DNA of 64,000 nt, taken from NCBI GenBank assembly GCA_048213135.1, contig PS015023.1, forward strand, positions 112,314 through 176,313. Direction: 5' to 3'. Origin of the DNA: Reclinomonas americana ATCC 50394 (Eukaryota). Shown piece by piece: positions 1-64,000 of the stretch; positions within the stretch are counted from its first letter, which is position 1, and every line of letters starts with the position of its first letter. A program made the position numbers and the translations under genes. The notes under the pieces are model-generated. The model was not told the origin of the DNA, ran no database searches, and saw nothing but the letters and a program-made list of their open reading frames with translations.

Positions 1-542
1 CCTTGCGCTCAGCGAATCCCTCAGAGAAGAACTAGCAAGCGTGTGAGTTTTCCCTGTCCGCGTGAGTGAGTTGAGTGGCTCTCACCTGCTTGAGGGCAAT
101 CACTGGTGTGTAGGAGCACTCGTTGCGCAGAAACTGCACAGGTAGACACGGAGCAAGAGGTGAGAGAGATGTGGGAGAGACTGGATGAGGGCACATGCTT
201 AACTTTGAAGACGGTCTCCATGAACCGCTGGTCCGTCTTGGAGGCAAAGTGGTAGCCGCGGTCGGCCAAGTGCTTGCTCAGCGTACGCGAGAAGCGCACA
301 AACATGAAGCTGAGCAGCTGCAACAGCATCACTGGATCACCGTGCTCCACGCTGCGCGGGAAACAAGTGAGATGAAATCAATCTCTCACACACTCACACG
401 CATCGATATCCCATCTCGCGCGCATATGTTTTTAAGCATACACACACACGCACCTTCTCCAGTCCACTGGCAATGGGCAGCGCACGTGTCGCAGTGCCTT
501 TTGCAGGCGCTCCACATTGTTGTGCAAGTCGCCAGTCGACAT
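1..542 (-). CDS. CEP44: Centrosomal protein CEP44, 5' part (runs off the window start)
   Basis: Exons 542-454, 351-204, 133-86 and 31-<1 splice to MSTGDLHNNVERLQKALRHVRCP...GDPVMLLQLLSFMFVRFSRTLSKHLADRGYHFASKTDQRFMETVFKFLRNECSYTPVIALKQFFSEGFAERK. This fits the CEP44 N-terminal pattern (MxTGDL...GDP...K.D.RF...GFAE.K). Confidence 0.88.
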
Positions 543-729
543 GGAAAAAGGCGTAACAATCAACCACCTTGCGTGGACGACTCACTCTCTCTCTCTCTCT
601 AGCACACAAGAGAAAAGCCACAGAGTGAGCACAAGCAACTCCCCTCACAAAGTCTGAGAGTCGGTCCGTGATGGGCCCCACTGACAACCTGCAAATCAGT
701 GTCCTAGTACCAGAAACGGTTTTTCAGTG

Positions 730-3700
730 ATGAGGCGAGAGAAGAGTAGCAGCACCCGGCTGCTTCTGGCAGTGGCGGCCACTGCTGCTGTGGTGGTGGT
801 AATGATGCTGGCGGTGGTGGTGGTGTCCGCAGAGACCACAGTGCACTTGCGTCGGCACGAGGTCACGAGCGACAACTCGGTGGCGTGGACTGCGCGTGCC
901 GAAGTGGAGGAGGAAGATGCCAAGTTGCGTGCCGCCCTCGCCCACCACCTGCTCCATTGTCATCATCCTCGTCTCATCTCTCTCCCCATCACAGCGTGCT
1001 GCGTCACGTGCAGACACTGCACAAGCGACGCGTGTTGGCCGACGATGCGCCGGCGGGTGGCGAGTACCGCCAGTCGTACATTGTCGCGCTGGCGGCGGAG
1101 GCACTGAGCAGTGGCGCGCATCGAGCGCATGCCATTGACGACATTCGACGCACGCTGACTGTGCTCGAGGTGGCGAGTGCCGATGCAGTTGCGGCACACA
1201 CAGATGACAACGACAAGTGTTTTGTTGTGGCGAGAGAGGACTCATCATCGCACAGGTGGACGCATCGGAGCTTCCGTCGACCGAGGTGACGGTGTCGCTG
1301 TTGCCGCCGAGTGGTGTGCTGGTGTTTTGCACGCCGCAGACGGCCCGCGCCATTCAGGAGCTGCCGCAGGTGGCGTGGATTTCATTGTTCCGACCGGAGC
1401 ACAAGTTGAGCGAGTCGGTGGAGAACCTGGACGAGGCCGTCGAGGAGGACAACCAGGAGTATGTGGGCGAGGCTCGTGCGCAGCAGTTGGTGGAGCGCAG
1501 TGCCAGCCTGTTTGGCGATCGTCTTGGCGAGCTGCGCAAGGCGTTGAAGCGTTTGACTCGCACGGCGCGTTCCTACCGGCTGGGCCTGGGTCGCGACGTG
1601 CTGCAGACCACGTTCCGTGTGGAGTTGGCGGCTCATCCGGGCGAGCTGACTGCCGAAGGGTTTGCCGAGGGCCTGCGCCAAGTGCTGGCCGATCGTTTGC
1701 CTGGGCACGGTACTTATACGCTTCCTCTCTTCCTTTGCATTGTGACCTTCGCTGTCTTGAGCGCTCATTCTCTTTGAGTACCTCTCAGTGCACGTCAAGG
1801 CTGCTCGCGACATGGTCCTGGTGTCGGTCACCGGAAGCGATGCCGAGTCCGCTCTCGGTCTCCTCTCGAAGATTCCCCGTGTGACGTGGGTCGAGGTGCG
1901 CCCACTCATTTGCCTTTCTGTTTTTGCACGCCTCCTTTGCTGATTCTTTTCTCCGCACAGCGCCATGCTCCGCGCCGCATCATGAACATGCACGCTCGCG
2001 GCATTACGCAGTCGGGCACACCGGCGTCGGCTCCGTTCGCCAACGTGCTGACTGGCGAAGGACAGCTTGTTGGTGCGTGTGCGCCGTGAGCATCGCAAGA
2101 CCACTCTAGATCTGACCTGTGCGTGACAGCGGTGACGGACACTGGTGTCGATACTCGCTCCTGCTTCTTCCACGACAAGGNNNNNNNNNNNNNNNNNNNN
2201 NNNNNNNNNNNNNNNNNNNNNNNNNNNNNNNNNNNNNNNNNNNNNNNNNNNNNNNNNNNNNNNNNNNNNNNNNNNNNNNNNNNNNNNNNNNNNNNNNNNN
2301 NNNNNNNNNNNNNNNNNNNNNNNNNNNNNNNNNNNNNNNNNNNNNNNNNNNNNNNNNNNNNNNNNNNNNNNNNNNNNNNNNNNNNNNNNNNATCACGAGG
2401 TGCCGTTCACTCGCACGCCGGACACTCTGCCGTCGTCACCGCACCGCAAGGTCCAGGGCTACTGGAGCTTCATGGACGGCCACGACGTGGCGCACGGTCA
2501 CGGCACGCATGTGGTATGTGGTCACGAATGTGTTTCAAGGAGAGTGCGGGAAGAGGCTGAACATGGCTTTTGCCCCTGTAGACTGGATCGGTCACTGGTA
2601 ACGCGGGCACCGACGCCATCCTCAAGTCGTCGAATGGCATGGCGCCGAATGCTCGACTGCTGTTCACCGACATTGGGTGCAGCAACGCAGGCGGCTGCAC
2701 GTGCCCGGCCAATGTGCCGTGCGACTGTGACCTGGAGGCGACTGGCAAGTGCAAGCCCGGTGGCGGCGCACTGTACATGCCGCTGTCGATTGACGGCTCA
2801 CTGCTGCCGTTCTCGTACCGCAACGGCGCGCGCATCTCGTCGAATTCGTGGGGTTCCAGCGAGAACAGCTACTCGCTGTCGTCCAAGTCCCTCGACATGT
2901 TCACCTATGAGCACAGAGTTTCGTGCCGCCGCCCTCTCACTCAACCAAACGCTTTACACACTAACACTGTGATGGTGCAGGACTTTTTGCAGCTGTTTGC
3001 CGCCGGCAACAGTGGCGACGACGGCTTTGGCACACTCGGTTCGGAGGCCAACTCGAAGAACGTGCTCGTCGTCGGTGCTTCGCACGCCTCGAGCGACGCG
3101 TACGCGCTGGTCACCAATCAGCTGAAGGACTTTGATGATGTGGCGGTGGAGATTGGCGCCCTGATCTGGGAGCTGTACGACTGCGACTTGGAGGAGCTGC
3201 CGACCAGTGAGTATACTCTCTTCTCGAAGAAGGGATTGTTCGCCTTTGTCTCACGTTGATGTGTGTGGCAGGCAACTGCGAGTTCGCCAAGCGCATTAAT
3301 GCCTCGGCCTCGTGCTGCGACACCGAGTCGGAGGTCTGCAAGACGCCACTGAAGGATGCCAACAGCACCGCGTGCGGTTGCGTGTTCCCTCCTTCCAAGA
3401 TCGACCTGGGCAACATTTGCTGCAAGTCGTGCGCACAAAAGTCCGTCGCTCGTCTCACCGACTACATTGCCGGCCCGCTCTCCATGGCGTCGTTCAGCAG
3501 CCGCGGCCCGACTGGTGACGGTCGCATCAAGCCGGATATTGTGGCTCCGTTGCGCCCCCCTCTCACTTGTTTCTCGTGCACCTCCTCCTGGAAGCTCACG
3601 AGCAAAACAGGGGAGCCGTGATTGTGTCGGCACGCGCGTATGACACGCAGGAGTCGGATCATGTGTGCGGCGCGCAGCCAGGTTGGTGATCTTGTCACGA

Positions 3701-4877
3701 GAAGCACAGCCCACGATGAATGCTGACTGGTGTTTCTGTGTGCAGCTACCGATCTGCGAGAGCATGTGACGGAAATGCAAGGCACCAGGTTTGTTGTACT
3801 CTCTCTACTCATCTTGTTGTACGAACAACTCATATTGATTCTTTCCGCGTGCACACAGCATGGCCACTCCTGTCACTGCCGGCAATGCGGTGCTGCTGCG
3901 CGAGTACCTCACCAAGTACTACCCCAACCCTGCTGGCCAGGTGTGTATGTCAGTGCCATCAGTTGCACCGCAGTGCTTGATTCTCAACTATGTACTTTTT
4001 TGTTGGTGCCGACAGGCTGAGGGCGCACAACCGATTGCCAACCCGCCGGCGTCACTGATGAAGGCTCTGATGATCAACGCTGCCGTCAACATGACGGGCG
4101 GCGTGTGCGATGCTGACAATGCCGACTGTGCCAAGAATCTGGGTGCCTGGAGCCCGCTGGTCTCCGGCTTTGGTCTGATGCGTCTCGACCGCGTCATTCC
4201 CGTCGATGCCAACAGCCCACGGTGCGTTTCGATGGGGTGCAGTGACACACGGTTTCCATTACCATCCATCTGACTCTTTTGTCTCACAGCACTCGTGTGT
4301 TGGCTGCCGAGACTGTGAAGCTGACGGTGCAGCAAGATGTGCAGTCCTACTCGGTTGCCGTTGATGCCTCGGCCACGGTCAGTCAGTCAGCGTGCAAATG
4401 CTTCTTCTCATTTGCCAAGTGACTCACATGTGGGGGAAAACACAGAACGACCTGGTGGTGACACTGGCGTGGACCGACATTCCGCCGGCCATGAGTGCCA
4501 AGTGGTCATTGGTCAACGATCTCGACCTGACGGTGGAGACACCGACGGGAATGGTGCTGCGTGGCAACGGTGCCGAGTCGAAGGACTGGCTGAACAATGT
4601 GGAGCGTGTGGTGGTGCCGGCGCCGCGGGTCTCGGGCAACTACAAGATTTCCGTCAAGGCGTTCGCTCTGGCCACTCGCGACCAAGATTTTAGCCTGGTC
4701 GTCAGCGGCTTGCCTGCACCGCCGACCAAGCCCTCCACTCCTCCCTCTGGCGACAACGGCAACAACGATTGCGGTACTGGGTGCAAGGTGGGCCTCTTCG
4801 GCATGGCGACGGCGGCGGCGGTGTTTTTGGTGGTGGCCCTGGTGATGCTCATCAAGGCGTACAACGGAAAGCGCTAA
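730..4877 (+). CDS. Membrane-anchored subtilisin-like S8 serine peptidase (KP-43/TagC-like), about 13 introns, spans an N gap
   Basis: Signal/TM N-terminus and catalytic motifs VAVTDTGVD (~2130), HGHGTHV (~2495), FAAGNSG, SSRGPTGDGRIKPDIVAPG and GTSMATP (split by intron 3789-3858). Also LMKALMIN, the LVNDLDL/NNVE P-type domain and a C-terminal TM helix. Confidence 0.93.
2181..2390. other. Assembly gap (run of N)
   Basis: 210 N bases inside the subtilase gene. Confidence 0.99.
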
Positions 4878-4967
4878 AGGAAGAGGGACTGGGAAAGAAA
4901 AAACAACATACAACCAACCATGTAGATGTTTAGCCAACAGTGTACACATTTTCCTATTGTGACTTGT

Positions 4968-7797
4968 TTATCGAATCGTGGCCAGCTGCAGCCACGTGCT
5001 CCAGTCGTCCACTGACAACTCGCCGTCGACCTCTAGTGACTCCGGGGCCTCGGCAACCCACGAGGCAACGGGACGGTACGGCCCATACACGCCGTGCTTC
5101 TTGAACTTGCACGAGCCAGGAAGCAGAATCTGTGCACTCGGAAGAACTCAATCGAAACGCGCGACAAGTCGCCTCGAGTCGAAAGAAACCATACCTCGGC
5201 ATACCGCGCCAGCAAAAACTCCACAGTCTTGCACCAGTAGTCCTCGGAAAGTGCTGGATCGGCGGGAAAGTCGACAAGCAGTGCAGCGAATTCAGCTGTG
5301 CACAAAAGGGTGAGCAAATTTGTGCGACGACCACCAGTATCCCAATCGATCGCGCGTGACGCAACACCACAGCGACGGCCGCGCCTCCACCAACGCCTTC
5401 ATCGTCGCCTGCTGCAACTCCAGTTGCGCACCACCAGGCAACCTCCACTCGGGAAACACCAAATGAAAGCCGTCGCGCACCTGTGCGGACGCGTGTCAGC
5501 CGTCGTGCCACGTCATCATCATCGCACGCCACGTGTTTCGTTGTTTTTGTCGAGCAAAGACGACGACGATGTTGTCTCGTGCGGCTATCCTCGTGTTGAT
5601 CCTCTCAGTGCTCTGCATTGCCTCTGTCTACGCGGCCCGACCGCCGGTGAGCACTCCGCGTGCAATCGCCTCAACGACGAACAACATGTGCGATCCACGC
5701 GTGCCTCACTCATCATTCTCCCGCTTCTCTCTCCTCGCCTCTGTATGCGCGTGTGTCTGTGTGCGTACGTGCTCTCTCAGGACTTCCCACCCGACGATCA
5801 CGTCATCCCACTGACAGGTCAAGACCCCATTCCGGCACCCTCGCGCGAGGACGTTGACCGACGCACACGCGAACGCGAGGAGGCCGTCATTCGCCAGAGT
5901 GGCAAGGTCTGTCCCCGCCCACCTTCTCCCCCTTCCCACCTCCCTCAGACACTGACTCGAGAGAGTTGTCTCGCTCACACAGACGCAGTATCCGTTCGGT
6001 ATGATGACGAAGAGAAAGAGAAGATGCAGATAGGAAGAATCTGCGTGACTGACTTCGTGCTGCAGCGATCGAGGATCCCAACATCCAACACGACGTGCTG
6101 GTGTGGGACGGCGGACCACCGTCCACCATTCCCGATCGTGACATTGAGGTGAGAGAGAGAAGGAGTGGGATCAAACAAGTTCGAATCTCGCTCAAAAGCA
6201 CTCTCTGTCTCTGTGCAGCTGTGGCAGTCATCGGTGTGGTCTGGTGGCCACTTTGGTGTTGGCTTCGGCAACACCACTGTCACGCTCTTCGAGTGTGCCA
6301 TTCCCGTGTGCGATCTGAGCAAGAATCCTGCCTACTCGGTGGTGCAGGTGCGGAAATCTGCGTAGGCGCTCTATCGCTGTCACTGTCTCACTGGTGGTGC
6401 GCGTGCAGAACAAGTGCGAGTTCCCGCTGGTGGATCCCCGCCGCGCCATCACATGGACGGCGACGGCATTTGGTGCCGATGCATGTTGCGTATCCCCATT
6501 TCTCTCCCCTCTTTCTCTCTCTCTTTACACATACTGACGATGTGCACGCAGTGGGACCTGGTGAACCCGCCTCGTTCCCCATGGACTCGCACTGGTTTGT
6601 GTCGCTCTCTCGCGGTGCCATTCACGTGCGTCACGACTACTGCCATCTCCCACGCAAAAAAGTGCCTCACTGCGCCTCCCTCTGCAGACCTATGTGCGCC
6701 ACCCGCCTCCCGACACTGCGTGCCCCACCCATCTGACCACACACATGGTGGCTCGTCTGCTTCTCGTCTCGTACGGTCGGCCATGAAAGAAAAAGGAAAG
6801 AAAGAGACCGACGTCTACCCCGTGCTCTCCTCCCACACCGAGTGCACAGGGACAGTGAAAGCCTCCCACTGTGTGTGTGAAAGAGTGTGTTCTCACCGCA
6901 GTGCCAGTGGGTCGATCGAGAGCGTAGGGAGCCGAGCGCGCCAGCAACAAGACTCGAGTGCGCAAGCCGCGCGGCGCAAGCGACAAGAGCACGCGCGCCA
7001 GCTGCGCTGCCATAGTCACCACGTCGACAGTACGCTCGACCGCACCACTCGCCGGCAGCACGCAGTCCAGATCCACATCCACAAACACGGGCATGTCCAC
7101 GGAGGTGTCGCCGAGGCGCTCCGGAATCTCCATGAGAAAGAGCGAGTTGCCGTGCTCGTACGTGTCACACGGCACATCCAGCAGGTCCTCTCGCGCCAAC
7201 TGCGTCACCGCTACTCCCTCCGTCAGCACCATTCCACCATCTCCAAACACTCGTTCGAGGAGGGCGCGTACCCTCAGCGTACAACTCGAGAAACATGCGA
7301 TGATCGTCGGCAGTCGGCAACAGAAATCTCCGATCGCTGCGCATGCAGTGATGTGTGGCCACCGTGCGCAGCTTGCCCGGCGTGTTCTCCGGCAAGTGCA
7401 CTTGCATTCTCACCCCAGAGCCTGCGCAGAGAAGAACTCAGTCAACATGGAGAGTGTGGGCGAGAGAGAGAGAGGGAGGGGGCGAAAAGTGTGACTGACT
7501 TGCCGCCACCATGGCCGCCGCAGTGACCTCCGAATCCAGTCGCTTTCGCACGCGCTTGGCCGAGCGAGACTCCGACGACACCTCAAACGCACGCATCCAC
7601 TGGTGCAGGCGCAGAACAGCAGGCAGTGGATCACGTGACTGAGAGGCCTCTGTGTGCACACACACACACACACGCACGCATCATGTGTGTGGGTGCTTGT
7701 GTATCAGGCACAGAAGAAGTGTCGACTTACCCGCTGCATAGGCCGGGCGATACGCTGCAAAGCCCTCCGTGTAGGGTCGATAGTTGGGATCGCCCAT
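4968..7797 (-). CDS. Archaeo-eukaryotic primase (AEP) catalytic-domain protein of NCLDV/herpes-primase type, 7 exons, about 350 aa
   Basis: The spliced product reads THHCM..FLLPTADDHRMFLELYAEAV..LFLMEIP..PVFVDVDLD (motif I), then after intron 6896-5481 VRDGFHLVFP (motif II), then WCKTVE..ILLPGSCK..GPYRP..LATIR*. All junctions are GT-AG and phase-compatible. Confidence 0.78.
5569..6786 (+). CDS. Small secreted protein of unknown function, nested antisense in the AEP gene intron
   Basis: Signal peptide MLSRAAILVLILSVLCIASVYA. Seven phase-consistent GT-AG introns with branch-like ctgac/ctcac motifs. Ends ...LLLVSYGRP* at 6784-6786. Confidence 0.72.
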
Positions 7798-7875
7798 TCC
7801 TCAACGCGCGAAAACACACAAGAAATGAAATCCGGCAAAGCGTGACAGGTTTCTCATCTCCAACACTCATACGAG

Positions 7876-8587
7876 ATGACTGTTCCGGAGAAGGTGCCCG
7901 AGTCAGAGGAGGCACCGCTGCCGCCTGACGGACCCACAGTTGCGCGTGACATTCTTCTCTCTCTCTCACTCTCTCTCTCACACACTCTGAGTGCTTGCAG
8001 ATTGGTCGCGCCACCTGGACGTTCCTGCACTCGCTGGCGGCCAACTACCCGCGACGCCCATCGCCAGAGTTGCAACGCACAGCCACTGTCTTTATGGAGG
8101 TGCGACATTGTGTGTGTGATGATGATGCAAGCATGCTCACATACAGAGAGAGCGCAGTCGTTTTCTCGATTGTACCCGTGCTCAACGTGCGCGGAGCATC
8201 TGCGTGAGGTGATGAAGGGAATGCCGCCGGAGACGTCGTCGCGAGAGGCCTTTTCCATGTGGATGTGTCGCGTGCACAATGAGGTCAATGCGGTCACTGG
8301 CAAGCCCGTGTTTGATTGCTCCAAGTGGCGAGAGTACTATGGCGACTATGATGGTGCGCCTTTTGTGTGATTCACAGTCTCGCCAGTGCACTGAGACGCA
8401 TGGTTGTGTGTGCATGTGGGCAGACGATGGTGACGAGGACGCGGAGAAGAAGGAGTGCAAGAAGCCTGCGTGTAACGACGCAGCGAGTTTCCAGTCGATG
8501 TTTGGGATGAACAAGAAGGCCACGCACCTGGTGGCACCGTCGCCGCCCAATGCCGCCATTCGTAAGGAAGTCGTCACTGACTCATGA
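7876..8587 (+). CDS. ERV1: Erv1/ALR FAD-dependent sulfhydryl oxidase
   Basis: PPDGPT|IGRATWTFLHSLAANYP...LYPCSTCAEHL...WMCRVHNEVN..GKPVFDC, with a C-terminal CKKPAC. Confidence 0.93.
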
Positions 8588-8794
8588 TGGCCTGCTTTGT
8601 TGCAAATAGTAGATCCGTCAGCCGCGGGGCCGCTGTTGCTCTCGCGAGAAACCCCACCCTCCCCCCTTTTTCGCACAGCATCGCAACTACAGTAGCAGTG
8701 CAGTGCAGCACCCAGCACGTAATAGAATAAGTCGAACCACCATTCGTGGATAACTATGTTTTTGATTTGTACACTTTGTCATCATCATCGTCTC

Positions 8795-11700
8795 TTACTT
8801 CTTTTTCGCGGCCAGCAGTGGCTCTGTCGACTTTTCCGACGTGAACGAGGTCGCCGTGGTTGGTGTGCGCACATTGATGGGCGTCGGTTCGTTGTCGGTG
8901 TCGGCCTCGAAGTCGTCGTCCGTGTACGCGTCGTCGTCGTCGGCGGGGTTGTGCGTCGAGCGCAACAAGTGCTGCTGCGGGGCCGACTGCCGACGCGTGT
9001 CAGCTGTCGGTTTTAACCTCGTGGCCACAGGCGCCACTGCCGGCGACGGTGGCGATGCAGGTGGTGAGGGTCCCGGCTGCGACGTGGGTGCAGTTGCTGT
9101 CGCTCGCTGCGCCGCCGGTGGTGAGGAGGCAGTCGGTGACAGCGCCAGAGGCGACGGTGCGCCGGCAGCACGCTGTCCTTTCTGCAACAGTGCGTTCTCG
9201 CGTTGCAGCTCATCCAGTTGACGGAAGAGTTGAGGCGAGGGTACGTTGGTGGACATGGCCTCCAGTTGCGCCTTTAGCCGATCGCGTTCCTCCGTGAGCT
9301 GTGCAACCAGAGGGAGTGTCAATGTCGCTGCGAGTGCGCGTCGTGAGGGGCAAATAGATGGAATACACACCTCGAGGCGCTCTCGGTCGCACACGCGAAG
9401 CATCGCCTGCGTGCCATACAGAGTCGATCGCTCCTGCTCCAACTGCGCATCGATCAGTCAGCAACCCTCGCCGAGCATACATATCATATTTCACGACTCA
9501 GTCAACCGCACCTTACGTTCCAACAGCTGGTACTGCGTGCGCTGCGCGTCGAGTTGCTCCTGTTGCTTCTCGTTCTCCTCCAGCAGCTCGCTGACCGATG
9601 CGCCCTTGTCGCTGTCGTTGGGCGGGGGCGATCGGATGGCCTCGGCAGCAGCAAGACGGGCGGTCAGATCGGTGATGACCCATTCCAGCTCACGCGCCTC
9701 GGACGCCATCTCATCGCGCTCCGCGACCGCCTCACGCACACGTGCCTCGAGAAGCGGAATTTCCTTTTGCAGCCCCGCAATGTCCCATCGTGCCTGCGTT
9801 TGTGCGAGTGAGCGAGTGGCGATCCATCACCCACGTGTAACCATCCTCACGACGCACCCGCTGCTCGTGAGCCGTAAAGTTCTTCTTCTCTGTCTCCAGT
9901 GCTTGTCGCAGTGACTGGTTCTCCTGCTGTGCCTGATGCAACAGCAAGTGCAACTCTTGCTCCGTCTGTGCAAGGTCAGGGACGATGTGCGCAGAGACAC
10001 GAACACCTGCAACTGCCACTCACCTCGCCTCCCGAGACCACGTGCACCATCTCCTGACTCGATCGCAAATCACCCTCCAGAGTGCGAATGCGCTGCTGGG
10101 CCAACTCGAGTTCCTTGTGTGTGCGTGGCGCAGCAATTTCATCAACAACAACGACTATGATGAAGGCACTTGCACACCCTCCCAGATATACACCTTTCGC
10201 AAATTCTCGAGCTGTGCGTTCTGGCTGGCCAGCGTCTCCTCCAACTCGAACACACGCATGCCCGTGGTCGCAGAGGGACTCTGGATGCGCTCGTGAGCAC
10301 GACGCAGAAGATACCATGGGGGATGATGTTGTACTCATACCTCGCGAGCTCCAACTGGCGACGGCGGCGCGTGCTTGCTGCCGTGCACCGGTGGCAGTGG
10401 CGCTTGTGAAAGTGTTCGCGGTGAACCAGCCACCGGCGACCGTGGAGTCAGTCGCCGCATCGACTGCGCTCAGGGCATTGTTTAGTGGAATGAAATGGCA
10501 GACACAAGGCGCTCACACAGTCGGCTCACCTCTGGAGTGCCGGCCGCAATGCCCTCAAGTTCCTGTATTCTGTTCCACATGCGCCGTTTCTCGTCGTCGC
10601 TCACTCGCAACCGCTTCGTGAGATCCTGTACACGTGGTGAGAGTCGGCAACGTGCCAATCGCTGCAACTCTTGCACACTTCTGCAGACCTCCATTGCTTC
10701 CATCGATTCTGCTTTGCTGAGACGACCCGTTCGTCGTTCCTCCTCCAGCTCGTCAGTGATTTGCAACAACTGCGATTCCAGCTGCGCCACCGACTCTCGC
10801 AGCGCGCCCTCGGTCTGACTGCGCAGTGATTTTCTCTGCCAGCAACATTTCTGAGTAACGGCCGGAGCAATCCTGCGTCTCTCTGCCGATTCAACTCACC
10901 AGCTGCAGGCGCTCGCCGGCGACTGGTGCACTAGATGCGACCTGTGACAAGGCCAGCAGCGCATTGCACACGGTTCCCTTGACCACCAGATCTGCTGTTG
11001 TTGTGATCACATCCTCTTCCAGGGCACTCTGTGCTCGCATGGTCTCCTCCAGTGCATTGGTGCATTCGTGCTGCGTGCGCAACAGTGCATGAGCACACAC
11101 TAGCACAACGCAGACACCGCGAGTCGGCATACCAGCTGCTGTACCAACAGGTCGTGCTCCTCACTCGACGCAGCAGTAGTCGACAGGTTGGCCCGCTCCG
11201 TGCGATTGGCCATCTCGGTGGCTGCCATCAGCTCGCCGGCGAGTCGATCTCGATCCACCACGGCCACGCACAGCGCGTCTTGTGCGCGACTAATGTCCTC
11301 CTGCAGTTGCGTGCACTTTTGCTCACCACGCACAGCATACGCTTGTGCGGCGTCGCGCTCGGCCAGCGCCGCCTCCAGCTGTGCGTTCAACTTTTGCGGC
11401 ACCTCCTCGGCGGCCTCCAGCTGCTGCTTCAGCTGCTCCACTTGCGCTCGCAGCGCAGCGATTTCCTCACCAGTCTCCTGTACCGCATGCAAACAACGAG
11501 CAAGAATTACACCGGTGGCTCAGCACAATCGACTACCCACCTATCACTGCCTGCTCGCACCTTGCGCACGCGGTCTGTTGTCTCCGCCAACACGTCACGC
11601 AGCACGGAGTTGGAGAGCGCACTCGCCGACACCTGCTGCAAGCGTTCCTGCTTCTCGTGCAAATCACTGGCCGCGGTCGACGCCTCGTACTTGGCCTGCT

Positions 11701-14700
11701 CCACCTGCAGTTGCAGCTTCCGGGCTTGATCTTGCGCCGCAGCGGCCTTCACATGCAGAGCAGCGCGTTGATCTTTTTGCTCCTGGAGCTCCTCGAACGC
11801 TGCGTCCAGCTGCGCACGAGCCTCCACCAGATCGCGGTTCAGCTGCTCGCCACGTCGCTTTGCTGCATCGCTCTCCGCTTCGCACAGCTTCACTTGCTCT
11901 TGCAGCTGTTGGGCATGCGCACGCAGTGCGTCCATTTCCTCGTCTCGCATCGACTGCAATGGTGGCGACAGCAAGTCAGGAAGCGTACTACCTCCAGGAG
12001 GAGCTGAGATGAAACACGACGCAACATCGCCCTCGATAATCTCCTCCTCCACTTCCCCATCGCCAGCGCCACTGCTGTTGACAGAGTCGCCCACCACGGA
12101 ACTCTGCACACCGACAATCAGTGAATCAAGTCGTCGAGATGCAAATGGAGGATGACGAACCGGCAGTGTCGGTGCCCAAGTTTCCGTGGCCTTGGTCTGC
12201 CACACAGTTAGCATCGTGCACACTGGGTGATATCGCATCAGGGACTCTCACCGGTGACTCCACCACGTGCGACTGCGAGGGTGGAGACGACCACAGTGCA
12301 CGGCGAGCGGCGGCCGGAGCAGCGGTGGACGATGGCGAAGACGATGAGCCTCCTCTTGCTGACGGCGCCGCATGTCGCAGCTCGCTTCGTAGCGACGCGG
12401 TCAGGGCGATAAGACGATCATTCTCTGCGCGCACTCGGTCCAACTCCTCGCTCGCGTCGTGTCCCAGCTGCGAGATTAGAAGGGGGATGAATGCAAAGTC
12501 GCCGTGTCTCTCTACAGTAAGGCACATGTACACACCGACTCGGACAAGTCGGCGGCAGCAAGTTTGTCGGCCCTTGCGCGCTGGTAGTCACGCTCAGTGT
12601 TCGCACTCTGTAGCTGCTCCGCCATGACCTCGTTGCTCTTGACGGCAGCCTCCAATTTCTGCGACACACACGCACACTCAAATAATGAGCATGGGAGTGG
12701 ATTGCTTGCAAATGCATGGCACCTTCTGCGCACCTGGTGCACTTCGGCGACATACTCATCCTGCACGGCCTTGAGCTTCTCCATGGAGGACGCAATCAAG
12801 TCGCGCTCCTCCACCGCTGACTGCAGACGAGAGTGCATCACGAGACGCTCCGCTCGCCAGTCGGAGCCCTCTTGCCACGTCTCGCGTTCCAACTCGGCTC
12901 GCTGCACCTGGTGCTCCAGTGAACGGATGGTCGCAGTGTGCTCCTGTGTGTACACACCCATACAGCGTCAGAGTTCTGCACCTTTAGAGGCCATCGGGAA
13001 AGACAAACAACGCACCGCCTGCCGATCCTCGTTGATGCGCACAATCTCGTCGACCTTGTCGCACAAGTCGTTCTGCTGCCGCTCCGCATCCTCCAACTCG
13101 CGCTGCAGATCGGCGTTTTGTGCGCGCAATGATGCGATGACCTGCATGGGAGCCATGAGAAAATGCACAAATCACGAGAGAGGTCGATGGCAAATGCGAG
13201 CGAACCTCTTCTGCGGCCACCAAGTCGCGCTTGGTGACAATCGAAGTGCGCCTGTACTCCTCACACTCACTCCGCAGTGCATCAGCCTCTTCCTGCAACG
13301 TGGAAGCCGTTTGTTCGACTGTGCGCAGGCGCGCAAGTTCAATCTCCAAGTCGCCCCGCACAGCCTCCAACTCGTCCTTGTCACGCTGTGGTGGTGCTCC
13401 CACAGTGAGAACGACGCACGATAGATTGTTAATACTCGCTCGACCCAACCTGCAGTCGAGTGTTCTCAAATGAGCGACGCGATGACTCCTCATGCGACTT
13501 GTCGGTGACGCGCTGCAGCGAGGTCGACAGTTCGGCATTGGTCTCGCGCAATTGCGTGTTCTCCGCCCGCAGAACAGCCAGCTTCTCGGTGGCCGACTGC
13601 GCCGCCTCCTGTTGCCGACGAAGCTGATCGGCGAGGCGCTCATTTTCCGACTTGAGCCGCGGCACGTCGGCTTCTGCCGAGCTCAGGTGCAGTTGCAGAT
13701 TGGCCAGCTGCGAGAACCAAAGTAAGAAATCGAACTCTCCTTTGTTGCCCTCCTTCTCCCACCCCTCCGCCACACCTGACTGGCCATCTCTGCCGTCTTT
13801 TGCGTGCGCTCCATCAGCGCATCGCGAGCTTGATCCAGTTCACCACACAATTCGTCCTCGCGCTCTGACACGGCGCGCAACTGCTCCGCCAGCTGCTCCA
13901 GTTGCTGCTGCTGCACGGCCGACTGACGGTGTGCCTTGTCGAGCTCACGACACGCTGGAAACACAAAGTGCATCCATGAGGACATGGCGTGATTGGAAGC
14001 ACCATTGATTCGCTCACCAGAAGCCCGCGAGTCCTCAATCGCATCGCTTGTCTCGCGCGCCGTCTCCAGATCGGCTTGCAGTTGGGCCGCACGACGCGCT
14101 GCATCCAGTGAGTCGTTGCGCACATTCTCCAGTTCCTGCGACTGCGCGCGCAGCTCGTCCATGGCCGCATCACGCTGCGCTTGCAGGTTGCGCTGGACAG
14201 CTTGCGACCTAGCGAGTTGCTCCTCGACACCAGCCAGAGTCTCGCGCAGAGCCGCCTCTTCGGCCTGCGCTTGTGCAAGTTCATGGGTGGCCTCGGCCAG
14301 CGCTCGTCGGTCGGCGTCTACACAATTGCACACATTGGCGGCGAGGATACGCAACATCTACACTTGTTGGGAGACTGCGCACCGTGTTGTTCCTGCTGCA
14401 TGGCCTGCGCCTGCTGCGCCACCTCCAGAGAACGGGTCAGCGACGACACTTGGGTGTTGGTTTGGAACGCATCGCGTCGCGCCTCGTCCAGCTCACTCTG
14501 CAGGTGCTCGACCTCCTTGGCACGCGCACCGCACTGCCAACACCATGCGGCTGAGAAGAGTATGTGAGAAAGAGCAGATTCAGTAACACACACATACCTC
14601 CCTGTCGAGACGCTCGGCAGCCGCACGCTGCGTGTTCAGTTCTTCCTCCAACGCCTGCAGTCGATCGGCGGCCAGTTGCAGATCGGCTTGCAGATCACCT

Positions 14701-17700
14701 TCGCGACGGCGCATGTCTTCGGCCTGTACATGCGACTTGAGCTCACAGAGTGAGATACGAACACACACAAAAAAAGTCACTGCAGCGCACCGCTTGAATG
14801 GCGGTACTGGCCTTCAACTTCCACTGCTCCACCGCCTCGTTGTTGACGGCGACGCTCTCCTCCAGACGCGCAATGGCAGACTCAAGGTCGCGACACCGTG
14901 CTTTCCACTGCGCCGTCTCTATCCCACATAATCGCAACATGAGATCATCACGGTCACAAGCGTGCACATTCCCCATCTAGGCGGCGTACCAGCTGCGCGG
15001 CGCTCCAACTCGCCAGCCGAAGTGTTCTTTGTGTGCTCCAGGGCACGCTCCAAACTCTCGCACTCCTCCTGCAGCTGCTGCTTGGCGCGCTCCGTTTCCT
15101 GCATCCTGCGTGGCGATTGTCAACCTTGAGCAGCAGTTGTTGTGATGAACGCACACAGTCACGCAACTTGGCGCACTCCTGCTGATACACCGTCTTCACG
15201 TCGCCCAATTCCGCCGCACGCTGCGCAGCCTCGTTTCGTGCACGGTCGCAGTCGCGTTGGAGAGCCTGTATCGGAGGGGATGAGAGAGTGGTGCGTGCCA
15301 CATTCCAACGCAAATGCATACCTGGTTGCGCGAGAGCACCATCTCCAATTGCTCATGCGCCTGCTGCAACTCGTCGTGCAACTGACCAATCTCCTGCTTG
15401 GCCACATCGCACACGGAGAGCAGCTTCGAGCGATCACTCTCTGCCTGCTCCAGCGACTGCTGCAACTCTTCCGCTCTCCTCGCCAGCCGCTCGTTGGCCG
15501 CGCGCAACTCTGTCGACGCGCTATGAGTGAGCTAACGAGCAAGAGAGAGGGAGGGCTCATGAAGACAAACCTCGAGAGTCGTCATCCGGTGCTCCGCGGC
15601 TGCGCGGCAAGTCGGCCACCGGGTGTGTACTGCTGAATACTTGCGAAGGTGGCGATGGAGTGGCCGACTTGGCCAGTGACGAGGTTCGCGGACCTCTCGA
15701 GCTTCCCATGTGGTCGTGCTCGGTGCTGACGGGCGAACCGCGAATCGACGACGACACTGATCGACGACGACTGCCACCCGGCGCAGTGTTGCCATTCGCC
15801 ACCGAGGCAAATGGTGGTCCTTGTGTCGCCTGATCGGTGGTCGTCGGCGCCGGGGAACTCTGCTCGTACAGGGGAGTGGTTCCGCCGGCGACACCCGACG
15901 AGAGCCGCGGCGGTGGGACTGCACGTGAGGGTGACGTACGCTGGGCCGTGCTGGTCGGCCGCAGGTCTGATCGGCCGACCGGAGTTGACAATGTGGAAGA
16001 TGACAGCGGCGGCTGTGTCACATGTAAGTAAGAGTGGCACACCAATCTCGGAGTCGGTCACATCACAAACCCGACTGCGTCCGAGTGCGGCAGACGAGCT
16101 CAAATCAGGTGCAGCGGCATCGGTCGCTTGCTGCTGTGGAAACAGTTCTCGCCGCACTTGGTCGGCCTCTGAGGGACCACCCGCAACACCGTTGGCGGTG
16201 CTAGAACGCGAGGAGGCGAGCTGTGAGAGGGCGCGGGGTGGTGACACGCGCTGTGGAGTTGGTCTGCGAGGAGGCACGGCGAGTGGTGGCGAGTATTGCA
16301 CCGGCGCTTGCAGAGGTTCGTCGTCTGGCTCATCGCCGTCGTGATCGCCAGCAGCTGTGCGCGCGAGGGGTGGTGAACGAGCGTGGAAGCTGCAGTGGTC
16401 GGCGAGGCTGCATCTTACCGAGTGTGGTCAGCAAGTTGAGACAGCGCGAAGCACGTTGTTTGATGTGCCGATCGTGGTGCTCGGTCAGATCACGCAGATG
16501 CCTCACTGTGCCGAGTCGCTGCAGTGCCGGTACCGAGTTGCCCTCTGTGCGTGTGCGTGAGTGTGGGAGAAAAGAGCGCCCTCTCTGCAGCGAGACGCTT
16601 ACCAGAACACAGATGCTCCAACAACACCAGCAGTCGGAACACGACACTGTCGGCGACACGCTGTGCGTCGGCGAGCGTGTTGACCACGTACGTGCGACAT
16701 GCTTTCGCAAAGTCCGCGTCTGTGTGACGAGAGTGAGGACAACTCGCTGCGGTGGTTTTCATGGATTCGAACACACAGACGATCCCAACCAGCTCGATAC
16801 ACCTCCAGAAGCGTGCGCAGCGCCGCACCAGAGACAGGATTCGTCGGCGTCGGTTCGGTCACGTGCGTGGCCAACCGGTCGACCAGGGCATCCACGCCAC
16901 CGAGCTCCAGCAGTTGCGACGACAGGACGCTGTGACCTGCATTCGCCAGAAGGTCAGTGAAAGAGACAACACACACACACACAGAGAAAGACAGGGCATT
17001 CGCACCGGCACACAAGTGGCGAATAGCAAACGCGGCGCTGACCACAATCGACGGCGACGGCGATCGCAGGTAAAACACCAAACTCTTCAACACGCCCAGA
17101 TCGCCAAAGGCCTCCCGCACAATGCTGCTCTCTGCAATCGCACAAAAAGTCAGTCGCCTCCTCCCTCACTCGTGCGCGAATCGATCCCGGGAAACCCGAC
17201 CAGAACACAGCGCGCCAATGACATACATGACCGCCTCCGAGGCCTCGTCGCTGATATTCGAGGCCAAGAAGAGCGCCAGCGTGTGCACCTGATGCCCACC
17301 CATCTGCTTGCTCATCTCTGCCAGAGCGCGCTCCCGCAGAAACGTGGCATCATCGCCCGCCTCCTCCAGATCATCATCAGTGGTCACTGCATGAATTAGT
17401 GAGAGTTGAACGGATGGAAAACTGCATCATGATTGATTGGAGAGAATGCAACTGTGTTTGACGACGAATCCAAGCGCGATTGTGGCCAGAACGCGAACAG
17501 CGCGATTGTGATCGGCAATGCAGAGGACTAATGGAGGAATGCCGTGCTCGCGACACAGATGCACTGCGGCTGAGGCGCGTTCTGTTGTTGTTTCGTTGGC
17601 GAAGTGAGCGCGCGAAAGTTGACATGAAAGAGTGTGTGAGAGAAGGCGAACCTTTGCATAGTGAGGCCAGCTGCTGCACGCTGTCTTGTGCACTGGATTC

Positions 17701-17751
17701 GGTGAGTTGCGCCGAGCGGAGCTCTTGCAACAGACGCGCGATCTCGCCCAT
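8795..17751 (-). CDS. Very large protein with N-terminal ARM/HEAT-like repeats, an S/P-rich linker and a long coiled coil (more than 20 introns)
   Basis: ARM-like exons at 17751-16420 (GIPPLV..., GVLKSLVFYLRS..AAFAIRHLC, GGVDALV). Phase-compatible junctions lead through the linker into heptad-rich E/Q/A/L exons ending at the stop at 8795. Not every junction was verified, so this could be two genes. Confidence 0.6.
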
Positions 17752-18268
17752 TCGTTATTTGCGATCAATGCTTGACGTGGGACGTGTCCCGTTTCTCGAT
17801 GTCTGCAACCGAATGGCGTGGTGCAGCAAGGAATGCGGGAAATGGTAGTGTGAAGAGTGGAGGTGTGGGTAGCGGAGGCGCGCTATGAAACGTGACGGAA
17901 GACATGAGTTCTCGTGTGTCCTGCGAGTTGCATTGATTTGTGGAGCGACTCGCATCCCTTGCACTTCTTTTCTTGTGTCGTCGATGCAGAATGCAATGTG
18001 AATGGGAGAGCGTGTGTGTATATTCATTGATCTTTTTGAATGTGTGACTTGAGTGTTGGGAATTTTATTTGAATTTCTCTCTCATCTCTTCACAATTCAC
18101 ACTCGCACAGCGTTTCCAGGTTGCCATCACAGATCAGTTTTCTCTTGCCGTCCGTAACGCAAGTATCCCTGTTCCTTGAACTGCGCTGCTTCTCACTCGA
18201 CGTCGTGGACAGTTCAATCGACGTCGTGCCACGTCACTGACTGTCCTTGTGTGTGATTGTGTTGGAGA

Positions 18269-20740
18269 ATGGAGGGCTACATCAAGTGCGGATCGATCGG
18301 TGAGTCACACGCACAGAGAGAGAGAGAGAGCACACCCACACACTTGCATTATATGTGTGTGTGCGTGGTGAGAGAGCGGAGGTGTCTGTGCGAGATGCCC
18401 ATGTTCTCCGACACTCACAGGTGCGCCCGTGGAGAACTTGTATGTGTCGCTGAAGGTACGCACAGAGGAGAGCAATGCGCGCTTTACACTGTGTGAGAGA
18501 GAGCATCGAGGGAGACTTATGACTGTGTGTGCGCAGGGCTTCAAGATCTATCTGTATCGCGAGCGCAACGCGACGCAGTACTTTGATGCAGTTGAGTGTG
18601 TGCTCGTGTTTGCGCATTTCACACACACCCACGCTCACTCTCTCACCACACACTCGCACACACAGGTGCTGCTCAAGGGCTTCCGAGTGTCGACGGGACG
18701 CACGGCGACTGAGTTCGACGTGGCCAATCCCATGACGGGTGTGGGGTACCAGTTGAGTGAGCGCACAAGAAAGACAGACTGAGGAAAGAAAGAGCGTGCG
18801 TGTGTGAGCGGGAGGGGGGCGGCGGAGAGAGAGAGAAGCAGACAGGAGCCATTGCCGCACTCGATGGAACCGCTCACACACGCGCACACACACACACGCG
18901 CACACACACACTCCGCGCGGAACAGGCTGTTAGAGAGGCTGCTGCACACTCGTACTTGGTGTCACACGCACGCGCACGGACAGAGAGCAAATGTGTGTGT
19001 GTGCGCGCGATGGTCATGCTCAACTCTCTCTCTCTTCCTTTTCGCAGCTTTGACGCATCGTCGGCCGACGAGCGGCAGCGATGGATTGATTCCATCATGG
19101 CGGTGCTGTCCATCATCTCCAAGATCCCCGACCGACCGGCGGCAGCAGGCGCGGCTGTGGCGGGCGGACAGATTTCGATACCACGCGACGCTCCGGCAGG
19201 TCCATCGGGCGCCGCCTCGCCGTCCTCCTCGCATGCGCTTCCGCCGGAGGCCGTGGGCAGTGGCGTGTTCTCACCACAACTCAACACGCTGGTGCTGCGC
19301 GATTACGATCACTTCTTCTCGTTTGAGTGCCCGGAGCACTGGGAGACCACGGTGGAGATGGCCGACGATGTGCAGGAGACGCACGATGCGTGCATTGTCA
19401 CGATGAAGGGTGCGTAGTGTCTCTGGCAATCGCTCTCTCTCTCTCTCTCTACTCCTTGCCCATCCACGGCTCACACCCTCTGGTGCTTCGTGGCGGTAGA
19501 CGAGCGTGAGATACCCGCGTTCTTCTTTGTCGACGCGATGGTGCAGGATGCCAGCGATCCGCAGGATGACTTCCCGCGCAGCATTGAGGCGCTGGTGGAG
19601 ATCTGCAACTCGATTGTGGATGAGGAGGGTGGGTCGGTGGCCAAGACGGCGCCAAGGCACGAGCAGGTTGGCGGTGTGCAGTTTACGCGCGTCGAGTACA
19701 CGGTGTCGGAGTTGCCGGACGAGGACGAGCAGAAGAAGCTGCAGTTCTGCTTCTGGTGTGGCTTCCGGTGAGTGGAGGAGTGCAGTCGCAGTGTGTACAG
19801 GAAGGGAGCTAAATGCCAGGCGAATGTGCACAGGGAGGGACGGGCATACCGCATTGGTTACAAGGCCGACAGCGAGGCGTACGAGACGCACTTGCGGGAG
19901 GCCGAAGCCATTCTCTCATCGTTTGCCTTTATCAACGATCCCCGCGCCTGGTCCAAGCCCGACGCACCCACACTCGAGACCGTGTCAAAGTATCGTTGCG
20001 TGGCGTAGTGCGGTCGCGGAATGCTTTTTTTGTTTTCTGTGTTTTCGCTGACGCGTATAAACAGGCCTGTCGGGAAGCGTGCGGTACATTAACCGGAACC
20101 AGGGTTTCACACTCATGGCGCCCACCAACTTTGGCAACTCCACATGGCGAACGTCATTTGTGGTGCGTTTCGATTTCCCTTTTTTTATCCTCCCCTGCAT
20201 TGTTGTTGACTCACCCTCTGCTCGTACAGGCACCACTTCTCGTCAGCTTCCACGTCATTGTGCCCGACACGGTGGATCCCGACGACCGATTGGTGATCGC
20301 CAACGTGCAGGTGTTGCGCGAGGACATTGGAGAGGCGGAGGATGCACAGTCGCCACTGTCGGATCCCGATGCGTACGCACAAACGTCACGAGACGGCATT
20401 CTGGCCCTCGGCAACGATAAGATTCAGGCGGAGGGACACGACATTGAACGATGCCGTGTGGGCCCGTACGACGCCCGCAAGTTCCTCACCGTGCTGCAGT
20501 ACTCGAACGAGAAGGGCGAGGTCACACGAGCACAATACCTGCTGACTTTTGTTGCGTCGCACGCAACCCACAAATGCGTGCACATGCACGCACATGCACT
20601 GAACTTCTGTTGGGATGCAGACTTTGATCCGCGGCGGATCGGCGTGGATTATCCAGTTCTCCAGCACCGAGAAGGAGGCAATGGACGACTACTTGCCGGT
20701 GGTGGCGAACTTTGTACTGCCATCTTTCCACTTGCTGTAA
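18269..20740 (+). CDS. PH domain plus two PsbP/Mog1/DcrB-like domains
   Basis: PH: MEGYIK..LYVSLKGFKIYLY..YHFDASSADERQRWIDSI. Two alpha/beta repeats follow, beginning FSFECPEHW and GFTLMAPTNF and ending AEAILSSFAF and VLPSFHLL*. Nine introns. Confidence 0.7.
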
Positions 20741-20753
20741 TCGTTGTCTGTCT

Positions 20754-20801
<48 letters not shown>

Positions 20802-21114
20802 GTGTTTCCCTCTCTATCTTTCCGTCTCCCTCCGGTGATTATGCCATCCACTTTCTCTCCTGCTTTTTCTCCTTGTTTCCATGCGACGGCGCGCCGGTGT
20901 GTCTGGTGCAATCGCCTCTCTCTCTCCCTCCACAATGTGTGTGTATGACTGATTGTTTTTTCCCTTGTGTTTCCGCACTGCCGTGTTTTTACTGCACGAC
21001 ATGCATGGCTTTTGAGAGGAGGAAATAGGGGAGAGCAGCTGCCAGTAAACTCGAGTGTCGTCGCTTGGTGTACTTCATTGTCCTGCTTTGTCATTGTCAT
21101 CTTTACAAAGGAGA

Positions 21115-21882
21115 ATGCGCTGGCTTGTGTCACTATCTGCTCGCCTCCCAACAACGCCTGTGCGATGGTTTGTCTCGCGCGCCAAGCTCAACCGACTCGC
21201 CGAGGAAGCAGCCGCACTGCGCGCTCTCACCGACAATCACCAGTCACCAATGCATGTCGACAACGAGGAGGCAGAGGCAGAGGAGGAGGATGCAAGCAGT
21301 GACTTTGCAGAGAGCGATGCTGCTGAGTGGAGTGAGGACACAGCACACGCGACAAGGGTCAGTGTGCACACACGCAAAGAGACAAGTCTCCTCTTGTCTC
21401 ATCCCTGTTACACAGGAGTCTCTGATCGCCGACAGTCAAGTCGATCGTGCACGCCTAATGTCACTCGTCAGGCGCGATGCTGTCACGGGAGCAGTGGTGG
21501 TTCTCGATGAGGAGGTCGCAGAGAGCTTCATTCGCGGGTCGGGTCGAGGCGGGCAAAAGATCAACAAGACCAACTCGTGTGTCGTTCTCAAGCACAAGCC
21601 GACGGGCCTGGTGGTGCGACACGTGCTCGTGTAACATCTCACGTGGAAGGAGTCTCATGGGCTGTTGTCGCGCAGGTCAAGTGTCAGGAGACGCGATCGC
21701 GACATGCAAACCGGCAGATCGCTCGGCGACGACTGGTGGAGACGCTGGATCAACTGGTTGAGGGTCCACTGTTCCAGCGCGATGAGGGCAAGCGTTTGGC
21801 ACGGGCGAAACAGAAGCGTCGGCGCATGCGACGATCGTCGTCGTCGGTCGCCGTCGATCAGCACGATGAGGACAAGGAGTAA
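21115..21882 (+). CDS. MTRFR: Mitochondrial peptide-release/rescue factor (C12orf65/MTRFR-like, GGQ)
   Basis: ESFIRGSGRGGQKINKTNSCVVLKHKPTGLV|VKCQETRSRHANRQIARRRL, a basic tail and an Arg-rich presequence-like N-terminus. Confidence 0.88.
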
Positions 21883-21956
21883 GCAGTACGTAGTAACAAT
21901 CTTGTTTATTGGTGTGTCTCTTTGTTTTTAGCCGTGCCTGCCCGAGGAGGCCGTGC

Positions 21957-22855
21957 TCAGTGCGATGTCCACTTGACCTGTGTGCGAGGAGATTGTGAGG
22001 GACACAGAACAAACAGGGTTGCCGACAGACAAAAAAACCGCACTCACCGACGTGAGGTCTATGCCCTGCTGCACCATCTCGTACAGCGGGCTCAGCTCGC
22101 GCAGCTTGGTGACGGCCTCGTAGCACAGCTCGATGGCGTGATCGACCTCTTGTTCGGTGGTGAAGCGACCAATGCCGATACGCAGCGAGGTGTGCGCCAA
22201 GTCCTCCTGCGCGGTGTTTGTGATGAGAACACAGCCACTGCCTCTCTTTTTGTGTTCCACTCTCACCTTGACGCCCAGCGCTCTCAACACGTACGACGGC
22301 TCCAGCGACGCCGAAGTGCACGCGCTGCCCGACGACACCGCGATGCTGTTCAACGCCATCAGCAAGCTCTCGCCCTCCACGTACGGGAAGGAGACATTGA
22401 GGTTGCCGTGGTAGCGCGACTCCAGATCGCCGTTGAGCACAATGTCGGGAATGCGCTTGCGCAGGCCGTCCATCAAACGCTTCGACAGGCGAAGTACGTA
22501 CGCCATGTCGCGCGGCAATTCCTCCCTGGCGACGCGGCACGCCTCGCCGAAACCCACGCAGAGAGGAGTCGGGAGCGTTCCGGAGCGCATGCCTGCACAA
22601 AAACTCCGATTAGCAACGAGGAACGAGCAGCGTGGAGGGATAGTACGCACCGCGCTCCTGCCCGCCACCAGAGATGATTGCTTCGAGACGAACACGACGC
22701 GGCTTTCGTCGCAAGTAGAGCGCCCCGATGCCCTTTGGTCCGTACAGCTTGTGGCCCGAGATCGACATGAGATCCACACCCAACTCGTCGACATTCACCG
22801 GCACCTGCACGCCCACTGTCAGTCGTCCGCAAATTTGGCGGGTGAGCTGCCTCTG

Positions 22856-22912
<57 letters not shown>

Positions 22913-24014
22913 ACACACACACACCTTGCCCACAGCCTGCGCCGCATCCGTGTGCAAGAAGACATCGTGGCGCCGGCACACGTCACTGATGGCCTTGATA
23001 GGCTGCAGCACACCAATCTCATTGTTGACCATCATCACCGACACCAGCAGCGTCTGGCCGGGACGAATGGCGGCCTCCAGCTCCTGCAAATCAACCAATC
23101 CGTTCGGCTTCACCGGCAAGTACGTAATCTCCGCACCCTCCAAGTTGAGCTGTCGGCACGAGTCAAGCACACACTTGTGCTCCTGCGCACAGAGGTGAGG
23201 CCCTTCAGAAACAAAGACGCAGCACTGGCAATGACTCCACGCTCGCACCGTCTGCGTGGTAATAATGTGATTCTTCTTCTTGTGATAGAAGCGCCAGAGG
23301 CCCTTGATGGCCAGGTTGTTGGACTCGGTGGCACCCGACGTGAAGACCACCTCCTTTGCGTTGGCGCCAATCAACTCCGCCACATGCTACACTCACACAC
23401 ACAGACGAAGTGCGTCAGCACCACCATCGGAGTTTTCTGCGCGGTACATGCGACAACACAAAGGAAGACCTGTCGTGCAGTCTCCACTGCCTCCTCTGAC
23501 TCGAAGCCATACATGTGACTGCGTGAGTGCGGGTTCCCGTACAGCTCAGTGTAGTATGGAAGCATGGCGTCGAGCACGCGAGGATCCACAGGAGTGGTCG
23601 CCTGCACACCAATCCAACATTGACTCTCAGTCTCTCTCTCTTCTCACACTCTTGCACGCGCGTTGGGTATTACCTGCAAGTCGAGGTACACTGTGCGACT
23701 GGAGGGTCGCGTCACTCCACTGTCATCTGTGTGCAAGTGTGAGTGAGTGCATCAGTGTGTGTGTGTGACTGACGCACTCACACGCATGCATGCACGCACC
23801 AGTGTCAGGCTCTTCGTTGCTTGCATGTGTCGTCGCTGAGGAGGCAGTGGCGGAGAAGGAGCGCACACTCGCACGCACGAGCGACAGTCTGAGATGGCCA
23901 TAGAGGCGAGTGTGTGAGCGGAAAGAAGAGTGCACAGAGAGTGAGGGACGTGTGAGTGAGAGCAACGGTTAACGCTCACCGAGGTAGGTGGGGCAACCAC
24001 CGCTGCAACAACAT
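21957..24014 (-). CDS. NFS1: Mitochondrial cysteine desulfurase
   Basis: [53 protein letters not shown] and [17 protein letters not shown]. Ends VKWTSH*. Nine GT-AG introns and a presequence. Confidence 0.97.
22861..22924. repeat. (CA)n microsatellite in an NFS1 intron; similar CA/GT and CT/GA tracts occur in many introns
   Basis: About 30 nearly perfect CA units. Other tracts at ~20755-20805, 30925-30960, 52230-52275 and 52455-52490. Confidence 0.95.
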
Positions 24015-24102
24015 TGAGGAGAAACGAAACGCGAGCTTGGTGTCGCGAACAGGCGGTGGGACAGGCCTAATGCATGCAAAGAAACCACCTCTACCTCCGT
24101 CT

Positions 24103-27100
24103 TCATTCTCTTAGTCCCGCGGTCGACTGTGGCATTCGAAGCGCTTCGACTACAGCGGCTCGTAATGCGGGCGGCAGCGTGTCGAGAACGTCGACACTGC
24201 TGTCGGCGTCGCCATCGGTCAGCGACTGCAATCGAGTGACCAGCTCGGCGAATGGCACACCGCGGTGGTCGTATCGCCAGGCGACGCATTCTATCATGCG
24301 GCGTCGTGTTAGTTGTGCGCCTCGACTGCCGCGGCCGCCAATGGCCAGGTCGCAGACGCGTCGGTGCAGCCAGGCCGAGGTGTCGGGCACCAAGAGCACG
24401 CCGACGACCTGCAGCATGGCGAACGTGTACGTGTGCGGGTTGCGAGCCAGCAAGCGTGCGCCAATGGAGCCGACAAGCGCTTGTGCGTAGGCCTCGAGCA
24501 CTTCGCTCGTGCCTTCCAGGGCGTCCAAGTATTCACTCTGCCAAGCAATCAGTAAGTGACTGATATGCCAAGGACCAGCAGCAGCAGCAAATGTTACCTG
24601 CAGCACGCGGTTGGTGGTGGCTGCCAGGTAATCGAAGCGCGGCAGATCGAGTGAGTTGGCCAAGCTTTGCAGCACGGCACGTTTCAGGCGTGCCGGAGTC
24701 CGTGGCGCCAGATAGAACGTGAGGAGGGTGCCGGCGGCCTGCGAAACACCACCCGAGGCCGCAAATGACTCCGCAAAGTGGTCCACAAAGTCGCTGTGCA
24801 TCGCTATCGCCTCGGCCGTCCAGAACTTGTACGACGACAGTGGGTCGTCGGGCGCAACCACCTCCACCGTCGCACCGCCCCTCCACATGGTGGCGTACAG
24901 GCGCAAGACTCCCTCGCTTATTTGTTCGGTGTTTTAGTACAGGGCCGTCGTCAGCAGCAACAGTACGTGCATGAATGAAAAGACAAACCTGGCGGCACCA
25001 CCCTCAAAGGCCTCGAAACGCCCGTTGATGGCACACATGAGGCTGTTCACACGGCTGTGCACGGGCACGGCTTCCAGCACTGCCCGACATACACGCTGAC
25101 AGTGAGGATCACAAAATCACCACCACAGGTGGCGAGACGAACCGGCCGGCCGGTGCACTTGCAGGTGCGTCAAGAATCGCGACAAGGCATCAAAGGACAC
25201 CGCGTCATCGGTGGCTGCACACGACACAAGCAAGCGCCACATCCAGTCCGTGTCGCACGTGAATATCGGATCCACCGCAATGAGAAGTGGCTCCGCCTCG
25301 CCTGCATCTCAACAATCAGTAAATCAGCCACAGGATGCCATCTCAGCATCCCACTCGTTGCAGACCAGTTTCCTCGCTTGCAGGTCCCTCGATTCGCTTT
25401 GAGCAGCATTCGCGACACTGGCGACACACTGCGACGGCGTCCTCGAGCTCCGCTGCCAGCAAGTCGGCCTTGAACAGCACCGCCGGGAACGCGACGTGTT
25501 GGAGAAAGACGCGATCCGTCGACTGCGCCCTCGGCAGCAGAGCGAAGGCGACTCGCATACCGCTATCCACCAGCGATGCAGGCGACTCACTGTTCCACCA
25601 CTTGCCGACCTCGCCCAGGAACAACAGTGCCTTTACCAGCTCCACTGCCGGGCGCAGTGCAAACGAGGTCATCGGGTGTGGGTGCTGAGTGGCTCCTTCC
25701 AGCACTGTGGCACACACGCGCAAGAGTGGCTCGCGACTGCGCACTGCTTGTCAGCTCGCCACACAGAAGCGATGGCATCACTCACACACATGACGCAACT
25801 CGTCGGGCAACAACATGAAATGCTGATTGTCGCCATTATGTTGCACCTCCATGTGCGCCACCGCGGTCAGCCACTCGGCTGCGGCCGTGAACTGCGCATA
25901 CGTCTGCCACAGTGGATTCGCGGATGACAAACTGCTCCCGGCCCAGTGCAGCACATTGAAAAACGGCGTCGATTCAAAGAACGAGGCCTTCAGAAGCTGC
26001 TGCACGGCGGTCTCTATGGTACGCAGAGCGGCAGGAACCGAGAACGGCAGCGCATTCAACACTCGCTCGAGACCAGGAACTGTGACCGCCGAAGCGGTAA
26101 CCGGCGGTGATTCCGCAGGCGCAGTCTCCGACAGCATGGTAGACACGGCCTGCGTGTGCACCATGGCTCGCTGGTACGACAGCAGCAGCTGCAGAAGATT
26201 GGCGACATGGTGCACGGCCAGAGGTCTCAACGGCTCCGCATCGTCACTCATGTCGGCGGCCACCACATCGGCGACCAGCGCCGAAGCCTCACTCACGCAC
26301 CCGGCGAATGCATTGATTGTGTGCTCGTCTGCATCAACAGCAACGTAAGTGAGCGCCACTCACTCACAAACGCTGGCGCCCACGTGCACAGACCGGCGGC
26401 CAGCGACGCCATGTCCAGCATGTCGACCAGCAAGGCCGAGGCTTGCACGCGGACCTCTGCAAGACTGGCGTGCTGCACAGCCACCAGGAACCAGATTGCC
26501 GGTCGCAAATCCCTGGCCGCACTCACCACTCCGTACTGGAGACTCACGCGCAGGAACTTGAGGCTCTCCTCCATCACCGCTGTCGACGCGATTCAGTACT
26601 CATGAGGAACAAGCACGAGAGATGCGTTGCGGGGGGATGCGCGCACCAGCCTCGCTCTCCACCCGCTGAGTCACACCCTCCGCCACATCCAACAAGGCCA
26701 GTGAGCGCACGACTGCCGACAGTGCACCCTGATTGCACAGGCGATGGAAGCGACGCGGATCGGAGGCGCCGAGCACACGCAGCAACTGTGTCATGCGCGA
26801 GCGCAGCACCGCTGCAGAACAGACATGAATGAGCAGCACAGCAGGGAATTACAGAATGGAGCGCTGGCACACAGACCGCTACTTGAAGCGATTTGCAACT
26901 CCGACACGATCCACTCGACCAGGCCCGCACACTACATTGCAGCGGCATGAGTCGGTGGTAATCTCTCTTTCTCTTCGCTCTCCAGTAGCGACACACACGC
27001 ACCGCTTCCACCATCTCGCAGCCGTGCGCCGAGTGCCGCGCAGCCGCCAACAGCACATCGAGACAGTGCAAGTGCACCGCCGAGTCGCTGGGCGACTGCA

Positions 27101-29188
27101 ACAGAGCGCGACACCGTGACGCCACTTGCATCTCCAGCAGAGCAGCCACAATGTCGCAATTGGCGAGCTCCATGTCGTCCGCGACGAGGCGCTCCTCTGC
27201 ATGCGACAAGCGTCAGGGCACTTCAAGCTTGTGATCTGCGTGTTGGGAGAGACATCACCTTCATCTTGCGCGCTGCTCCGCCAGTTCGTGGCGATGCCAG
27301 TGGGGATTTGGCGCAATCCAAAGCGCGCACGCTCGACCACATTGAAGAATGCCGGGTCTACGCAGACACGCAGAATCAGAACTCCATCACCACACACTGT
27401 TTGCGAGTACGACGCACCGCCGCGACCAGTGATCAGCGCCACGACCAGTGCCAGGGCGGCACGGACTACCGTCTGATTCCGGTCGTCGAGTGCCAGCCGC
27501 GCGACCAGGGCCAGCTGATTGGAGTGGAACAGCTTGCCCCACACATCTGACGACCGGAGGCAAGGGGAGGAGATTAAAACGCACGTCAACAGACGTGCAT
27601 ACCAATGCGTGTTCGTGAACGGCACAAACCGCGAGGAAGCTCGCCCAACTTGATGCGATTGACGATGTGCGCCAGGGTGCCGATGCTTGCTGCTCGTTGC
27701 GGTGGGAACTGCAGGCGATCGAGGTTGTTGAGTGCATGAGAGTGGGAGAGAGGAAGATGCACGATCTCACGTGAGCAGACCGCACTGCGTGACAACTGTA
27801 CGAGTTCCTCCACGGTGTACCCGGCCTCTCCCGGATCGATGCCATGGTGGTGAAGGCCGAGATCGGATGGCAGCTCTGCAGCACACAGCATTCAGCGTCC
27901 ATGATTGCCACGGTGCACTGCCTGCGATTTCTCAGCCACCTCTGCGTTCCTCTTCGGACAGCAATCGTCCGTCAAAGGCATAGCGCGGCTCGCCACTGGA
28001 CATGCTCATCTCTGGCGTGCAGCGTGATCGGCACGGTATCGCAAAGTGAAAATATGAGACGCAGCAACGAAACCTTCTGGTGTCACATCGCGCATCCACT
28101 CCAGCTTCTCCACCTCCACCGGCAGCGACGCCAACTCGGGAGCCTTCTCCAACAGCTGCTGCACCACCGATGGCAGTGGCCCCTGCGGAGCAGCTGCTGC
28201 GGTGGAGACAGCAGGCGCAGGAGCTGATGGTGTTGACGACTCCGAGGCAGCGGCCGTGTCACCACGACGAGCCGCAGCTCGCTTGCGATAGAACTCGACC
28301 ATGTGTGGCTCTGGCGCGAGCATGGCCAGCAACTGGCGACTGCCTCGCAAGAAACAGAACAACAACAACTCATGAGCCACACAGAGAGCGCCGCAGAGAG
28401 AGGCAAAGCAGAGGCATGAACCGGTATTCGTCTCGCTCCGCATCCGTCATGCTCTCCAGCATTCGCTGACTGTCGCGGTCAATCTCCTCTGCTGTGGGCA
28501 TGTTCCTGGTGTTTCCCACGGTAGGTGGTGGTGGTGTCGGTGGTGCTGGTCGAGCGGGTGCCGGTGCTGCTGCCGATGCATTCGAACGAGCCTGCTCACG
28601 CTTCATCTTGAAGCTCGACATCTGTTTCACCGTTCGGTGAGGCGGTGCGACAGATAGGTAGAGAAAGAGAGAGAGCGGGAAGGGGCGATGACCTTCGGTC
28701 CTTGCGAGCGATGCATCACGGGAGGAAAGCCGCTGTTGTGACGGACGGACGGTGGCGCATCGGAACTCGACACGTTGTCGCGTTCCACCACATTCGAGAG
28801 GTGCGACATGAGCACTGGACCTGCACAAGCAAAGAATGATCATCTCACGCACACACACAGAGAGAGAGAGAACGACACTGCGCCACACAAGACAAGTCCA
28901 ACCTGGGCTCTCATCTGTAGGAGAAATGAGATCAACAATGCATTCACACAGACAACGACGTGCAGGTTGACGAAACGCTTCTCCTCTGCCTCCGCCTCTG
29001 TCTCCTCATTGGCAGCAGCAGCAGCAAAGTGCACTCGACGACGTGTCGAAGCTGTGTGCACATACAGATAAACACACTGTGAGTGAGCTAAGTCAGAGTG
29101 CTTCTTGCAGAGGCACATATTCACTTGCACTCTCATGCTCCTCCTCATCATCGTCGAGAGGGATGAAGAATCTCTCTCCGGCAGCCAT
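24103..29188 (-). CDS. RPAP1: RNA polymerase II-associated protein 1 (RPAP1/Rba50)
   Basis: VVERD..GFPPVMHRS..SSFK; EEIDRDSQRMLESMT; EKLEWM; RYAFDG; LPSDLGLHHHGIDPGEAGYTVEELVQLSRS..QR; LALDD. An ARM-like C-terminal body follows. Confidence 0.88.
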
Positions 29189-29287
29189 CACACAACGAAT
29201 GAAGAAGCGAGGGACACGGGACAGGTGGATTGCATTCATTGCGATTGTTGATGTTGTACATGCATAGAGTTGGCAATCAAGCGAGCG

Positions 29288-30454
29288 CTACTTGAACTTG
29301 CGAGTGATTCCAGCGGCGTATTCAGCCTCCCACTGCTGCGCCTCCTTCTTGGCTTTCCGTCGGACCTTGCGATCGAACTTGTCGAGCTCCTTCAGCGCCC
29401 GAGCTTCGTCCGCGTTCAGTGCAGCGACGCCACTCTCCGGCTCTGCCTGTGTCCCACCGATCGTGTGCAAGCTGCTGGCCATGGTCGGCATCTCGCCAGT
29501 GACAGTGGCGAGTCTGTATTCTATGCCATCAGTTTACCATACGATGGATGCGACGACAAGCAACGCATCACGCACAGCTTGGTCCGCACAAAGGGCGTGC
29601 CCAGTTGTCGTTCCATCTGTGTGATCACTTGCGCAGTGAGCAGCCTGCAACGTATGGATGAAAGCACATGCGGAGAGGCACCTCTTCCCTCCGCAATCTC
29701 TTCTCGTGCAGACTCTGCAGCATGGCCTCCCGATGCAGCTGCACCACAAACCGCTGCAAGTTGACCTCCTCCTCCGCCACCTTCTCAAACGCTCCCATGC
29801 TCACAGTCATCTCCGGCGGTCCATCTGCCACCACAACACGCACAACGATAAGCCGACGAAACGGCGATCTTCTTATGTGAAAAAGGCCGCACCAAACTCG
29901 CGTCCTCTCGAGTTGAGTCGCTGCTGAATCTTGCGTGTCAACCCGCCACTCTCCACAAAGTGCACAACACAAGTCAAGGAGCAGAGACAATGAGAAGGCG
30001 ATTGACTCTCGACTGCTCAATATGAAGGATATCATTCGTTCCTCCTCGGTGAGAGACGCCGGATCCACAACGCCAATGGCGGCCTCCAACTGTGCGAGCA
30101 ACAGCGTGTGAGAGAGTGAGTGAGCACAGTGAGAGTGAGAGTGAGAGTGAAAACGCAACTGCCCTGCGCTCCATTTGCCGCACGTGCAATCGATCGCGCG
30201 TGTGCTGACGAATCTGCTGTAACAGGTCTCTCCGCTGCTGCTCCGCCGCCCTTTCCGCCTCCAGTCCACTCTGAATCAAGTGCACAACATCTATACACAC
30301 AGAGAGAGAAAGAGAGAGTCGTTGTAATGAGTAAATAGATGTGGTGAGTAAGAGAGAGCATGCCGCAACTCTCGTCGAGGTCCGGCCGCTCAGCAAACGA
30401 CGCCGTGTGCTTTGGGCGATGCAGCATCGCCGCCATCACCTGCTCGGTCGACAT
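29288..30454 (-). CDS. Hypothetical helical/coiled-coil protein (6 introns)
   Basis: Phase-consistent model MSTEQVMAAMLHRPK...LEAERAAEQQRR...FEKVAEEEVNLQRF...LDKFDRKVRRKAKKE..TRKFK*. Confidence 0.6.
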
Positions 30455-30579
30455 CGACTTTGAGTCAAAACGCACTGGACAATGGACAATGGACAGTGCG
30501 CCACTCGCGATATCCGAATACTCACCCACTCACTCACTCGAGGCACTTTGCAAGCACAGACAGAGACCTCCGCCGCTCA

Positions 30580-30925
30580 ATGTCGACAGGCGGCGGCGGT
30601 GGTGGAGGAGGTGGAGGTGGAGGAGGACAGGCGGTGGAAGTCGGGCGTCCTCCACCAACACGACAACGATTGTCGGGCAAAGCGTTTGCCTCGTCGTTGC
30701 CGACCTCGACTCCAATGAGTGGTGGTGGCAAGCAGCCGCCAGACAAGGGCATTGAGATTGAGCAGTGTGGGTGCACGTGGAGGTAAGCTCACACATACGC
30801 AGAGGGAGAGGGAGTGCAACATGCACCAGGAGAACAGTGATGAAGATGCACACAACACACACACACACAGAGAGAGAGAGAGAGGAGGGCAACACAAGTG
30901 CAATGTACACAAGGAGAACAGAGAT

Positions 30926-30961
<36 letters not shown>

Positions 30962-33354
30962 TCACTAACACACGTCGCTCTGTGCTCACCACCGTTCTTT
31001 CCCGTTAGACTGCTCTGCGTGTGGTTCAATTGCTGTTACCTGTGGTTGCCGTGCACGTGCTGTGGCATGGTTGCGCAGCCGAATGCCTGCTGTGACCCGT
31101 GCTTCTACTGCTACTGCGCGTGCTGTCGGAGTAAGAGTGATGATGAGGATGAGGATGAGGAGGATGCCGGCAGTGACTATGGCGACGAGGCCGTGGAGGT
31201 GGATGTGAAGCAGACGAGGACTGTGGATCATGTGAACTCGACGGATCTTGGCACGACAGTCACCACTGTCGATGGCTCCGATGATGACTTGGATATGGGC
31301 TCGGATGATGAGGAGGATGACGATGGTGGTGGTGGTGGTCGTGGTGATGTTGGGGACAAGGTGCACGACTCGCAAGTGGGCGGTCGGTCGCGCAACAAGT
31401 CGGTGCGTGTGTGTGCGTGCATGTTTGGAGAGAGAGGGAGAGAGTATGTGTGCTGATGCGATGCTGCAGAGCAAGGTGGTGGACAAGGCATCGGCGCCGC
31501 CGCGTCGTGTGGGTCTTGAGCGTCGACAGGGTGCGTGTCCTCTTCGCTCTCTTCCCTGCTTCCATGAAGCTCACCGAACACATGCAGTGACGGGGTTCAT
31601 CCCGCACACGGGTCCACCGGCAGCGGAGGAGGTGCTCTCGCGCTTCCTGACTGCACTGGCCACCGACCAAGAGCCGCCGCATGACGCGCAGCCTCAACCG
31701 CCCCTGAGTTGCGCAGTAGCTCTTCGTTGGTTGTGAGTACACTGCTCACCGTGCCCATTGTTGAGCAGGCCCGTCGAGCTCTGAGCCGTCGACTGCCACC
31801 TCGGAGGACACCTCACCGCGGCAGCCGGACGAGAAGCAGACGCTGTACCTGGTACCCAGTGTGCCCCGACCACAACAAGGCGCGACTTTTTGTGATTGTC
31901 GGCCACTGTGAATGCACATGAAGCTGACAGCTCTCTCTTGCGTGTGATACGTGCAGATACATGCGCCGCGTTTGCAATCGGCAATGTCGGCTACGGGCAA
32001 GTGATGACACACGAGTGGCCGCGGTCGATGATGCCGTCCTCGATGCACTCTCCGGGACCACTCGTTATGCGCTCACCGTTCGCTGGCGAGGGAGTGTCTC
32101 CCGGTTCGTGGCCAAGTGCCCGACCAAGTGGTGGGAGCGGCAGCGGTGGACTTGGTGCCTTTGGCAGTCGCCAGTTCCCAGCGGATTCCGCCTCGTCGTC
32201 GTCTCAGTCATGTTCGTTTCACTGCCTGTCTGCACTGCGTGTTCCTGCTCGATATATCTCACTCGTCTGCAGTACGGCACCTGCACCATCGTGTCATGTC
32301 TGGTGCGTTCCGTGCCGCCGAAATCCTAATCTCCCCCCACGCATTACTCACACCGCACGCACAGAACACGAGGCATCGTCGCCGCTCACGCCGGACGCCC
32401 AGCTGACCATGACACGATCAGAGTTCCCGCCCTCGTCGCAATCAGCCCTGCCTCGTTCACACAGGAGCCGAGCATCCACAACGTTGTCCATTAGTTGCGT
32501 TTTCTCTCGTCTTGTCAATCAGCATGCTCGTGCAACTCACCTCGCTCGACATAGCCACGGCTTCGGCTGCTCTGGGTTTGCTTCATTTTGCTCTCGACTT
32601 GTGCATTGCTATCCTCGATCCGGCGTGATTCGTTGACTGTTGTCTCCCTATGCGCAGCCGAAGCTGTGAAACTGTCACCGCGTCATGCCAGCAGTGTGCA
32701 CAGTTCGCCAAGCAATTTGCGACGCAACTCCAGCGCACATTCCATGTCACCTCGTCGATCACCGGCCGCGTCACCACGTCGTCGCTCGAATGGCGAGGGG
32801 TCGGCGACGAGTCGATCGGGCACACCGCCGGTGCGAGCCGAGTCACCTGTGCCGTCGTCTCCACGGCGGCGATTCTTGCACTCGGCCGAGGTGCAGATCA
32901 ACCTGATGGACAATGGCAACTCCCACGGCACGTCTCACCGTCCCACGTTGTGTAGTATGCCACGTACGACTCACTGATTGTGTGGTGCGCACAGTGGCGA
33001 TTGGTGGTGGTGGCATGGAGTTGGCTGTGTGGGTCGAGACGGATTTGTTCAAGAACGCCGTCGACCCCGACCTGCACAGACAGGCTGCCGACCTTGTTCT
33101 CGCCGAGGTGGCTAAAGTCCGAGCCGTTGCGTACACAGCCAGACACGCAACGCAGAATACTTGTGTACTAATGGTGGGGGCGGAGATAGGCTGGTGGCAG
33201 CGGCTGGAAGAAACTCACCATTGGCTGCACCTTGGCCGAAGCGGGTACGTGTGCATGTGAAAGGGAGAGAGAAGCAGAACCTGCGCTGATCCCCCATGTG
33301 TCATGTTTCACAGACAAGGAGCGAGTCCTGGTGGTGAGGCTGGAGGATGCGTAA
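30580..33354 (+). CDS. Hypothetical protein with a Cys-rich N-terminal patch, an acidic tract and S/P-rich low complexity
   Basis: MSTGGGG..; LLCVWFNCCYLWLPCTCCG..CCDPCFYCYCACC; D/E run; globular C-terminal exons ending ..VLVVRLEDA*. Confidence 0.55.
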
Positions 33355-33425
33355 GTATGTTCTCACACAAATACAGCCGTGTGTGCGAACGATTGTTGCG
33401 ATGTTATTCCTCTCTCCGTATCTAT

Positions 33426-34308
33426 CTACTCGGCTGCATACATTGGGGCGTCGCCGCCTGTGTCTTCCAGATGATCTCCACCATTCATACCGCTCGCAGC
33501 CGCAGCAGCCGCCGCCGCTGCCGCCGCAGCAGATGTTGGGGGTTCCGACATCTCCGTGGTGGTCGTTGAACCGAGATCAGGGAACACGGCTTGGATGTCG
33601 GCGCGTAATGCCTCGCGAAACACCTGCACATACACGAATCAGCAGTCTGCTGGATGCGCGAATCACTCTGCCAGCAGCAGCAGCAGCGCAACTCGTACAG
33701 CCTCGCGCTTCCCATCGTGTCGATCCTTCTCCGTGGTCGACTCCTCCAGCATTCTTCGCACAAAGTCCTCAGGACTCTTGCCCTCATCCACCGACCTGGG
33801 CGAGCATGTGAGCACGAGACACGCATCGTCGACAACGATTGGAGAACAACTCAACTCGACAAGCTCCCGCGGCACTCGGAACGGTGCCAATGACGGAGCT
33901 CGATCCTGCAAACTCGCCAGCTTCTCCGTGAACTTGCCCCTGTTGTACACATACACAAGTAAGCCTCTCGCCACTCTCTCGCGCACACAGTGTGAGCCTC
34001 CACGCAACAGCTTGCCAAACCACGCGGTCTCCTGCGTGGTCGGGTTGAACTTCTCAATGCTGCGACACAGCTCGTCACACAACAGCACAATCTCCAGCAC
34101 TTGTGCGCTGGCCTCGCGCAGTGGCGTGGTGTCTTCCACAGAGGCAGCAGCAGCAGCAGAGGAGGCCACAGACACCGCGGGAAGCGCAGCATGTGCAGTC
34201 CCATTGCTCATGCCCTGTGTGAGACAGTGAGAAGGTGCGTGTGCGCGAGGGCACAGACGCTGTCTGGTGGTGTCGCACCTCATGCGCGCTTGTCTCATCG
34301 ACGTCCAT
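33426..34308 (-). CDS. MED10: Mediator subunit 10
   Basis: VLEIVLLCDELCRSIEKF..GKL|GKFTEKLASLQ..RVPRELVE|SVDEGKSPEDFVRRMLE..DGKREAVR|VFREALRADIQAVFPD fits the MED10/Nut2 pattern (VP.E....ID.G.NP...GK). Confidence 0.88.
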
Positions 34309-34358
34309 GAGGCAAGAGAGTGTCGACGAGTGTAATTTCATTCGCGCTTTGGATCCGG

Positions 34359-36897
34359 ATGTTGCTCTTGGTGAGGGTCACACACAGTCTGCATATGCTC
34401 TTTGCATCACTCTTACACACACACACTCGTGCACAGCAGAGTGCGCGACTGGGCAACCGCTGGAGATCTCCTCCCGTCGCGCATCGATGCTTTGTCACGT
34501 TTGACATTGATGTTTCGCTCATTCCCACTGCGCACACACACTCTCTCCTTGTCTCTCACTCTGACACATGCACACATGCACACACACAGTGGGACACCAT
34601 TGGCAAAGTCGGTGCAGGTGTGCTCACGATGGGAACCTCGCGTCTGCTCTACAACATGTATCGCGACTGGAGGGAGCGACGAGAGCGTCAGTCGCACTAT
34701 CACGCCGATCTCATTTCGCGACACATTTCTGTGGAGTTCACCAATCCGCAGCCACTGCGCTACAATCTCTTCACGAAACGATATGTGGATAAGCTGCGGG
34801 AGAAGCTGTTGGATCCGAGTCCTAGTTTCGAGCTGGTCATTGGGCCGAGTGGGTGCGGAAAGACGGCGAGTTACCTCGAGGCTGCGTCGGGACTGGCGGG
34901 CGTGGTGTACATTCCGCTCAGACCTGTTCCCGAGACGGTGTCGGTGATTCAGCACATGGCCACGCACGTCAACTATGCGGGTGGCGGGGAGATCAAGAAC
35001 TGTTGCGCTTGTGGAAGGGAAGAGAAGAGGAGAAAGAAGGCAGGAGAAGAGGAAAGGAGGAAAACAAGGGAAGGGAAGCTAAGGGAAACAGAGGAGAGAA
35101 GGGCGGAGAAGAAGAGAAGAGAAGGCAGGAGTAGAGAAAGGAATAGAAGGGAAGGGAAGGGAGGGAAGGGAGGAGAAGAAGAGAAGAGAAGGCAGGAGAG
35201 GAGAGGAGGAGGTGTAGAGAAAGGAAGCGAAGGGAAACAGAAGAGAACAGAGGAGAAAAATAGAGAAGAAGAGGGATGATACGAAGAAAGAGAAGAGAAG
35301 CAAAAGGAGTAGAAGAGAAAAGAAGAGGAGACAAGACAGAGGTGAGAAGCTTGGTTAAGAGAAGGGAAGACATATCTCTCACTTGTGCATGCTGGGGTAG
35401 TCGATCCGGGCAGCTTCCAGGAATCGTTAATGGAGGGTCTGCTGTATGTGCGGGAACGAACGCTGGCCAACAAACGAGTACCCGTTCTGATTCTCGACGA
35501 TCCGCATGTTGCGTGCTCTTCTTGTGTGCATGCGGCGCACTTCTCTCCTCACCATCGCTGCTGGTCGACAGACGTCGATGATCTTGGGTGCAGATGGGCA
35601 GTTCACCGACGCCGGTGCTCACCTCATGTACCTGCTGCTCGAACTCAAGTCGCGGTCATTAGCCTCGGTGTTTCTCATCAGCAGCAATCCAATCATCTTG
35701 TGGCCGCTCCTTGAACAATGTTGCGGGGACAGCGGGAGTGCCAGCATGCCGATAGTTGATGGTTGACATCCTCTCTTTGCCTGTGATGTAGTGTGCGGCT
35801 TCTCCACTCGCCTCACGCACCAGCGGTACAAACCGATGCCCGAGTGGCAGATTCGCGACCAACTGCACGAGCAGTTTCGCATGGCCGACGCCGACGCCGA
35901 CATGATTGTGCGGTATTTCGGAACGCACTTGGGCGACATGGAGCGCGTGCTCGACTCGTTGCGGTTAATGAGTCTCGAAGGTGCGTGCGTTGCACCTCTT
36001 GTTCCAGCTGTCTCCCTGCCTCGCTCTGACACGCACGCAGATGCCATCAAATCCGTACTCCGAGCGCACGCGGTCAAGCTGGCGCTCGTGTTCAACAGAC
36101 GATCGCCTGGCATGAGCGTGTCGTCGAGTTCGTGGAAATGGATCACCGCTGCCGCACTCGACCGCATCGCTGTGCACAAGACTTGTTGCGATTATATCTT
36201 TCTCTCGCTGCTTGTCGATATCCTTCGGCGATCTCACATGGCGCGTTAACAGCCACGTACTCGGCCGTGTACAGTGCCCTGCAAAAGCAGGCGGCCAAGG
36301 CCGTGGCTGACTTGTCGATCACCAAGGAGCAGGTGGAGGAAGTGATGATGGCGTTGGTGCGTCGCGATGTGCTGCAAATAGGGCCCGACAGCGCCGCGTT
36401 TGAATCGGTGACCACCGGCAAGGACCACGCGTGGCGTGAGCTGCGCGAGGGCCTGCATTTCGTGCTGGATTTCCCGCCCGTGCATTCGATTTTCTTTGCC
36501 GACTTCAGGAAGATGAAGGAGGAAGTGGAGAAGCACCCGGCTGCCATTGCAACAAATGTCGGTACGGGCTCCGCAGGAGCAACAGCAGCAGCTGCAGCCA
36601 CGGCTGCCACCGGCGGCGCACCGGCAGGCGGGGGCGGCACAGGAGCCACCTCGCCCAGCACCGACTCGGCCACCGGCAAGCTCATTAGCAAATTGCAGTT
36701 TGAGGATCCGCTGCTGGCGGCCGCAGACTTTACCTCTGCCAAGGTACTCTCCTCTTTTTCTTCTCCCATTTCTTTGCTTGTGCAGTGACTGACGTGGGTG
36801 GGGTCTGCAGGTCAATCGAATCGTGCTGCCCAGAAGACAAATACCTACCGGTGCCGGTCGGTTAAGCCCCAGCAGGCGAAGCACGTGGTTATTGTGA
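34359..36897 (+). CDS. P-loop ATPase (AAA/STAND-like) with a probable mitochondrial presequence and TM anchor
   Basis: Walker A LVIGPSGCGKT and Walker B VLILDD. An N-terminal R-rich leader plus a hydrophobic segment. Eight introns. Confidence 0.72.
35014..35372 (+). repeat. Purine-rich (A/G) low-complexity tract within intron 35002-35400
   Basis: About 350 nt made almost entirely of A/G (gaagag/ggaagg). Confidence 0.9.
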
Positions 36898-36984
36898 TTA
36901 TTAAATGGAAAAGAGTGGCTTGCTCGGGACAAATGTCAAGCGCGAGTCGTTGCGGGAAATGATGGCAAATGGACAAACCTGTCA

Positions 36985-37151
36985 ATGTCGGTGAGCAGTG
37001 AGCGCGCACAAAGGGCACGCACACACGAGTACACTCACTCACATTGTTGTTTGTGTGTGTGTGTGTGGACAGAAACGGCTCAGTGACGAACATGAGCACG
37101 GTGTGTGTGCATGAGTGTGAGAGTCCAACAAAGCTTCACTCTCACTCCAAT

Positions 37152-37182
<31 letters not shown>

Positions 37183-40100
37183 ATGAAGACGCAGAACCTT
37201 CTGTGAAACGAGCAAAGAGTGGTGTTGCGTAATCACATGCACACGCGTCTCTCTTCTCTCCCCCCCTCTCCCCCCCCTCAATCACACACACGTGCGCACA
37301 CAGCAACTGGATCTGCGACAGTGGTTGTGCAGCACACCGCCAGCCGCGCGCACCGCCACCAAGAGTCAAGAGTCATGTGCGTCTCGAGAGCACCTCTGCC
37401 ACATGTGTGTCACACTGGACGACTCACATTATCAATCAGTGGAGAAGCGCAGGCGATCGGCGGATCTCTGCGACGTGCTTGATCGCTCGATGGGCTCCCC
37501 GCAGCAGACGCCGTCACCGACCACAGCGAGGGTGTCGGCGCCGTTGTTATCGCCCATTTCTGCCACCTCGCCGCCACCGCAACCACCACCTCCTCCTCCG
37601 CCTCCGCCTCCACCAGCGCCACCAGCGCCACCAGCAGAACTTGCTGAAACGGTCACCGCGCCAATCGTCGACGAGTTTGCTGACTTGGACGCCGATGATG
37701 ACATGGGTGGTGATGAGTGGAGTGCTGTGGTGTCGCGGCTGTCGTTGCGTCGCACCCCGTCTAGTGATAGCGCAGCTCTGCGTCGCACGGATTCGGTGCA
37801 ATCGCACGCACCGTCGCCACTGCCGCGCTTCGTGTTGCGCTGTCGACTGGAGCGTGCCAGTGAACGACAACGGCCCGACGACTCGTGCCTGCATGAGCTG
37901 GTGCTGGTACTGACCGATGTCAGCTGCGGCGAGCAGGTGTGCGTGTTGGCGCGCGACGAGTGGACCGATTTGCGACTGGCCACCGGCCAGTTTGTCAACG
38001 TCGTGGTGACACACCCACCGGTCGGTGTTCCTGCGCCCTGTCTTGTTCCTTCTGTACCTACCTCACAAAGCTTGTTGAGCCGGCACAGGCACCCTCCGAG
38101 CCGCTGACATTTTGTATCAGTCATCGCGGCCTCGAGCATGCACTGCACGACTGCGTGGATCGGTTCCCGGTGCGCTACTGTGTCGTGGACCGCTCGCAAA
38201 ACCTGCTCGTGACGAATCCCGACCTGCTGCTCTCTGGATCGCGTGTTGCCGAGATGCAGCGATGCGCTCGCAAGGCCGTGTTGCAAGAATTTGTGTCGGT
38301 TTGTACTCGCTTACGCCGAGTGCTTGCATTGTTATCTGACGCCGCGATGGGTGTGTGTATTTGCACAGTTGTCGACGGGCCCACCAACTGAGCCGCTGTT
38401 GTTTGGCGTGTTGTTGCACAAGGTGTTTCAAAAGGCGCTGAGGAGTGACGACTTTTCGACTGATGCTCTTCGCGCGGCGGCCGAGTGCGCCGTGGCCGAG
38501 GCCACCGATTCGCTCATGTTGTGTGGCTTGTCGGTGGCGCAAGCGATGGAACGCATCAGCGACACGTTTCCCGCCATCCAGCACTGGCATCGCGACCATG
38601 TCCAGTCGTCGAGCTCGGTGAGTTGACAGTGATGGAGAGTGGTTGTGTTTTGCTCACTCACTCATCATGGAATTGTGCGTTAGGTGCTGGGTGTTGGCGG
38701 CATGCGACAGCGTTCTGCCGTCCGCATCGTCGACGTGGTCGACATTGAGGAGAATTTGTGGTCGCCGACGTATGGCTTGAAAGGTGCGCGAGAAGCCTGC
38801 GTGCTCCTCACTGTTGTTCTCTGTGTGTATTGATACCTTGTGCACTGACGACAGGCAAGGTCGACGTGTCGGTGCATCTGGAGGTGGACAGCGTGCGTCG
38901 CTCGTCGGCTGTCCCCCTCGAGATCAAGACCGGTCGGTGTCGCGACGAAGCAGGCAGTGCCGATCATCGTGCACAGGTGCTCCTGTATACGCTGTTGCTG
39001 ACGGATCGATACGGTGAGGAAAGGAAAGAGATCGAGGTGTGTGTTCTGCAGTCGCTGATCGGCTGCTGCAGATTCGACGGTGGACGACGGCGTCTTGTAC
39101 TATCTGAAAACTGGCCAAACTGTTCGTCCTTGTTTTCCTCCAGTTCTTATCGCCTCACACTCATAATGTCGCAATGCAGGTGGGAGTGCATGCCAAGTGG
39201 GACGAAATTCGCTCGCTGGTACAGTTGCGCAACTCGCTGGCGTCATACCTGGTGACGATGAACTCGCGACAACTGGCACCCCCGGCTCAGTCGTCGCGCA
39301 TTTGCGACTATTGCGATTACCGATCCGTGTGTGTCGCGTATCACAAGGTGCTTTCACCAAAGTAGGCGCATCGCCGCGAGTGTTATTGCACTCACTCTTA
39401 CCGCAGGCGTTCTCCGCGGACCCGTCGCCAGCGTCGGCCGGTGGCCTGGAGCGCTCCTTTGCTGCCATCACCGAGCACCTGAAACCCGCGCATATCGCCT
39501 ACTTGCGGCACTGGACGCAGTTGATCGATCTCGAGTCGGAGGAGACCATGCCGTATCGCAGCGAAATATGGACGCTGTCGTCGGAGGAGCGCGAGAAGCT
39601 TGGAAGGCACGTTGTCCTGACAAGGTAGCGGCTTGGTGGCAGTTGCTCACGTGTGTGTGTGTGTGTGTGTGCTCGAACAGGTGCATCGGCGAGCTGGTGT
39701 TGGAGGAGGTGCAGTTCATGCCGAGTTGGCAAGACGACCTGCAGCTGCACACGTTTCGCAAGATGGCGGTCTCTGGCGAAGGTAACTACTTGACACAAGC
39801 ATGCAATCACTGTGGCACGTGAAGATCGATGACACGTTCGGTGCAGGCAGCGGGCAGTCTGCGGATTTGCGCCACAAGCAGATTCGTGTCAACGAGTATG
39901 TGGTGGTCAGCATCGAGCACGGGGCATACGCAGTGGCCACGGGCTACATTGCCGAGTTGCATGCCGATTCAGTTGTTGTGGCATTGGATCGTGACTTGCG
40001 GGTTTGTATTTGTGCAAACGATGATGTGGCGTCACACCCTGCTTCTCGTTGCTCATGCACCGCATGTCGCTCAGAAATCGGCTGTGCGCATGCCCGGTGG

Positions 40101-42659
40101 TGGCGATGCGGTGCGGTTGCGGTGGCGAGTTGATATGTCAGAGAGCACGCTGCAGGGGCAGAACAGCCGAGTTTCGTATCCATGCATGTGTGTGTATGCT
40201 TGTTTTCCTCACTACTGCTTACGTTTCCGCGTGCAGGGTTGTGTGGTCGACCTGTTGATGGACGAACGCACACAGCGGTTGCGCGAATTGATTGTTGAAC
40301 TGCGACAGCCAGTGTTTTCGGCCACCGACGCCGAGAAACTGGCGTCCAGCATGGTGGCACAACTTACCAGCTCAGCCTCGTCAGTCTCGCCGCGCAAATC
40401 GCCGTCCAAGGCCTCTCAGTACATTCTGTCGCCAACCAGGCCCACGGTGCTTGAGTGCCGTGTTTTCCGGCAAATTGCTGTCGCACTGACTTACATGCTC
40501 ACAAACATTGCAGCAACACCACCGACTGCAAGTCGAGTCGGCACGACTGCAGCGCAGTCTGTCCAAGCTGTTCGACTGGGATCAGTTGAATGCCGGGCAA
40601 CGTTCTGCCGTCATGAAGGTGCTGACGGCCAAGGATTATTCTCTCATTGTCGGGCTTCCTGGCACCGGCAAGACCACCACCGTGGCGTGGATTGTGCGGG
40701 CGCTGGTGGCCATGGGCAAGAGCGTGCTGCTGACGGCGCACACGCACACGGCAGTCGACAACATTTTGCTGAAGTTGTCACAGTACGATGTTGATTTTTT
40801 GCGTCTTGGTCGCGTCGGCGCCGTCCACGACTTGATCCGCCCATACACTGTGAGTGAATGCACAGCCGACATGACACTCGAGGAGATGAAAGGTGCGTTG
40901 GAGGACGAAAGGAGTTCGGGTGAGGAGAGGAGGACGTCATGGTTGACTGGTGCTGCTCACTGTCGTGAGTGCAGCCGAGTTGGACCGGAAGCGTGTGTGG
41001 GCGACAACGTCGCTCGGCGTGAATCACGCATTGCTGTCGAATCGCCGCTTCGATTACTGTATTGTAGACGAGGCGTCGCAAGTGACGCAGCCAGTGTGCC
41101 TCGGGCCGCTGCGCTTGGCGTCCACGTTTGTGCTGGTCGGCGATCACCTGCAGGTTGCTGTGGGAGCCGTGCTTCTCTTGTGTGACGCAGCGATACCTAC
41201 CTCACATGCCTGTCGGCCGTGCAGTTGCCGCCACTGGTGCGCAGCACCAGGGCACGTGCGGAGGGCATGGAGGAGAGCTTGTTTGAGCGGTTGTGTCGAG
41301 CCCACGACCGAACAGCCGCTGTGTACTTGACCGAGCAGTATCGCATGAACAGCGAAATCATGTCGCTGTCGAACATGCTGGTATACGAGGGTCGCATGCG
41401 ATGCGGCGATACATTAGTTGAACAGGTGATGCGGTTGTGTTGCTGCGAACGGATGTTCTTTGTGTGTATATTCACCGTATTGTGTGTGCAGTCGCGATTG
41501 CACGTGCCTCGGTGGAGCGAAATCGCCACCTCACCACCGCCAGCAGTGGTAGATGCTGCTGCCGCTGCTGCAGTGGGAGGCGGCCTATTTCCATCGTGGA
41601 TGCTTGATGTTCTCGATCCAAAGTACGCAAGCACCAGAATATATTTCTGTGTAAGGGTGTGGCGAGAGGTGATTCACTTTTGCGCGCAGTTTGCCGGTGT
41701 TGATGGTGTCCACGGATCGGATAGCCGGCGCACATGAGCAGCGTGGTGGAGGCGTGCGACGTGCAGACGCACGATCAACGACCACTTCGGAAGTCGTCAA
41801 CAATCCCGTCGAGTGTGAGCTTGTGCGCCAGGTGCGGTCGACCGTCAGTGATGAAGCAGAAGAAGGAGATGGGAGAAAGAAGAGCAGTTGCTCACCAGCA
41901 TCCCCTGCTTCCAGGTGATTGAGGTCCTCTTGTATGCCGGCGTAGCGCCAACAGATATCGGTGTGATATCTCCGTACCACGCGCAGCTGCGCTTGTTGCG
42001 TTCGTCGCTGAAGCATCACCGAGTTGCGTTCGCTGTCGAGATTGCTTGCGGATAAGCAAAGTGAGTGTTTCAAAGGGCGAGCGAGACACAGGGTATCGAG
42101 GTGTTCACCGTGGACAAGTTCCAGGGCCGTGACAAGCGCTGCGTGGTCATGTCGTTTGTGCGCAGCAATCCCGACGGAAAAGTGCGTAACCGCGTGCATC
42201 ATCATCTCCCGATCGGCGTCGTCATGAGCCTCTCACACACACGCGTGTCGTGTGCAGGTGGGCAAGTTGTTGAAGGACTCGCGTCGCTTGAACGTGGCCT
42301 TTTCACGAGCCATGCACAAGTTTATCGCCGTGGGATCGCTGGCGACCTTTGCGCAAGTGTCGCCCATGTCCGAGTTTGTGAACCACTGTCGTGCACAGTC
42401 GTGGGTGCGCACGCACGCAGAAGATGGTTGATTTGTGTGCTAGTGGTCGTGAGCGTAGTTGATTCATGCATTCATTGCACAGATCTACGAGCTGCCTGCC
42501 GACGCCGCTGCTGCTTTGCAACATTGGCCTCCACCCCCATCTATTCTTGGCTCGCTCGATTTCTCGCCACCCGTCGATGTCGGCGGCGACGATGATGCAG
42601 ACGAGGAGGAGGATGAGGATGAGGATGAGGAGGAACAAGGCATCAAGGCCATGCCATGA
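36985..42659 (+). CDS. DNA2: DNA2 helicase/nuclease
   Basis: [48 protein letters not shown], Fe-S Cys ([10 protein letters not shown]), [39 protein letters not shown] and RLNVAFSRA. Confidence 0.96.
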
Positions 42660-42704
42660 ATAACAAACGGAAAATGAGTGATAACACTACAATAATAAGT
42701 CTAG

Positions 42705-45700
42705 CTAGTATCCCGGCCGAGCGGAACCGCGTCCCCCGCCCTTCTGGCCACCGTAGCCAGCCTGACGCGGAAGTGCTGCTGCTGCTGTTGCTGCTGCTGA
42801 AGCCGCCACTGAAGGCTTAGCGGCCAGTGGGGTCACGGCAAGCGAAGTGACGCCACGCTCCTCCTTCATCTCGTCCTCGCGACGCTCAAAGTAGTCCCAG
42901 TCGTTCATCAGAGAGCGACCGGCACGCGCAGTGTGGAAGATTCGCAGCACCTGACAGCCCTCCTCGTGGAACACTTCCTGTGTGTCACGCGAGTTCGTCA
43001 CCGGCTTGTTTTCGTTGTTGCGCAGAATAATGTGGCGGAGTTCGTTGTTGAGCACATCCTTGACAAAGATCCACGTGCAGTCAAAGCGTCCCTTCCACTT
43101 GGCCTCCTGCCAGCAGTCCAGCTGCGCGTCAAAGTCGACACGTGACTTCATCTGCGCCATGCCGCAGAAGCGTCCACTGCAGCCCAAACATCATGAGTGC
43201 GACGGACAGCAAAATAAAAAAGGCAACACACACCTTCCATTCACGCTAAAGAAGAGGAATACGGGAGCGCCGCGTGCCTCCATAAATGCGCGATCCAACC
43301 GGCGATTTCCACCCTCAGTACTGGCCCACACTCCGTACTGCCACACACACGCGTGAGCTCGACGTGGAGAAAGAGGGGGAGAGAAACACACAAGGGGCAG
43401 TGAAAACACCTTGATGGACTTGTGCACATCGTCGGCGCTGTACGACTTGATGATGAAGAAGCGAGCGGGGGCCGGTGAGGTGTCGTACACTTTCGGGTTG
43501 ATGCGCGCCATGATCTGCGGCAATGTGGACACCGTCTGTACAAAATACAGATGTGAGGAGAGTTGCTGTCACGGGGAAAAAACGAGGCCACAGATGCAAC
43601 CACACGCACAGTTGGCGACACCATGACTGGCTCCGCTGGCACCTTGCGGCGGACACCTGCGTCGGCGACTTCGCTCTCCGGTGCGGGCACAACTGCCGAT
43701 GGAAGAGAAGGCGGTGGCGGCGGTGGCGGAGTAGAAAGAGTCGCCGATGCAGTGGCAACGGTCGTCAAGTGTGCAGAGTCGGTGGACGACGATGATGCTG
43801 AGGACGCGAGTGACGAGGAAGCAGAGAGAGCCTTGACCAGGAAGCGCTCATCAATGCCCCCGAGACTCTGTGCGCCAGCCGCCTTGCCAGGCACCGCAGG
43901 CACAATCTCCTCAGCCGATTCGGGGTCCACGATCGGCAGTCGACGGCGAGCGGGAGCTGCCGCACACACACACACACACAACACACAATGGTGAGCAACA
44001 AGACAACAGACGGAATCCAAAAGACACTGCAAGGACGACGATGAGTGGCCCACCAGCTACGGAGGGAGGTGGTGTCGCTGATGTGACAGCGGCAGGAACA
44101 GCGCCGCGACCACGGCCCCACGCTCCAGCGTTGCCCCAAGCTCTCGGCGGCGGAACAGACTTGGGAGAGAACTCTGGTGCGCCAATGGCACTCTGCAGGG
44201 ATGAGGACGACAACAACGGCGCATCACTGTTCTTCGCGCCAGCAGCAGCAGCAGCAGCCGTGACCGGTGATGACGCGCCAGCAGCGACAGTGAAGGAGTC
44301 TTGCGCAAGTGCAGTGCGCGAAGCAATTGACGGCGGGCTGGCAACACCACCACCACCACCAAGTGAGAGTGTCGATATCGCCGTTTCCACCGCCGCAGTG
44401 TTCAACAAAGTCTTGCTGGCGTTAACAGCAACAGTAGCAGGCGGTTGGTGCGCGGAAGTTCCTGTGGCACCAAATGGTGCAGCGACCGCAGCACCCGGCG
44501 TCGGGGAAGAAGATCCCATGTCCTTTCTAACAGCTCCGTTCCCTCCAGAACCAGTAGTTCCCAGCAGTGGCGGTGCGACTGCAGCTGCCACCGGTGCTGA
44601 CACTGCCTGTGCAGATGACGCAGCAGTGCGCGGAGCAGCAAATGTCCCAGCAGGGATCGGCACTCCAAGCATCAAGTCCGTGTTCGGTGTGGTAAACATG
44701 GGGAGCACTGACTCACGCTGCGCGGGGGTTGCCGCCGCTGCAGCCATGGCTGCCGCAATGGCACTCTTGGGTTTGACTGGAGTGCCGCCGGTGGAGCTGC
44801 CAGCGGACCCACCACCACCACCACCACCAGCACCAGTGGAAGGAGTTGCGCTCTTGGGCGAACCAGTAACAGCGGAAGCAAACGCCGCACGCATGTCAAC
44901 ATCCGACTTGCGAGACGGTGACGGCGGTGTGGGTGCGAGGAACAGTGCCGGTTGCTGCTGCGGCTGCTGTGGACACGGAAGAGCAATGAGAAACTGATCA
45001 CAGAGGGATGACGGGAGACATTCAAAGAGCAGAGCACTCACCGGAGGTGGCTGTTGACCGTTCGCGCCCGTTGCCGCGGCAGTGGAGGTGAACGCCGACT
45101 GCGATAGACAGCATGTGATGGTGAGCACACGATGGGCGGAGGATCGCAGAGTGAGGCGAGAGAACGGAACACGCACCCCGAAAAACGCGGCGTACGAATC
45201 CTGTCAAGTCGTTGTCAGATCAATAGTTCTCGCAGGCAATCAATGCAGACAAGCACATACCTGCGACTGCTGTGACTGCTGTGTCTGCTGCGCCTGCTGA
45301 GGAGACGGCGAGCTGAGAGCATCAACATGCCACGAGTTGATAATGTCATCCACCGTGTCACTGTCCATCAGCGGATTCGACTGCGGCTGCGCTGACTGCT
45401 GCGCTGGTTGCGCGGGACGCGGAGAGACGCCAAACTGCAAGCTTCGCAGTCAGTCTCGACAACCAAACCATGGAGAGGAAGAAGAAGAAGAAGACTTGTG
45501 TCACACCGGTGCCGCTACTCCTCTTCCCGCTGCTGCTGCTGCTGCTCCTCGACCACTGCCTACACTGACTCCACCTCCACCACCGTTACCACCACCGTTG
45601 CCACCAATGGCACCCGTCAATGCGGAAAAACCGCCTGCGCCACCTGTCAAAGGCGACCCAGACGACGACGTCTCCATTGGCGAGGGTTGCGCCGGAGGTT

Positions 45701-45986
45701 GCGGCATCCGGACTCCCACCAGCAGCGGCTGCTGATGCGGACGGAACAGAGGCGGGTGCATCACGTACGGAACCCCTCCCACACCCATGATAACAGTAGT
45801 GCCGCTACCGTCACCCCGACCAACACCACCAGCACCAGCACCAGCAGGCGCAAAGCTCGCTGGGAACTGCGGCTGAGGCGGCTGCTGATGCGGAAGCAGC
45901 AACGGAAGCGGCAAGTAGCCACTTCCCGGAGCACCGCCACCGCCACCCGAGTGCTGAGCGGCGTTAAACAACGGAGGTCCACTCAT
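42705..45986 (-). CDS. YTH-domain m6A reader with a long P/Q/A/S-rich N-terminus
   Basis: [55 protein letters not shown]...[24 protein letters not shown], a YTHDF/ECT/Pho92-type domain. The start codon is uncertain. Confidence 0.93.
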
Positions 45987-46379
45987 TGTGATGCGCGCGA
46001 CTCCCAAAAGTGGGCGAAATGTTCAACTCGCACACGCACACACAAACAAACACCCCCCCACACTCTCGCACGTTTTCCTGCGGGGCTCTCGCTGCACTGT
46101 GACGGCGGGGAAGGACCACCTGCTGCAGCTGTGGATGCTCTGCAACGTGTGCTTTGCGTGTGATCAAAGTGCGAGTTGATTGGTTGAGCCGATTGTGAAA
46201 AATATTGCGACTGTGTTTTCGTGCGGTGTGCAGGCGTGTGCGTGTGTCGTGTGTGATAGGTAGAGAGGGAGAGAGTGGGAGGAGTGTGTTTAAGAAGAGA
46301 GAGTGGGAGATTGCTGCGTCTTGAAACAGAGGTCGATCGTTTTGGAAGTAACGACGAACGTTGTGTGTGTTGAGAGAAC

Positions 46380-48880
46380 ATGTTGAGTCCGCATAGCAGA
46401 ACGTCTGCGGCGAGTTCGACAATGGGGGTGGTGGCGTCGGGAACTCCGCGGTCGTGGCGAGCGGAGCAGAATGCGACTTTGCGTGCGCGTGTGCAGGCCA
46501 AACGCGATGGGGTGCGGGCGGCGGAGGAGGACACGGCAGAGGGTACGTGGTGTGAAAGAGAGAGGAGAGTGGGGAGAGAGCAGGGAGAGAAGGGGGAGAG
46601 AAGGGGAAAGAGTGAGTAAAGTGAGAAGAGAAAGTGTGAGTGTGTGTGAGAGAGAGAGACAGAGGAGTGTATGTGTGTGTGAGTGTGTGTGTGTGTGCGT
46701 GTGTGTGAGAGAGAGACAGAGAGAGAGCAGATCTGAAGCTGCATGTGATCGGAGTATAGCAGTTTTTGTCTTCTCTCTTTTCTCTCTCTCTCTCTCTCAT
46801 TCCGCCCACAGAGGTGGCCGCCTTTGAGCACTCACTCGGCCTTCGATTGCACTTGCCGGGCACTCGCACCCGCGCGACGGTGGCTGGCCAGCGCGATCAG
46901 GAGCACCTGGAGAGCAAGGTATTGTGCTCGTGCTGTATGGCTGTGTTTCTCCGTGCTCGCTGACTCGGCGGGGTTTGACAAGGTGACTGGTGTGCGTGTG
47001 GTTCGCTCGCCGCCGGCTGTGCCGTCGCCGCTGCCGTTCCACTCGTATGAGCGGCGACTGACCAAGGCGGAGCCGCTGGAGAGTCTGCCAATGTCGCCAC
47101 CGGCATCGCAGCGGCCGCGCTCGGCCAGCCGACGCAGCGCACCGCCGTCTTCTGCGGCCGCGGTGGACGAGAACGAGCTGACGCAGTTGCTGACGTTTCG
47201 TCGGGAGTCGAACCTGCCGTGGTACTCGAGTCGCGGTGCGAGCGACCGTGATGCCATGGCGGCGAACGAGGGACTGGTATTGTCGCCGGTGACGTCGGCC
47301 AGGAGGGAGCCGCATTCGACCAGCAATAACTTGGGCACCGGCATCACTCCGCGCTCGGTGCGCTTCGAGGAGCCAACGGGCCACCAGTCGCCCGAGGTGC
47401 CGCGCTTGATTCTGGATTCGACACGTTTCCGCTTGCCGCCGAAAAACTATGGTGCGTCGGCAGAGATGATGGCGAGACAGAATGCGTCGTCATGCTAACT
47501 GGTGGGAGGGAGAGATGGGGGTGGTGATGTCTGCTGTCGGTGGTGTGTCCTTCCTTTCTTTTGTTCCTGTCTGCTCACTCTACTGCACAGATAAATCGGT
47601 GAGGTCGAATGGATCGTCGTCTGCAGGCCAGTCGCCACAACCGACCACACTGCGGGAGAGACGGTTGGCTCGCTCCAACAGTCTCGGAAATGGCGACTCG
47701 TCGCGGACACTGGCCTCGAGCCAGTCAGTTGTGTTGCGATGCTTTCTCGCCTCCTTGTTTGTACGTTGCCTTAACAGCATGTGTCATGGTTGTAGACGTG
47801 GAACTACTCGCACCGAAAGACCGATGTGGCGCACGTGTCGCTGCACAGCGAATCGCAGCTGTCGGATCCACACCCACCGAACCATGTCGTGTTTAAGCGA
47901 GCGGCCACAAGTCGCACGTTGCTGGAGCCGGTCTACATTGGCGCACGAGACGAGGTGTGTCGTCAGGTCCTTCTTATTGTTGTTGGTGTTGTTGCTGGTG
48001 CTGGTGCTGACGATCGAGGTGATTAGGACGTGCAAGCACCACCCGTTGTCAAGCACGACAAGGACTTTGTGCCATTGCGGCACAGGGATCCACTCTTTGT
48101 GCTGGAAGACGAGGAGACGAAGCGAAAGGATGCCGAGGCTGCTGAGCGCATTCGTCAGGCTGAGCGCAATGATCGGGAGGTGGCCGGTGCGCAGCGCCGT
48201 GTGGCGGTCGTGTCGCGTGTGCAGGAGGCGGTGCACAAGCTGAGAAGTTGCGTGTCGCGTTCTCTGGAGAGCGCCCCGAGCGCGGGCTGATTAACGTGCG
48301 GAAAACAGGGCAATCCGACGGTGCATTCCGCGACGCCTTGCTTCGACAGGAACCCTTTGCATTGCGCAAGCTGGACGAACTGCGGCAAAAGAAGGAGTCG
48401 CAGGATGAGTACGAAGCAGCGCTGCGGACGGGTCGCATCTCACCACCACCTCCACCACCTCCGCCTCCCATGCCACCATCCCGGTCGGGGTCGCGGACCA
48501 AACTTGCCAATAGTTGTGGTGGTCGTGGTGGCGAAAACGGGTGGGACTCCGCAGCCACATCGGCTTCGTCCGCGTCCGCCTCGTCGCGCGGTTCGCGTTT
48601 CCGGTCAACATCGTATGCTGCGTACGCAGTTCCGGGGTCGCCGGCCCACCAGCCGGTTCAGGTGTCGAGTTTGGTGCGGTACACGTCCACGCTTCAAAAG
48701 GAGACGGCTCGGCGGAAAGCCGCTCTCGCCCCCACACTATCGAGGGAGGAGAAGGAGGAGGTACGTTCGTGCGCTGCGGTGCGTGCGTTGTCGCTGACTG
48801 ACCGCGTGCACGGCACACAGATTGCGAACAGTATGGACGACATGACGAATTTCGAGTTGCGCATCAATGGGTTTTTGTGA
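46380..48880 (+). CDS. Hypothetical low-complexity/coiled-coil protein
   Basis: Phase-consistent exons from ATG 46380 or 46422 to ...FELRINGFL*. No family recognised. Confidence 0.55.
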
Positions 48881-49082
48881 GGGGTGACGGTGAATATGGA
48901 GTGTATTTTTTTGTGCTGTTGAGGTTGACGGTCAGTGGGAAGCGTGATCGATTTGGAACAGTATTTCGCGGTGCATCTATCGGTGTGACGTGGGGAATCG
49001 AAGCGTGGGTCGACTTGTAGATGTATTCAGTTTTTTCGGCACGCCAGCATGTTGACAGATGGCGGTGTAAGTTGAAATCGCA

Positions 49083-51095
49083 TTACGCTGTAAACAGTGC
49101 GTGCTGAGCTGTCGCGGCCACGTGGTCCACGGCCGGCATCTCGACGCATTTCTTCGCCACCGGCGCTGTGGTTTCTGCAGTGTCACCGAGTGTGACTGAA
49201 CCGGTGTCGACGACGCAGATGGTTGCGGTGTCTGGTGCTGGTTCCGTCTCTGCTTCAATCTCAGCCACCGGTGACAGCTCGTGATCCAACGGCAGAATCG
49301 TCGACAGGCGCCACACGTTGACGCGAGACCGCAACCGGGGTCGCCGTAGGAATTTGCGGATGGCATTGTTGAGGAAAAAGGGCAGCTCGACAGGCGCTGC
49401 AACCTCCGACGGAACTCCGCCACTGGCGCCCGCCTTCTTCTGTTCGTCCTCTCCTTGCTTGCCTTCCTCTTCGGCGCCCTTCTCCTCGTCAACGTCCTCC
49501 TCATTTTCCGTGTCCTCTGACTCCTGGTCACGTTGCCGCGAACCAGAACCGCCAGTGCCAGAGCCAGTTCGCCGAGAAGCTGGCGTGCCTCCACTACTAC
49601 TGTTCGCTGTTGAAATCCTGTGTGCGAATGCTCGAGCCTGCTCCGCCCACTGTTGTACACGAGTACATTAGTAATCAATATTGTGACGAGAGACGACAGA
49701 AAAACTGCAGCAATCGCTTACCTCAGCTTCCGTAAGACCATCTCGTTCTTCCTCCTCCATCGCTGCCTGAAGACCTTCAAGCACATCAGTGGGTGCCGCA
49801 CACAGATTAGCGTGATTCAGCAGCAAGCGCATGTGCGGAAGCGACCAGCGCTGGAAAGTTGCAGCCTCCTTATTGAACACAAAGCGGACGGCTCTGTTGC
49901 GTTCGCTGGTGATGTCAGTTGATAATAGCCTGCCGTCGGCCTAACATTGGAGTGAGGAGATATTGGATTGTGAACATCCGGCAGCATAAAACTGCACACG
50001 TAGACAGTACATACCGTGATATAAAGCGTTTGTTTGCTGAATTCAGTATGCTCAGCTTTCGTAAGCAACAGAGTGTTCCGTGGGCAGTTGACGACGTGTA
50101 CCAAGTTCTCGTGGGCAAACATGCAGCAGCGCGCTCTCAGTGTGTATTGTCGGCATTGCTAAAAGAAAGAACTCGCGACTGTCAGCCTATTAAATTAACG
50201 TACAATCAATTGCAGAATGGACTCTGTGACTCACCTGCACGTCGCACATGTGAGCCAGATCCCAGCCGGTCGCCTTTTCAACGCGGCGCAGTCCTCTGCG
50301 CACAGCCAGATCCATGGTGATGCGTTTCAGTCGCTGCAATCGTACGTTCACAAACACAATTGAGCAACGACTGCCGGTGCAATATGCAATGACCACCACT
50401 TATTCGTAAACCGTCTGGGCTGAGCGCATCTGTTCCGCGCATCTGGTTCGAGTTTCCTCGATCTCCTCCGCGCACCTGGCTCGAGTTTCCTCGATCTCCT
50501 CCGCACACCCGGTTCGAGTTTCCGCGACCGCCTCCGCGTGGCCCTGCTTGAGTTTCGAAACCTTACCCTTCTGGCGCTGCTTGAGTTCCGCAAGCTCGCT
50601 CTCTCGGCGTTGATGGAGTTCAGCAACCACCTCCGCATGGCGTTGATGCAGGCCTGCAACCTCCTCCGCATGGCGTTGATGCAGGCCCGCAACCTCCTCC
50701 GCATGGCGTTGATGCAGGCCCGCAACCTCCTCCGCACGGCGTTGATGCAGGCCCGAAACCTCCTCCGCATGGTGTTGACTAAGTTGCACGGCCTCTTTTC
50801 GGCACTGCTGGATCTCCTCCTCCAATTTCGCCACTTGCTGCTTGAGATGGTTCAAATACTCCGCGAGATATCCGTCGGTCGAGCTTTGTTGCACGACCGA
50901 CCGCGGATTCTCGTCCAGCGCATGCTGCTGATCACGATCACGAGGAGGAGCGCGACTGACACCGCGAGGCGGCGCCGGTACAGACGACTCGGCCGATGCA
51001 GCCGATGTTGCGCGTGACGCCGCTGGTGTTGTTGACGAGGCTACAGGCGCTGCTGATCGAGAACCAGATCCAGAGCCCCAGTCCCTGCGCCACAT
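49083..51095 (-). CDS. Coiled-coil repeat protein with a degenerate HNH-endonuclease-like domain
   Basis: Four introns join the 11-aa repeats to WDLAHMCD..VVNCPRNTLLLTKAEHTEFSKQTLYI..LPHMRLLLNHANLC, followed by an acidic tail. Confidence 0.62.
50445..50775 (-). repeat. Coding 33-bp tandem repeats (HAEEVAGLHQR about 5x; CAEEIEETR.R about 3x)
   Basis: The unit aacctcctccgcatggcgttgatgcaggcccgc repeats in frame. Confidence 0.92.
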
Positions 51096-51899
51096 TGTGA
51101 ATTCAGTCGTTGCGCAGTGATGAAGAAAGTTTCTGTCATCGAAACGTTTGCTGCGGTTGAGCTGGTGGGCGCACGCTGGTGGGCGGCCGCGGTTTACCGA
51201 TCTTGCCTGCTCCAATCGACCTCGCGGACCACGGACTGTCACACACACAGATTTCTGTGAGGAGGCAGGTGCTGTCTCTCTCTCTCTCACACACACACAC
51301 ATACACACACATACACACACACACACATACACACATTCTCTCTTTCTCATCCACTTGCACTGCGTCACTCACCGCCGTGGACTGCTGCTGCTGCTGCTGC
51401 GCGCACACACACACATACACATACACGCGCACACACACACACAATCTCGAATCGTTAGCAAGTAAAACCCACGACAACAGTCGCAAAGAAGCACACCTAT
51501 CCATTCTTGTCTCTGCAACGGGCGATCAAATCTAATCAAAGTCAAAATCATCCGTTCATCGTCCTTCCAACCGCACCTGATTCAATCCAGATCCGGGTCA
51601 ACTTGTTGCCGGCGCTGGAAGTCAAGGAGAAGAAGCAACACAGAGCAATGTTGCTGCATCACCGTTTCTATGGCCAACAGTTCCGCGTGCTGCGGCGACA
51701 TTGATTTGCAATCAATATCGCGAACTTCGCAAGCGCTGCCGTGTAGTTGCTACCAGGAGAAAGCACACGAGACTCCTCGATGCTCATTCTCTCTCCACAT
51801 GAAACTGTTCTCTCTCCCCGTCGCTGACGTACAAGTCGTCAAACGTCATTCGCGTCCTGCCACACCTCGATCTTCCACTACACCTCACTGCGATCCACC

Positions 51900-52225
51900 A
51901 TGCATTGCGCGCTGGTGCACCACAAGCACCACCATCACAAACACCACCATCACAAACACCAGCGCCACCATCGCCACTGTAACCGCCACCATTCTCTCAC
52001 ATTATGTGTGCTGTTGGTGTGGGTGACGTGTGTGGCGGCCGCCGCGGAGCACGACTCGGAACACAATCACGGTCTCACCAACGCCAGTCAGTACGATCAG
52101 TCGCGCAGTAGCACGTTTCAGATGTTTGAGGCGAGACCGTTTGAGCTGTCGTACTTGGATGGAACACGATTGGAGGGTGTGTTGCATTCAGAGAGTGACA
52201 CACGCACACACACATGCTGACTCTC

Positions 52226-52279
<54 letters not shown>

Positions 52280-52451
52280 ACCGAAGGAACGGTGTGTTCG
52301 GACATTGTGCGCGTGGGCGATGTGTCTGCGCGACTGCAGCTCGGCTGTGTTATGGAACACGTGGGTGACTTTACCGCAGACGGAATCATGGGTGCGAGCT
52401 CTCTCCCACTGCACACGCACGCACACACACTCGTACCTCACTTCTGACGCA

Positions 52452-52489
<38 letters not shown>

Positions 52490-55400
52490 ATGCGGAAACA
52501 GGCCTCGGGTTCCCTCCTCCGAGCAACACCTTTGGCATCTCGTCGTTTCTGTACTCGGTCACGGTGCCGCCACCGCCCCTCTCGGAGAGTGCGTCGCCGC
52601 TGCCAGAGGACGACGATGTGCCGTTGGTGGATCGCGTGTTCGCTCTGCTGCTGTCGTCCAGTGGTGGCTTTCTGCAGCTCGGCGGCTTCGATCCCATTAC
52701 CATGGCGGGCCCGATGACTACACTGCCGGTGCTGAAGGCTGTTGCGTCGCGGACCCTGCCTCTTCTCCCTCTGGTCTCTCTGTCTCTCTGGTCTCTCTGT
52801 CTCACCTGCGCTCACTTCTCGCAGTGCAACCAACAACTCAGCTGTCACTTCACGTCGTACGCGCTGCCGGTGCAAAGCATCACCTTCCTCGGCTACCCGC
52901 TGCTGGAGACCAACGCCGTGTACTACCCAGCCATTGCCGACTCGGGCACCTCGTGCATGATCCTGCCGGACTCGGTGGGCGGTGCCTACAATCTGCGTCG
53001 CAGTCCCTTCAAGGTGTTTGCCGCGCTGGTTCTGGCCTTTGGCAGCACGCGTATCCTGAACGAGCGGCCGCCACTTAAAATGTGCGTGTGTGTGTGTTGC
53101 AATCGTGGAGACGTTTCTGTGTCTCATCGCGCACCGTGCACATTGCAGCACCATGGGTGGCCGCACGTTCCAGATTCCATTCGACGAGCTGCTCATGGAC
53201 CTCAAACCCGGCCTGCCCAACATCTACGACGGCAAGGAGACGAAATCGTTGTGCGTGAGCAGCAACGAGCACTCGCCGGACGTGTTCATCCTCGGTGATC
53301 CGTTCTACCGCTCGTTCTTGGTGGTGTTGCGTGCCGTGCGTGCCTTGTTGTGGAGCGCCTCTCCTGGCCTCACTCACTCTGTCGACACAGGCACGATCTG
53401 CGCGATGAGACCAAGCCGGTGCTTGGTGTGGCGCACCGCTCTGGTGTGGAACCTCGGCGGCAGCGCGACGGCGCTGGTGCGACGTCAGTTGGTAAGTTGG
53501 TGTGCTTGCTGGAGGTGGTGCCGATGATGGTCGTGTGTTCAGTCGTGTGGTGTGCGTGTACAGTGGGAGCTCGCAATGCGATGGGCCCGCAGCTGCCTGT
53601 GGCGTTTGAGGTCTCTCGAGTGCAACTGGCCTCGATGAATTCGGATGGCTCTCGACCGCGCCGATGGCGGCCAGCGCCGTCGGCCGAGGAGTTTATGCAT
53701 GCGATTGGTGAGGGAGGGAGAGGGAAAGGGAGGGAGGGAGGCAGGGAGGGCGAGGTGGGAGATATGACAAGTCAGAAGTGAGCTTCGTCTCTGCAGTATC
53801 GAAAGCTGTCTTCTGTGCCGAAACAGGGGTTGTCTGCGCTGGTTCCGCTTGCGGTTGAGTTGGTAGCTGGCATAATGGCAGCTCTCTTGAGAAAGCTCTC
53901 TTCCTGTCACATCACACGGAAAGGCGTTTTGCGTGAGAGTGTGGCAACTGGCACAGTGGCGTCTATCTTGGGAAAGCTCTCTTCTGTGCCGCATGCCGCA
54001 GAAATGGGGGTTATCTGCGCTGATTCCACTTGCGGTTGAGTGGCGACCGGCGCAGTGCTCTCTTCTGTGTCACAGCACTTGGAAATGGGTTCTTGTTGCG
54101 GGTTCTGCGTTTGTGTGATGCCAGCTTTGTTGATGTAGAGCGTCATGTAGAAAAGGAGTGTGCGTGTGGTTGCTTCGTGAGTTTGTGGCAACTGTCTCCA
54201 CGGCAGCTGTGTCGGGGCGATCTCTTATGACACAACACGCGGAATTGGGTTCTCCAAAGTACCCATTTTCTGTTCTGTGTCTCACCCAGCACTTGTGTCC
54301 TTTTCTCGTTCATCTTCTCCCCCTCAGCTCTCTCCTCTTCTCCCCCTCAGCTCTCTCCTCGTTTCTCATCCACCAAATTGCCGTGCAGATCGACTGGAGA
54401 GCGGCGGTCGCACTCGCAGTGCACCATCATCGCCTGCGCCCTCATCCACGGTCGTGGACGGCGCACGACACATGTTGCGCCTCCTGGAGACTGAAGCTTC
54501 AACGTCACCTGCCGGTGACGTGCAGTGGGCGGAACTTCACCGCGCTCTGCACACGGCGCTGCGCAACTGGGATGCCTCACCACTGGCCGCCGACACGAGT
54601 GCCATGTTTCACAACACCTCCACCGTGCGCCTCGACACACTCCAGGACGTGTTGTGCGTAGCTTGTCACCGCACGGCCATGGCATGGCCCCCTCTTCTGC
54701 TCACGCGTATGTCGCGCAGGTATACGGTCCCAGTGTACATCGGCACACCACCGCAGGAGCTGCATTTGGTGATCGACACAGGCAGCTCTGCAATGGCCTT
54801 CTTTGTGGTGCCTCCGGGCTACTGGATGCGCATCCTTGTCGGCTCCATGTTGCGTCATCGTACGCGTGCGCGCACACACACGCTTGCTTACCTTTGTGCA
54901 CTCACCGCTCCGTGTCAGAGTCCTCTGTGTCGTCGTCTCCCTGGTGGCCATGCTGGCCGTGACATGGCGTCGCCGCAGTCGCCGCCCTGCCGCCAAATCA
55001 CCGCCGACGTCGCCGCGCCTGCGACATCAACATCATCACCATCACCACCACCACAGCCACCATCACCATCACGGCCACCACCTGCGTGGCTCGCAACACC
55101 GCCACGAGTGGCATTCGTTCGACTCGGCGGAGGAGAGTGACATGGAGCTGGGCATGCAGGCGCTCATGGACAAGCACAGACTGCGCGAGATGGACGTGTT
55201 GGCCGACGTAGTGGCCGTGCGGACCGGTGACAGCACCGGCCTGCCGCTGGCCACCCTTGCCAGCAACGGCACAGCATTGAGCACAGCTGTAGCAGGAACA
55301 GCGACCTCGGCAGCAGCAGCAGCAGCAGGAGCGACCTCGACACTCAGTGTCGACAGCATCGTCGCAGGCACCGACGTGCATGTGGACGGCGATCGAGGAG

Positions 55401-55519
55401 GCGACGGCAGCAGCGGTGTTGATCATGCGCACAGTGTCGATGACGACGACGATGATGACGATGATGCTCTGGGCGAGTTCTCATCGTTCCTAGTGGCCTC
55501 GGCCACCTCGCCGAGATGA
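51900..55519 (+). CDS. Pepsin-family (A1) aspartic protease with circularly permuted order, C-terminal TM helix and His-rich ends
   Basis: In order: YDQSRSSTF, LSYLDG, DGIMGLG, AIADSGTS (52939) and ILGDPFYRSFLVVHDL. Then, via phase-1 intron 53708-54388, YTVPVYIGTPPQELHLVIDTGSS (54775) and a TM helix. Confidence 0.85.
53800..54290. repeat. Degenerate ~85-90 bp tandem repeat inside the protease's long intron
   Basis: Recurring gaaagctctcttctgtg (53801, 53890, 53972, ~54056) and ggggtt.tctgcgctg.ttcc.cttgcggttgagt (53826, 54007). Confidence 0.7.
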
Positions 55520-55581
55520 TGATGATGTAAAAAACACTTGTTTACGAAAGTCCTGATGCACAGTTGTCTTCTTGCATCGTC

Positions 55582-56740
55582 ATGTCGGTGAGCAGTCGGT
55601 GTGCATCCCCTCTCTCACACTCCACGCCTTCTCCCTCACTCACCACTCACCACAGCGACAAGCGCAAGTGGGTGATCGCGTGCAGCTTGAAGGCAATCTG
55701 ATTGGCACAGTGAGATATCGCGGTCCAGTGCCCGATCAGCGTGGCGAGTGGATCGGTGTCGAGCTTGACACGAAGAGTGGTGAGCCACTGTGTGTGTCAC
55801 TCTCTCCCACACACACATGCTCTCTTCTCACGCACGATATGGTGATGATGGTGATGATGATGTGTCATCAGATCGGCATCGTGCGGTGGGGAGTTTCGGA
55901 GGCCGTCACTTTTTCGACTGCACGAATGGCCGGAACGCTGCCTGGGCGCCTGTGGAACGGGCGCAAGTGATCTCTGGCGAATCCTCTTCATCCTCCTCTT
56001 CGTCATCCTCCTCCTCTTCTTCTTCCGTGCGCCAAGCCAGTGGAGGCAGCGGCAGCGGCGATCGGTGGACAACTACGAGTCGCGAAGCCTTTCGAGGAAC
56101 GCAGCTGCCGGAGCACATGACACTGGAGGAGGCACTGGCACGCATCGCGGACATGGAGCGGAAGAGTCGGGAGGAGGTAGGCAAGGCCTCGGAGCGGCAA
56201 CTGAGCAGTATGAACTCGGCGGCGGCGAGGGCGCGGTTGTTTGAGATTCACGAGAAACGCCTGCAACGACGCGTGCACGACTGGGGCTTGGTGATCAATC
56301 CGCGCACGGATGCGACAGGCAACTGCCAGTTCGATGCCATTGCCGATCAGTTGACGAGACGAGCCGGTCGGCGCACCGATATGCATCGGGTGCGACGCGA
56401 GGTCATCGAGTGGATGCACGACAACCCGGACTTTGAGATTGGTCCCGGCCAGCGTCTGCGTCACGTGTTTGGTGTGTACGAGGCCGAGTTTCGTACGCTG
56501 GAGGCGTATCTCGCAGCCAAGGCACGCGAAGGCACCTGGGGCGACTACTGGACGTTGGTGGCGGCCACGCAGTGCTTTGCTGTACGCATCTGCGTGTTCT
56601 CCTCGACCGAGGACGCCAGTGGCGATGTGCAGCAGCTTATGTTTGGCCCGGAGGACTCGCCAGTCGTCCTCATGCTCGGGCACATTCTGGAGTTTCACTA
56701 CGTCTCGCTGCTGGACAGCGACGACAGCGAATTTGATTGA
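55582..56740 (+). CDS. CAP-Gly domain plus OTU deubiquitinase
   Basis: VGDRV..GTVRYRGPV..GEWIGVELD..GSFGGRHFFDC (CAP-Gly). DATGNCQFDAIADQL..WGD..FHYVSL supplies the OTU Cys and His. Confidence 0.88.
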
Positions 56741-57247
56741 AGGAAGGCAGACTTGCAAATTTTTCGTCGCAAATTCACTTCTCACTCTCGCTCTGCTGGT
56801 GCGGCTACACAGGTGGCCGCCTATCTCACTGCAATCCTACTCTGTCTTGCAAATCTTAACTGCTAACACTGAAACAAATAACAAAGGCAACACATCATAA
56901 AACAAATGCAACACAATACACACACACTGTACAAAAGCATATACAACAACCAGATCTGGTGTGGTCTCTCCCGGCGTGGACATATTGCGCCTCTTGGGCA
57001 GTCATCACACGCCGGTCGACGCGATCGCCGCCGAGTGCTCCTGTGCCGGCATGGGTCACCGAAAGCACTCGGCAACGACGCGATCATGCGATCCGCGGCG
57101 AAACACATACTCGCCGACCTCTCGCACACACACGCACCACACGCAGTCACGCACACATATACACACACACCAACGCCCACTTAAACAATATCGAATAGCA
57201 GCCTCCCGTCACCCACTGCCCGCCGGCACCCAAGCGGTGAACATTTC

Positions 57248-59955
57248 CTACGCTCCGCTGCCGACCGGCATGGCCTTGTAGAGGTTGGGCTCGGTGGGCA
57301 CGGAGACGGTGGTGTACACGAATCCACCGGCCTGCCACCGTTGCGGCGACTGCAGCATCTCGTACACGAGTGCCTCGTCGCCGAGTCGTTCGTGGCCGGT
57401 AAAGTGGCCGGCGGCGTTGGCCGTCCGTCTGTCGTAGACGCCGTTCGACTTGCGAGAGCCGTGCACGAACTCGGGCGTGTTGATGCGGATCTCCTGGTCG
57501 AGTGACTCGGACCAGAGCGTCATCTGGAAGTGGAACCGCGGCGCGTAGACCAGCTTGCGGGAGTAGCCCTGCGAGGCGGCGCGCTTCTTCGGGCCGTCCT
57601 TCTTGCACTTGAGCTGGTAGTGCATCTCAATGACAACGTAGTCGTCGTAGGGGTCGCTCGGGTTCTGCTGATCGACCGTCGCCGACACGGCCGTCTTGAT
57701 GAACTGCACGTCGGGGTGCACGTACTGGCCGGTGCTCGGTATCAGCTCCAGGAACTCCTGGCCGTTGTGCGAGAACAGATCAAAGTCCGCGTCCCAGTGC
57801 ACGAATCGTGCATTCGGAACGTGGAACACGAAGCGGTAGCGCAGCTTGGCATTGTCTAGAATACGAGAGAGAGGAGTGAGCGATCGATCAAGGGTATGGG
57901 GAAATGTAGACCGTCAGCAACAGAAAACACACTCACCAGGGCCCAGGACGTCGGGGAATCCCGGCAGCCACGCTCCCCTCTGTGTGCTCTCGAGCACGGC
58001 AAAGCGGAGCTTGTGCGGCTGCAGCGACAGGCGCACCTCTTCCACCAGCTGCGGCGACGGCGCGCTGGAATTGCGCGAGCGGAACGAAGGCCGGTAGGGC
58101 GAGCGATGCAGGCGTTCACGGCCGCTAGTCGGGTCCACACGGAAAATCTCCGGCAGATTCCCAGACAAGGGCTCCAGCTTCACACCGCCCGTCGCGGACA
58201 ATGTCGGCAGCGCCGGCAGACAGAGTGCCGGCAACGCCTGGCTGTAGCTGTACGCCAACTCGCGGCGCTTGGGCGGTGTTGGCATGGCGAGCGGCGCCAA
58301 TCGCGGTGACGCGCATGGCGACGGAGAGGCAGAGCGTCGGTCGGCCGCTGTCATCGCAGACATGACGGGCGAGGGCGCCACGGAGCGCGGATCGTAGGTG
58401 CTCGATCCGTAGCTGGAGCTGTGGCCGGACATTTCCGAGTCCACTGGCGACGGTGCCGGCATCCATGACGTCGGCGACGGCGCTCCCATCGGGTCCTGCA
58501 CCGGTGTAGGAGTGGATGGCGGGGGTGCCGGCACAAACATGACCTCCGAGCCGTTACGCGACTGCGTCCAGCCGTACTGCTGTTGTGGAGAAGTGATGGA
58601 GTGAGTGAGTGAGGGAATCTTTTCTTCGTGTCAGCACACACACACTAACCTGCATGCCCGCGCCGGGGACGTCGAGCGGCAGAGTTGAGTTGGAGGCGTA
58701 GGCGGTGGGTGGCGCTGCGCCAAACCCGCGCTGCGCACCACCGTATCCACAGTACGCCGACGAGGCAGAAACTCCGAAACTGAACGGCATCGGCTGCGGC
58801 ATCGCCTGCACCGACATGCCTCCATAGCTCATCTGGTGCACCATCATTGACGGTGGCGGAGGCGGCGGCGGTGGTGTCGCCGGAACGGTCGACTGTCCGT
58901 AGCCGCCAAAGCTTGACGACACAAGTGACGACGATGAACCACCAAACGGGTTGACCAGGCCACATGACGCCGACGGCGACATGAGAATGTCATTGGCCAC
59001 ACCAAACATCTGTGCAAAGACGACAGATCAGCAATGGGAGCGGGGGAAGACAGCAAAGAGGAAAAGCAGTGGAGTGTGTTTTTGATTGGGAGACTGAGGG
59101 AAAGATGGAAAGGAATCAGCGTGTGCGTCACAAAGGGGATCAACACGAAAAAAGCAAACAATCAGTCGCGCGTTACAGTGAGACAGAGAGAGAGAGGCAT
59201 TGTGGCAAGGTGAGAGTGGCCCGAGCTGTCGGAGTCAGGAGGAACCACACTTCCGATACCCGTTACATAAAAAAAGGGCGCGCGCGTAAAGAGGAATCCA
59301 CGACGTACATGATCCCAACGAGAGAGAGAGAGAGAGAGGGAGAGACAGAGGGTGGGTGGGGGAGAGGGAGTGAGTGAGTGAGAGAGAAAGGAGAAGAAGA
59401 CGCGCGCGAAAAATCATTGCCAAAAACACCCGTGTGGCGTGAGAGAGCGAGCGAGTGAGCGAGGTACAAGAGGAGAGCGCACACGAGAGAGATCCACGGA
59501 GAGAGCGCAAAGAGAGCGGGTGAGAGACAAAGAGAGAGAGAGAGAACAAAAAACGGGACACGGGAGAATAAACATAGAACACACACGCGCGCCAAAAAAA
59601 CACGGAACAGCCGAGCCCGAGAGACACACAAACAGACGAGAGAGCGTGTGAGAGACAGAGACAGAGAGCGAGTGGAGAAAACACGGCAAACAATAAATAA
59701 ACACACACGTGTAACACCCACACACAGAGACACACAGAGACACAGTACCTGGAGCGAGTCTGACGAGGCCATTGTCACATGCTGCTGCTGCTGCTGCTGC
59801 GCGCCTGCTCCATTACAAAACGCCGAGGCCGAGAACGGCGGCTGTTGCTGATTGTGTTGTTGCGCAAAGGGATTGTAGTGTGCGGCGGAGGTCGCCGAGG
59901 TCGGAGTGACGCACGAGGGCGACTCCGCCCACAAACTCATCTCTACGTCGTCCAT
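57248..59955 (-). CDS. Putative transcription factor, paralog A (Q/P/S-rich N-terminus plus conserved beta-rich domain)
   Basis: Three introns; low-complexity N-terminus; C-terminal domain closely similar to that of the gene at 62002-63826. Confidence 0.7.
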
Positions 59956-62001
59956 GCTGGCTGAGGCGCAAAAGATCACTGTTGTCGTCGCGCGTGAGGA
60001 GACAAAGAGAAAAAAACACACAAAATGGAAATGCTCAATCAACCTTCGGGTTGGTGGTGTTGTTGTCTTGTTGAGTTGTTGTATGGCGGATAGTTCGCGG
60101 GTGGCATTGCGTGTATGTGTGTGTCTGTGCGTTCGTGTCAGCGTGAGAAGGAGGTGATGAAGAGGAACTGCGGTTGAGGTTGAGCTGATTGAGTGGAGAG
60201 TTGAGGTGTGACAGGCTTTTTGCCCGATTTCCAATCGAACAGCATTGCCGAATCCGTACACCATTTTGAAGTTCTTATTCTGGCCCTCGTCAGCGGTGCC
60301 TGCAGCAGTGGGATGGAGGTGCGCGTGCATCAGTGTGTGCTGCATGTGGAGGCGTGTCTCTTATTGTGTGTGTATGCGCGCGTGTCATGATGTTGTCGTG
60401 TCGGTGCATGCATGCATATGTCGTGCGCATTTGCCGGATTCGGTGACTGCACGGAAAAAAGCTCATGCAGTCTGGCCACGCAGCGCCTGTTGCTTCTCTC
60501 TCACACACTGCCTCGTTGGCAGCTGCTACTACTCCTCTCACATTCCTCGCCATCGGAGCGTGCATGTGCGCTCTTGTGCGAGTGGCTGGCTTTCTTTTTG
60601 AGCACTGCATCAGTTTCGAAATCGGACACTGAAAATCGAACGCGGTACCGCACAGCGGTGTGGGAGGTGTGGGGGCGACTCGTCACTCGCTTTTCTCTGC
60701 TTCACTGATGCAGCAGTACCCAGTGTCTTTCTTCTGCTTCTTCGCCGTCGTTCCCGTTGAGCTGATTGATTTGCACGAGCACGGTTCCACGAATTGAGGC
60801 AAACGATCGCCATTTGCTTTGATTTTGATTTCCTTCTCCCTCTGCCCCTCCCTCATCGCCCCCACTCAAATGCAACACAGCAGTCAACTTTTGTACATTA
60901 CGATGCATGGACATGTCATCTACAAATACGCAATGATTACGCCTTCAAGGAGACGGTATAAAAAAGGGGGGGTACGCCACATCAACGAGAGAGAGCGGCT
61001 GGCGAGGCGCGCTCTTGCAGTCTGCCACGATAGATTGCCCGGTGGGGGAAAGGAGATTAAAAGAGAATGTAACGCGTCAAGGACACGCGAGGATAGCGCA
61101 CGGGTAAAGGAGAGCAGGAGTGAGGAGGAGGAGAGAGGTGGGCAGGCAGACACGAATTATCGATAGTATCGATTACGAGCCAAAAATGCATCAGCGGGGG
61201 GTGTGAGCAGTGGGGAGGCACGGAGCGTGTGGCCAGTGACGCGAGGAGGAGGGTGGATTGGGGTCGGGGTTAATGAGCCGACGGCAACAGCAGGGGACGG
61301 GCAAGATGGGGAGACAGCGGCAGCAGTGACAAGCACAAGGCAGCGAGGAACGAGACCAATAAGTGTGCCATGGTGGCCGTGCGTGCATGCCCAGTGTGTG
61401 GCGACGAGAGAGTGTGTTGTGTGGCTCAGCTGTTACACCATCGAAAATGCCGACACACACAACACAAAGAGAGCGAGAGGAGAATTGGCAGAGACGACGA
61501 CGGGTGAAGCGTGCATGTGCGTGTGCGCGACGCGTGAAACTAGGCGTACCAAAATAACGCGCGCGCGCACAACACACACCACACCTCGTGCCCGCGTCCC
61601 ACACCTTCCCATTCTCTCACTCTCAATGTGCCATGTGTGCAACACTCGATAATCTGCTCCTCAATAGGAGGGAGGAGCAGTGGTGCGATTACAGTGATAT
61701 CGGCCTGCCACACAAGCACACAAACGCGCACGCACACACACAAGAGACAGTACAACGCGACGACCACCCACAATGACGCACACACAATAGGGCTGATCTC
61801 GCCTCACCACCTCGCCTCGAGTGTGTCACCACCACCGCAGCCACCACCACCAACTGCCCGCCGTTCGTCCCTGCCGGCCTCGATAGCCCGCCAATATCAC
61901 ACCGCTCGTGCTCGTCGTCACGTGGTCCACACGCCGTGCAGTCCCAGACTGTCACCTAGGTTAAAAAAAGGGGGTCGGGGTGGGGGTGGTGGAAGGACTC
62001 C

Positions 62002-63826
62002 TCAAGCCGCGCCAACTTGAATGGCGAAGAAGAGGTTGGAGTCGGGCTGCGCCTGCACCGTCGTGTACACGCAGCCGGAGCCGCAGCGACCCGGCGCCTG
62101 CAGCATCTGAAACACCTCGGTCTCGTCGCCAAGGCGCTCGGCCAGCGATTCCGGACGCGGCGCGTGAGCCGGGCGGCGATCGTAGACGCCATTCGACTTG
62201 CGCGAGCCGTGCACGAATTGCGGCGTGTTGAGGTGGATCGAGTGGGTGAGCATCTCCGACCACAGGCTCAGCTTGAAGTGGAACTTGGGCGCGTACACCA
62301 GCTTGCGGCTCTGGCCATTGGCCGAGGCGCGCTTCTTCGGTCCGTCCTTCTTGCACTTGAGTTGGTAGTGCATCTCCACAATGACAAAGTCGTCCTTGGA
62401 GTCGGCCGGGTTGAGCGTGTCGACCGTGATCGACATGGCGGTCTTGATGAACTGGATGTCGGGGTACACCAGCTCGCCCGACGGCGACATCTCCAGGAAG
62501 TCGTGACCATTGTGCGAGAACAGCTCCAGGTCGGCGTTCCAATCGACGTAGCGCGCGTGCGGCACGCGGAACACGAATTTGTAGCGGAGCTTGGCATTGT
62601 CTGTGTGGGAGGGAGAGAAAGAGTGAGATCAAGGGGAAGGGGAGAACAATAAGGAACAAGTGAGAGGAAAACTCACCAGGACCGAGGACCTCGGGGAAAC
62701 CAGGCAACCAGGCGCCGCGCTGTGTGCTCTCGAGCACCACAAACGTCAGCGCATGCGGCTGCAGCGACTGGCGAATGGCGTGGCACAAGTCGGCCGGTGG
62801 CGTGCCAGCGTCTTGCGGCGCATACGGCATCTGCTCCAGCTCATCCTCCGTCGGCGCCACACGGAAAGTCTCCGGCAGACGCGACGACAGGCCACTGGCG
62901 CCCACCATCGACGGCGTCATGTCGGCCGAAGCCGAGTAGTTGTACGACAACTCGCGCTTGATCTGTTGCTGCTGCTGCGGCACGGCGGCAGTCTCCTGCA
63001 GCTGCTGCATTTGCTGCAAGTGACGCGCCTGTTGCAAGTAGAACACCGCGGCCTTGAGCACCTCGGGCGTGAGTCCGGCCACACCAGCCGCCGCGGCAGC
63101 AGCGGACGGCGACATGGGCGAGCCAGCAGCCGACGACGGCAAGTAGGCGGACACTGGAGCCGGCTGCGGCACCGGCGGCATCGCGTACTGCATGGCGTAC
63201 TGCGGCGGCGCCATAAACACCGACGGCTGCGCGTAGTACGGCGACGGTTCCGGTTCGAAAGCGGGCGCCGGCATCGCGGAGCACGCCATAAACTGCGGGA
63301 ACGGGAGAATTTGAGCATTCGGAGTTGCTCGCTCGCGACGCCGCGGCGCGGGAATTTCTTACTGCAACGCAACTGCTTGCTCCTCTTCGGCCTCGTCAAA
63401 CGCCACTCCATCAAGATGACCGCCGGTCTCCGAGTCGGCCGCACCCGGCTGCCCGCTCATGTACGACAAGGGCATCATGAACGACGGGGCAGAGGCAGTG
63501 GCGGCTGCGGAGGCGTCGTCCCAAGCCGATTCATCACCGCCATCCCACATGTCCACGTCGCCGTCGCCCATCTCCACGAGAGCAGACGACTCGGCGAATG
63601 ATGCCACGTGGCTGGTGGGCATGGAGGGGCCGCCGTGCGCGCCACCACCAAAGGAATCGTCGTGGTGACCGTTGAACGGTTCGAGGTATTCGCCGGCGAC
63701 AGGCGCTGTGTGTGCACAAATAGATGAGAAGGCGATGCACACAGCGCCGGTGACGCGTTACACAAAGGAGGCGCAACTGATGGGTGGCTCCCACTGGAAG
63801 CGATCAGAGGTGAAGCGGTGGAACAT
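62002..63826 (-). CDS. Putative transcription factor, paralog B
   Basis: Three introns, including one at the same position as in paralog A (VLGP|DNAKLRY). Shared IVEMHYQLKCKKDGPKKRA..RKLVYAP.FHF..NTP.FVHGSRKSNGVYDRR. Confidence 0.7.
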
Positions 63827-63919
63827 TCAGAGAGAGTGTGTGTGTTTTGTTGGAGAGTTGGTGCGCGCGCGCGAACGATGCGAATGAAGTTTGATTGACT
63901 GGAATTTTCGGAGCCTGAC

Positions 63920-63927
63920 TATTTATA
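63920..63927 (-). promoter_or_regulatory. TATA box of paralog B
   Basis: TATAAATA on the minus strand about 95 nt upstream of ATG 63826, in otherwise GC-rich DNA. Confidence 0.6.
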
Positions 63928-64000
63928 CCCCCGATCGCCGCGTGTGATTTTGAACCGCACGATTTGCGTTGCACATTCGGCGCAGGTTCACATTGTTCAC

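Follow-up and report, generated by a model that had tools for sequence, protein, structure and literature searches.

A second, abundant class of 5' splice sites in a 64-kb stretch of Reclinomonas americana DNA, possibly read in a shifted U1 register

The window analysed here is a stretch of 64,000 nucleotides of Reclinomonas americana ATCC 50394 DNA (contig PS015023.1), whose predicted genes include a subtilase, a protein with an Erv1/Alr domain, a MED10-like protein, DNA2 and two pepsin-like proteases. A preliminary description of this DNA had pointed to 34 donors at which the exon does not end in G and the conserved intronic G lies at +6. Read directly, all 34 begin with GT, are preceded by A, C or T at −1 and carry G at +6. 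T occupies +3 in 33 of them, the sole exception being GTCACG at 34494, and 33 of the 34 read non-G/GTT(G/T/A)(C/A)G, where the slash marks the exon–intron boundary. We refer to introns with this motif as the second class. The ordinary donors had been given as GTGCGT or GTGAGT; they do carry G at +5 (54 of 65), but their consensus is looser, G/GTNNGT.

Genes were parsed in two ways. In the blind parse, a Viterbi gene parse, the donor was known only as 'GT', and the models of coding sequence, intron composition, acceptors and length were all self-trained; the informed parse used a two-component donor model learned from the blind-parse donors. Of the 34 donors, 25 coincide exactly with intron starts in the blind parse; the informed parse recovered 31 (missing 34494, 37224 and 203) and yielded six more candidate second-class sites. 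The reading frame stays open only with removal of the intron for 29 of the 36 predicted second-class introns. All statistics refer to this one 64-kb window and to our own gene models. The sites are given below as second-class introns unless worded otherwise, with the exon end in lower case; 'listed' marks donors named in the preliminary description.

197-203 (−): listed donor tcaaa/GTTAAGC; recovered by neither parse
924-994 (+): ccaa/GTTGCGTGCC, 71 nt, phase 2, subtilase N-terminal part; listed; blind parse; local score 26.1; frame needs removal
1188-1255 (+): tgca/GTTGCGGCAC, 68 nt; unlisted; blind parse
2918-2980 (+): caga/GTTTCGTGCC, 63 nt, phase 0, subtilase; listed; homologues
3549-3610 (+): ctcc/GTTGCGCCCC, 62 nt, phase 2, splitting the subtilase KPDIVA-P-G motif; blind parse
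5296-5365 (−): tggt/GTTGCGTCAC, 70 nt; listed; blind parse; local score 23.7
6485-6551 (+): gcat/GTTGCGTATC, 67 nt; unlisted; blind parse; local score 26.3
7939-8000 (+): caca/GTTGCGCGTG, 62 nt, ahead of the exon encoding the Erv1/Alr domain; blind parse; local score 29.9
11954-12025 (−): cgat/GTTGCGTCGT, 72 nt; listed; informed parse only; local score 16.3
15106-15167 (−): ccaa/GTTGCGTGAC, 62 nt; unlisted; blind parse
18591-18665 (+): tgca/GTTGAGTGTG, 75 nt; listed; blind parse; local score 27.5
18752-19047 (+): candidate acca/GTTGAGTGAG, 296 nt, repeat-rich; listed; informed parse only; weak
19995-20064 (+): tatc/GTTGCGTGGC, 70 nt; listed; blind parse
20551-20620 (+): tttt/GTTGCGTCGC, 70 nt; listed; blind parse
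25737-25799 (−): acga/GTTGCGTCAT, 63 nt; listed; informed parse only
28012-28073 (−): possible exception gaag/GTTTCGTTGC, 62 nt, after an exon-end G; informed parse; local score 13.3; blind parse took 28060
30090-30159 (−): ggca/GTTGCGTTTT, 70 nt; listed; blind parse
30291-30369 (−): gaga/GTTGCGGCAT, 79 nt; listed; blind parse; local score 26.3
31708-31768 (+): ctga/GTTGCGCAGT, 61 nt; listed; blind parse
32494-32554 (+): candidate atta/GTTGCGTTTT, 61 nt; unlisted; informed parse only; local score −8.8; weak
33126-33189 (+): agcc/GTTGCGTACA, 64 nt; listed; blind parse
33624-33692 (−): acga/GTTGCGCTGC, 69 nt, MED10-like gene; listed; informed parse
33796-33855 (−): tcga/GTTGAGTTGT, 60 nt, MED10-like gene; listed; blind parse
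33940-34008 (−): agct/GTTGCGTGGA, 69 nt, MED10-like gene; listed; blind parse
34494-34589 (+): listed donor GTCACG; recovered by neither parse
35002-35400 (+): aact/GTTGCGCTTG, 399 nt, GA-rich; listed; blind parse
35508-35571 (+): gcat/GTTGCGTGCT, 64 nt; listed; blind parse
35720-35791 (+): caat/GTTGCGGGGA, 72 nt; listed; informed parse only
36185-36252 (+): actt/GTTGCGATTA, 68 nt; listed; blind parse
37224-37303 (+): listed donor tggt/GTTGCGTAAT; recovered by neither parse; upstream without coding signal
40171-40236 (+): ccga/GTTTCGTATC, 66 nt, DNA2; blind parse; top alternative by only 2.6 bits (DNA2 HMM)
42023-42091 (+): ccga/GTTGCGTTCG, 69 nt, DNA2; blind parse; top alternative by 3.0 bits (DNA2 HMM)
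47728-47795 (+): variant gtca/GTTGTGTTGC, 68 nt; listed; both parses
48247-48308 (+): agaa/GTTGCGTGTC, 62 nt; listed; blind parse
51085-51145 (−): candidate aaac/GTTTCGATGA, 61 nt; unlisted; blind parse; weak local score 3.6
52741-52824 (+): ggct/GTTGCGTCGC, 84 nt, pepsin-like protease; blind parse; top of 9 alternatives by 3.6 bits
53326-53390 (+): tggt/GTTGCGTGCC, 65 nt, pepsin-like protease; top of 15 alternatives by 12.2 bits
54849-54918 (+): ccat/GTTGCGTCAT, 70 nt, second pepsin-like gene; listed; informed parse only
63293-63373 (−): agca/GTTGCGTTGC, 81 nt; listed; blind parse
63706-63777 (−): atca/GTTGCGCCTC, 72 nt; listed; blind parse

Homologues fix three of these junctions strongly (2918, 3549 and 53326) and three weakly (52741, 42023 and 40171). 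At 2918, the alignment of homologues P0121-P0123 has a gap at YEHR/DFLQLFAAGNSG that matches the 21 intron codons exactly, and the intron is the top of 7 GT–AG alternatives by 20 bits; the intron at 3549 leads 11 alternatives by 10.4 bits with a homologue HMM. Removal of the intron at 53326 gives a product, ILGDPFYRSFLVVHDL, that aligns gap-free to P0130 (LLGDVFFRRMVVVHNL), and at 52741 the gap in the P0130 alignment, 28 residues, equals the intron length. The exon ending at the 33692 (−) donor matches Pfam Med10 positions 64-95. The earlier claim that conserved motifs fix the junctions held for the subtilase DIVAPG junction and only loosely for ERV1, where Pfam Evr1_Alr starts 2 residues past the acceptor of intron 7939, so that the acceptor side is pinned and the donor is not; the CEP44 gene was not located.

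We consider it very unlikely that the class is an artefact of junctions set wrongly when guessed from the frame, or that the motif is the conserved terminus of an introner that spread recently. The blind parse misses 9 of the 34 listed sites, and in-frame alternatives exist at several, such as 33692/33698, 25799/25794 and 34494/34512. At 33692 (−) this parse took GTACGA 6 nt upstream, in frame, and at 25799 (−) it took a GT at +6 with a different acceptor; at 34494, the in-frame donor 34512 (GTTTCGC; tgat/GTTTCGCTCA) is favoured with the same acceptor. The three strongly homologue-fixed junctions argue against misplacement, as does the strand distribution of GTTGCG donors in the blind parse, with 23 among the 197 winning-strand introns and none among the 85 on the losing strand (p = 2e-4). 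An all-against-all blastn-short comparison of 170 introns returned no pair among 34 second-class introns similar at E < 1e-3 beyond the motif, which speaks against an introner family.

GTTGCG emerged as the commonest donor hexamer of the blind parse, without any donor model; it accounts for 92 of 8654 GT sites (1.1%) and for 23 of 282 blind-parse donors (binomial p = 1e-13, n = 283). When GT sites are ranked by a local score blind to the donor, the top 5% include 13 of the 29 GTTGCGT sites and 21 of the 92 with GTTGCG. An unsupervised two-component donor mixture was favoured by BIC, with components xxa/GTTGCGTG (25%) and caG/GTGcGt (75%). The second class makes up 28 of 197 winning-strand introns (14%) in the blind parse and 20 of 125 (16%) in its high-quality subset; the corresponding values for the informed parse are 36 of 186 (19%) and 28 of 130 (22%). 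The manual estimate of near a fifth of the window's introns is in line with this computed share of ~14-22%, and after a non-G exon end the class provides one third to more than half of the donors. On this evidence, non-G/GTTGCGT is very probably a real and abundant second donor class of spliceosomal introns. A literature search found no report of a GTTGCGT donor motif.

In their other features, the predicted second-class introns are ordinary-looking GT–AG spliceosomal introns of the U2 type, with the acceptor, branch motif and length of the main class. All 36 have GT...AG ends; they are typically 60-85 nt in length, their branch motif resembles CTNAC and their acceptor is CAG, C being present at −3 in 25 of 28. 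A YTNAY motif lies at most 32 nt from the acceptor in 24 of 28 second-class introns (median 16 nt) versus 75 of 102 others (median 18 nt). U12-type introns show that a parallel class can have a donor motif of its own, but a U12-type identity was rejected: the donor is GTTGCGT and not RTATCCTT, and the branch motif and its spacing are those of the main class and not TCCTTAAC-like.

The second class appears to be used where the upstream exon end is not G, as had been proposed. In the blind high-quality set, GTTGCG, GTTGAG or GTTTCG was found at 0 of 65 donors with G at −1 versus 20 of 60 with another base (Fisher p = 5.9e-8), and by local score 0 of 18 GGTTGCG sites were donor-like versus 21 of 74 HGTTGCG sites (p = 0.0097). 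G/GTTTCGT at 28073 (−) is a possible exception. The −1 base of the informed high-quality second class (n = 28) is A in 54%, an enrichment, T in 36% and G in 0%; these 28 donors outnumber all other non-G(−1) donors in that set (20, of which ~7 are GTGCGT). The downstream exon starts with G after 15 of 28 second-class introns versus 28 of 102 others (p = 0.013). Within the ordinary class, G at −1 and G at +5 co-occur and are not opposed.

The profile of the second class (+4 G 93%, +5 C 93%, +6 G 100%, +7 T 79% and +8 G 39%) resembles that of the ordinary class (+3 G 60%, +4 C 43%, +5 G 87%, +6 T 52% and +7 G 38%) moved by one position, the ordinary +4 favouring pyrimidines (T 35%, G 2%). The motif thus largely reads as the ordinary consensus G/GTGCGTG displaced by one base; agreement covers +3 to +8 and A at −1 but not G or T at −1, and there is no clear C at −2 (n = 28). 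T at +3 is needed, since 21 of 92 GTTGCG sites were donor-like versus 12 of 235 GT[ACG]GCG sites (blind local score, p = 7e-6).

This displacement suggests how the second class may be read. In G/GUGCGU, the UGCGU(G) block at +2 to +6 would pair first with U1 A7-A3 and afterwards with the ACAGA box of U6. Second-class introns carry the block one base deeper, so U1 would bind in a +1-shifted register in which intron G+1 pairs with U1 C9, the slot of the absent exon-end G, U+2 faces C8 unpaired, and U+3:A7, G+4:Ψ6, G+6:C4 and U+7:A3 form; an exon-end A could also pair with U10. The cut site would still be fixed at GU by the catalytic core, and U6 would probably have to accommodate the one-base offset as well. 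The second class is not complementary to U6 at +4 to +6 in the canonical register, so this further offset has to be assumed, which counts against the reading.

The minimum-energy duplex calculated with ViennaRNA for GCA/GUUGCGUG and the U1 5' end AUACUUACCUG is exactly the +1-shifted register, the U1 sequence used being the human one from PMC4856993 and not that of this organism. The suggestion that the intron +1 G fills the U1 slot of the missing exon-end G agrees with this duplex and with the sequence statistics, but not with the strength of the duplex or the lack of G at −1. The shifted duplex is weak (−2.1 kcal/mol, the same as for non-G/GUGCGUG, versus −8.6 kcal/mol for the ordinary consensus), so thermodynamics alone does not explain the class preference. 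T at −1 (36%) is unable to pair with U10, and G at −1, which could form a wobble with it, does not occur; both points count against a shifted register. The absence of G at −1 is in part due to compensation or sequence space and not to register. We tentatively place the odds that the second class is read in the shifted U1 register slightly below even.

U1 could instead keep the normal register, forming G+1:C8 and U+2:A7, with one U (+2 or +3) bulged and GCGU pairing normally; we regard this as unlikely. The motif corresponds to non-G/GTGCGT with one added T, and the need for T at +3 suits a degenerate U/U bulge. PMC4856993 lists such a '+2/+3 bulge' register for human sites (68 predicted and 54 after curation, of 201,541 donors), and these sites (Roca et al. 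2012; Tan et al. 2016) likewise combine GU, an extra U and a consensus block. That register, however, leaves C9 free for an exon-end G, which should then help, whereas the second class avoids exon-end G (0 of 18 and 0 of 65, above). A bulged duplex should also be weaker than non-G/GTGCGT, yet the second class is several times commoner, which is not what a simple bulge with unpaired C9 predicts, and ViennaRNA favours the shifted register on the model site.

Altered or additional snRNAs, that is, a U1 with a changed 5' end or an extra U1 directly complementary to GUUGCGU, possibly accompanied by a change in U6, would give the second class a normal register of its own. Near-invariance spans +3 to +7, five positions in a row, as for a dedicated complementary RNA; the ordinary pyrimidine preference at +4 is odd for canonical Ψ5 pairing, and both non-G classes form only a weak duplex with canonical U1. 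This explanation is nonetheless improbable: conservation of the U1 5' end is very wide among eukaryotes, both classes share acceptor, branch motif and length, unlike the U2/U12 split, and no U1, U6 or other snRNA gene was found within the 64-kb window.

Improbable, too, is a reading with no register change, in which a LUC7/U1C-type zinc finger, an SR-like factor or U6 alone recognises UGCG after GU when the exon side is weak, making this an extreme intron-weighted donor class. The more frequent G at the start of the following exon is a hint that compensation extends beyond U1. Many species are known to have two donor classes that offset each other, as AG//GUNNN versus NN//GURAG (PMC11732430) and as LUC7-dependent left- and right-handed donors (PMC11842720). 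Exon-side versus intron-side compensation is shared, with the second class as the intron-weighted partner of G/GTNNGT; but the classes described there keep one register and overlap continuously, whereas the motif here is discrete and displaced by exactly one base. Neither this displacement nor the need for T at +3 is explained by such a reading.

A shifted U1 register has been validated for rare human sites (PMC4856993, describing Roca and Krainer 2009; Tan et al. 2016), and the validated noncanonical registers taken together account for 1.5% of 201,541 human donors. Like the second class, the human shifted-register sites combine a GU donor with low complementarity in the canonical register. 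Every U1 pair there is moved by one position, with G+1:C9, exon-end A:U10 and the cut at GU, as proposed here, and the model oligonucleotide of that paper, ACA/GUCAAGUAUA, has the same architecture. The complementary block differs, being UGCGU here and AAGUAU in the human sites, and the register is proposed here from sequence. PMC11162779 proposes noncanonical U1 and U6 registers for the STAT3 tandem donor, where both RNAs would also leave the standard register, although that case is a single human exon and not a genome-wide class.

The shifted-register reading is the one best supported by the sequence, and a real class read in this way is the best explanation overall, with a probability of about 0.5. 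The human shifted sites are rare, and this register is otherwise known only from them; if the reading is true, one motif would bring it to about one fifth of the introns here.

The 64-kb window, part of a eukaryotic scaffold, has a G+C content of 58% and a single gap of 211 N. Its exons are short and its introns very short (median length 68 nt, interquartile range 62–79 nt in a self-trained parse), with CTNAC-like motifs located ~15–18 nt before the CAG acceptor. The few long introns are filled with repeats, and the commonest 7-mers of the window are (CA)n, (GA)n and (CT)n microsatellites, which are mostly intronic (for example 35002–35400, 18752–19047 and 37101–37303). No Rfam family was found in the window at the gathering thresholds, and at E ≤ 0.1 the search returned just three sub-threshold microRNA-like matches.

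Introns that start non-G|GTTGCGT, with the conserved G at +6 rather than at +5 as in the normal G|GTNNGT donor, had been proposed from the sequence at 34 positions. All 34 begin with GT after an A, C or T and carry G at +6; T occupies +3 in 33 of them, and most read GTTGCGT or GTTGCGC. To test the donor status of these sites without using the motif, we parsed the window with a small generalised HMM that learned coding, intron composition, acceptors and lengths from the window itself by self-training and recognised donors by the GT dinucleotide alone. This blind parse matched 25 of the 34 donors exactly and misplaced several class junctions through in-frame slips. GTTGCG was the commonest donor hexamer, found at 23 of 282 predicted introns versus 92 of 8654 GT sites (binomial p = 1e-13, computed with n = 283), and all of these donors lay on the strand that scored higher for coding (23 of its 197 introns), with none on the losing strand (0/85; p = 2e-4). 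All GT sites were also ranked by a separate donor-blind local score, consisting of flanking coding potential, acceptor and length; the top 5% held 13 of the 29 GTTGCGT sites and 21 of the 92 GTTGCG sites. For 29 of the 36 predicted class introns, the frame stays open only when the intron is taken out. The blind parse, the local score and protein homology together confirm, far beyond chance, the second donor class reported in the preliminary description, and we put the probability that the non-G|GTTGCGT class is real at about 0.9.

The 125 well-supported introns of the blind parse revealed how the two classes divide. After an exon-end G, 54 of 65 donors had G at +5 and none had the class motif, whereas 20 of the 60 donors after a non-G exon end read GTTGCG, GTTGAG or GTTTCG (Fisher p = 5.9e-8); in this set the motif is confined to exons ending in a base other than G, in line with the original proposal. 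An unsupervised position-matrix mixture fitted to the blind donors of the same set was best described by two components according to the BIC, xxa|GTTGCGTG (25%) and caG|GTGcGt (75%). Feeding this mixture back produced an informed parse with 186 winning-strand introns, 36 of which (19%) fell in the class, in line with the first rough count of near a fifth; because this parse depends on the motif, it was used for the abundance estimate only. It recovered 31 of the 34 sites and added six unlisted candidates. Neither parse recovered the sites at 34494, 37224 and 203; the first is the sole site of the 34 without T at +3 and has an in-frame alternative donor, GTTTCGC, at 34512.

The base profile of the class was derived from 28 high-quality members and compared with that of the normal class one position earlier.

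Base preferences of the class and, one position earlier, of the normal class
Class −1: A 54%, T 36%, C 11%, G 0%; normal −2: A 41%
Class +3: T (by definition of the set); normal +2: T
Class +4: G 93%; normal +3: G 60%
Class +5: C 93%; normal +4: C 43%
Class +6: G 100%; normal +5: G 87%
Class +7: T 79%; normal +6: T 52%
Class +8: G 39%; normal +7: G 38%

The profiles match at this offset, so that the class corresponds to the optimal form of the normal signal, displaced by one base into the intron, with T in place of the +1 G of that signal. No visible difference from the main class was observed in length, phase spread, branch motif or acceptor. No two of 34 class introns had similar bodies (0 pairs at E < 1e-3), a result that speaks against their being recent copies of an intron-generating element. 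The downstream exon starts with G in 15 of 28 class introns compared to 28 of 102 others (p = 0.013), and this G may compensate from the exon-2 side for a weak exon-1 end.

Protein homology located several class junctions directly. When the subtilase homologues P0121–P0123 were compared with the read-through frame, the gap was exactly the 21 codons of the intron 2918–2980, with the flanks YEHR|DFLQLFAAGNSG. When all GT-AG pairs compatible with the frame were scored against an HMM built from these proteins, 2918/2980 won by 20 bits (7 alternatives) and 3549/3610 by 10.4 bits (11 alternatives), the latter restoring KPDIVAPG. In a pepsin-like protease gene, homologues selected 53326/53390 by 12.2 bits (15 alternatives) and 52741/52824 by 3.6 bits (9 alternatives), while DNA2 homologues backed 42023 and 40171 weakly, by 3.0 and 2.6 bits. 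Homology-chosen junctions were used in conserved stretches only: where DNA2 is unconserved, choosing by homology without weighting the splice signals led to over-fitting, with 39-nt 'introns' and GC donors as the outcome. The protein search found no DNA2 protein from this genome or a close relative; the best match was 71% identical on a 277-aa fragment, and the named matches were fungal, including chytrids, at 55–75% over one exon. For the MED10 junctions, the homologue search was empty, the read-through frame had no match in the PDB, and per-exon Pfam searches detected Med10 in one exon only (E = 0.032). Per-exon PDB searches of the pepsin-like gene gave no match. A first scan of metagenomes for related genomic loci returned none. 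The 80 loci from a second scan reached no more than 37% identity over most of the query, with a few higher values in short segments only, and are taken to be unrelated subtilases.

Two other placements of the junction were considered and rejected. Splicing at the second GT within GTTGCGT is contradicted at 2918, 3549 and 53326. A one-base shift to a TT...GG intron is biochemically implausible and would yield the same mRNA only if exon 2 starts with G. Separately, a DNA2 donor at 41154 (+), gcag|GTTGCTGTG (G|GTTGCTG), was chosen by 6 bits of homology (GDHLQ|LPPLV); it has an exon-end G and a GTTGC start, lacks G at +5 and +6, and fits neither class well.

The window contains the following other genes and features.

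Genes and domains in the window (E values from Pfam searches of single exons)
730–4877 (+): subtilase gene spanning the assembly gap (N run 2181–2391)
8001–8352 (+): Erv1/Alr, E = 1e-21
21416–21613 (+): RF-1/ICT1-like GGQ domain, E = 1.5e-10
42705–43175 (−): YTH, E = 7e-23
50412–51083 (−): coding exon with tandem repeats of an 11-residue unit (AEEVAGLHQRH...)
52050–53700 and 54390–55490 (+): two adjacent pepsin-like aspartic protease genes
56042–56740 (+): OTU, E = 4e-8
57248–59009 (−) and 62017–63703 (−): paralogous genes

P0121 aligns on both sides of the gap (1283–2176 and 2400–4709), and the two genes of the parser (730–2089 and 2472–4877) are thus one. The relatives P0130 and P0131 hold both pepsin-like domains in one protein (DSGTS, later DTGSS), and sequence hints of this kind point to a possible two-domain or tandem arrangement of the pepsin-like pair. 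P0127, a database protein of 84 residues, is 81–84% identical to one pepsin-like exon (52870–53106, +) and continues into the intron equivalent with a conserved T|GTGCGTG donor, implying that an unspliced genomic fragment of a close relative is present in public data. The paralogous genes have in common a C-terminal domain of ~200 residues (NAKLRY...VEMHYQLKCKKDGPKKR...), which had no Pfam match and no usable match in Protein Atlas, and an intron position just before it. On the strand opposite the 11-residue repeats, GGAGGTTGCGGGCC-type motif sites follow one another, none of them a donor.

How the class is read was approached through its predicted pairing with U1. Judged from the statistics of one 64-kb window, the best-supported mechanism would be a +1-shifted register that places the intron G+1 opposite C9, to which we give somewhat less than an even chance; the rivals are a bulged register, in which pairing is normal and one U is bulged, altered snRNAs, and a protein or U6 reader. 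T is needed at +3, since GTTGCG was donor-like at 21 of 92 sites versus 12 of 235, the background rate, for GT[ACG]GCG (p = 7e-6), which favours shifted pairing over a bulged U. The same preference follows from the exon end: GGTTGCG was donor-like at 0 of 18 sites versus 21 of 74 for HGTTGCG (p = 0.0097), and a bulged register would gain a pair from an exon-end G. The class is also commoner after non-G exon ends than plain GTGCGT (28 versus ~7), which is unexpected for a plain donor carrying a bulge penalty. Moreover, when GCA|GUUGCGUG is paired in silico with the U1 5′ end given in PMC4856993, the lowest-energy duplex adopts precisely the shifted register, A-1:U10 and C-2:G11 included, which likewise favours the shift. 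Against the shift count the duplex energy of just −2.1 kcal/mol, the frequent T at −1 and the absence of G at −1, where a wobble pair ought to be acceptable. Compensation alone would account for some of this G avoidance, as G-ending exons have many workable donors and the motif is not maintained there. In its canonical register U6 would find nothing complementary in the class at +4 to +6, so the same offset must be assumed for U6 as well. The shifted-U1 reading put forward earlier keeps first place as an interpretation of sequence statistics, burdened by its weak duplex. A rewired reading of the 5′ splice site, through a changed U1 (perhaps U6) recognition sequence or a second U1 dedicated to GUUGCGU, appears improbable; if true, a fifth of the major-type introns would make up a parallel class read by an RNA of its own, a division akin to that of U12 introns but originating within the major spliceosome.

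According to Tan et al. 2016 (PMC4856993), the shifted and +2/+3 bulge registers are validated for rare human donors, with all validated noncanonical registers accounting for 1.5% of 201,541 human donors and the +2/+3 bulge for 54–68 sites. Other reports link LUC7 proteins to left- and right-handed donors (PMC11842720) and, in a STAT3 study, propose noncanonical registers for both U1 and U6 (PMC11162779). In its mode of recognition the present class may resemble the shifted-register sites of human genes, and it takes the part of the intron-weighted class; it differs in its abundance and in its discrete motif displaced by one base. No description of a GUUGCG/GTTGCG donor was found in the openly available main texts searched, and a lineage-specific report may exist.

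A single-matrix splice-site model blurs both donor classes, and gene prediction in R. americana needs a register-aware or mixture donor model. The class is of clear interest to splicing specialists. If it is read by a one-base offset of the cleavage site relative to the snRNA-complementary block, a noncanonical register of U1, and probably of U6, would be routine in this organism, and it would become testable how the spliceosome sets the cleavage site irrespective of U1 position and how far the register of U6 is free to move.

Follow-up and report, generated by a model that had tools for sequence, protein, structure and literature searches.

A candidate nuclear gene for a lone, giant-virus-type AEP domain in Reclinomonas americana

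A 64,000-nt stretch of the Reclinomonas americana ATCC 50394 genome (contig PS015023.1, positions 112,314 to 176,313; hereafter the window) contains what we take, with a probability of about 0.6, to be an isolated, ancient and highly diverged nuclear gene of this eukaryote, coding for nothing but an archaeo-eukaryotic primase (AEP) catalytic domain of the giant-virus (NCLDV) D5/C962R primase-helicase type. AEP primase-polymerases are thought to have passed between large DNA viruses and eukaryotes, PrimPol being the one well-studied outcome. If our reading is correct, an isolated, intronised D5-type AEP domain among host genes represents a further capture with a different architecture, and it would be a natural experiment on the abilities, inside a cell, of a viral AEP core stripped of other domains. 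It would also illustrate that viral captures can diverge past the reach of BLAST and Pfam, so that surveys of viral genes in eukaryotes may undercount them. Should the locus be only a decaying relic, it would be no more than the usual mark left behind by an earlier giant-virus infection.

Results

Gene model

The gene lies on the minus strand and comprises seven exons, which run from an ATG at 7797-7795 to a TAA at 4968; by these two positions, the limits of 4968 to 7797 given in the earlier note are exact. Its parts, in order of transcription, are as follows.

7731 to 7797, minus strand: exon 1, with the ATG at its start and the donor G|GTAAGT
7500 to 7649, minus strand: exon 2, with a basic patch, KRVRKR, at 7540-7557
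7272 to 7421, minus strand: exon 3, with the TH and F..LY motifs; matches viral AEP profile columns 31-60
7200 to 7271, minus strand: candidate intron 3, 72 nt, GTACGC...GACGCAG, the best-fitting splice sites
6897 to 7199, minus strand: exon 4, 5' limit uncertain, with LFLME, motif I PVFVDVDLD and the strand RVLLLAR
5481 to 6896, minus strand: intron 4, 1416 nt, GTGAGA...GCACAG
5366 to 5480, minus strand: exon 5, with motif II RDGFHLVFP at 5451-5477
5195 to 5295, minus strand: exon 6, with LLVDFPAD (candidate motif III Asp), EDYW and KTVE
4968 to 5129, minus strand: exon 7, with LLPGSCK (Gly and Lys kept), GPYRP and a terminal ATIR followed by TAA

The six candidate introns measure 81, 78, 72, 1416, 70 and 65 nt, all of the form GT...GC[A/G]CAG. 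Five of the six keep the reading frame, but with the 72-nt intron 3 the exons total 1048 nt, which is one base out. In-frame alternatives for this intron require a weak acceptor (giving an intron of 22, 31, 58 or 82 nt, with exon 4 restarting at 7249, 7240, 7213 or 7189), a GC donor or a 1-nt indel. The mismatch reflects either a fault in the assembly, unusual splicing or a pseudogene. Because the assembly is a draft containing N runs, the GGG or CCC runs at 7260-7275 could plausibly hide an error of one base. Thus, of the six host-style introns claimed earlier, the six consistent splice-site pairs stand, but intron 3 does not fit the reading frame. Splicing of the long intron 4 restores the viral spacing of 14 residues between the preceding strand and motif II. 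The KRVRKR patch in exon 2 could serve as a nuclear localisation signal, which suggests a nuclear location for the predicted protein.

On the minus strand we find all nine motifs that had been picked out in the earlier note; they occur in sequence and within open exon frames.

7342 to 7359, minus strand: THHCM
7279 to 7293, minus strand: FLELY
7128 to 7142, minus strand: LFLME, an hhhhE strand ahead of motif I
7065 to 7091, minus strand: PVFVDVDLD, motif I with DxD
5451 to 5474, minus strand: DGFHLVFP, with the motif II His
around 5219 to 5236, minus strand: WCKTVE
5106 to 5126, minus strand: LLPGSCK
5070 to 5084, minus strand: GPYRP
4968 to 4982, minus strand: ATIR and TAA, the gene end

Similarity to viral D5/C962R primases

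Viral sequences were collected with the pattern DGFH-x-x-FP, each x being a codon with T as its second base (F/L/I/M/V). The pattern occurs at 62 places in IMG/VR, 42 of which lie within D5-type primase ORFs that match the viral N-terminal profile; 30 of these 42 ORFs had built the profile, and the other 12 are fragments outside it. PF23162 (AEP_C962R), PriCT_2 and D5_N were found together in all five of the viral pattern-match ORFs tested, and the viral profile matches the solved ASFV C962R at E 1.5e-13.

When the spliced models were aligned by hhalign with the main viral profile, which consists of 28 NCLDV D5-type primase-helicase N-terminal domains, they matched with a probability of 93.7-94.9% and E values of 4.1e-8 to 2e-7 over 136-137 columns, at an identity of ~24% in the aligned part. 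These headline E values are inflated, because the profile was gathered through a motif that the protein itself carries, and the fair numbers are those of the masked and shuffled controls. With the motif masked, E ranged from 3.7e-4 (58 columns) to 8.5e-3, varying with the model of intron 3. The hhalign score of 61.5 compares with 39.2 +/- 1.8 (maximum 46.7) for 200 shuffles that kept DGFHLVFP. By HMMER, the local score of the spliced protein (~15 bits) rests almost wholly on the profile-collecting motif and is not independent evidence.

Individual exons were also compared with A1, an alignment of 24 viral AEP domains. Exon 3 alone matches columns 31-60 (P=0.0025) and exon 4 alone matches columns 59-90 (P=0.0074), and the two matches are collinear. 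Among columns at least 90% conserved in the viruses, taken without selection, 9 of 12 are kept in the protein, a number that none of 107 motif-keeping shuffles reached (two reached 8). Around motif I, LFLME and PVFVDVDLD align with the invariant viral E75, D86 and D88. The near-invariant viral residues lost are G44, Y103 and E136.

The region after motif II, taken alone, scored 13.0 against 12.4 +/- 2.4 for 100 shuffles, which is not significant; against the viral AEP alignment, exon 6 alone gave no match and exon 7 alone gave a non-significant P=0.22. In the MAFFT alignment, viral D194 and W203 fall opposite an Asp of LLVDFPAD (5258-5281) and the EDYW Trp, and the Gly and Lys of PGSCK line up with G207 and K210; ahead of GS.K the protein has an insertion of 14 residues. 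The earlier statement that the motif III Asp appears as Glu is therefore doubtful and alignment-dependent, as an Asp of LLVDFPAD falls on an invariant viral Asp. The residue taken for motif III in that reading is the Glu of KTVE.

Taken together, the hhalign scores, shuffles, exon-wise matches and kept columns bear out the earlier proposal of an AEP-type domain nearest to the NCLDV D5/C962R primases. They show that the N-terminal two thirds of the predicted protein, from TH through DxD to G-x-H, are homologous to this family. The protein would be expected to adopt an AEP fold, with ModN and an RRM-like ModC, since it is related to a family for which a structure has been solved.

Searches for relatives

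Conventional searches returned little. In the two Pfam scans of exon 4, PF23162 appeared with E values of 0.19 and 0.18, each time alongside a single other family; its score of 12.4 bits lies below the gathering cut-off of 23 bits, and exons 3, 5, 6 and 7, likewise scanned singly, had no match there. Exon 4 (103 aa) on its own retrieved nothing by phmmer from 1.84 billion representatives, nothing from a collection of 5.8 billion proteins searched for longer homologues, and no match in the PDB or PHROGs; in the ESM Atlas it gave nothing useful (best 0.85, bacterial clusters). No close relative was found in viral contigs queried with exons 4 and 7 or in metagenome contigs queried with exon 4. 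A search with A1 for stand-alone forms of near length yielded 15 matches, all of them metagenome fragments and not informative. The blank database searches are weak evidence, because the protein collection lacks the source organism's proteome, as judged by the window's NFS1 exon, which finds at most 75% identity there.

Architecture and genomic setting

As described earlier, the domain stands alone; the gene has no PriCT-2, D5_N, helicase or zinc finger. The gene end at 4968 and that of a subtilase gene converging on it are 90 nt apart, leaving no room for a further exon. When full-length viral ORFs (at least 800 aa) were compared with the window by tblastn, they found only the motif II exon of the gene, with a best E of 0.013; elsewhere in the window there were scattered matches at E of at least 0.03, none of them a D5 domain.

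The absence of viral neighbours reported in the earlier note was upheld: the adjoining genes, Erv1/ALR and subtilase, are cellular and contain introns, and the window holds no other piece of D5. The Erv1/ALR exon matches cellular ALR at E 2e-18, as against E 4.8e-4 for PDB chain 3gwl, which we take to be a viral entry. Signs of a giant-virus element (GEVE) were lacking in the window, with no viral gene cluster (D5 being the NCLDV core gene searched for) and a GC content equal to that of the host. The coding sequence is 62% GC and the window 58.6%, as against a median of 28% in 31 viral ORFs.

Intron 4 itself encloses another gene.

5570 to 6790, plus strand: nested multi-exon gene within intron 4, 3' limit approximate, with a signal-peptide-like N-terminus

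From its N-terminus this looks like a candidate secreted-protein gene; one of its exons was compared with Pfam and had no match.

Discussion

Alternative explanations

Several other explanations of the locus must be weighed against a gene for a D5/C962R-type AEP domain. It is very improbable that these are open frames in GC-rich DNA that carry AEP-like motifs by chance, with no real gene present. Although the single-exon database searches were empty, chance is contradicted by the shuffle controls on both hhalign score and kept columns, by the collinear matches of the independent exons 3 and 4, by the six consistent splice-site pairs and by the long-intron splice that reproduces the viral spacing. 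A more serious possibility, which we nevertheless consider unlikely, is that the locus is a pseudogene or an unexpressed remnant of an old giant-virus insertion, in which the motifs survive while no working protein is made. The best intron set, being one base out, with in-frame options that need weak acceptors, would fit such a relic, as would the three lost residues, the insertion before GS.K, and a divergence so extreme that protein, viral-contig and metagenome-contig searches gave no relative. Long frames also arise by chance in DNA this rich in GC, as exemplified by a 386-aa antisense ORF at 6366-7526. Against decay, every one of the seven exons is an open frame, and at ~24% identity the protein still has 9 of the 12 invariant positions, DxD and the His among them, which is the pattern expected from selection on catalysis; moreover, a one-base error in the draft assembly would account for the frame.

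It is also improbable that the protein is no separate viral capture but an orthologue of cellular PrimPol, much diverged and deprived of its UL52-like zinc finger. PrimPol is placed in the same NCLDV-herpesvirus primase clade and described as widespread in protists (PMC5295015), and it would likewise be an intron-bearing nuclear gene among host genes. However, the protein has DxD in motif I and G-x-H, within kDGFHxxFP, in motif II, where the account in PMC5295015 gives DxE and SxH for PrimPol. Its signatures TH, F..Y, P.xVDxD and W...GS.K match the D5-type profile, and this profile reaches no PrimPol chain in the PDB at E<=1; nor was PrimPol listed when exon 4 was compared with the PDB. In addition, only ~45 residues follow GS.K, and they contain no Cys/His cluster or Cys/His-rich C-terminal region.

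Origin and possible function

We return to the D5/C962R-type gene as the preferred reading. A host-like, intron-bearing gene with a giant-virus-type domain suggests an old viral gene capture. In the history we envisage, a giant-virus primase-helicase gene would have been transferred long ago, reduced to its AEP domain and then invaded by introns. The most likely activity of the protein, if it is expressed, would be template-dependent nucleotidyl transfer, in primer extension or gap filling, by analogy with the isolated C962R AEP domain; we infer this role because the metal-binding DxD, the nucleotide-binding His, a candidate motif III Asp and the lysine of GS.K are all present. With no PriCT or zinc-finger helper, the protein would probably prime de novo poorly or not at all.

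A bolder proposal, which we offer tentatively and hold to be unlikely as it stands, is that the gene represents a second, independent eukaryotic domestication of a giant-virus AEP, alongside the viral origin proposed for PrimPol. The bare domain would then have been under selection for long enough to acquire six introns and a nested gene. Its present role would be that of a nuclear primase-polymerase acting on its own in damage tolerance or gap filling, with no PriCT, zinc-finger or helicase partner. A literature search, not exhaustive, did not find an earlier report of such a stand-alone gene.

Comparison with known systems

D5 primase-helicase homologues are recorded in protist, algal and fungal genomes (Gallot-Lavallee & Blanc 2017, PMC5294986). 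According to that survey's account, endogenous NCLDV core genes mostly lie in islands alongside further viral genes and can be recognised by BLAST. In contrast with such endogenous giant-virus elements, the protist gene is isolated and reduced to one domain, has gained introns and an ameliorated composition, and escapes BLAST. It also differs from the full NCLDV D5 primase-helicase, which combines PriCT-2, D5_N, an SF3 helicase and a tail domain, in lacking all of these, and from the D5 viral genes in having spliceosomal introns and 62% GC.

PrimPol (CCDC111) resembles the protist gene in being a nuclear, intron-bearing eukaryotic gene with an AEP domain of the NCLDV-herpesvirus clade. It is set apart by its published motifs, DxE and SxH, and by its UL52-like zinc finger and RPA-binding motifs, whereas the protist protein shows DxD and G-x-H and ends with the AEP domain. 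PrimPol is itself thought to be of viral origin and, without its zinc finger, is described as keeping polymerase activity and losing primase activity (PMC5295015); this zinc-finger-less form serves as a model for the capabilities of an AEP domain on its own.

The closest likeness is to the NCLDV D5-type AEP domain (PF23162; ASFV C962R, PDB 8iqc/8iqb), with which the predicted protein shares the order and spacing of TH, F..Y, the hhhhE strand and P.xVDxD. The strand before motif II and kDGFHxxFP also follow as in PF23162, as do, in the MAFFT alignment, a candidate Asp...Trp, GS.K and Tyr. The protist protein differs from members of that family by its insertions after F..LY and before GS.K. [quoted passage not shown]

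A candidate AEP gene with host-style introns

The window is eukaryotic, with a GC content of 55-62% and short GT-AG introns in which CA/CT repeats are frequent. On its minus strand, the candidate primase-polymerase (AEP) gene begins with an ATG at 7797, continues through seven open exon frames and ends in a TAA at 4970-4968. All nine motifs that an earlier, sequence-only note had read there were found, in the order proposed; they are listed here with a basic patch and a nested gene.

Features of the AEP gene and of its intron 4
7540-7557, minus strand, KRVRKR patch
7342-7359, minus strand, THHCM motif
7279-7293, minus strand, FLELY motif
7128-7142, minus strand, LFLME motif
7065-7091, minus strand, PVFVDVDLD motif
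5451-5474, minus strand, DGFHLVFP motif
5219-5230, minus strand, KTVE motif
5106-5126, minus strand, LLPGSCK motif
5070-5084, minus strand, GPYRP motif
4971-4982, minus strand, ATIR motif
5570 to ~6790, plus strand, nested multi-exon gene with its ATG at 5570, wholly within the 1416-nt intron 4

Six candidate introns (81, 78, 72, 1416, 70 and 65 nt) share the pattern GT...GC[A/G]CAG, and similar introns occur in nearby host genes: an in-frame one of ~66 nt in NFS1 and two of ~60 nt each in Erv1/ALR. The proposal of six host-style introns holds for the five that preserve the frame, but at intron 3 the best sites (7271-7200) lose it, giving an exon total of 1048 nt, one base in excess. In-frame options there use weak acceptors (introns of 22, 31, 58 or 82 nt), a GC donor, or a one-base indel in GGG/CCC runs near 7260-7275. 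N runs mark the assembly as a draft, so the excess base is possibly an assembly error (at 7200-7280); it may also be a true frameshift. One such run, an assembly gap at ~2180-2400, breaks an upstream subtilase-like gene. The long intron 4 is supported by viral spacing, since splicing across its 1416 nt restores a 14-residue gap from the preceding beta strand to motif II, as in viral proteins.

The nested gene has a hydrophobic, signal-peptide-like start and Cys-rich exons, one of which (43 aa) had no match in a Pfam search. A 386-aa stop-free frame also lies antisense to exons 3-4 (6366-7526, plus strand); such openness is weak coding evidence here, as long ORFs arise commonly by chance in GC-rich DNA.

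The viral family

To assemble a viral family, we scanned IMG/VR with DGFH-x-x-FP, back-translated so that every x codon has T as its middle base. Of 62 matching stretches, 42 lay within ORFs fitting one common N-terminal profile, 30 of these ORFs having gone into building that profile. Where the locus includes the start, the motif lies ~130-225 residues from it, in the context [K/R]DGFHxxFP...RHLIR. The other 20 matches, in short unrelated frames (mostly <130 aa, with a few that reach as much as 471 aa), look like chance fits to a degenerate pattern; some are from phage-sized contigs. All five long ORFs tested matched AEP_C962R (PF23162; E 3.5e-23 to 9.9e-56), PriCT_2 and D5_N, a content that identifies the collected ORFs as NCLDV D5-type primase-helicases; four also matched DUF5906, and one of those four Pox_D5. 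The motif that the earlier note gives for NCLDV primases is thus real. An alignment of 24 AEP domains from these ORFs matched the solved ASFV C962R structures in the PDB (E 1.5e-13) and no PrimPol chain at E<=1.

Homology of the AEP gene product to the D5/C962R domain

We spliced the exons in silico under four models of intron 3 and compared each product with the viral profile by hhalign. Probabilities were 93.7-94.9% (E 4.1e-8 to 2e-7) over 136-137 columns, spanning the TH motif to past motif II. Because the profile had been gathered through the very motif that the protein bears, two controls were run. In the first, 200 shuffles with the motif held in place scored 39.2 +/- 1.8 (maximum 46.7), and the unshuffled protein 61.5. 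In the second, which masked the motif, the 82-nt intron 3 model still gave an alignment over just the TH-to-DxD part (E 3.7e-4, 58 columns); values under the other models were weaker (E 5.8e-4 to 8.5e-3). Single exons gave collinear matches to the viral alignment, exon 3 at columns 31-60 (P 0.0025) and exon 4 at columns 59-90 (P 0.0074). The HMMER local score of ~15 bits came nearly all from the selecting motif and was set aside as evidence.

Conserved residues were examined in a MAFFT alignment, using the 12 viral columns at least 90% conserved outside the selecting motif. Nine are retained (Y60, E75, D86, D88, D194, W203, G207, K210 and Y216) and three missing (G44, Y103 and E136); of 107 shuffles that kept the motif, two had eight and none had nine. 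Overall identity to the viral profile family is ~24%.

The part after motif II was not significant alone (13.0 versus 12.4 +/- 2.4 in 100 shuffles). Exon 6 alone had no match to the viral alignment, and exon 7 alone only aligned LPGSCK to mYGSkK (P 0.22). Replacement of the motif III Asp by Glu (KTVE), as claimed earlier, appears doubtful: KTVE keeps the viral spacing to GS.K, but the Trp is lost, and MAFFT offers an Asp instead. In its alignment the invariant viral Asp is matched by an Asp of LLVDFPAD and the invariant Trp by that of EDYW, in a C-terminal part that is non-significant by itself, and this placement implies a 14-residue insertion, CKTVEFLLARYAEI, ahead of LLPGSCK.

Database searches used single exons as queries. 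Exon 4 (103 aa) had no match in a collection of 5.8 billion proteins or among 1.84 billion representatives, nothing in PDB, PHROGs or ESM Atlas, and no relative in IMG/VR or JGI metagenomes; its sole hint, repeated on a second search, was Pfam AEP_C962R (PF23162) at E 0.19, profile positions 22-66. Exons 3 and 6, each in frame, had no Pfam match. These blanks say little, because the organism's own proteome is absent from the protein collection, where the NFS1 exon reaches a best identity of only 75%.

Genomic neighbourhood

Only 90 nt separate the end of the AEP gene from the stop codon of a convergent subtilase gene (Peptidase_S8), which leaves no room for a further domain after it. Full-length viral D5-type proteins, searched against the window by tblastn, hit only the motif II exon (E 0.013 or worse) and found no remnant of PriCT, D5_N or helicase, in keeping with the stand-alone domain noted earlier. 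At the other end, the ATG lies 78 nt from that of a divergent Erv1/ALR sulfhydryl oxidase gene (7797-7876), a proximity suggesting that the two probably share a bidirectional promoter. The Erv1/ALR gene is of cellular type, its exon matching cellular ALR/Erv1 at E 2e-18 versus E 4.8e-4 for PDB chain 3gwl, which we take to be viral. Other genes in the window (NFS1, an OTU protease and an SF1 helicase) are likewise cellular, several with visible introns, bearing out the reported lack of viral neighbours, the viral search being one for D5 pieces. GC content is 62% in the AEP coding sequence and 58.6% in the window, versus a median of 28% in 31 viral D5-type ORFs.

Elsewhere, two minus-strand ORFs, at 57251-58630 and 61964-63358, resemble each other over the segment ...SLQPH.L.F.VLESTQRGAWLPGFP.VLGPGE... 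and so look like paralogues; a Pfam search with the 57251-57913 piece found no match.

Origin and function

Our best reading is that the AEP gene encodes an AEP catalytic domain standing on its own and belonging to the NCLDV D5/C962R type. It would descend from an ancient capture of a D5/C962R-type gene, later stripped of its accessory domains. Truncation, cellular neighbours and host-like GC are consistent with a gene that is old, isolated and fully ameliorated, rather than one recently inserted or lying in a giant-virus island, in a window whose viral search was for D5 pieces. A cellular PrimPol carries some weight as an alternative. [quoted passage not shown]

We give about one chance in four to a decaying relic, in view of the intron 3 frame problem, the loss of near-invariant viral residues and searches that found no orthologue. 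Against decay, catalytic and invariant residues survive at ~24% overall identity, which argues for past selection.

If made, the D5-type domain would be a template-dependent nucleotidyl transferase and would do little de novo priming, by analogy with two proteins: the C962R AEP domain on its own is stable and capable of primer extension, at a lower level than the full protein (PMC10516667), and removal of the zinc finger from PrimPol abolishes primase but not polymerase activity (PMC5295015). The KRVRKR patch hints at a nuclear location.

A non-exhaustive literature search, covering sources in part, turned up no earlier account of a D5-type gene that stands isolated, bears introns and is cut to its AEP domain. 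D5 primase-helicase homologues have been reported in eukaryotic genomes, mostly in islands beside other viral genes (PMC5294986).
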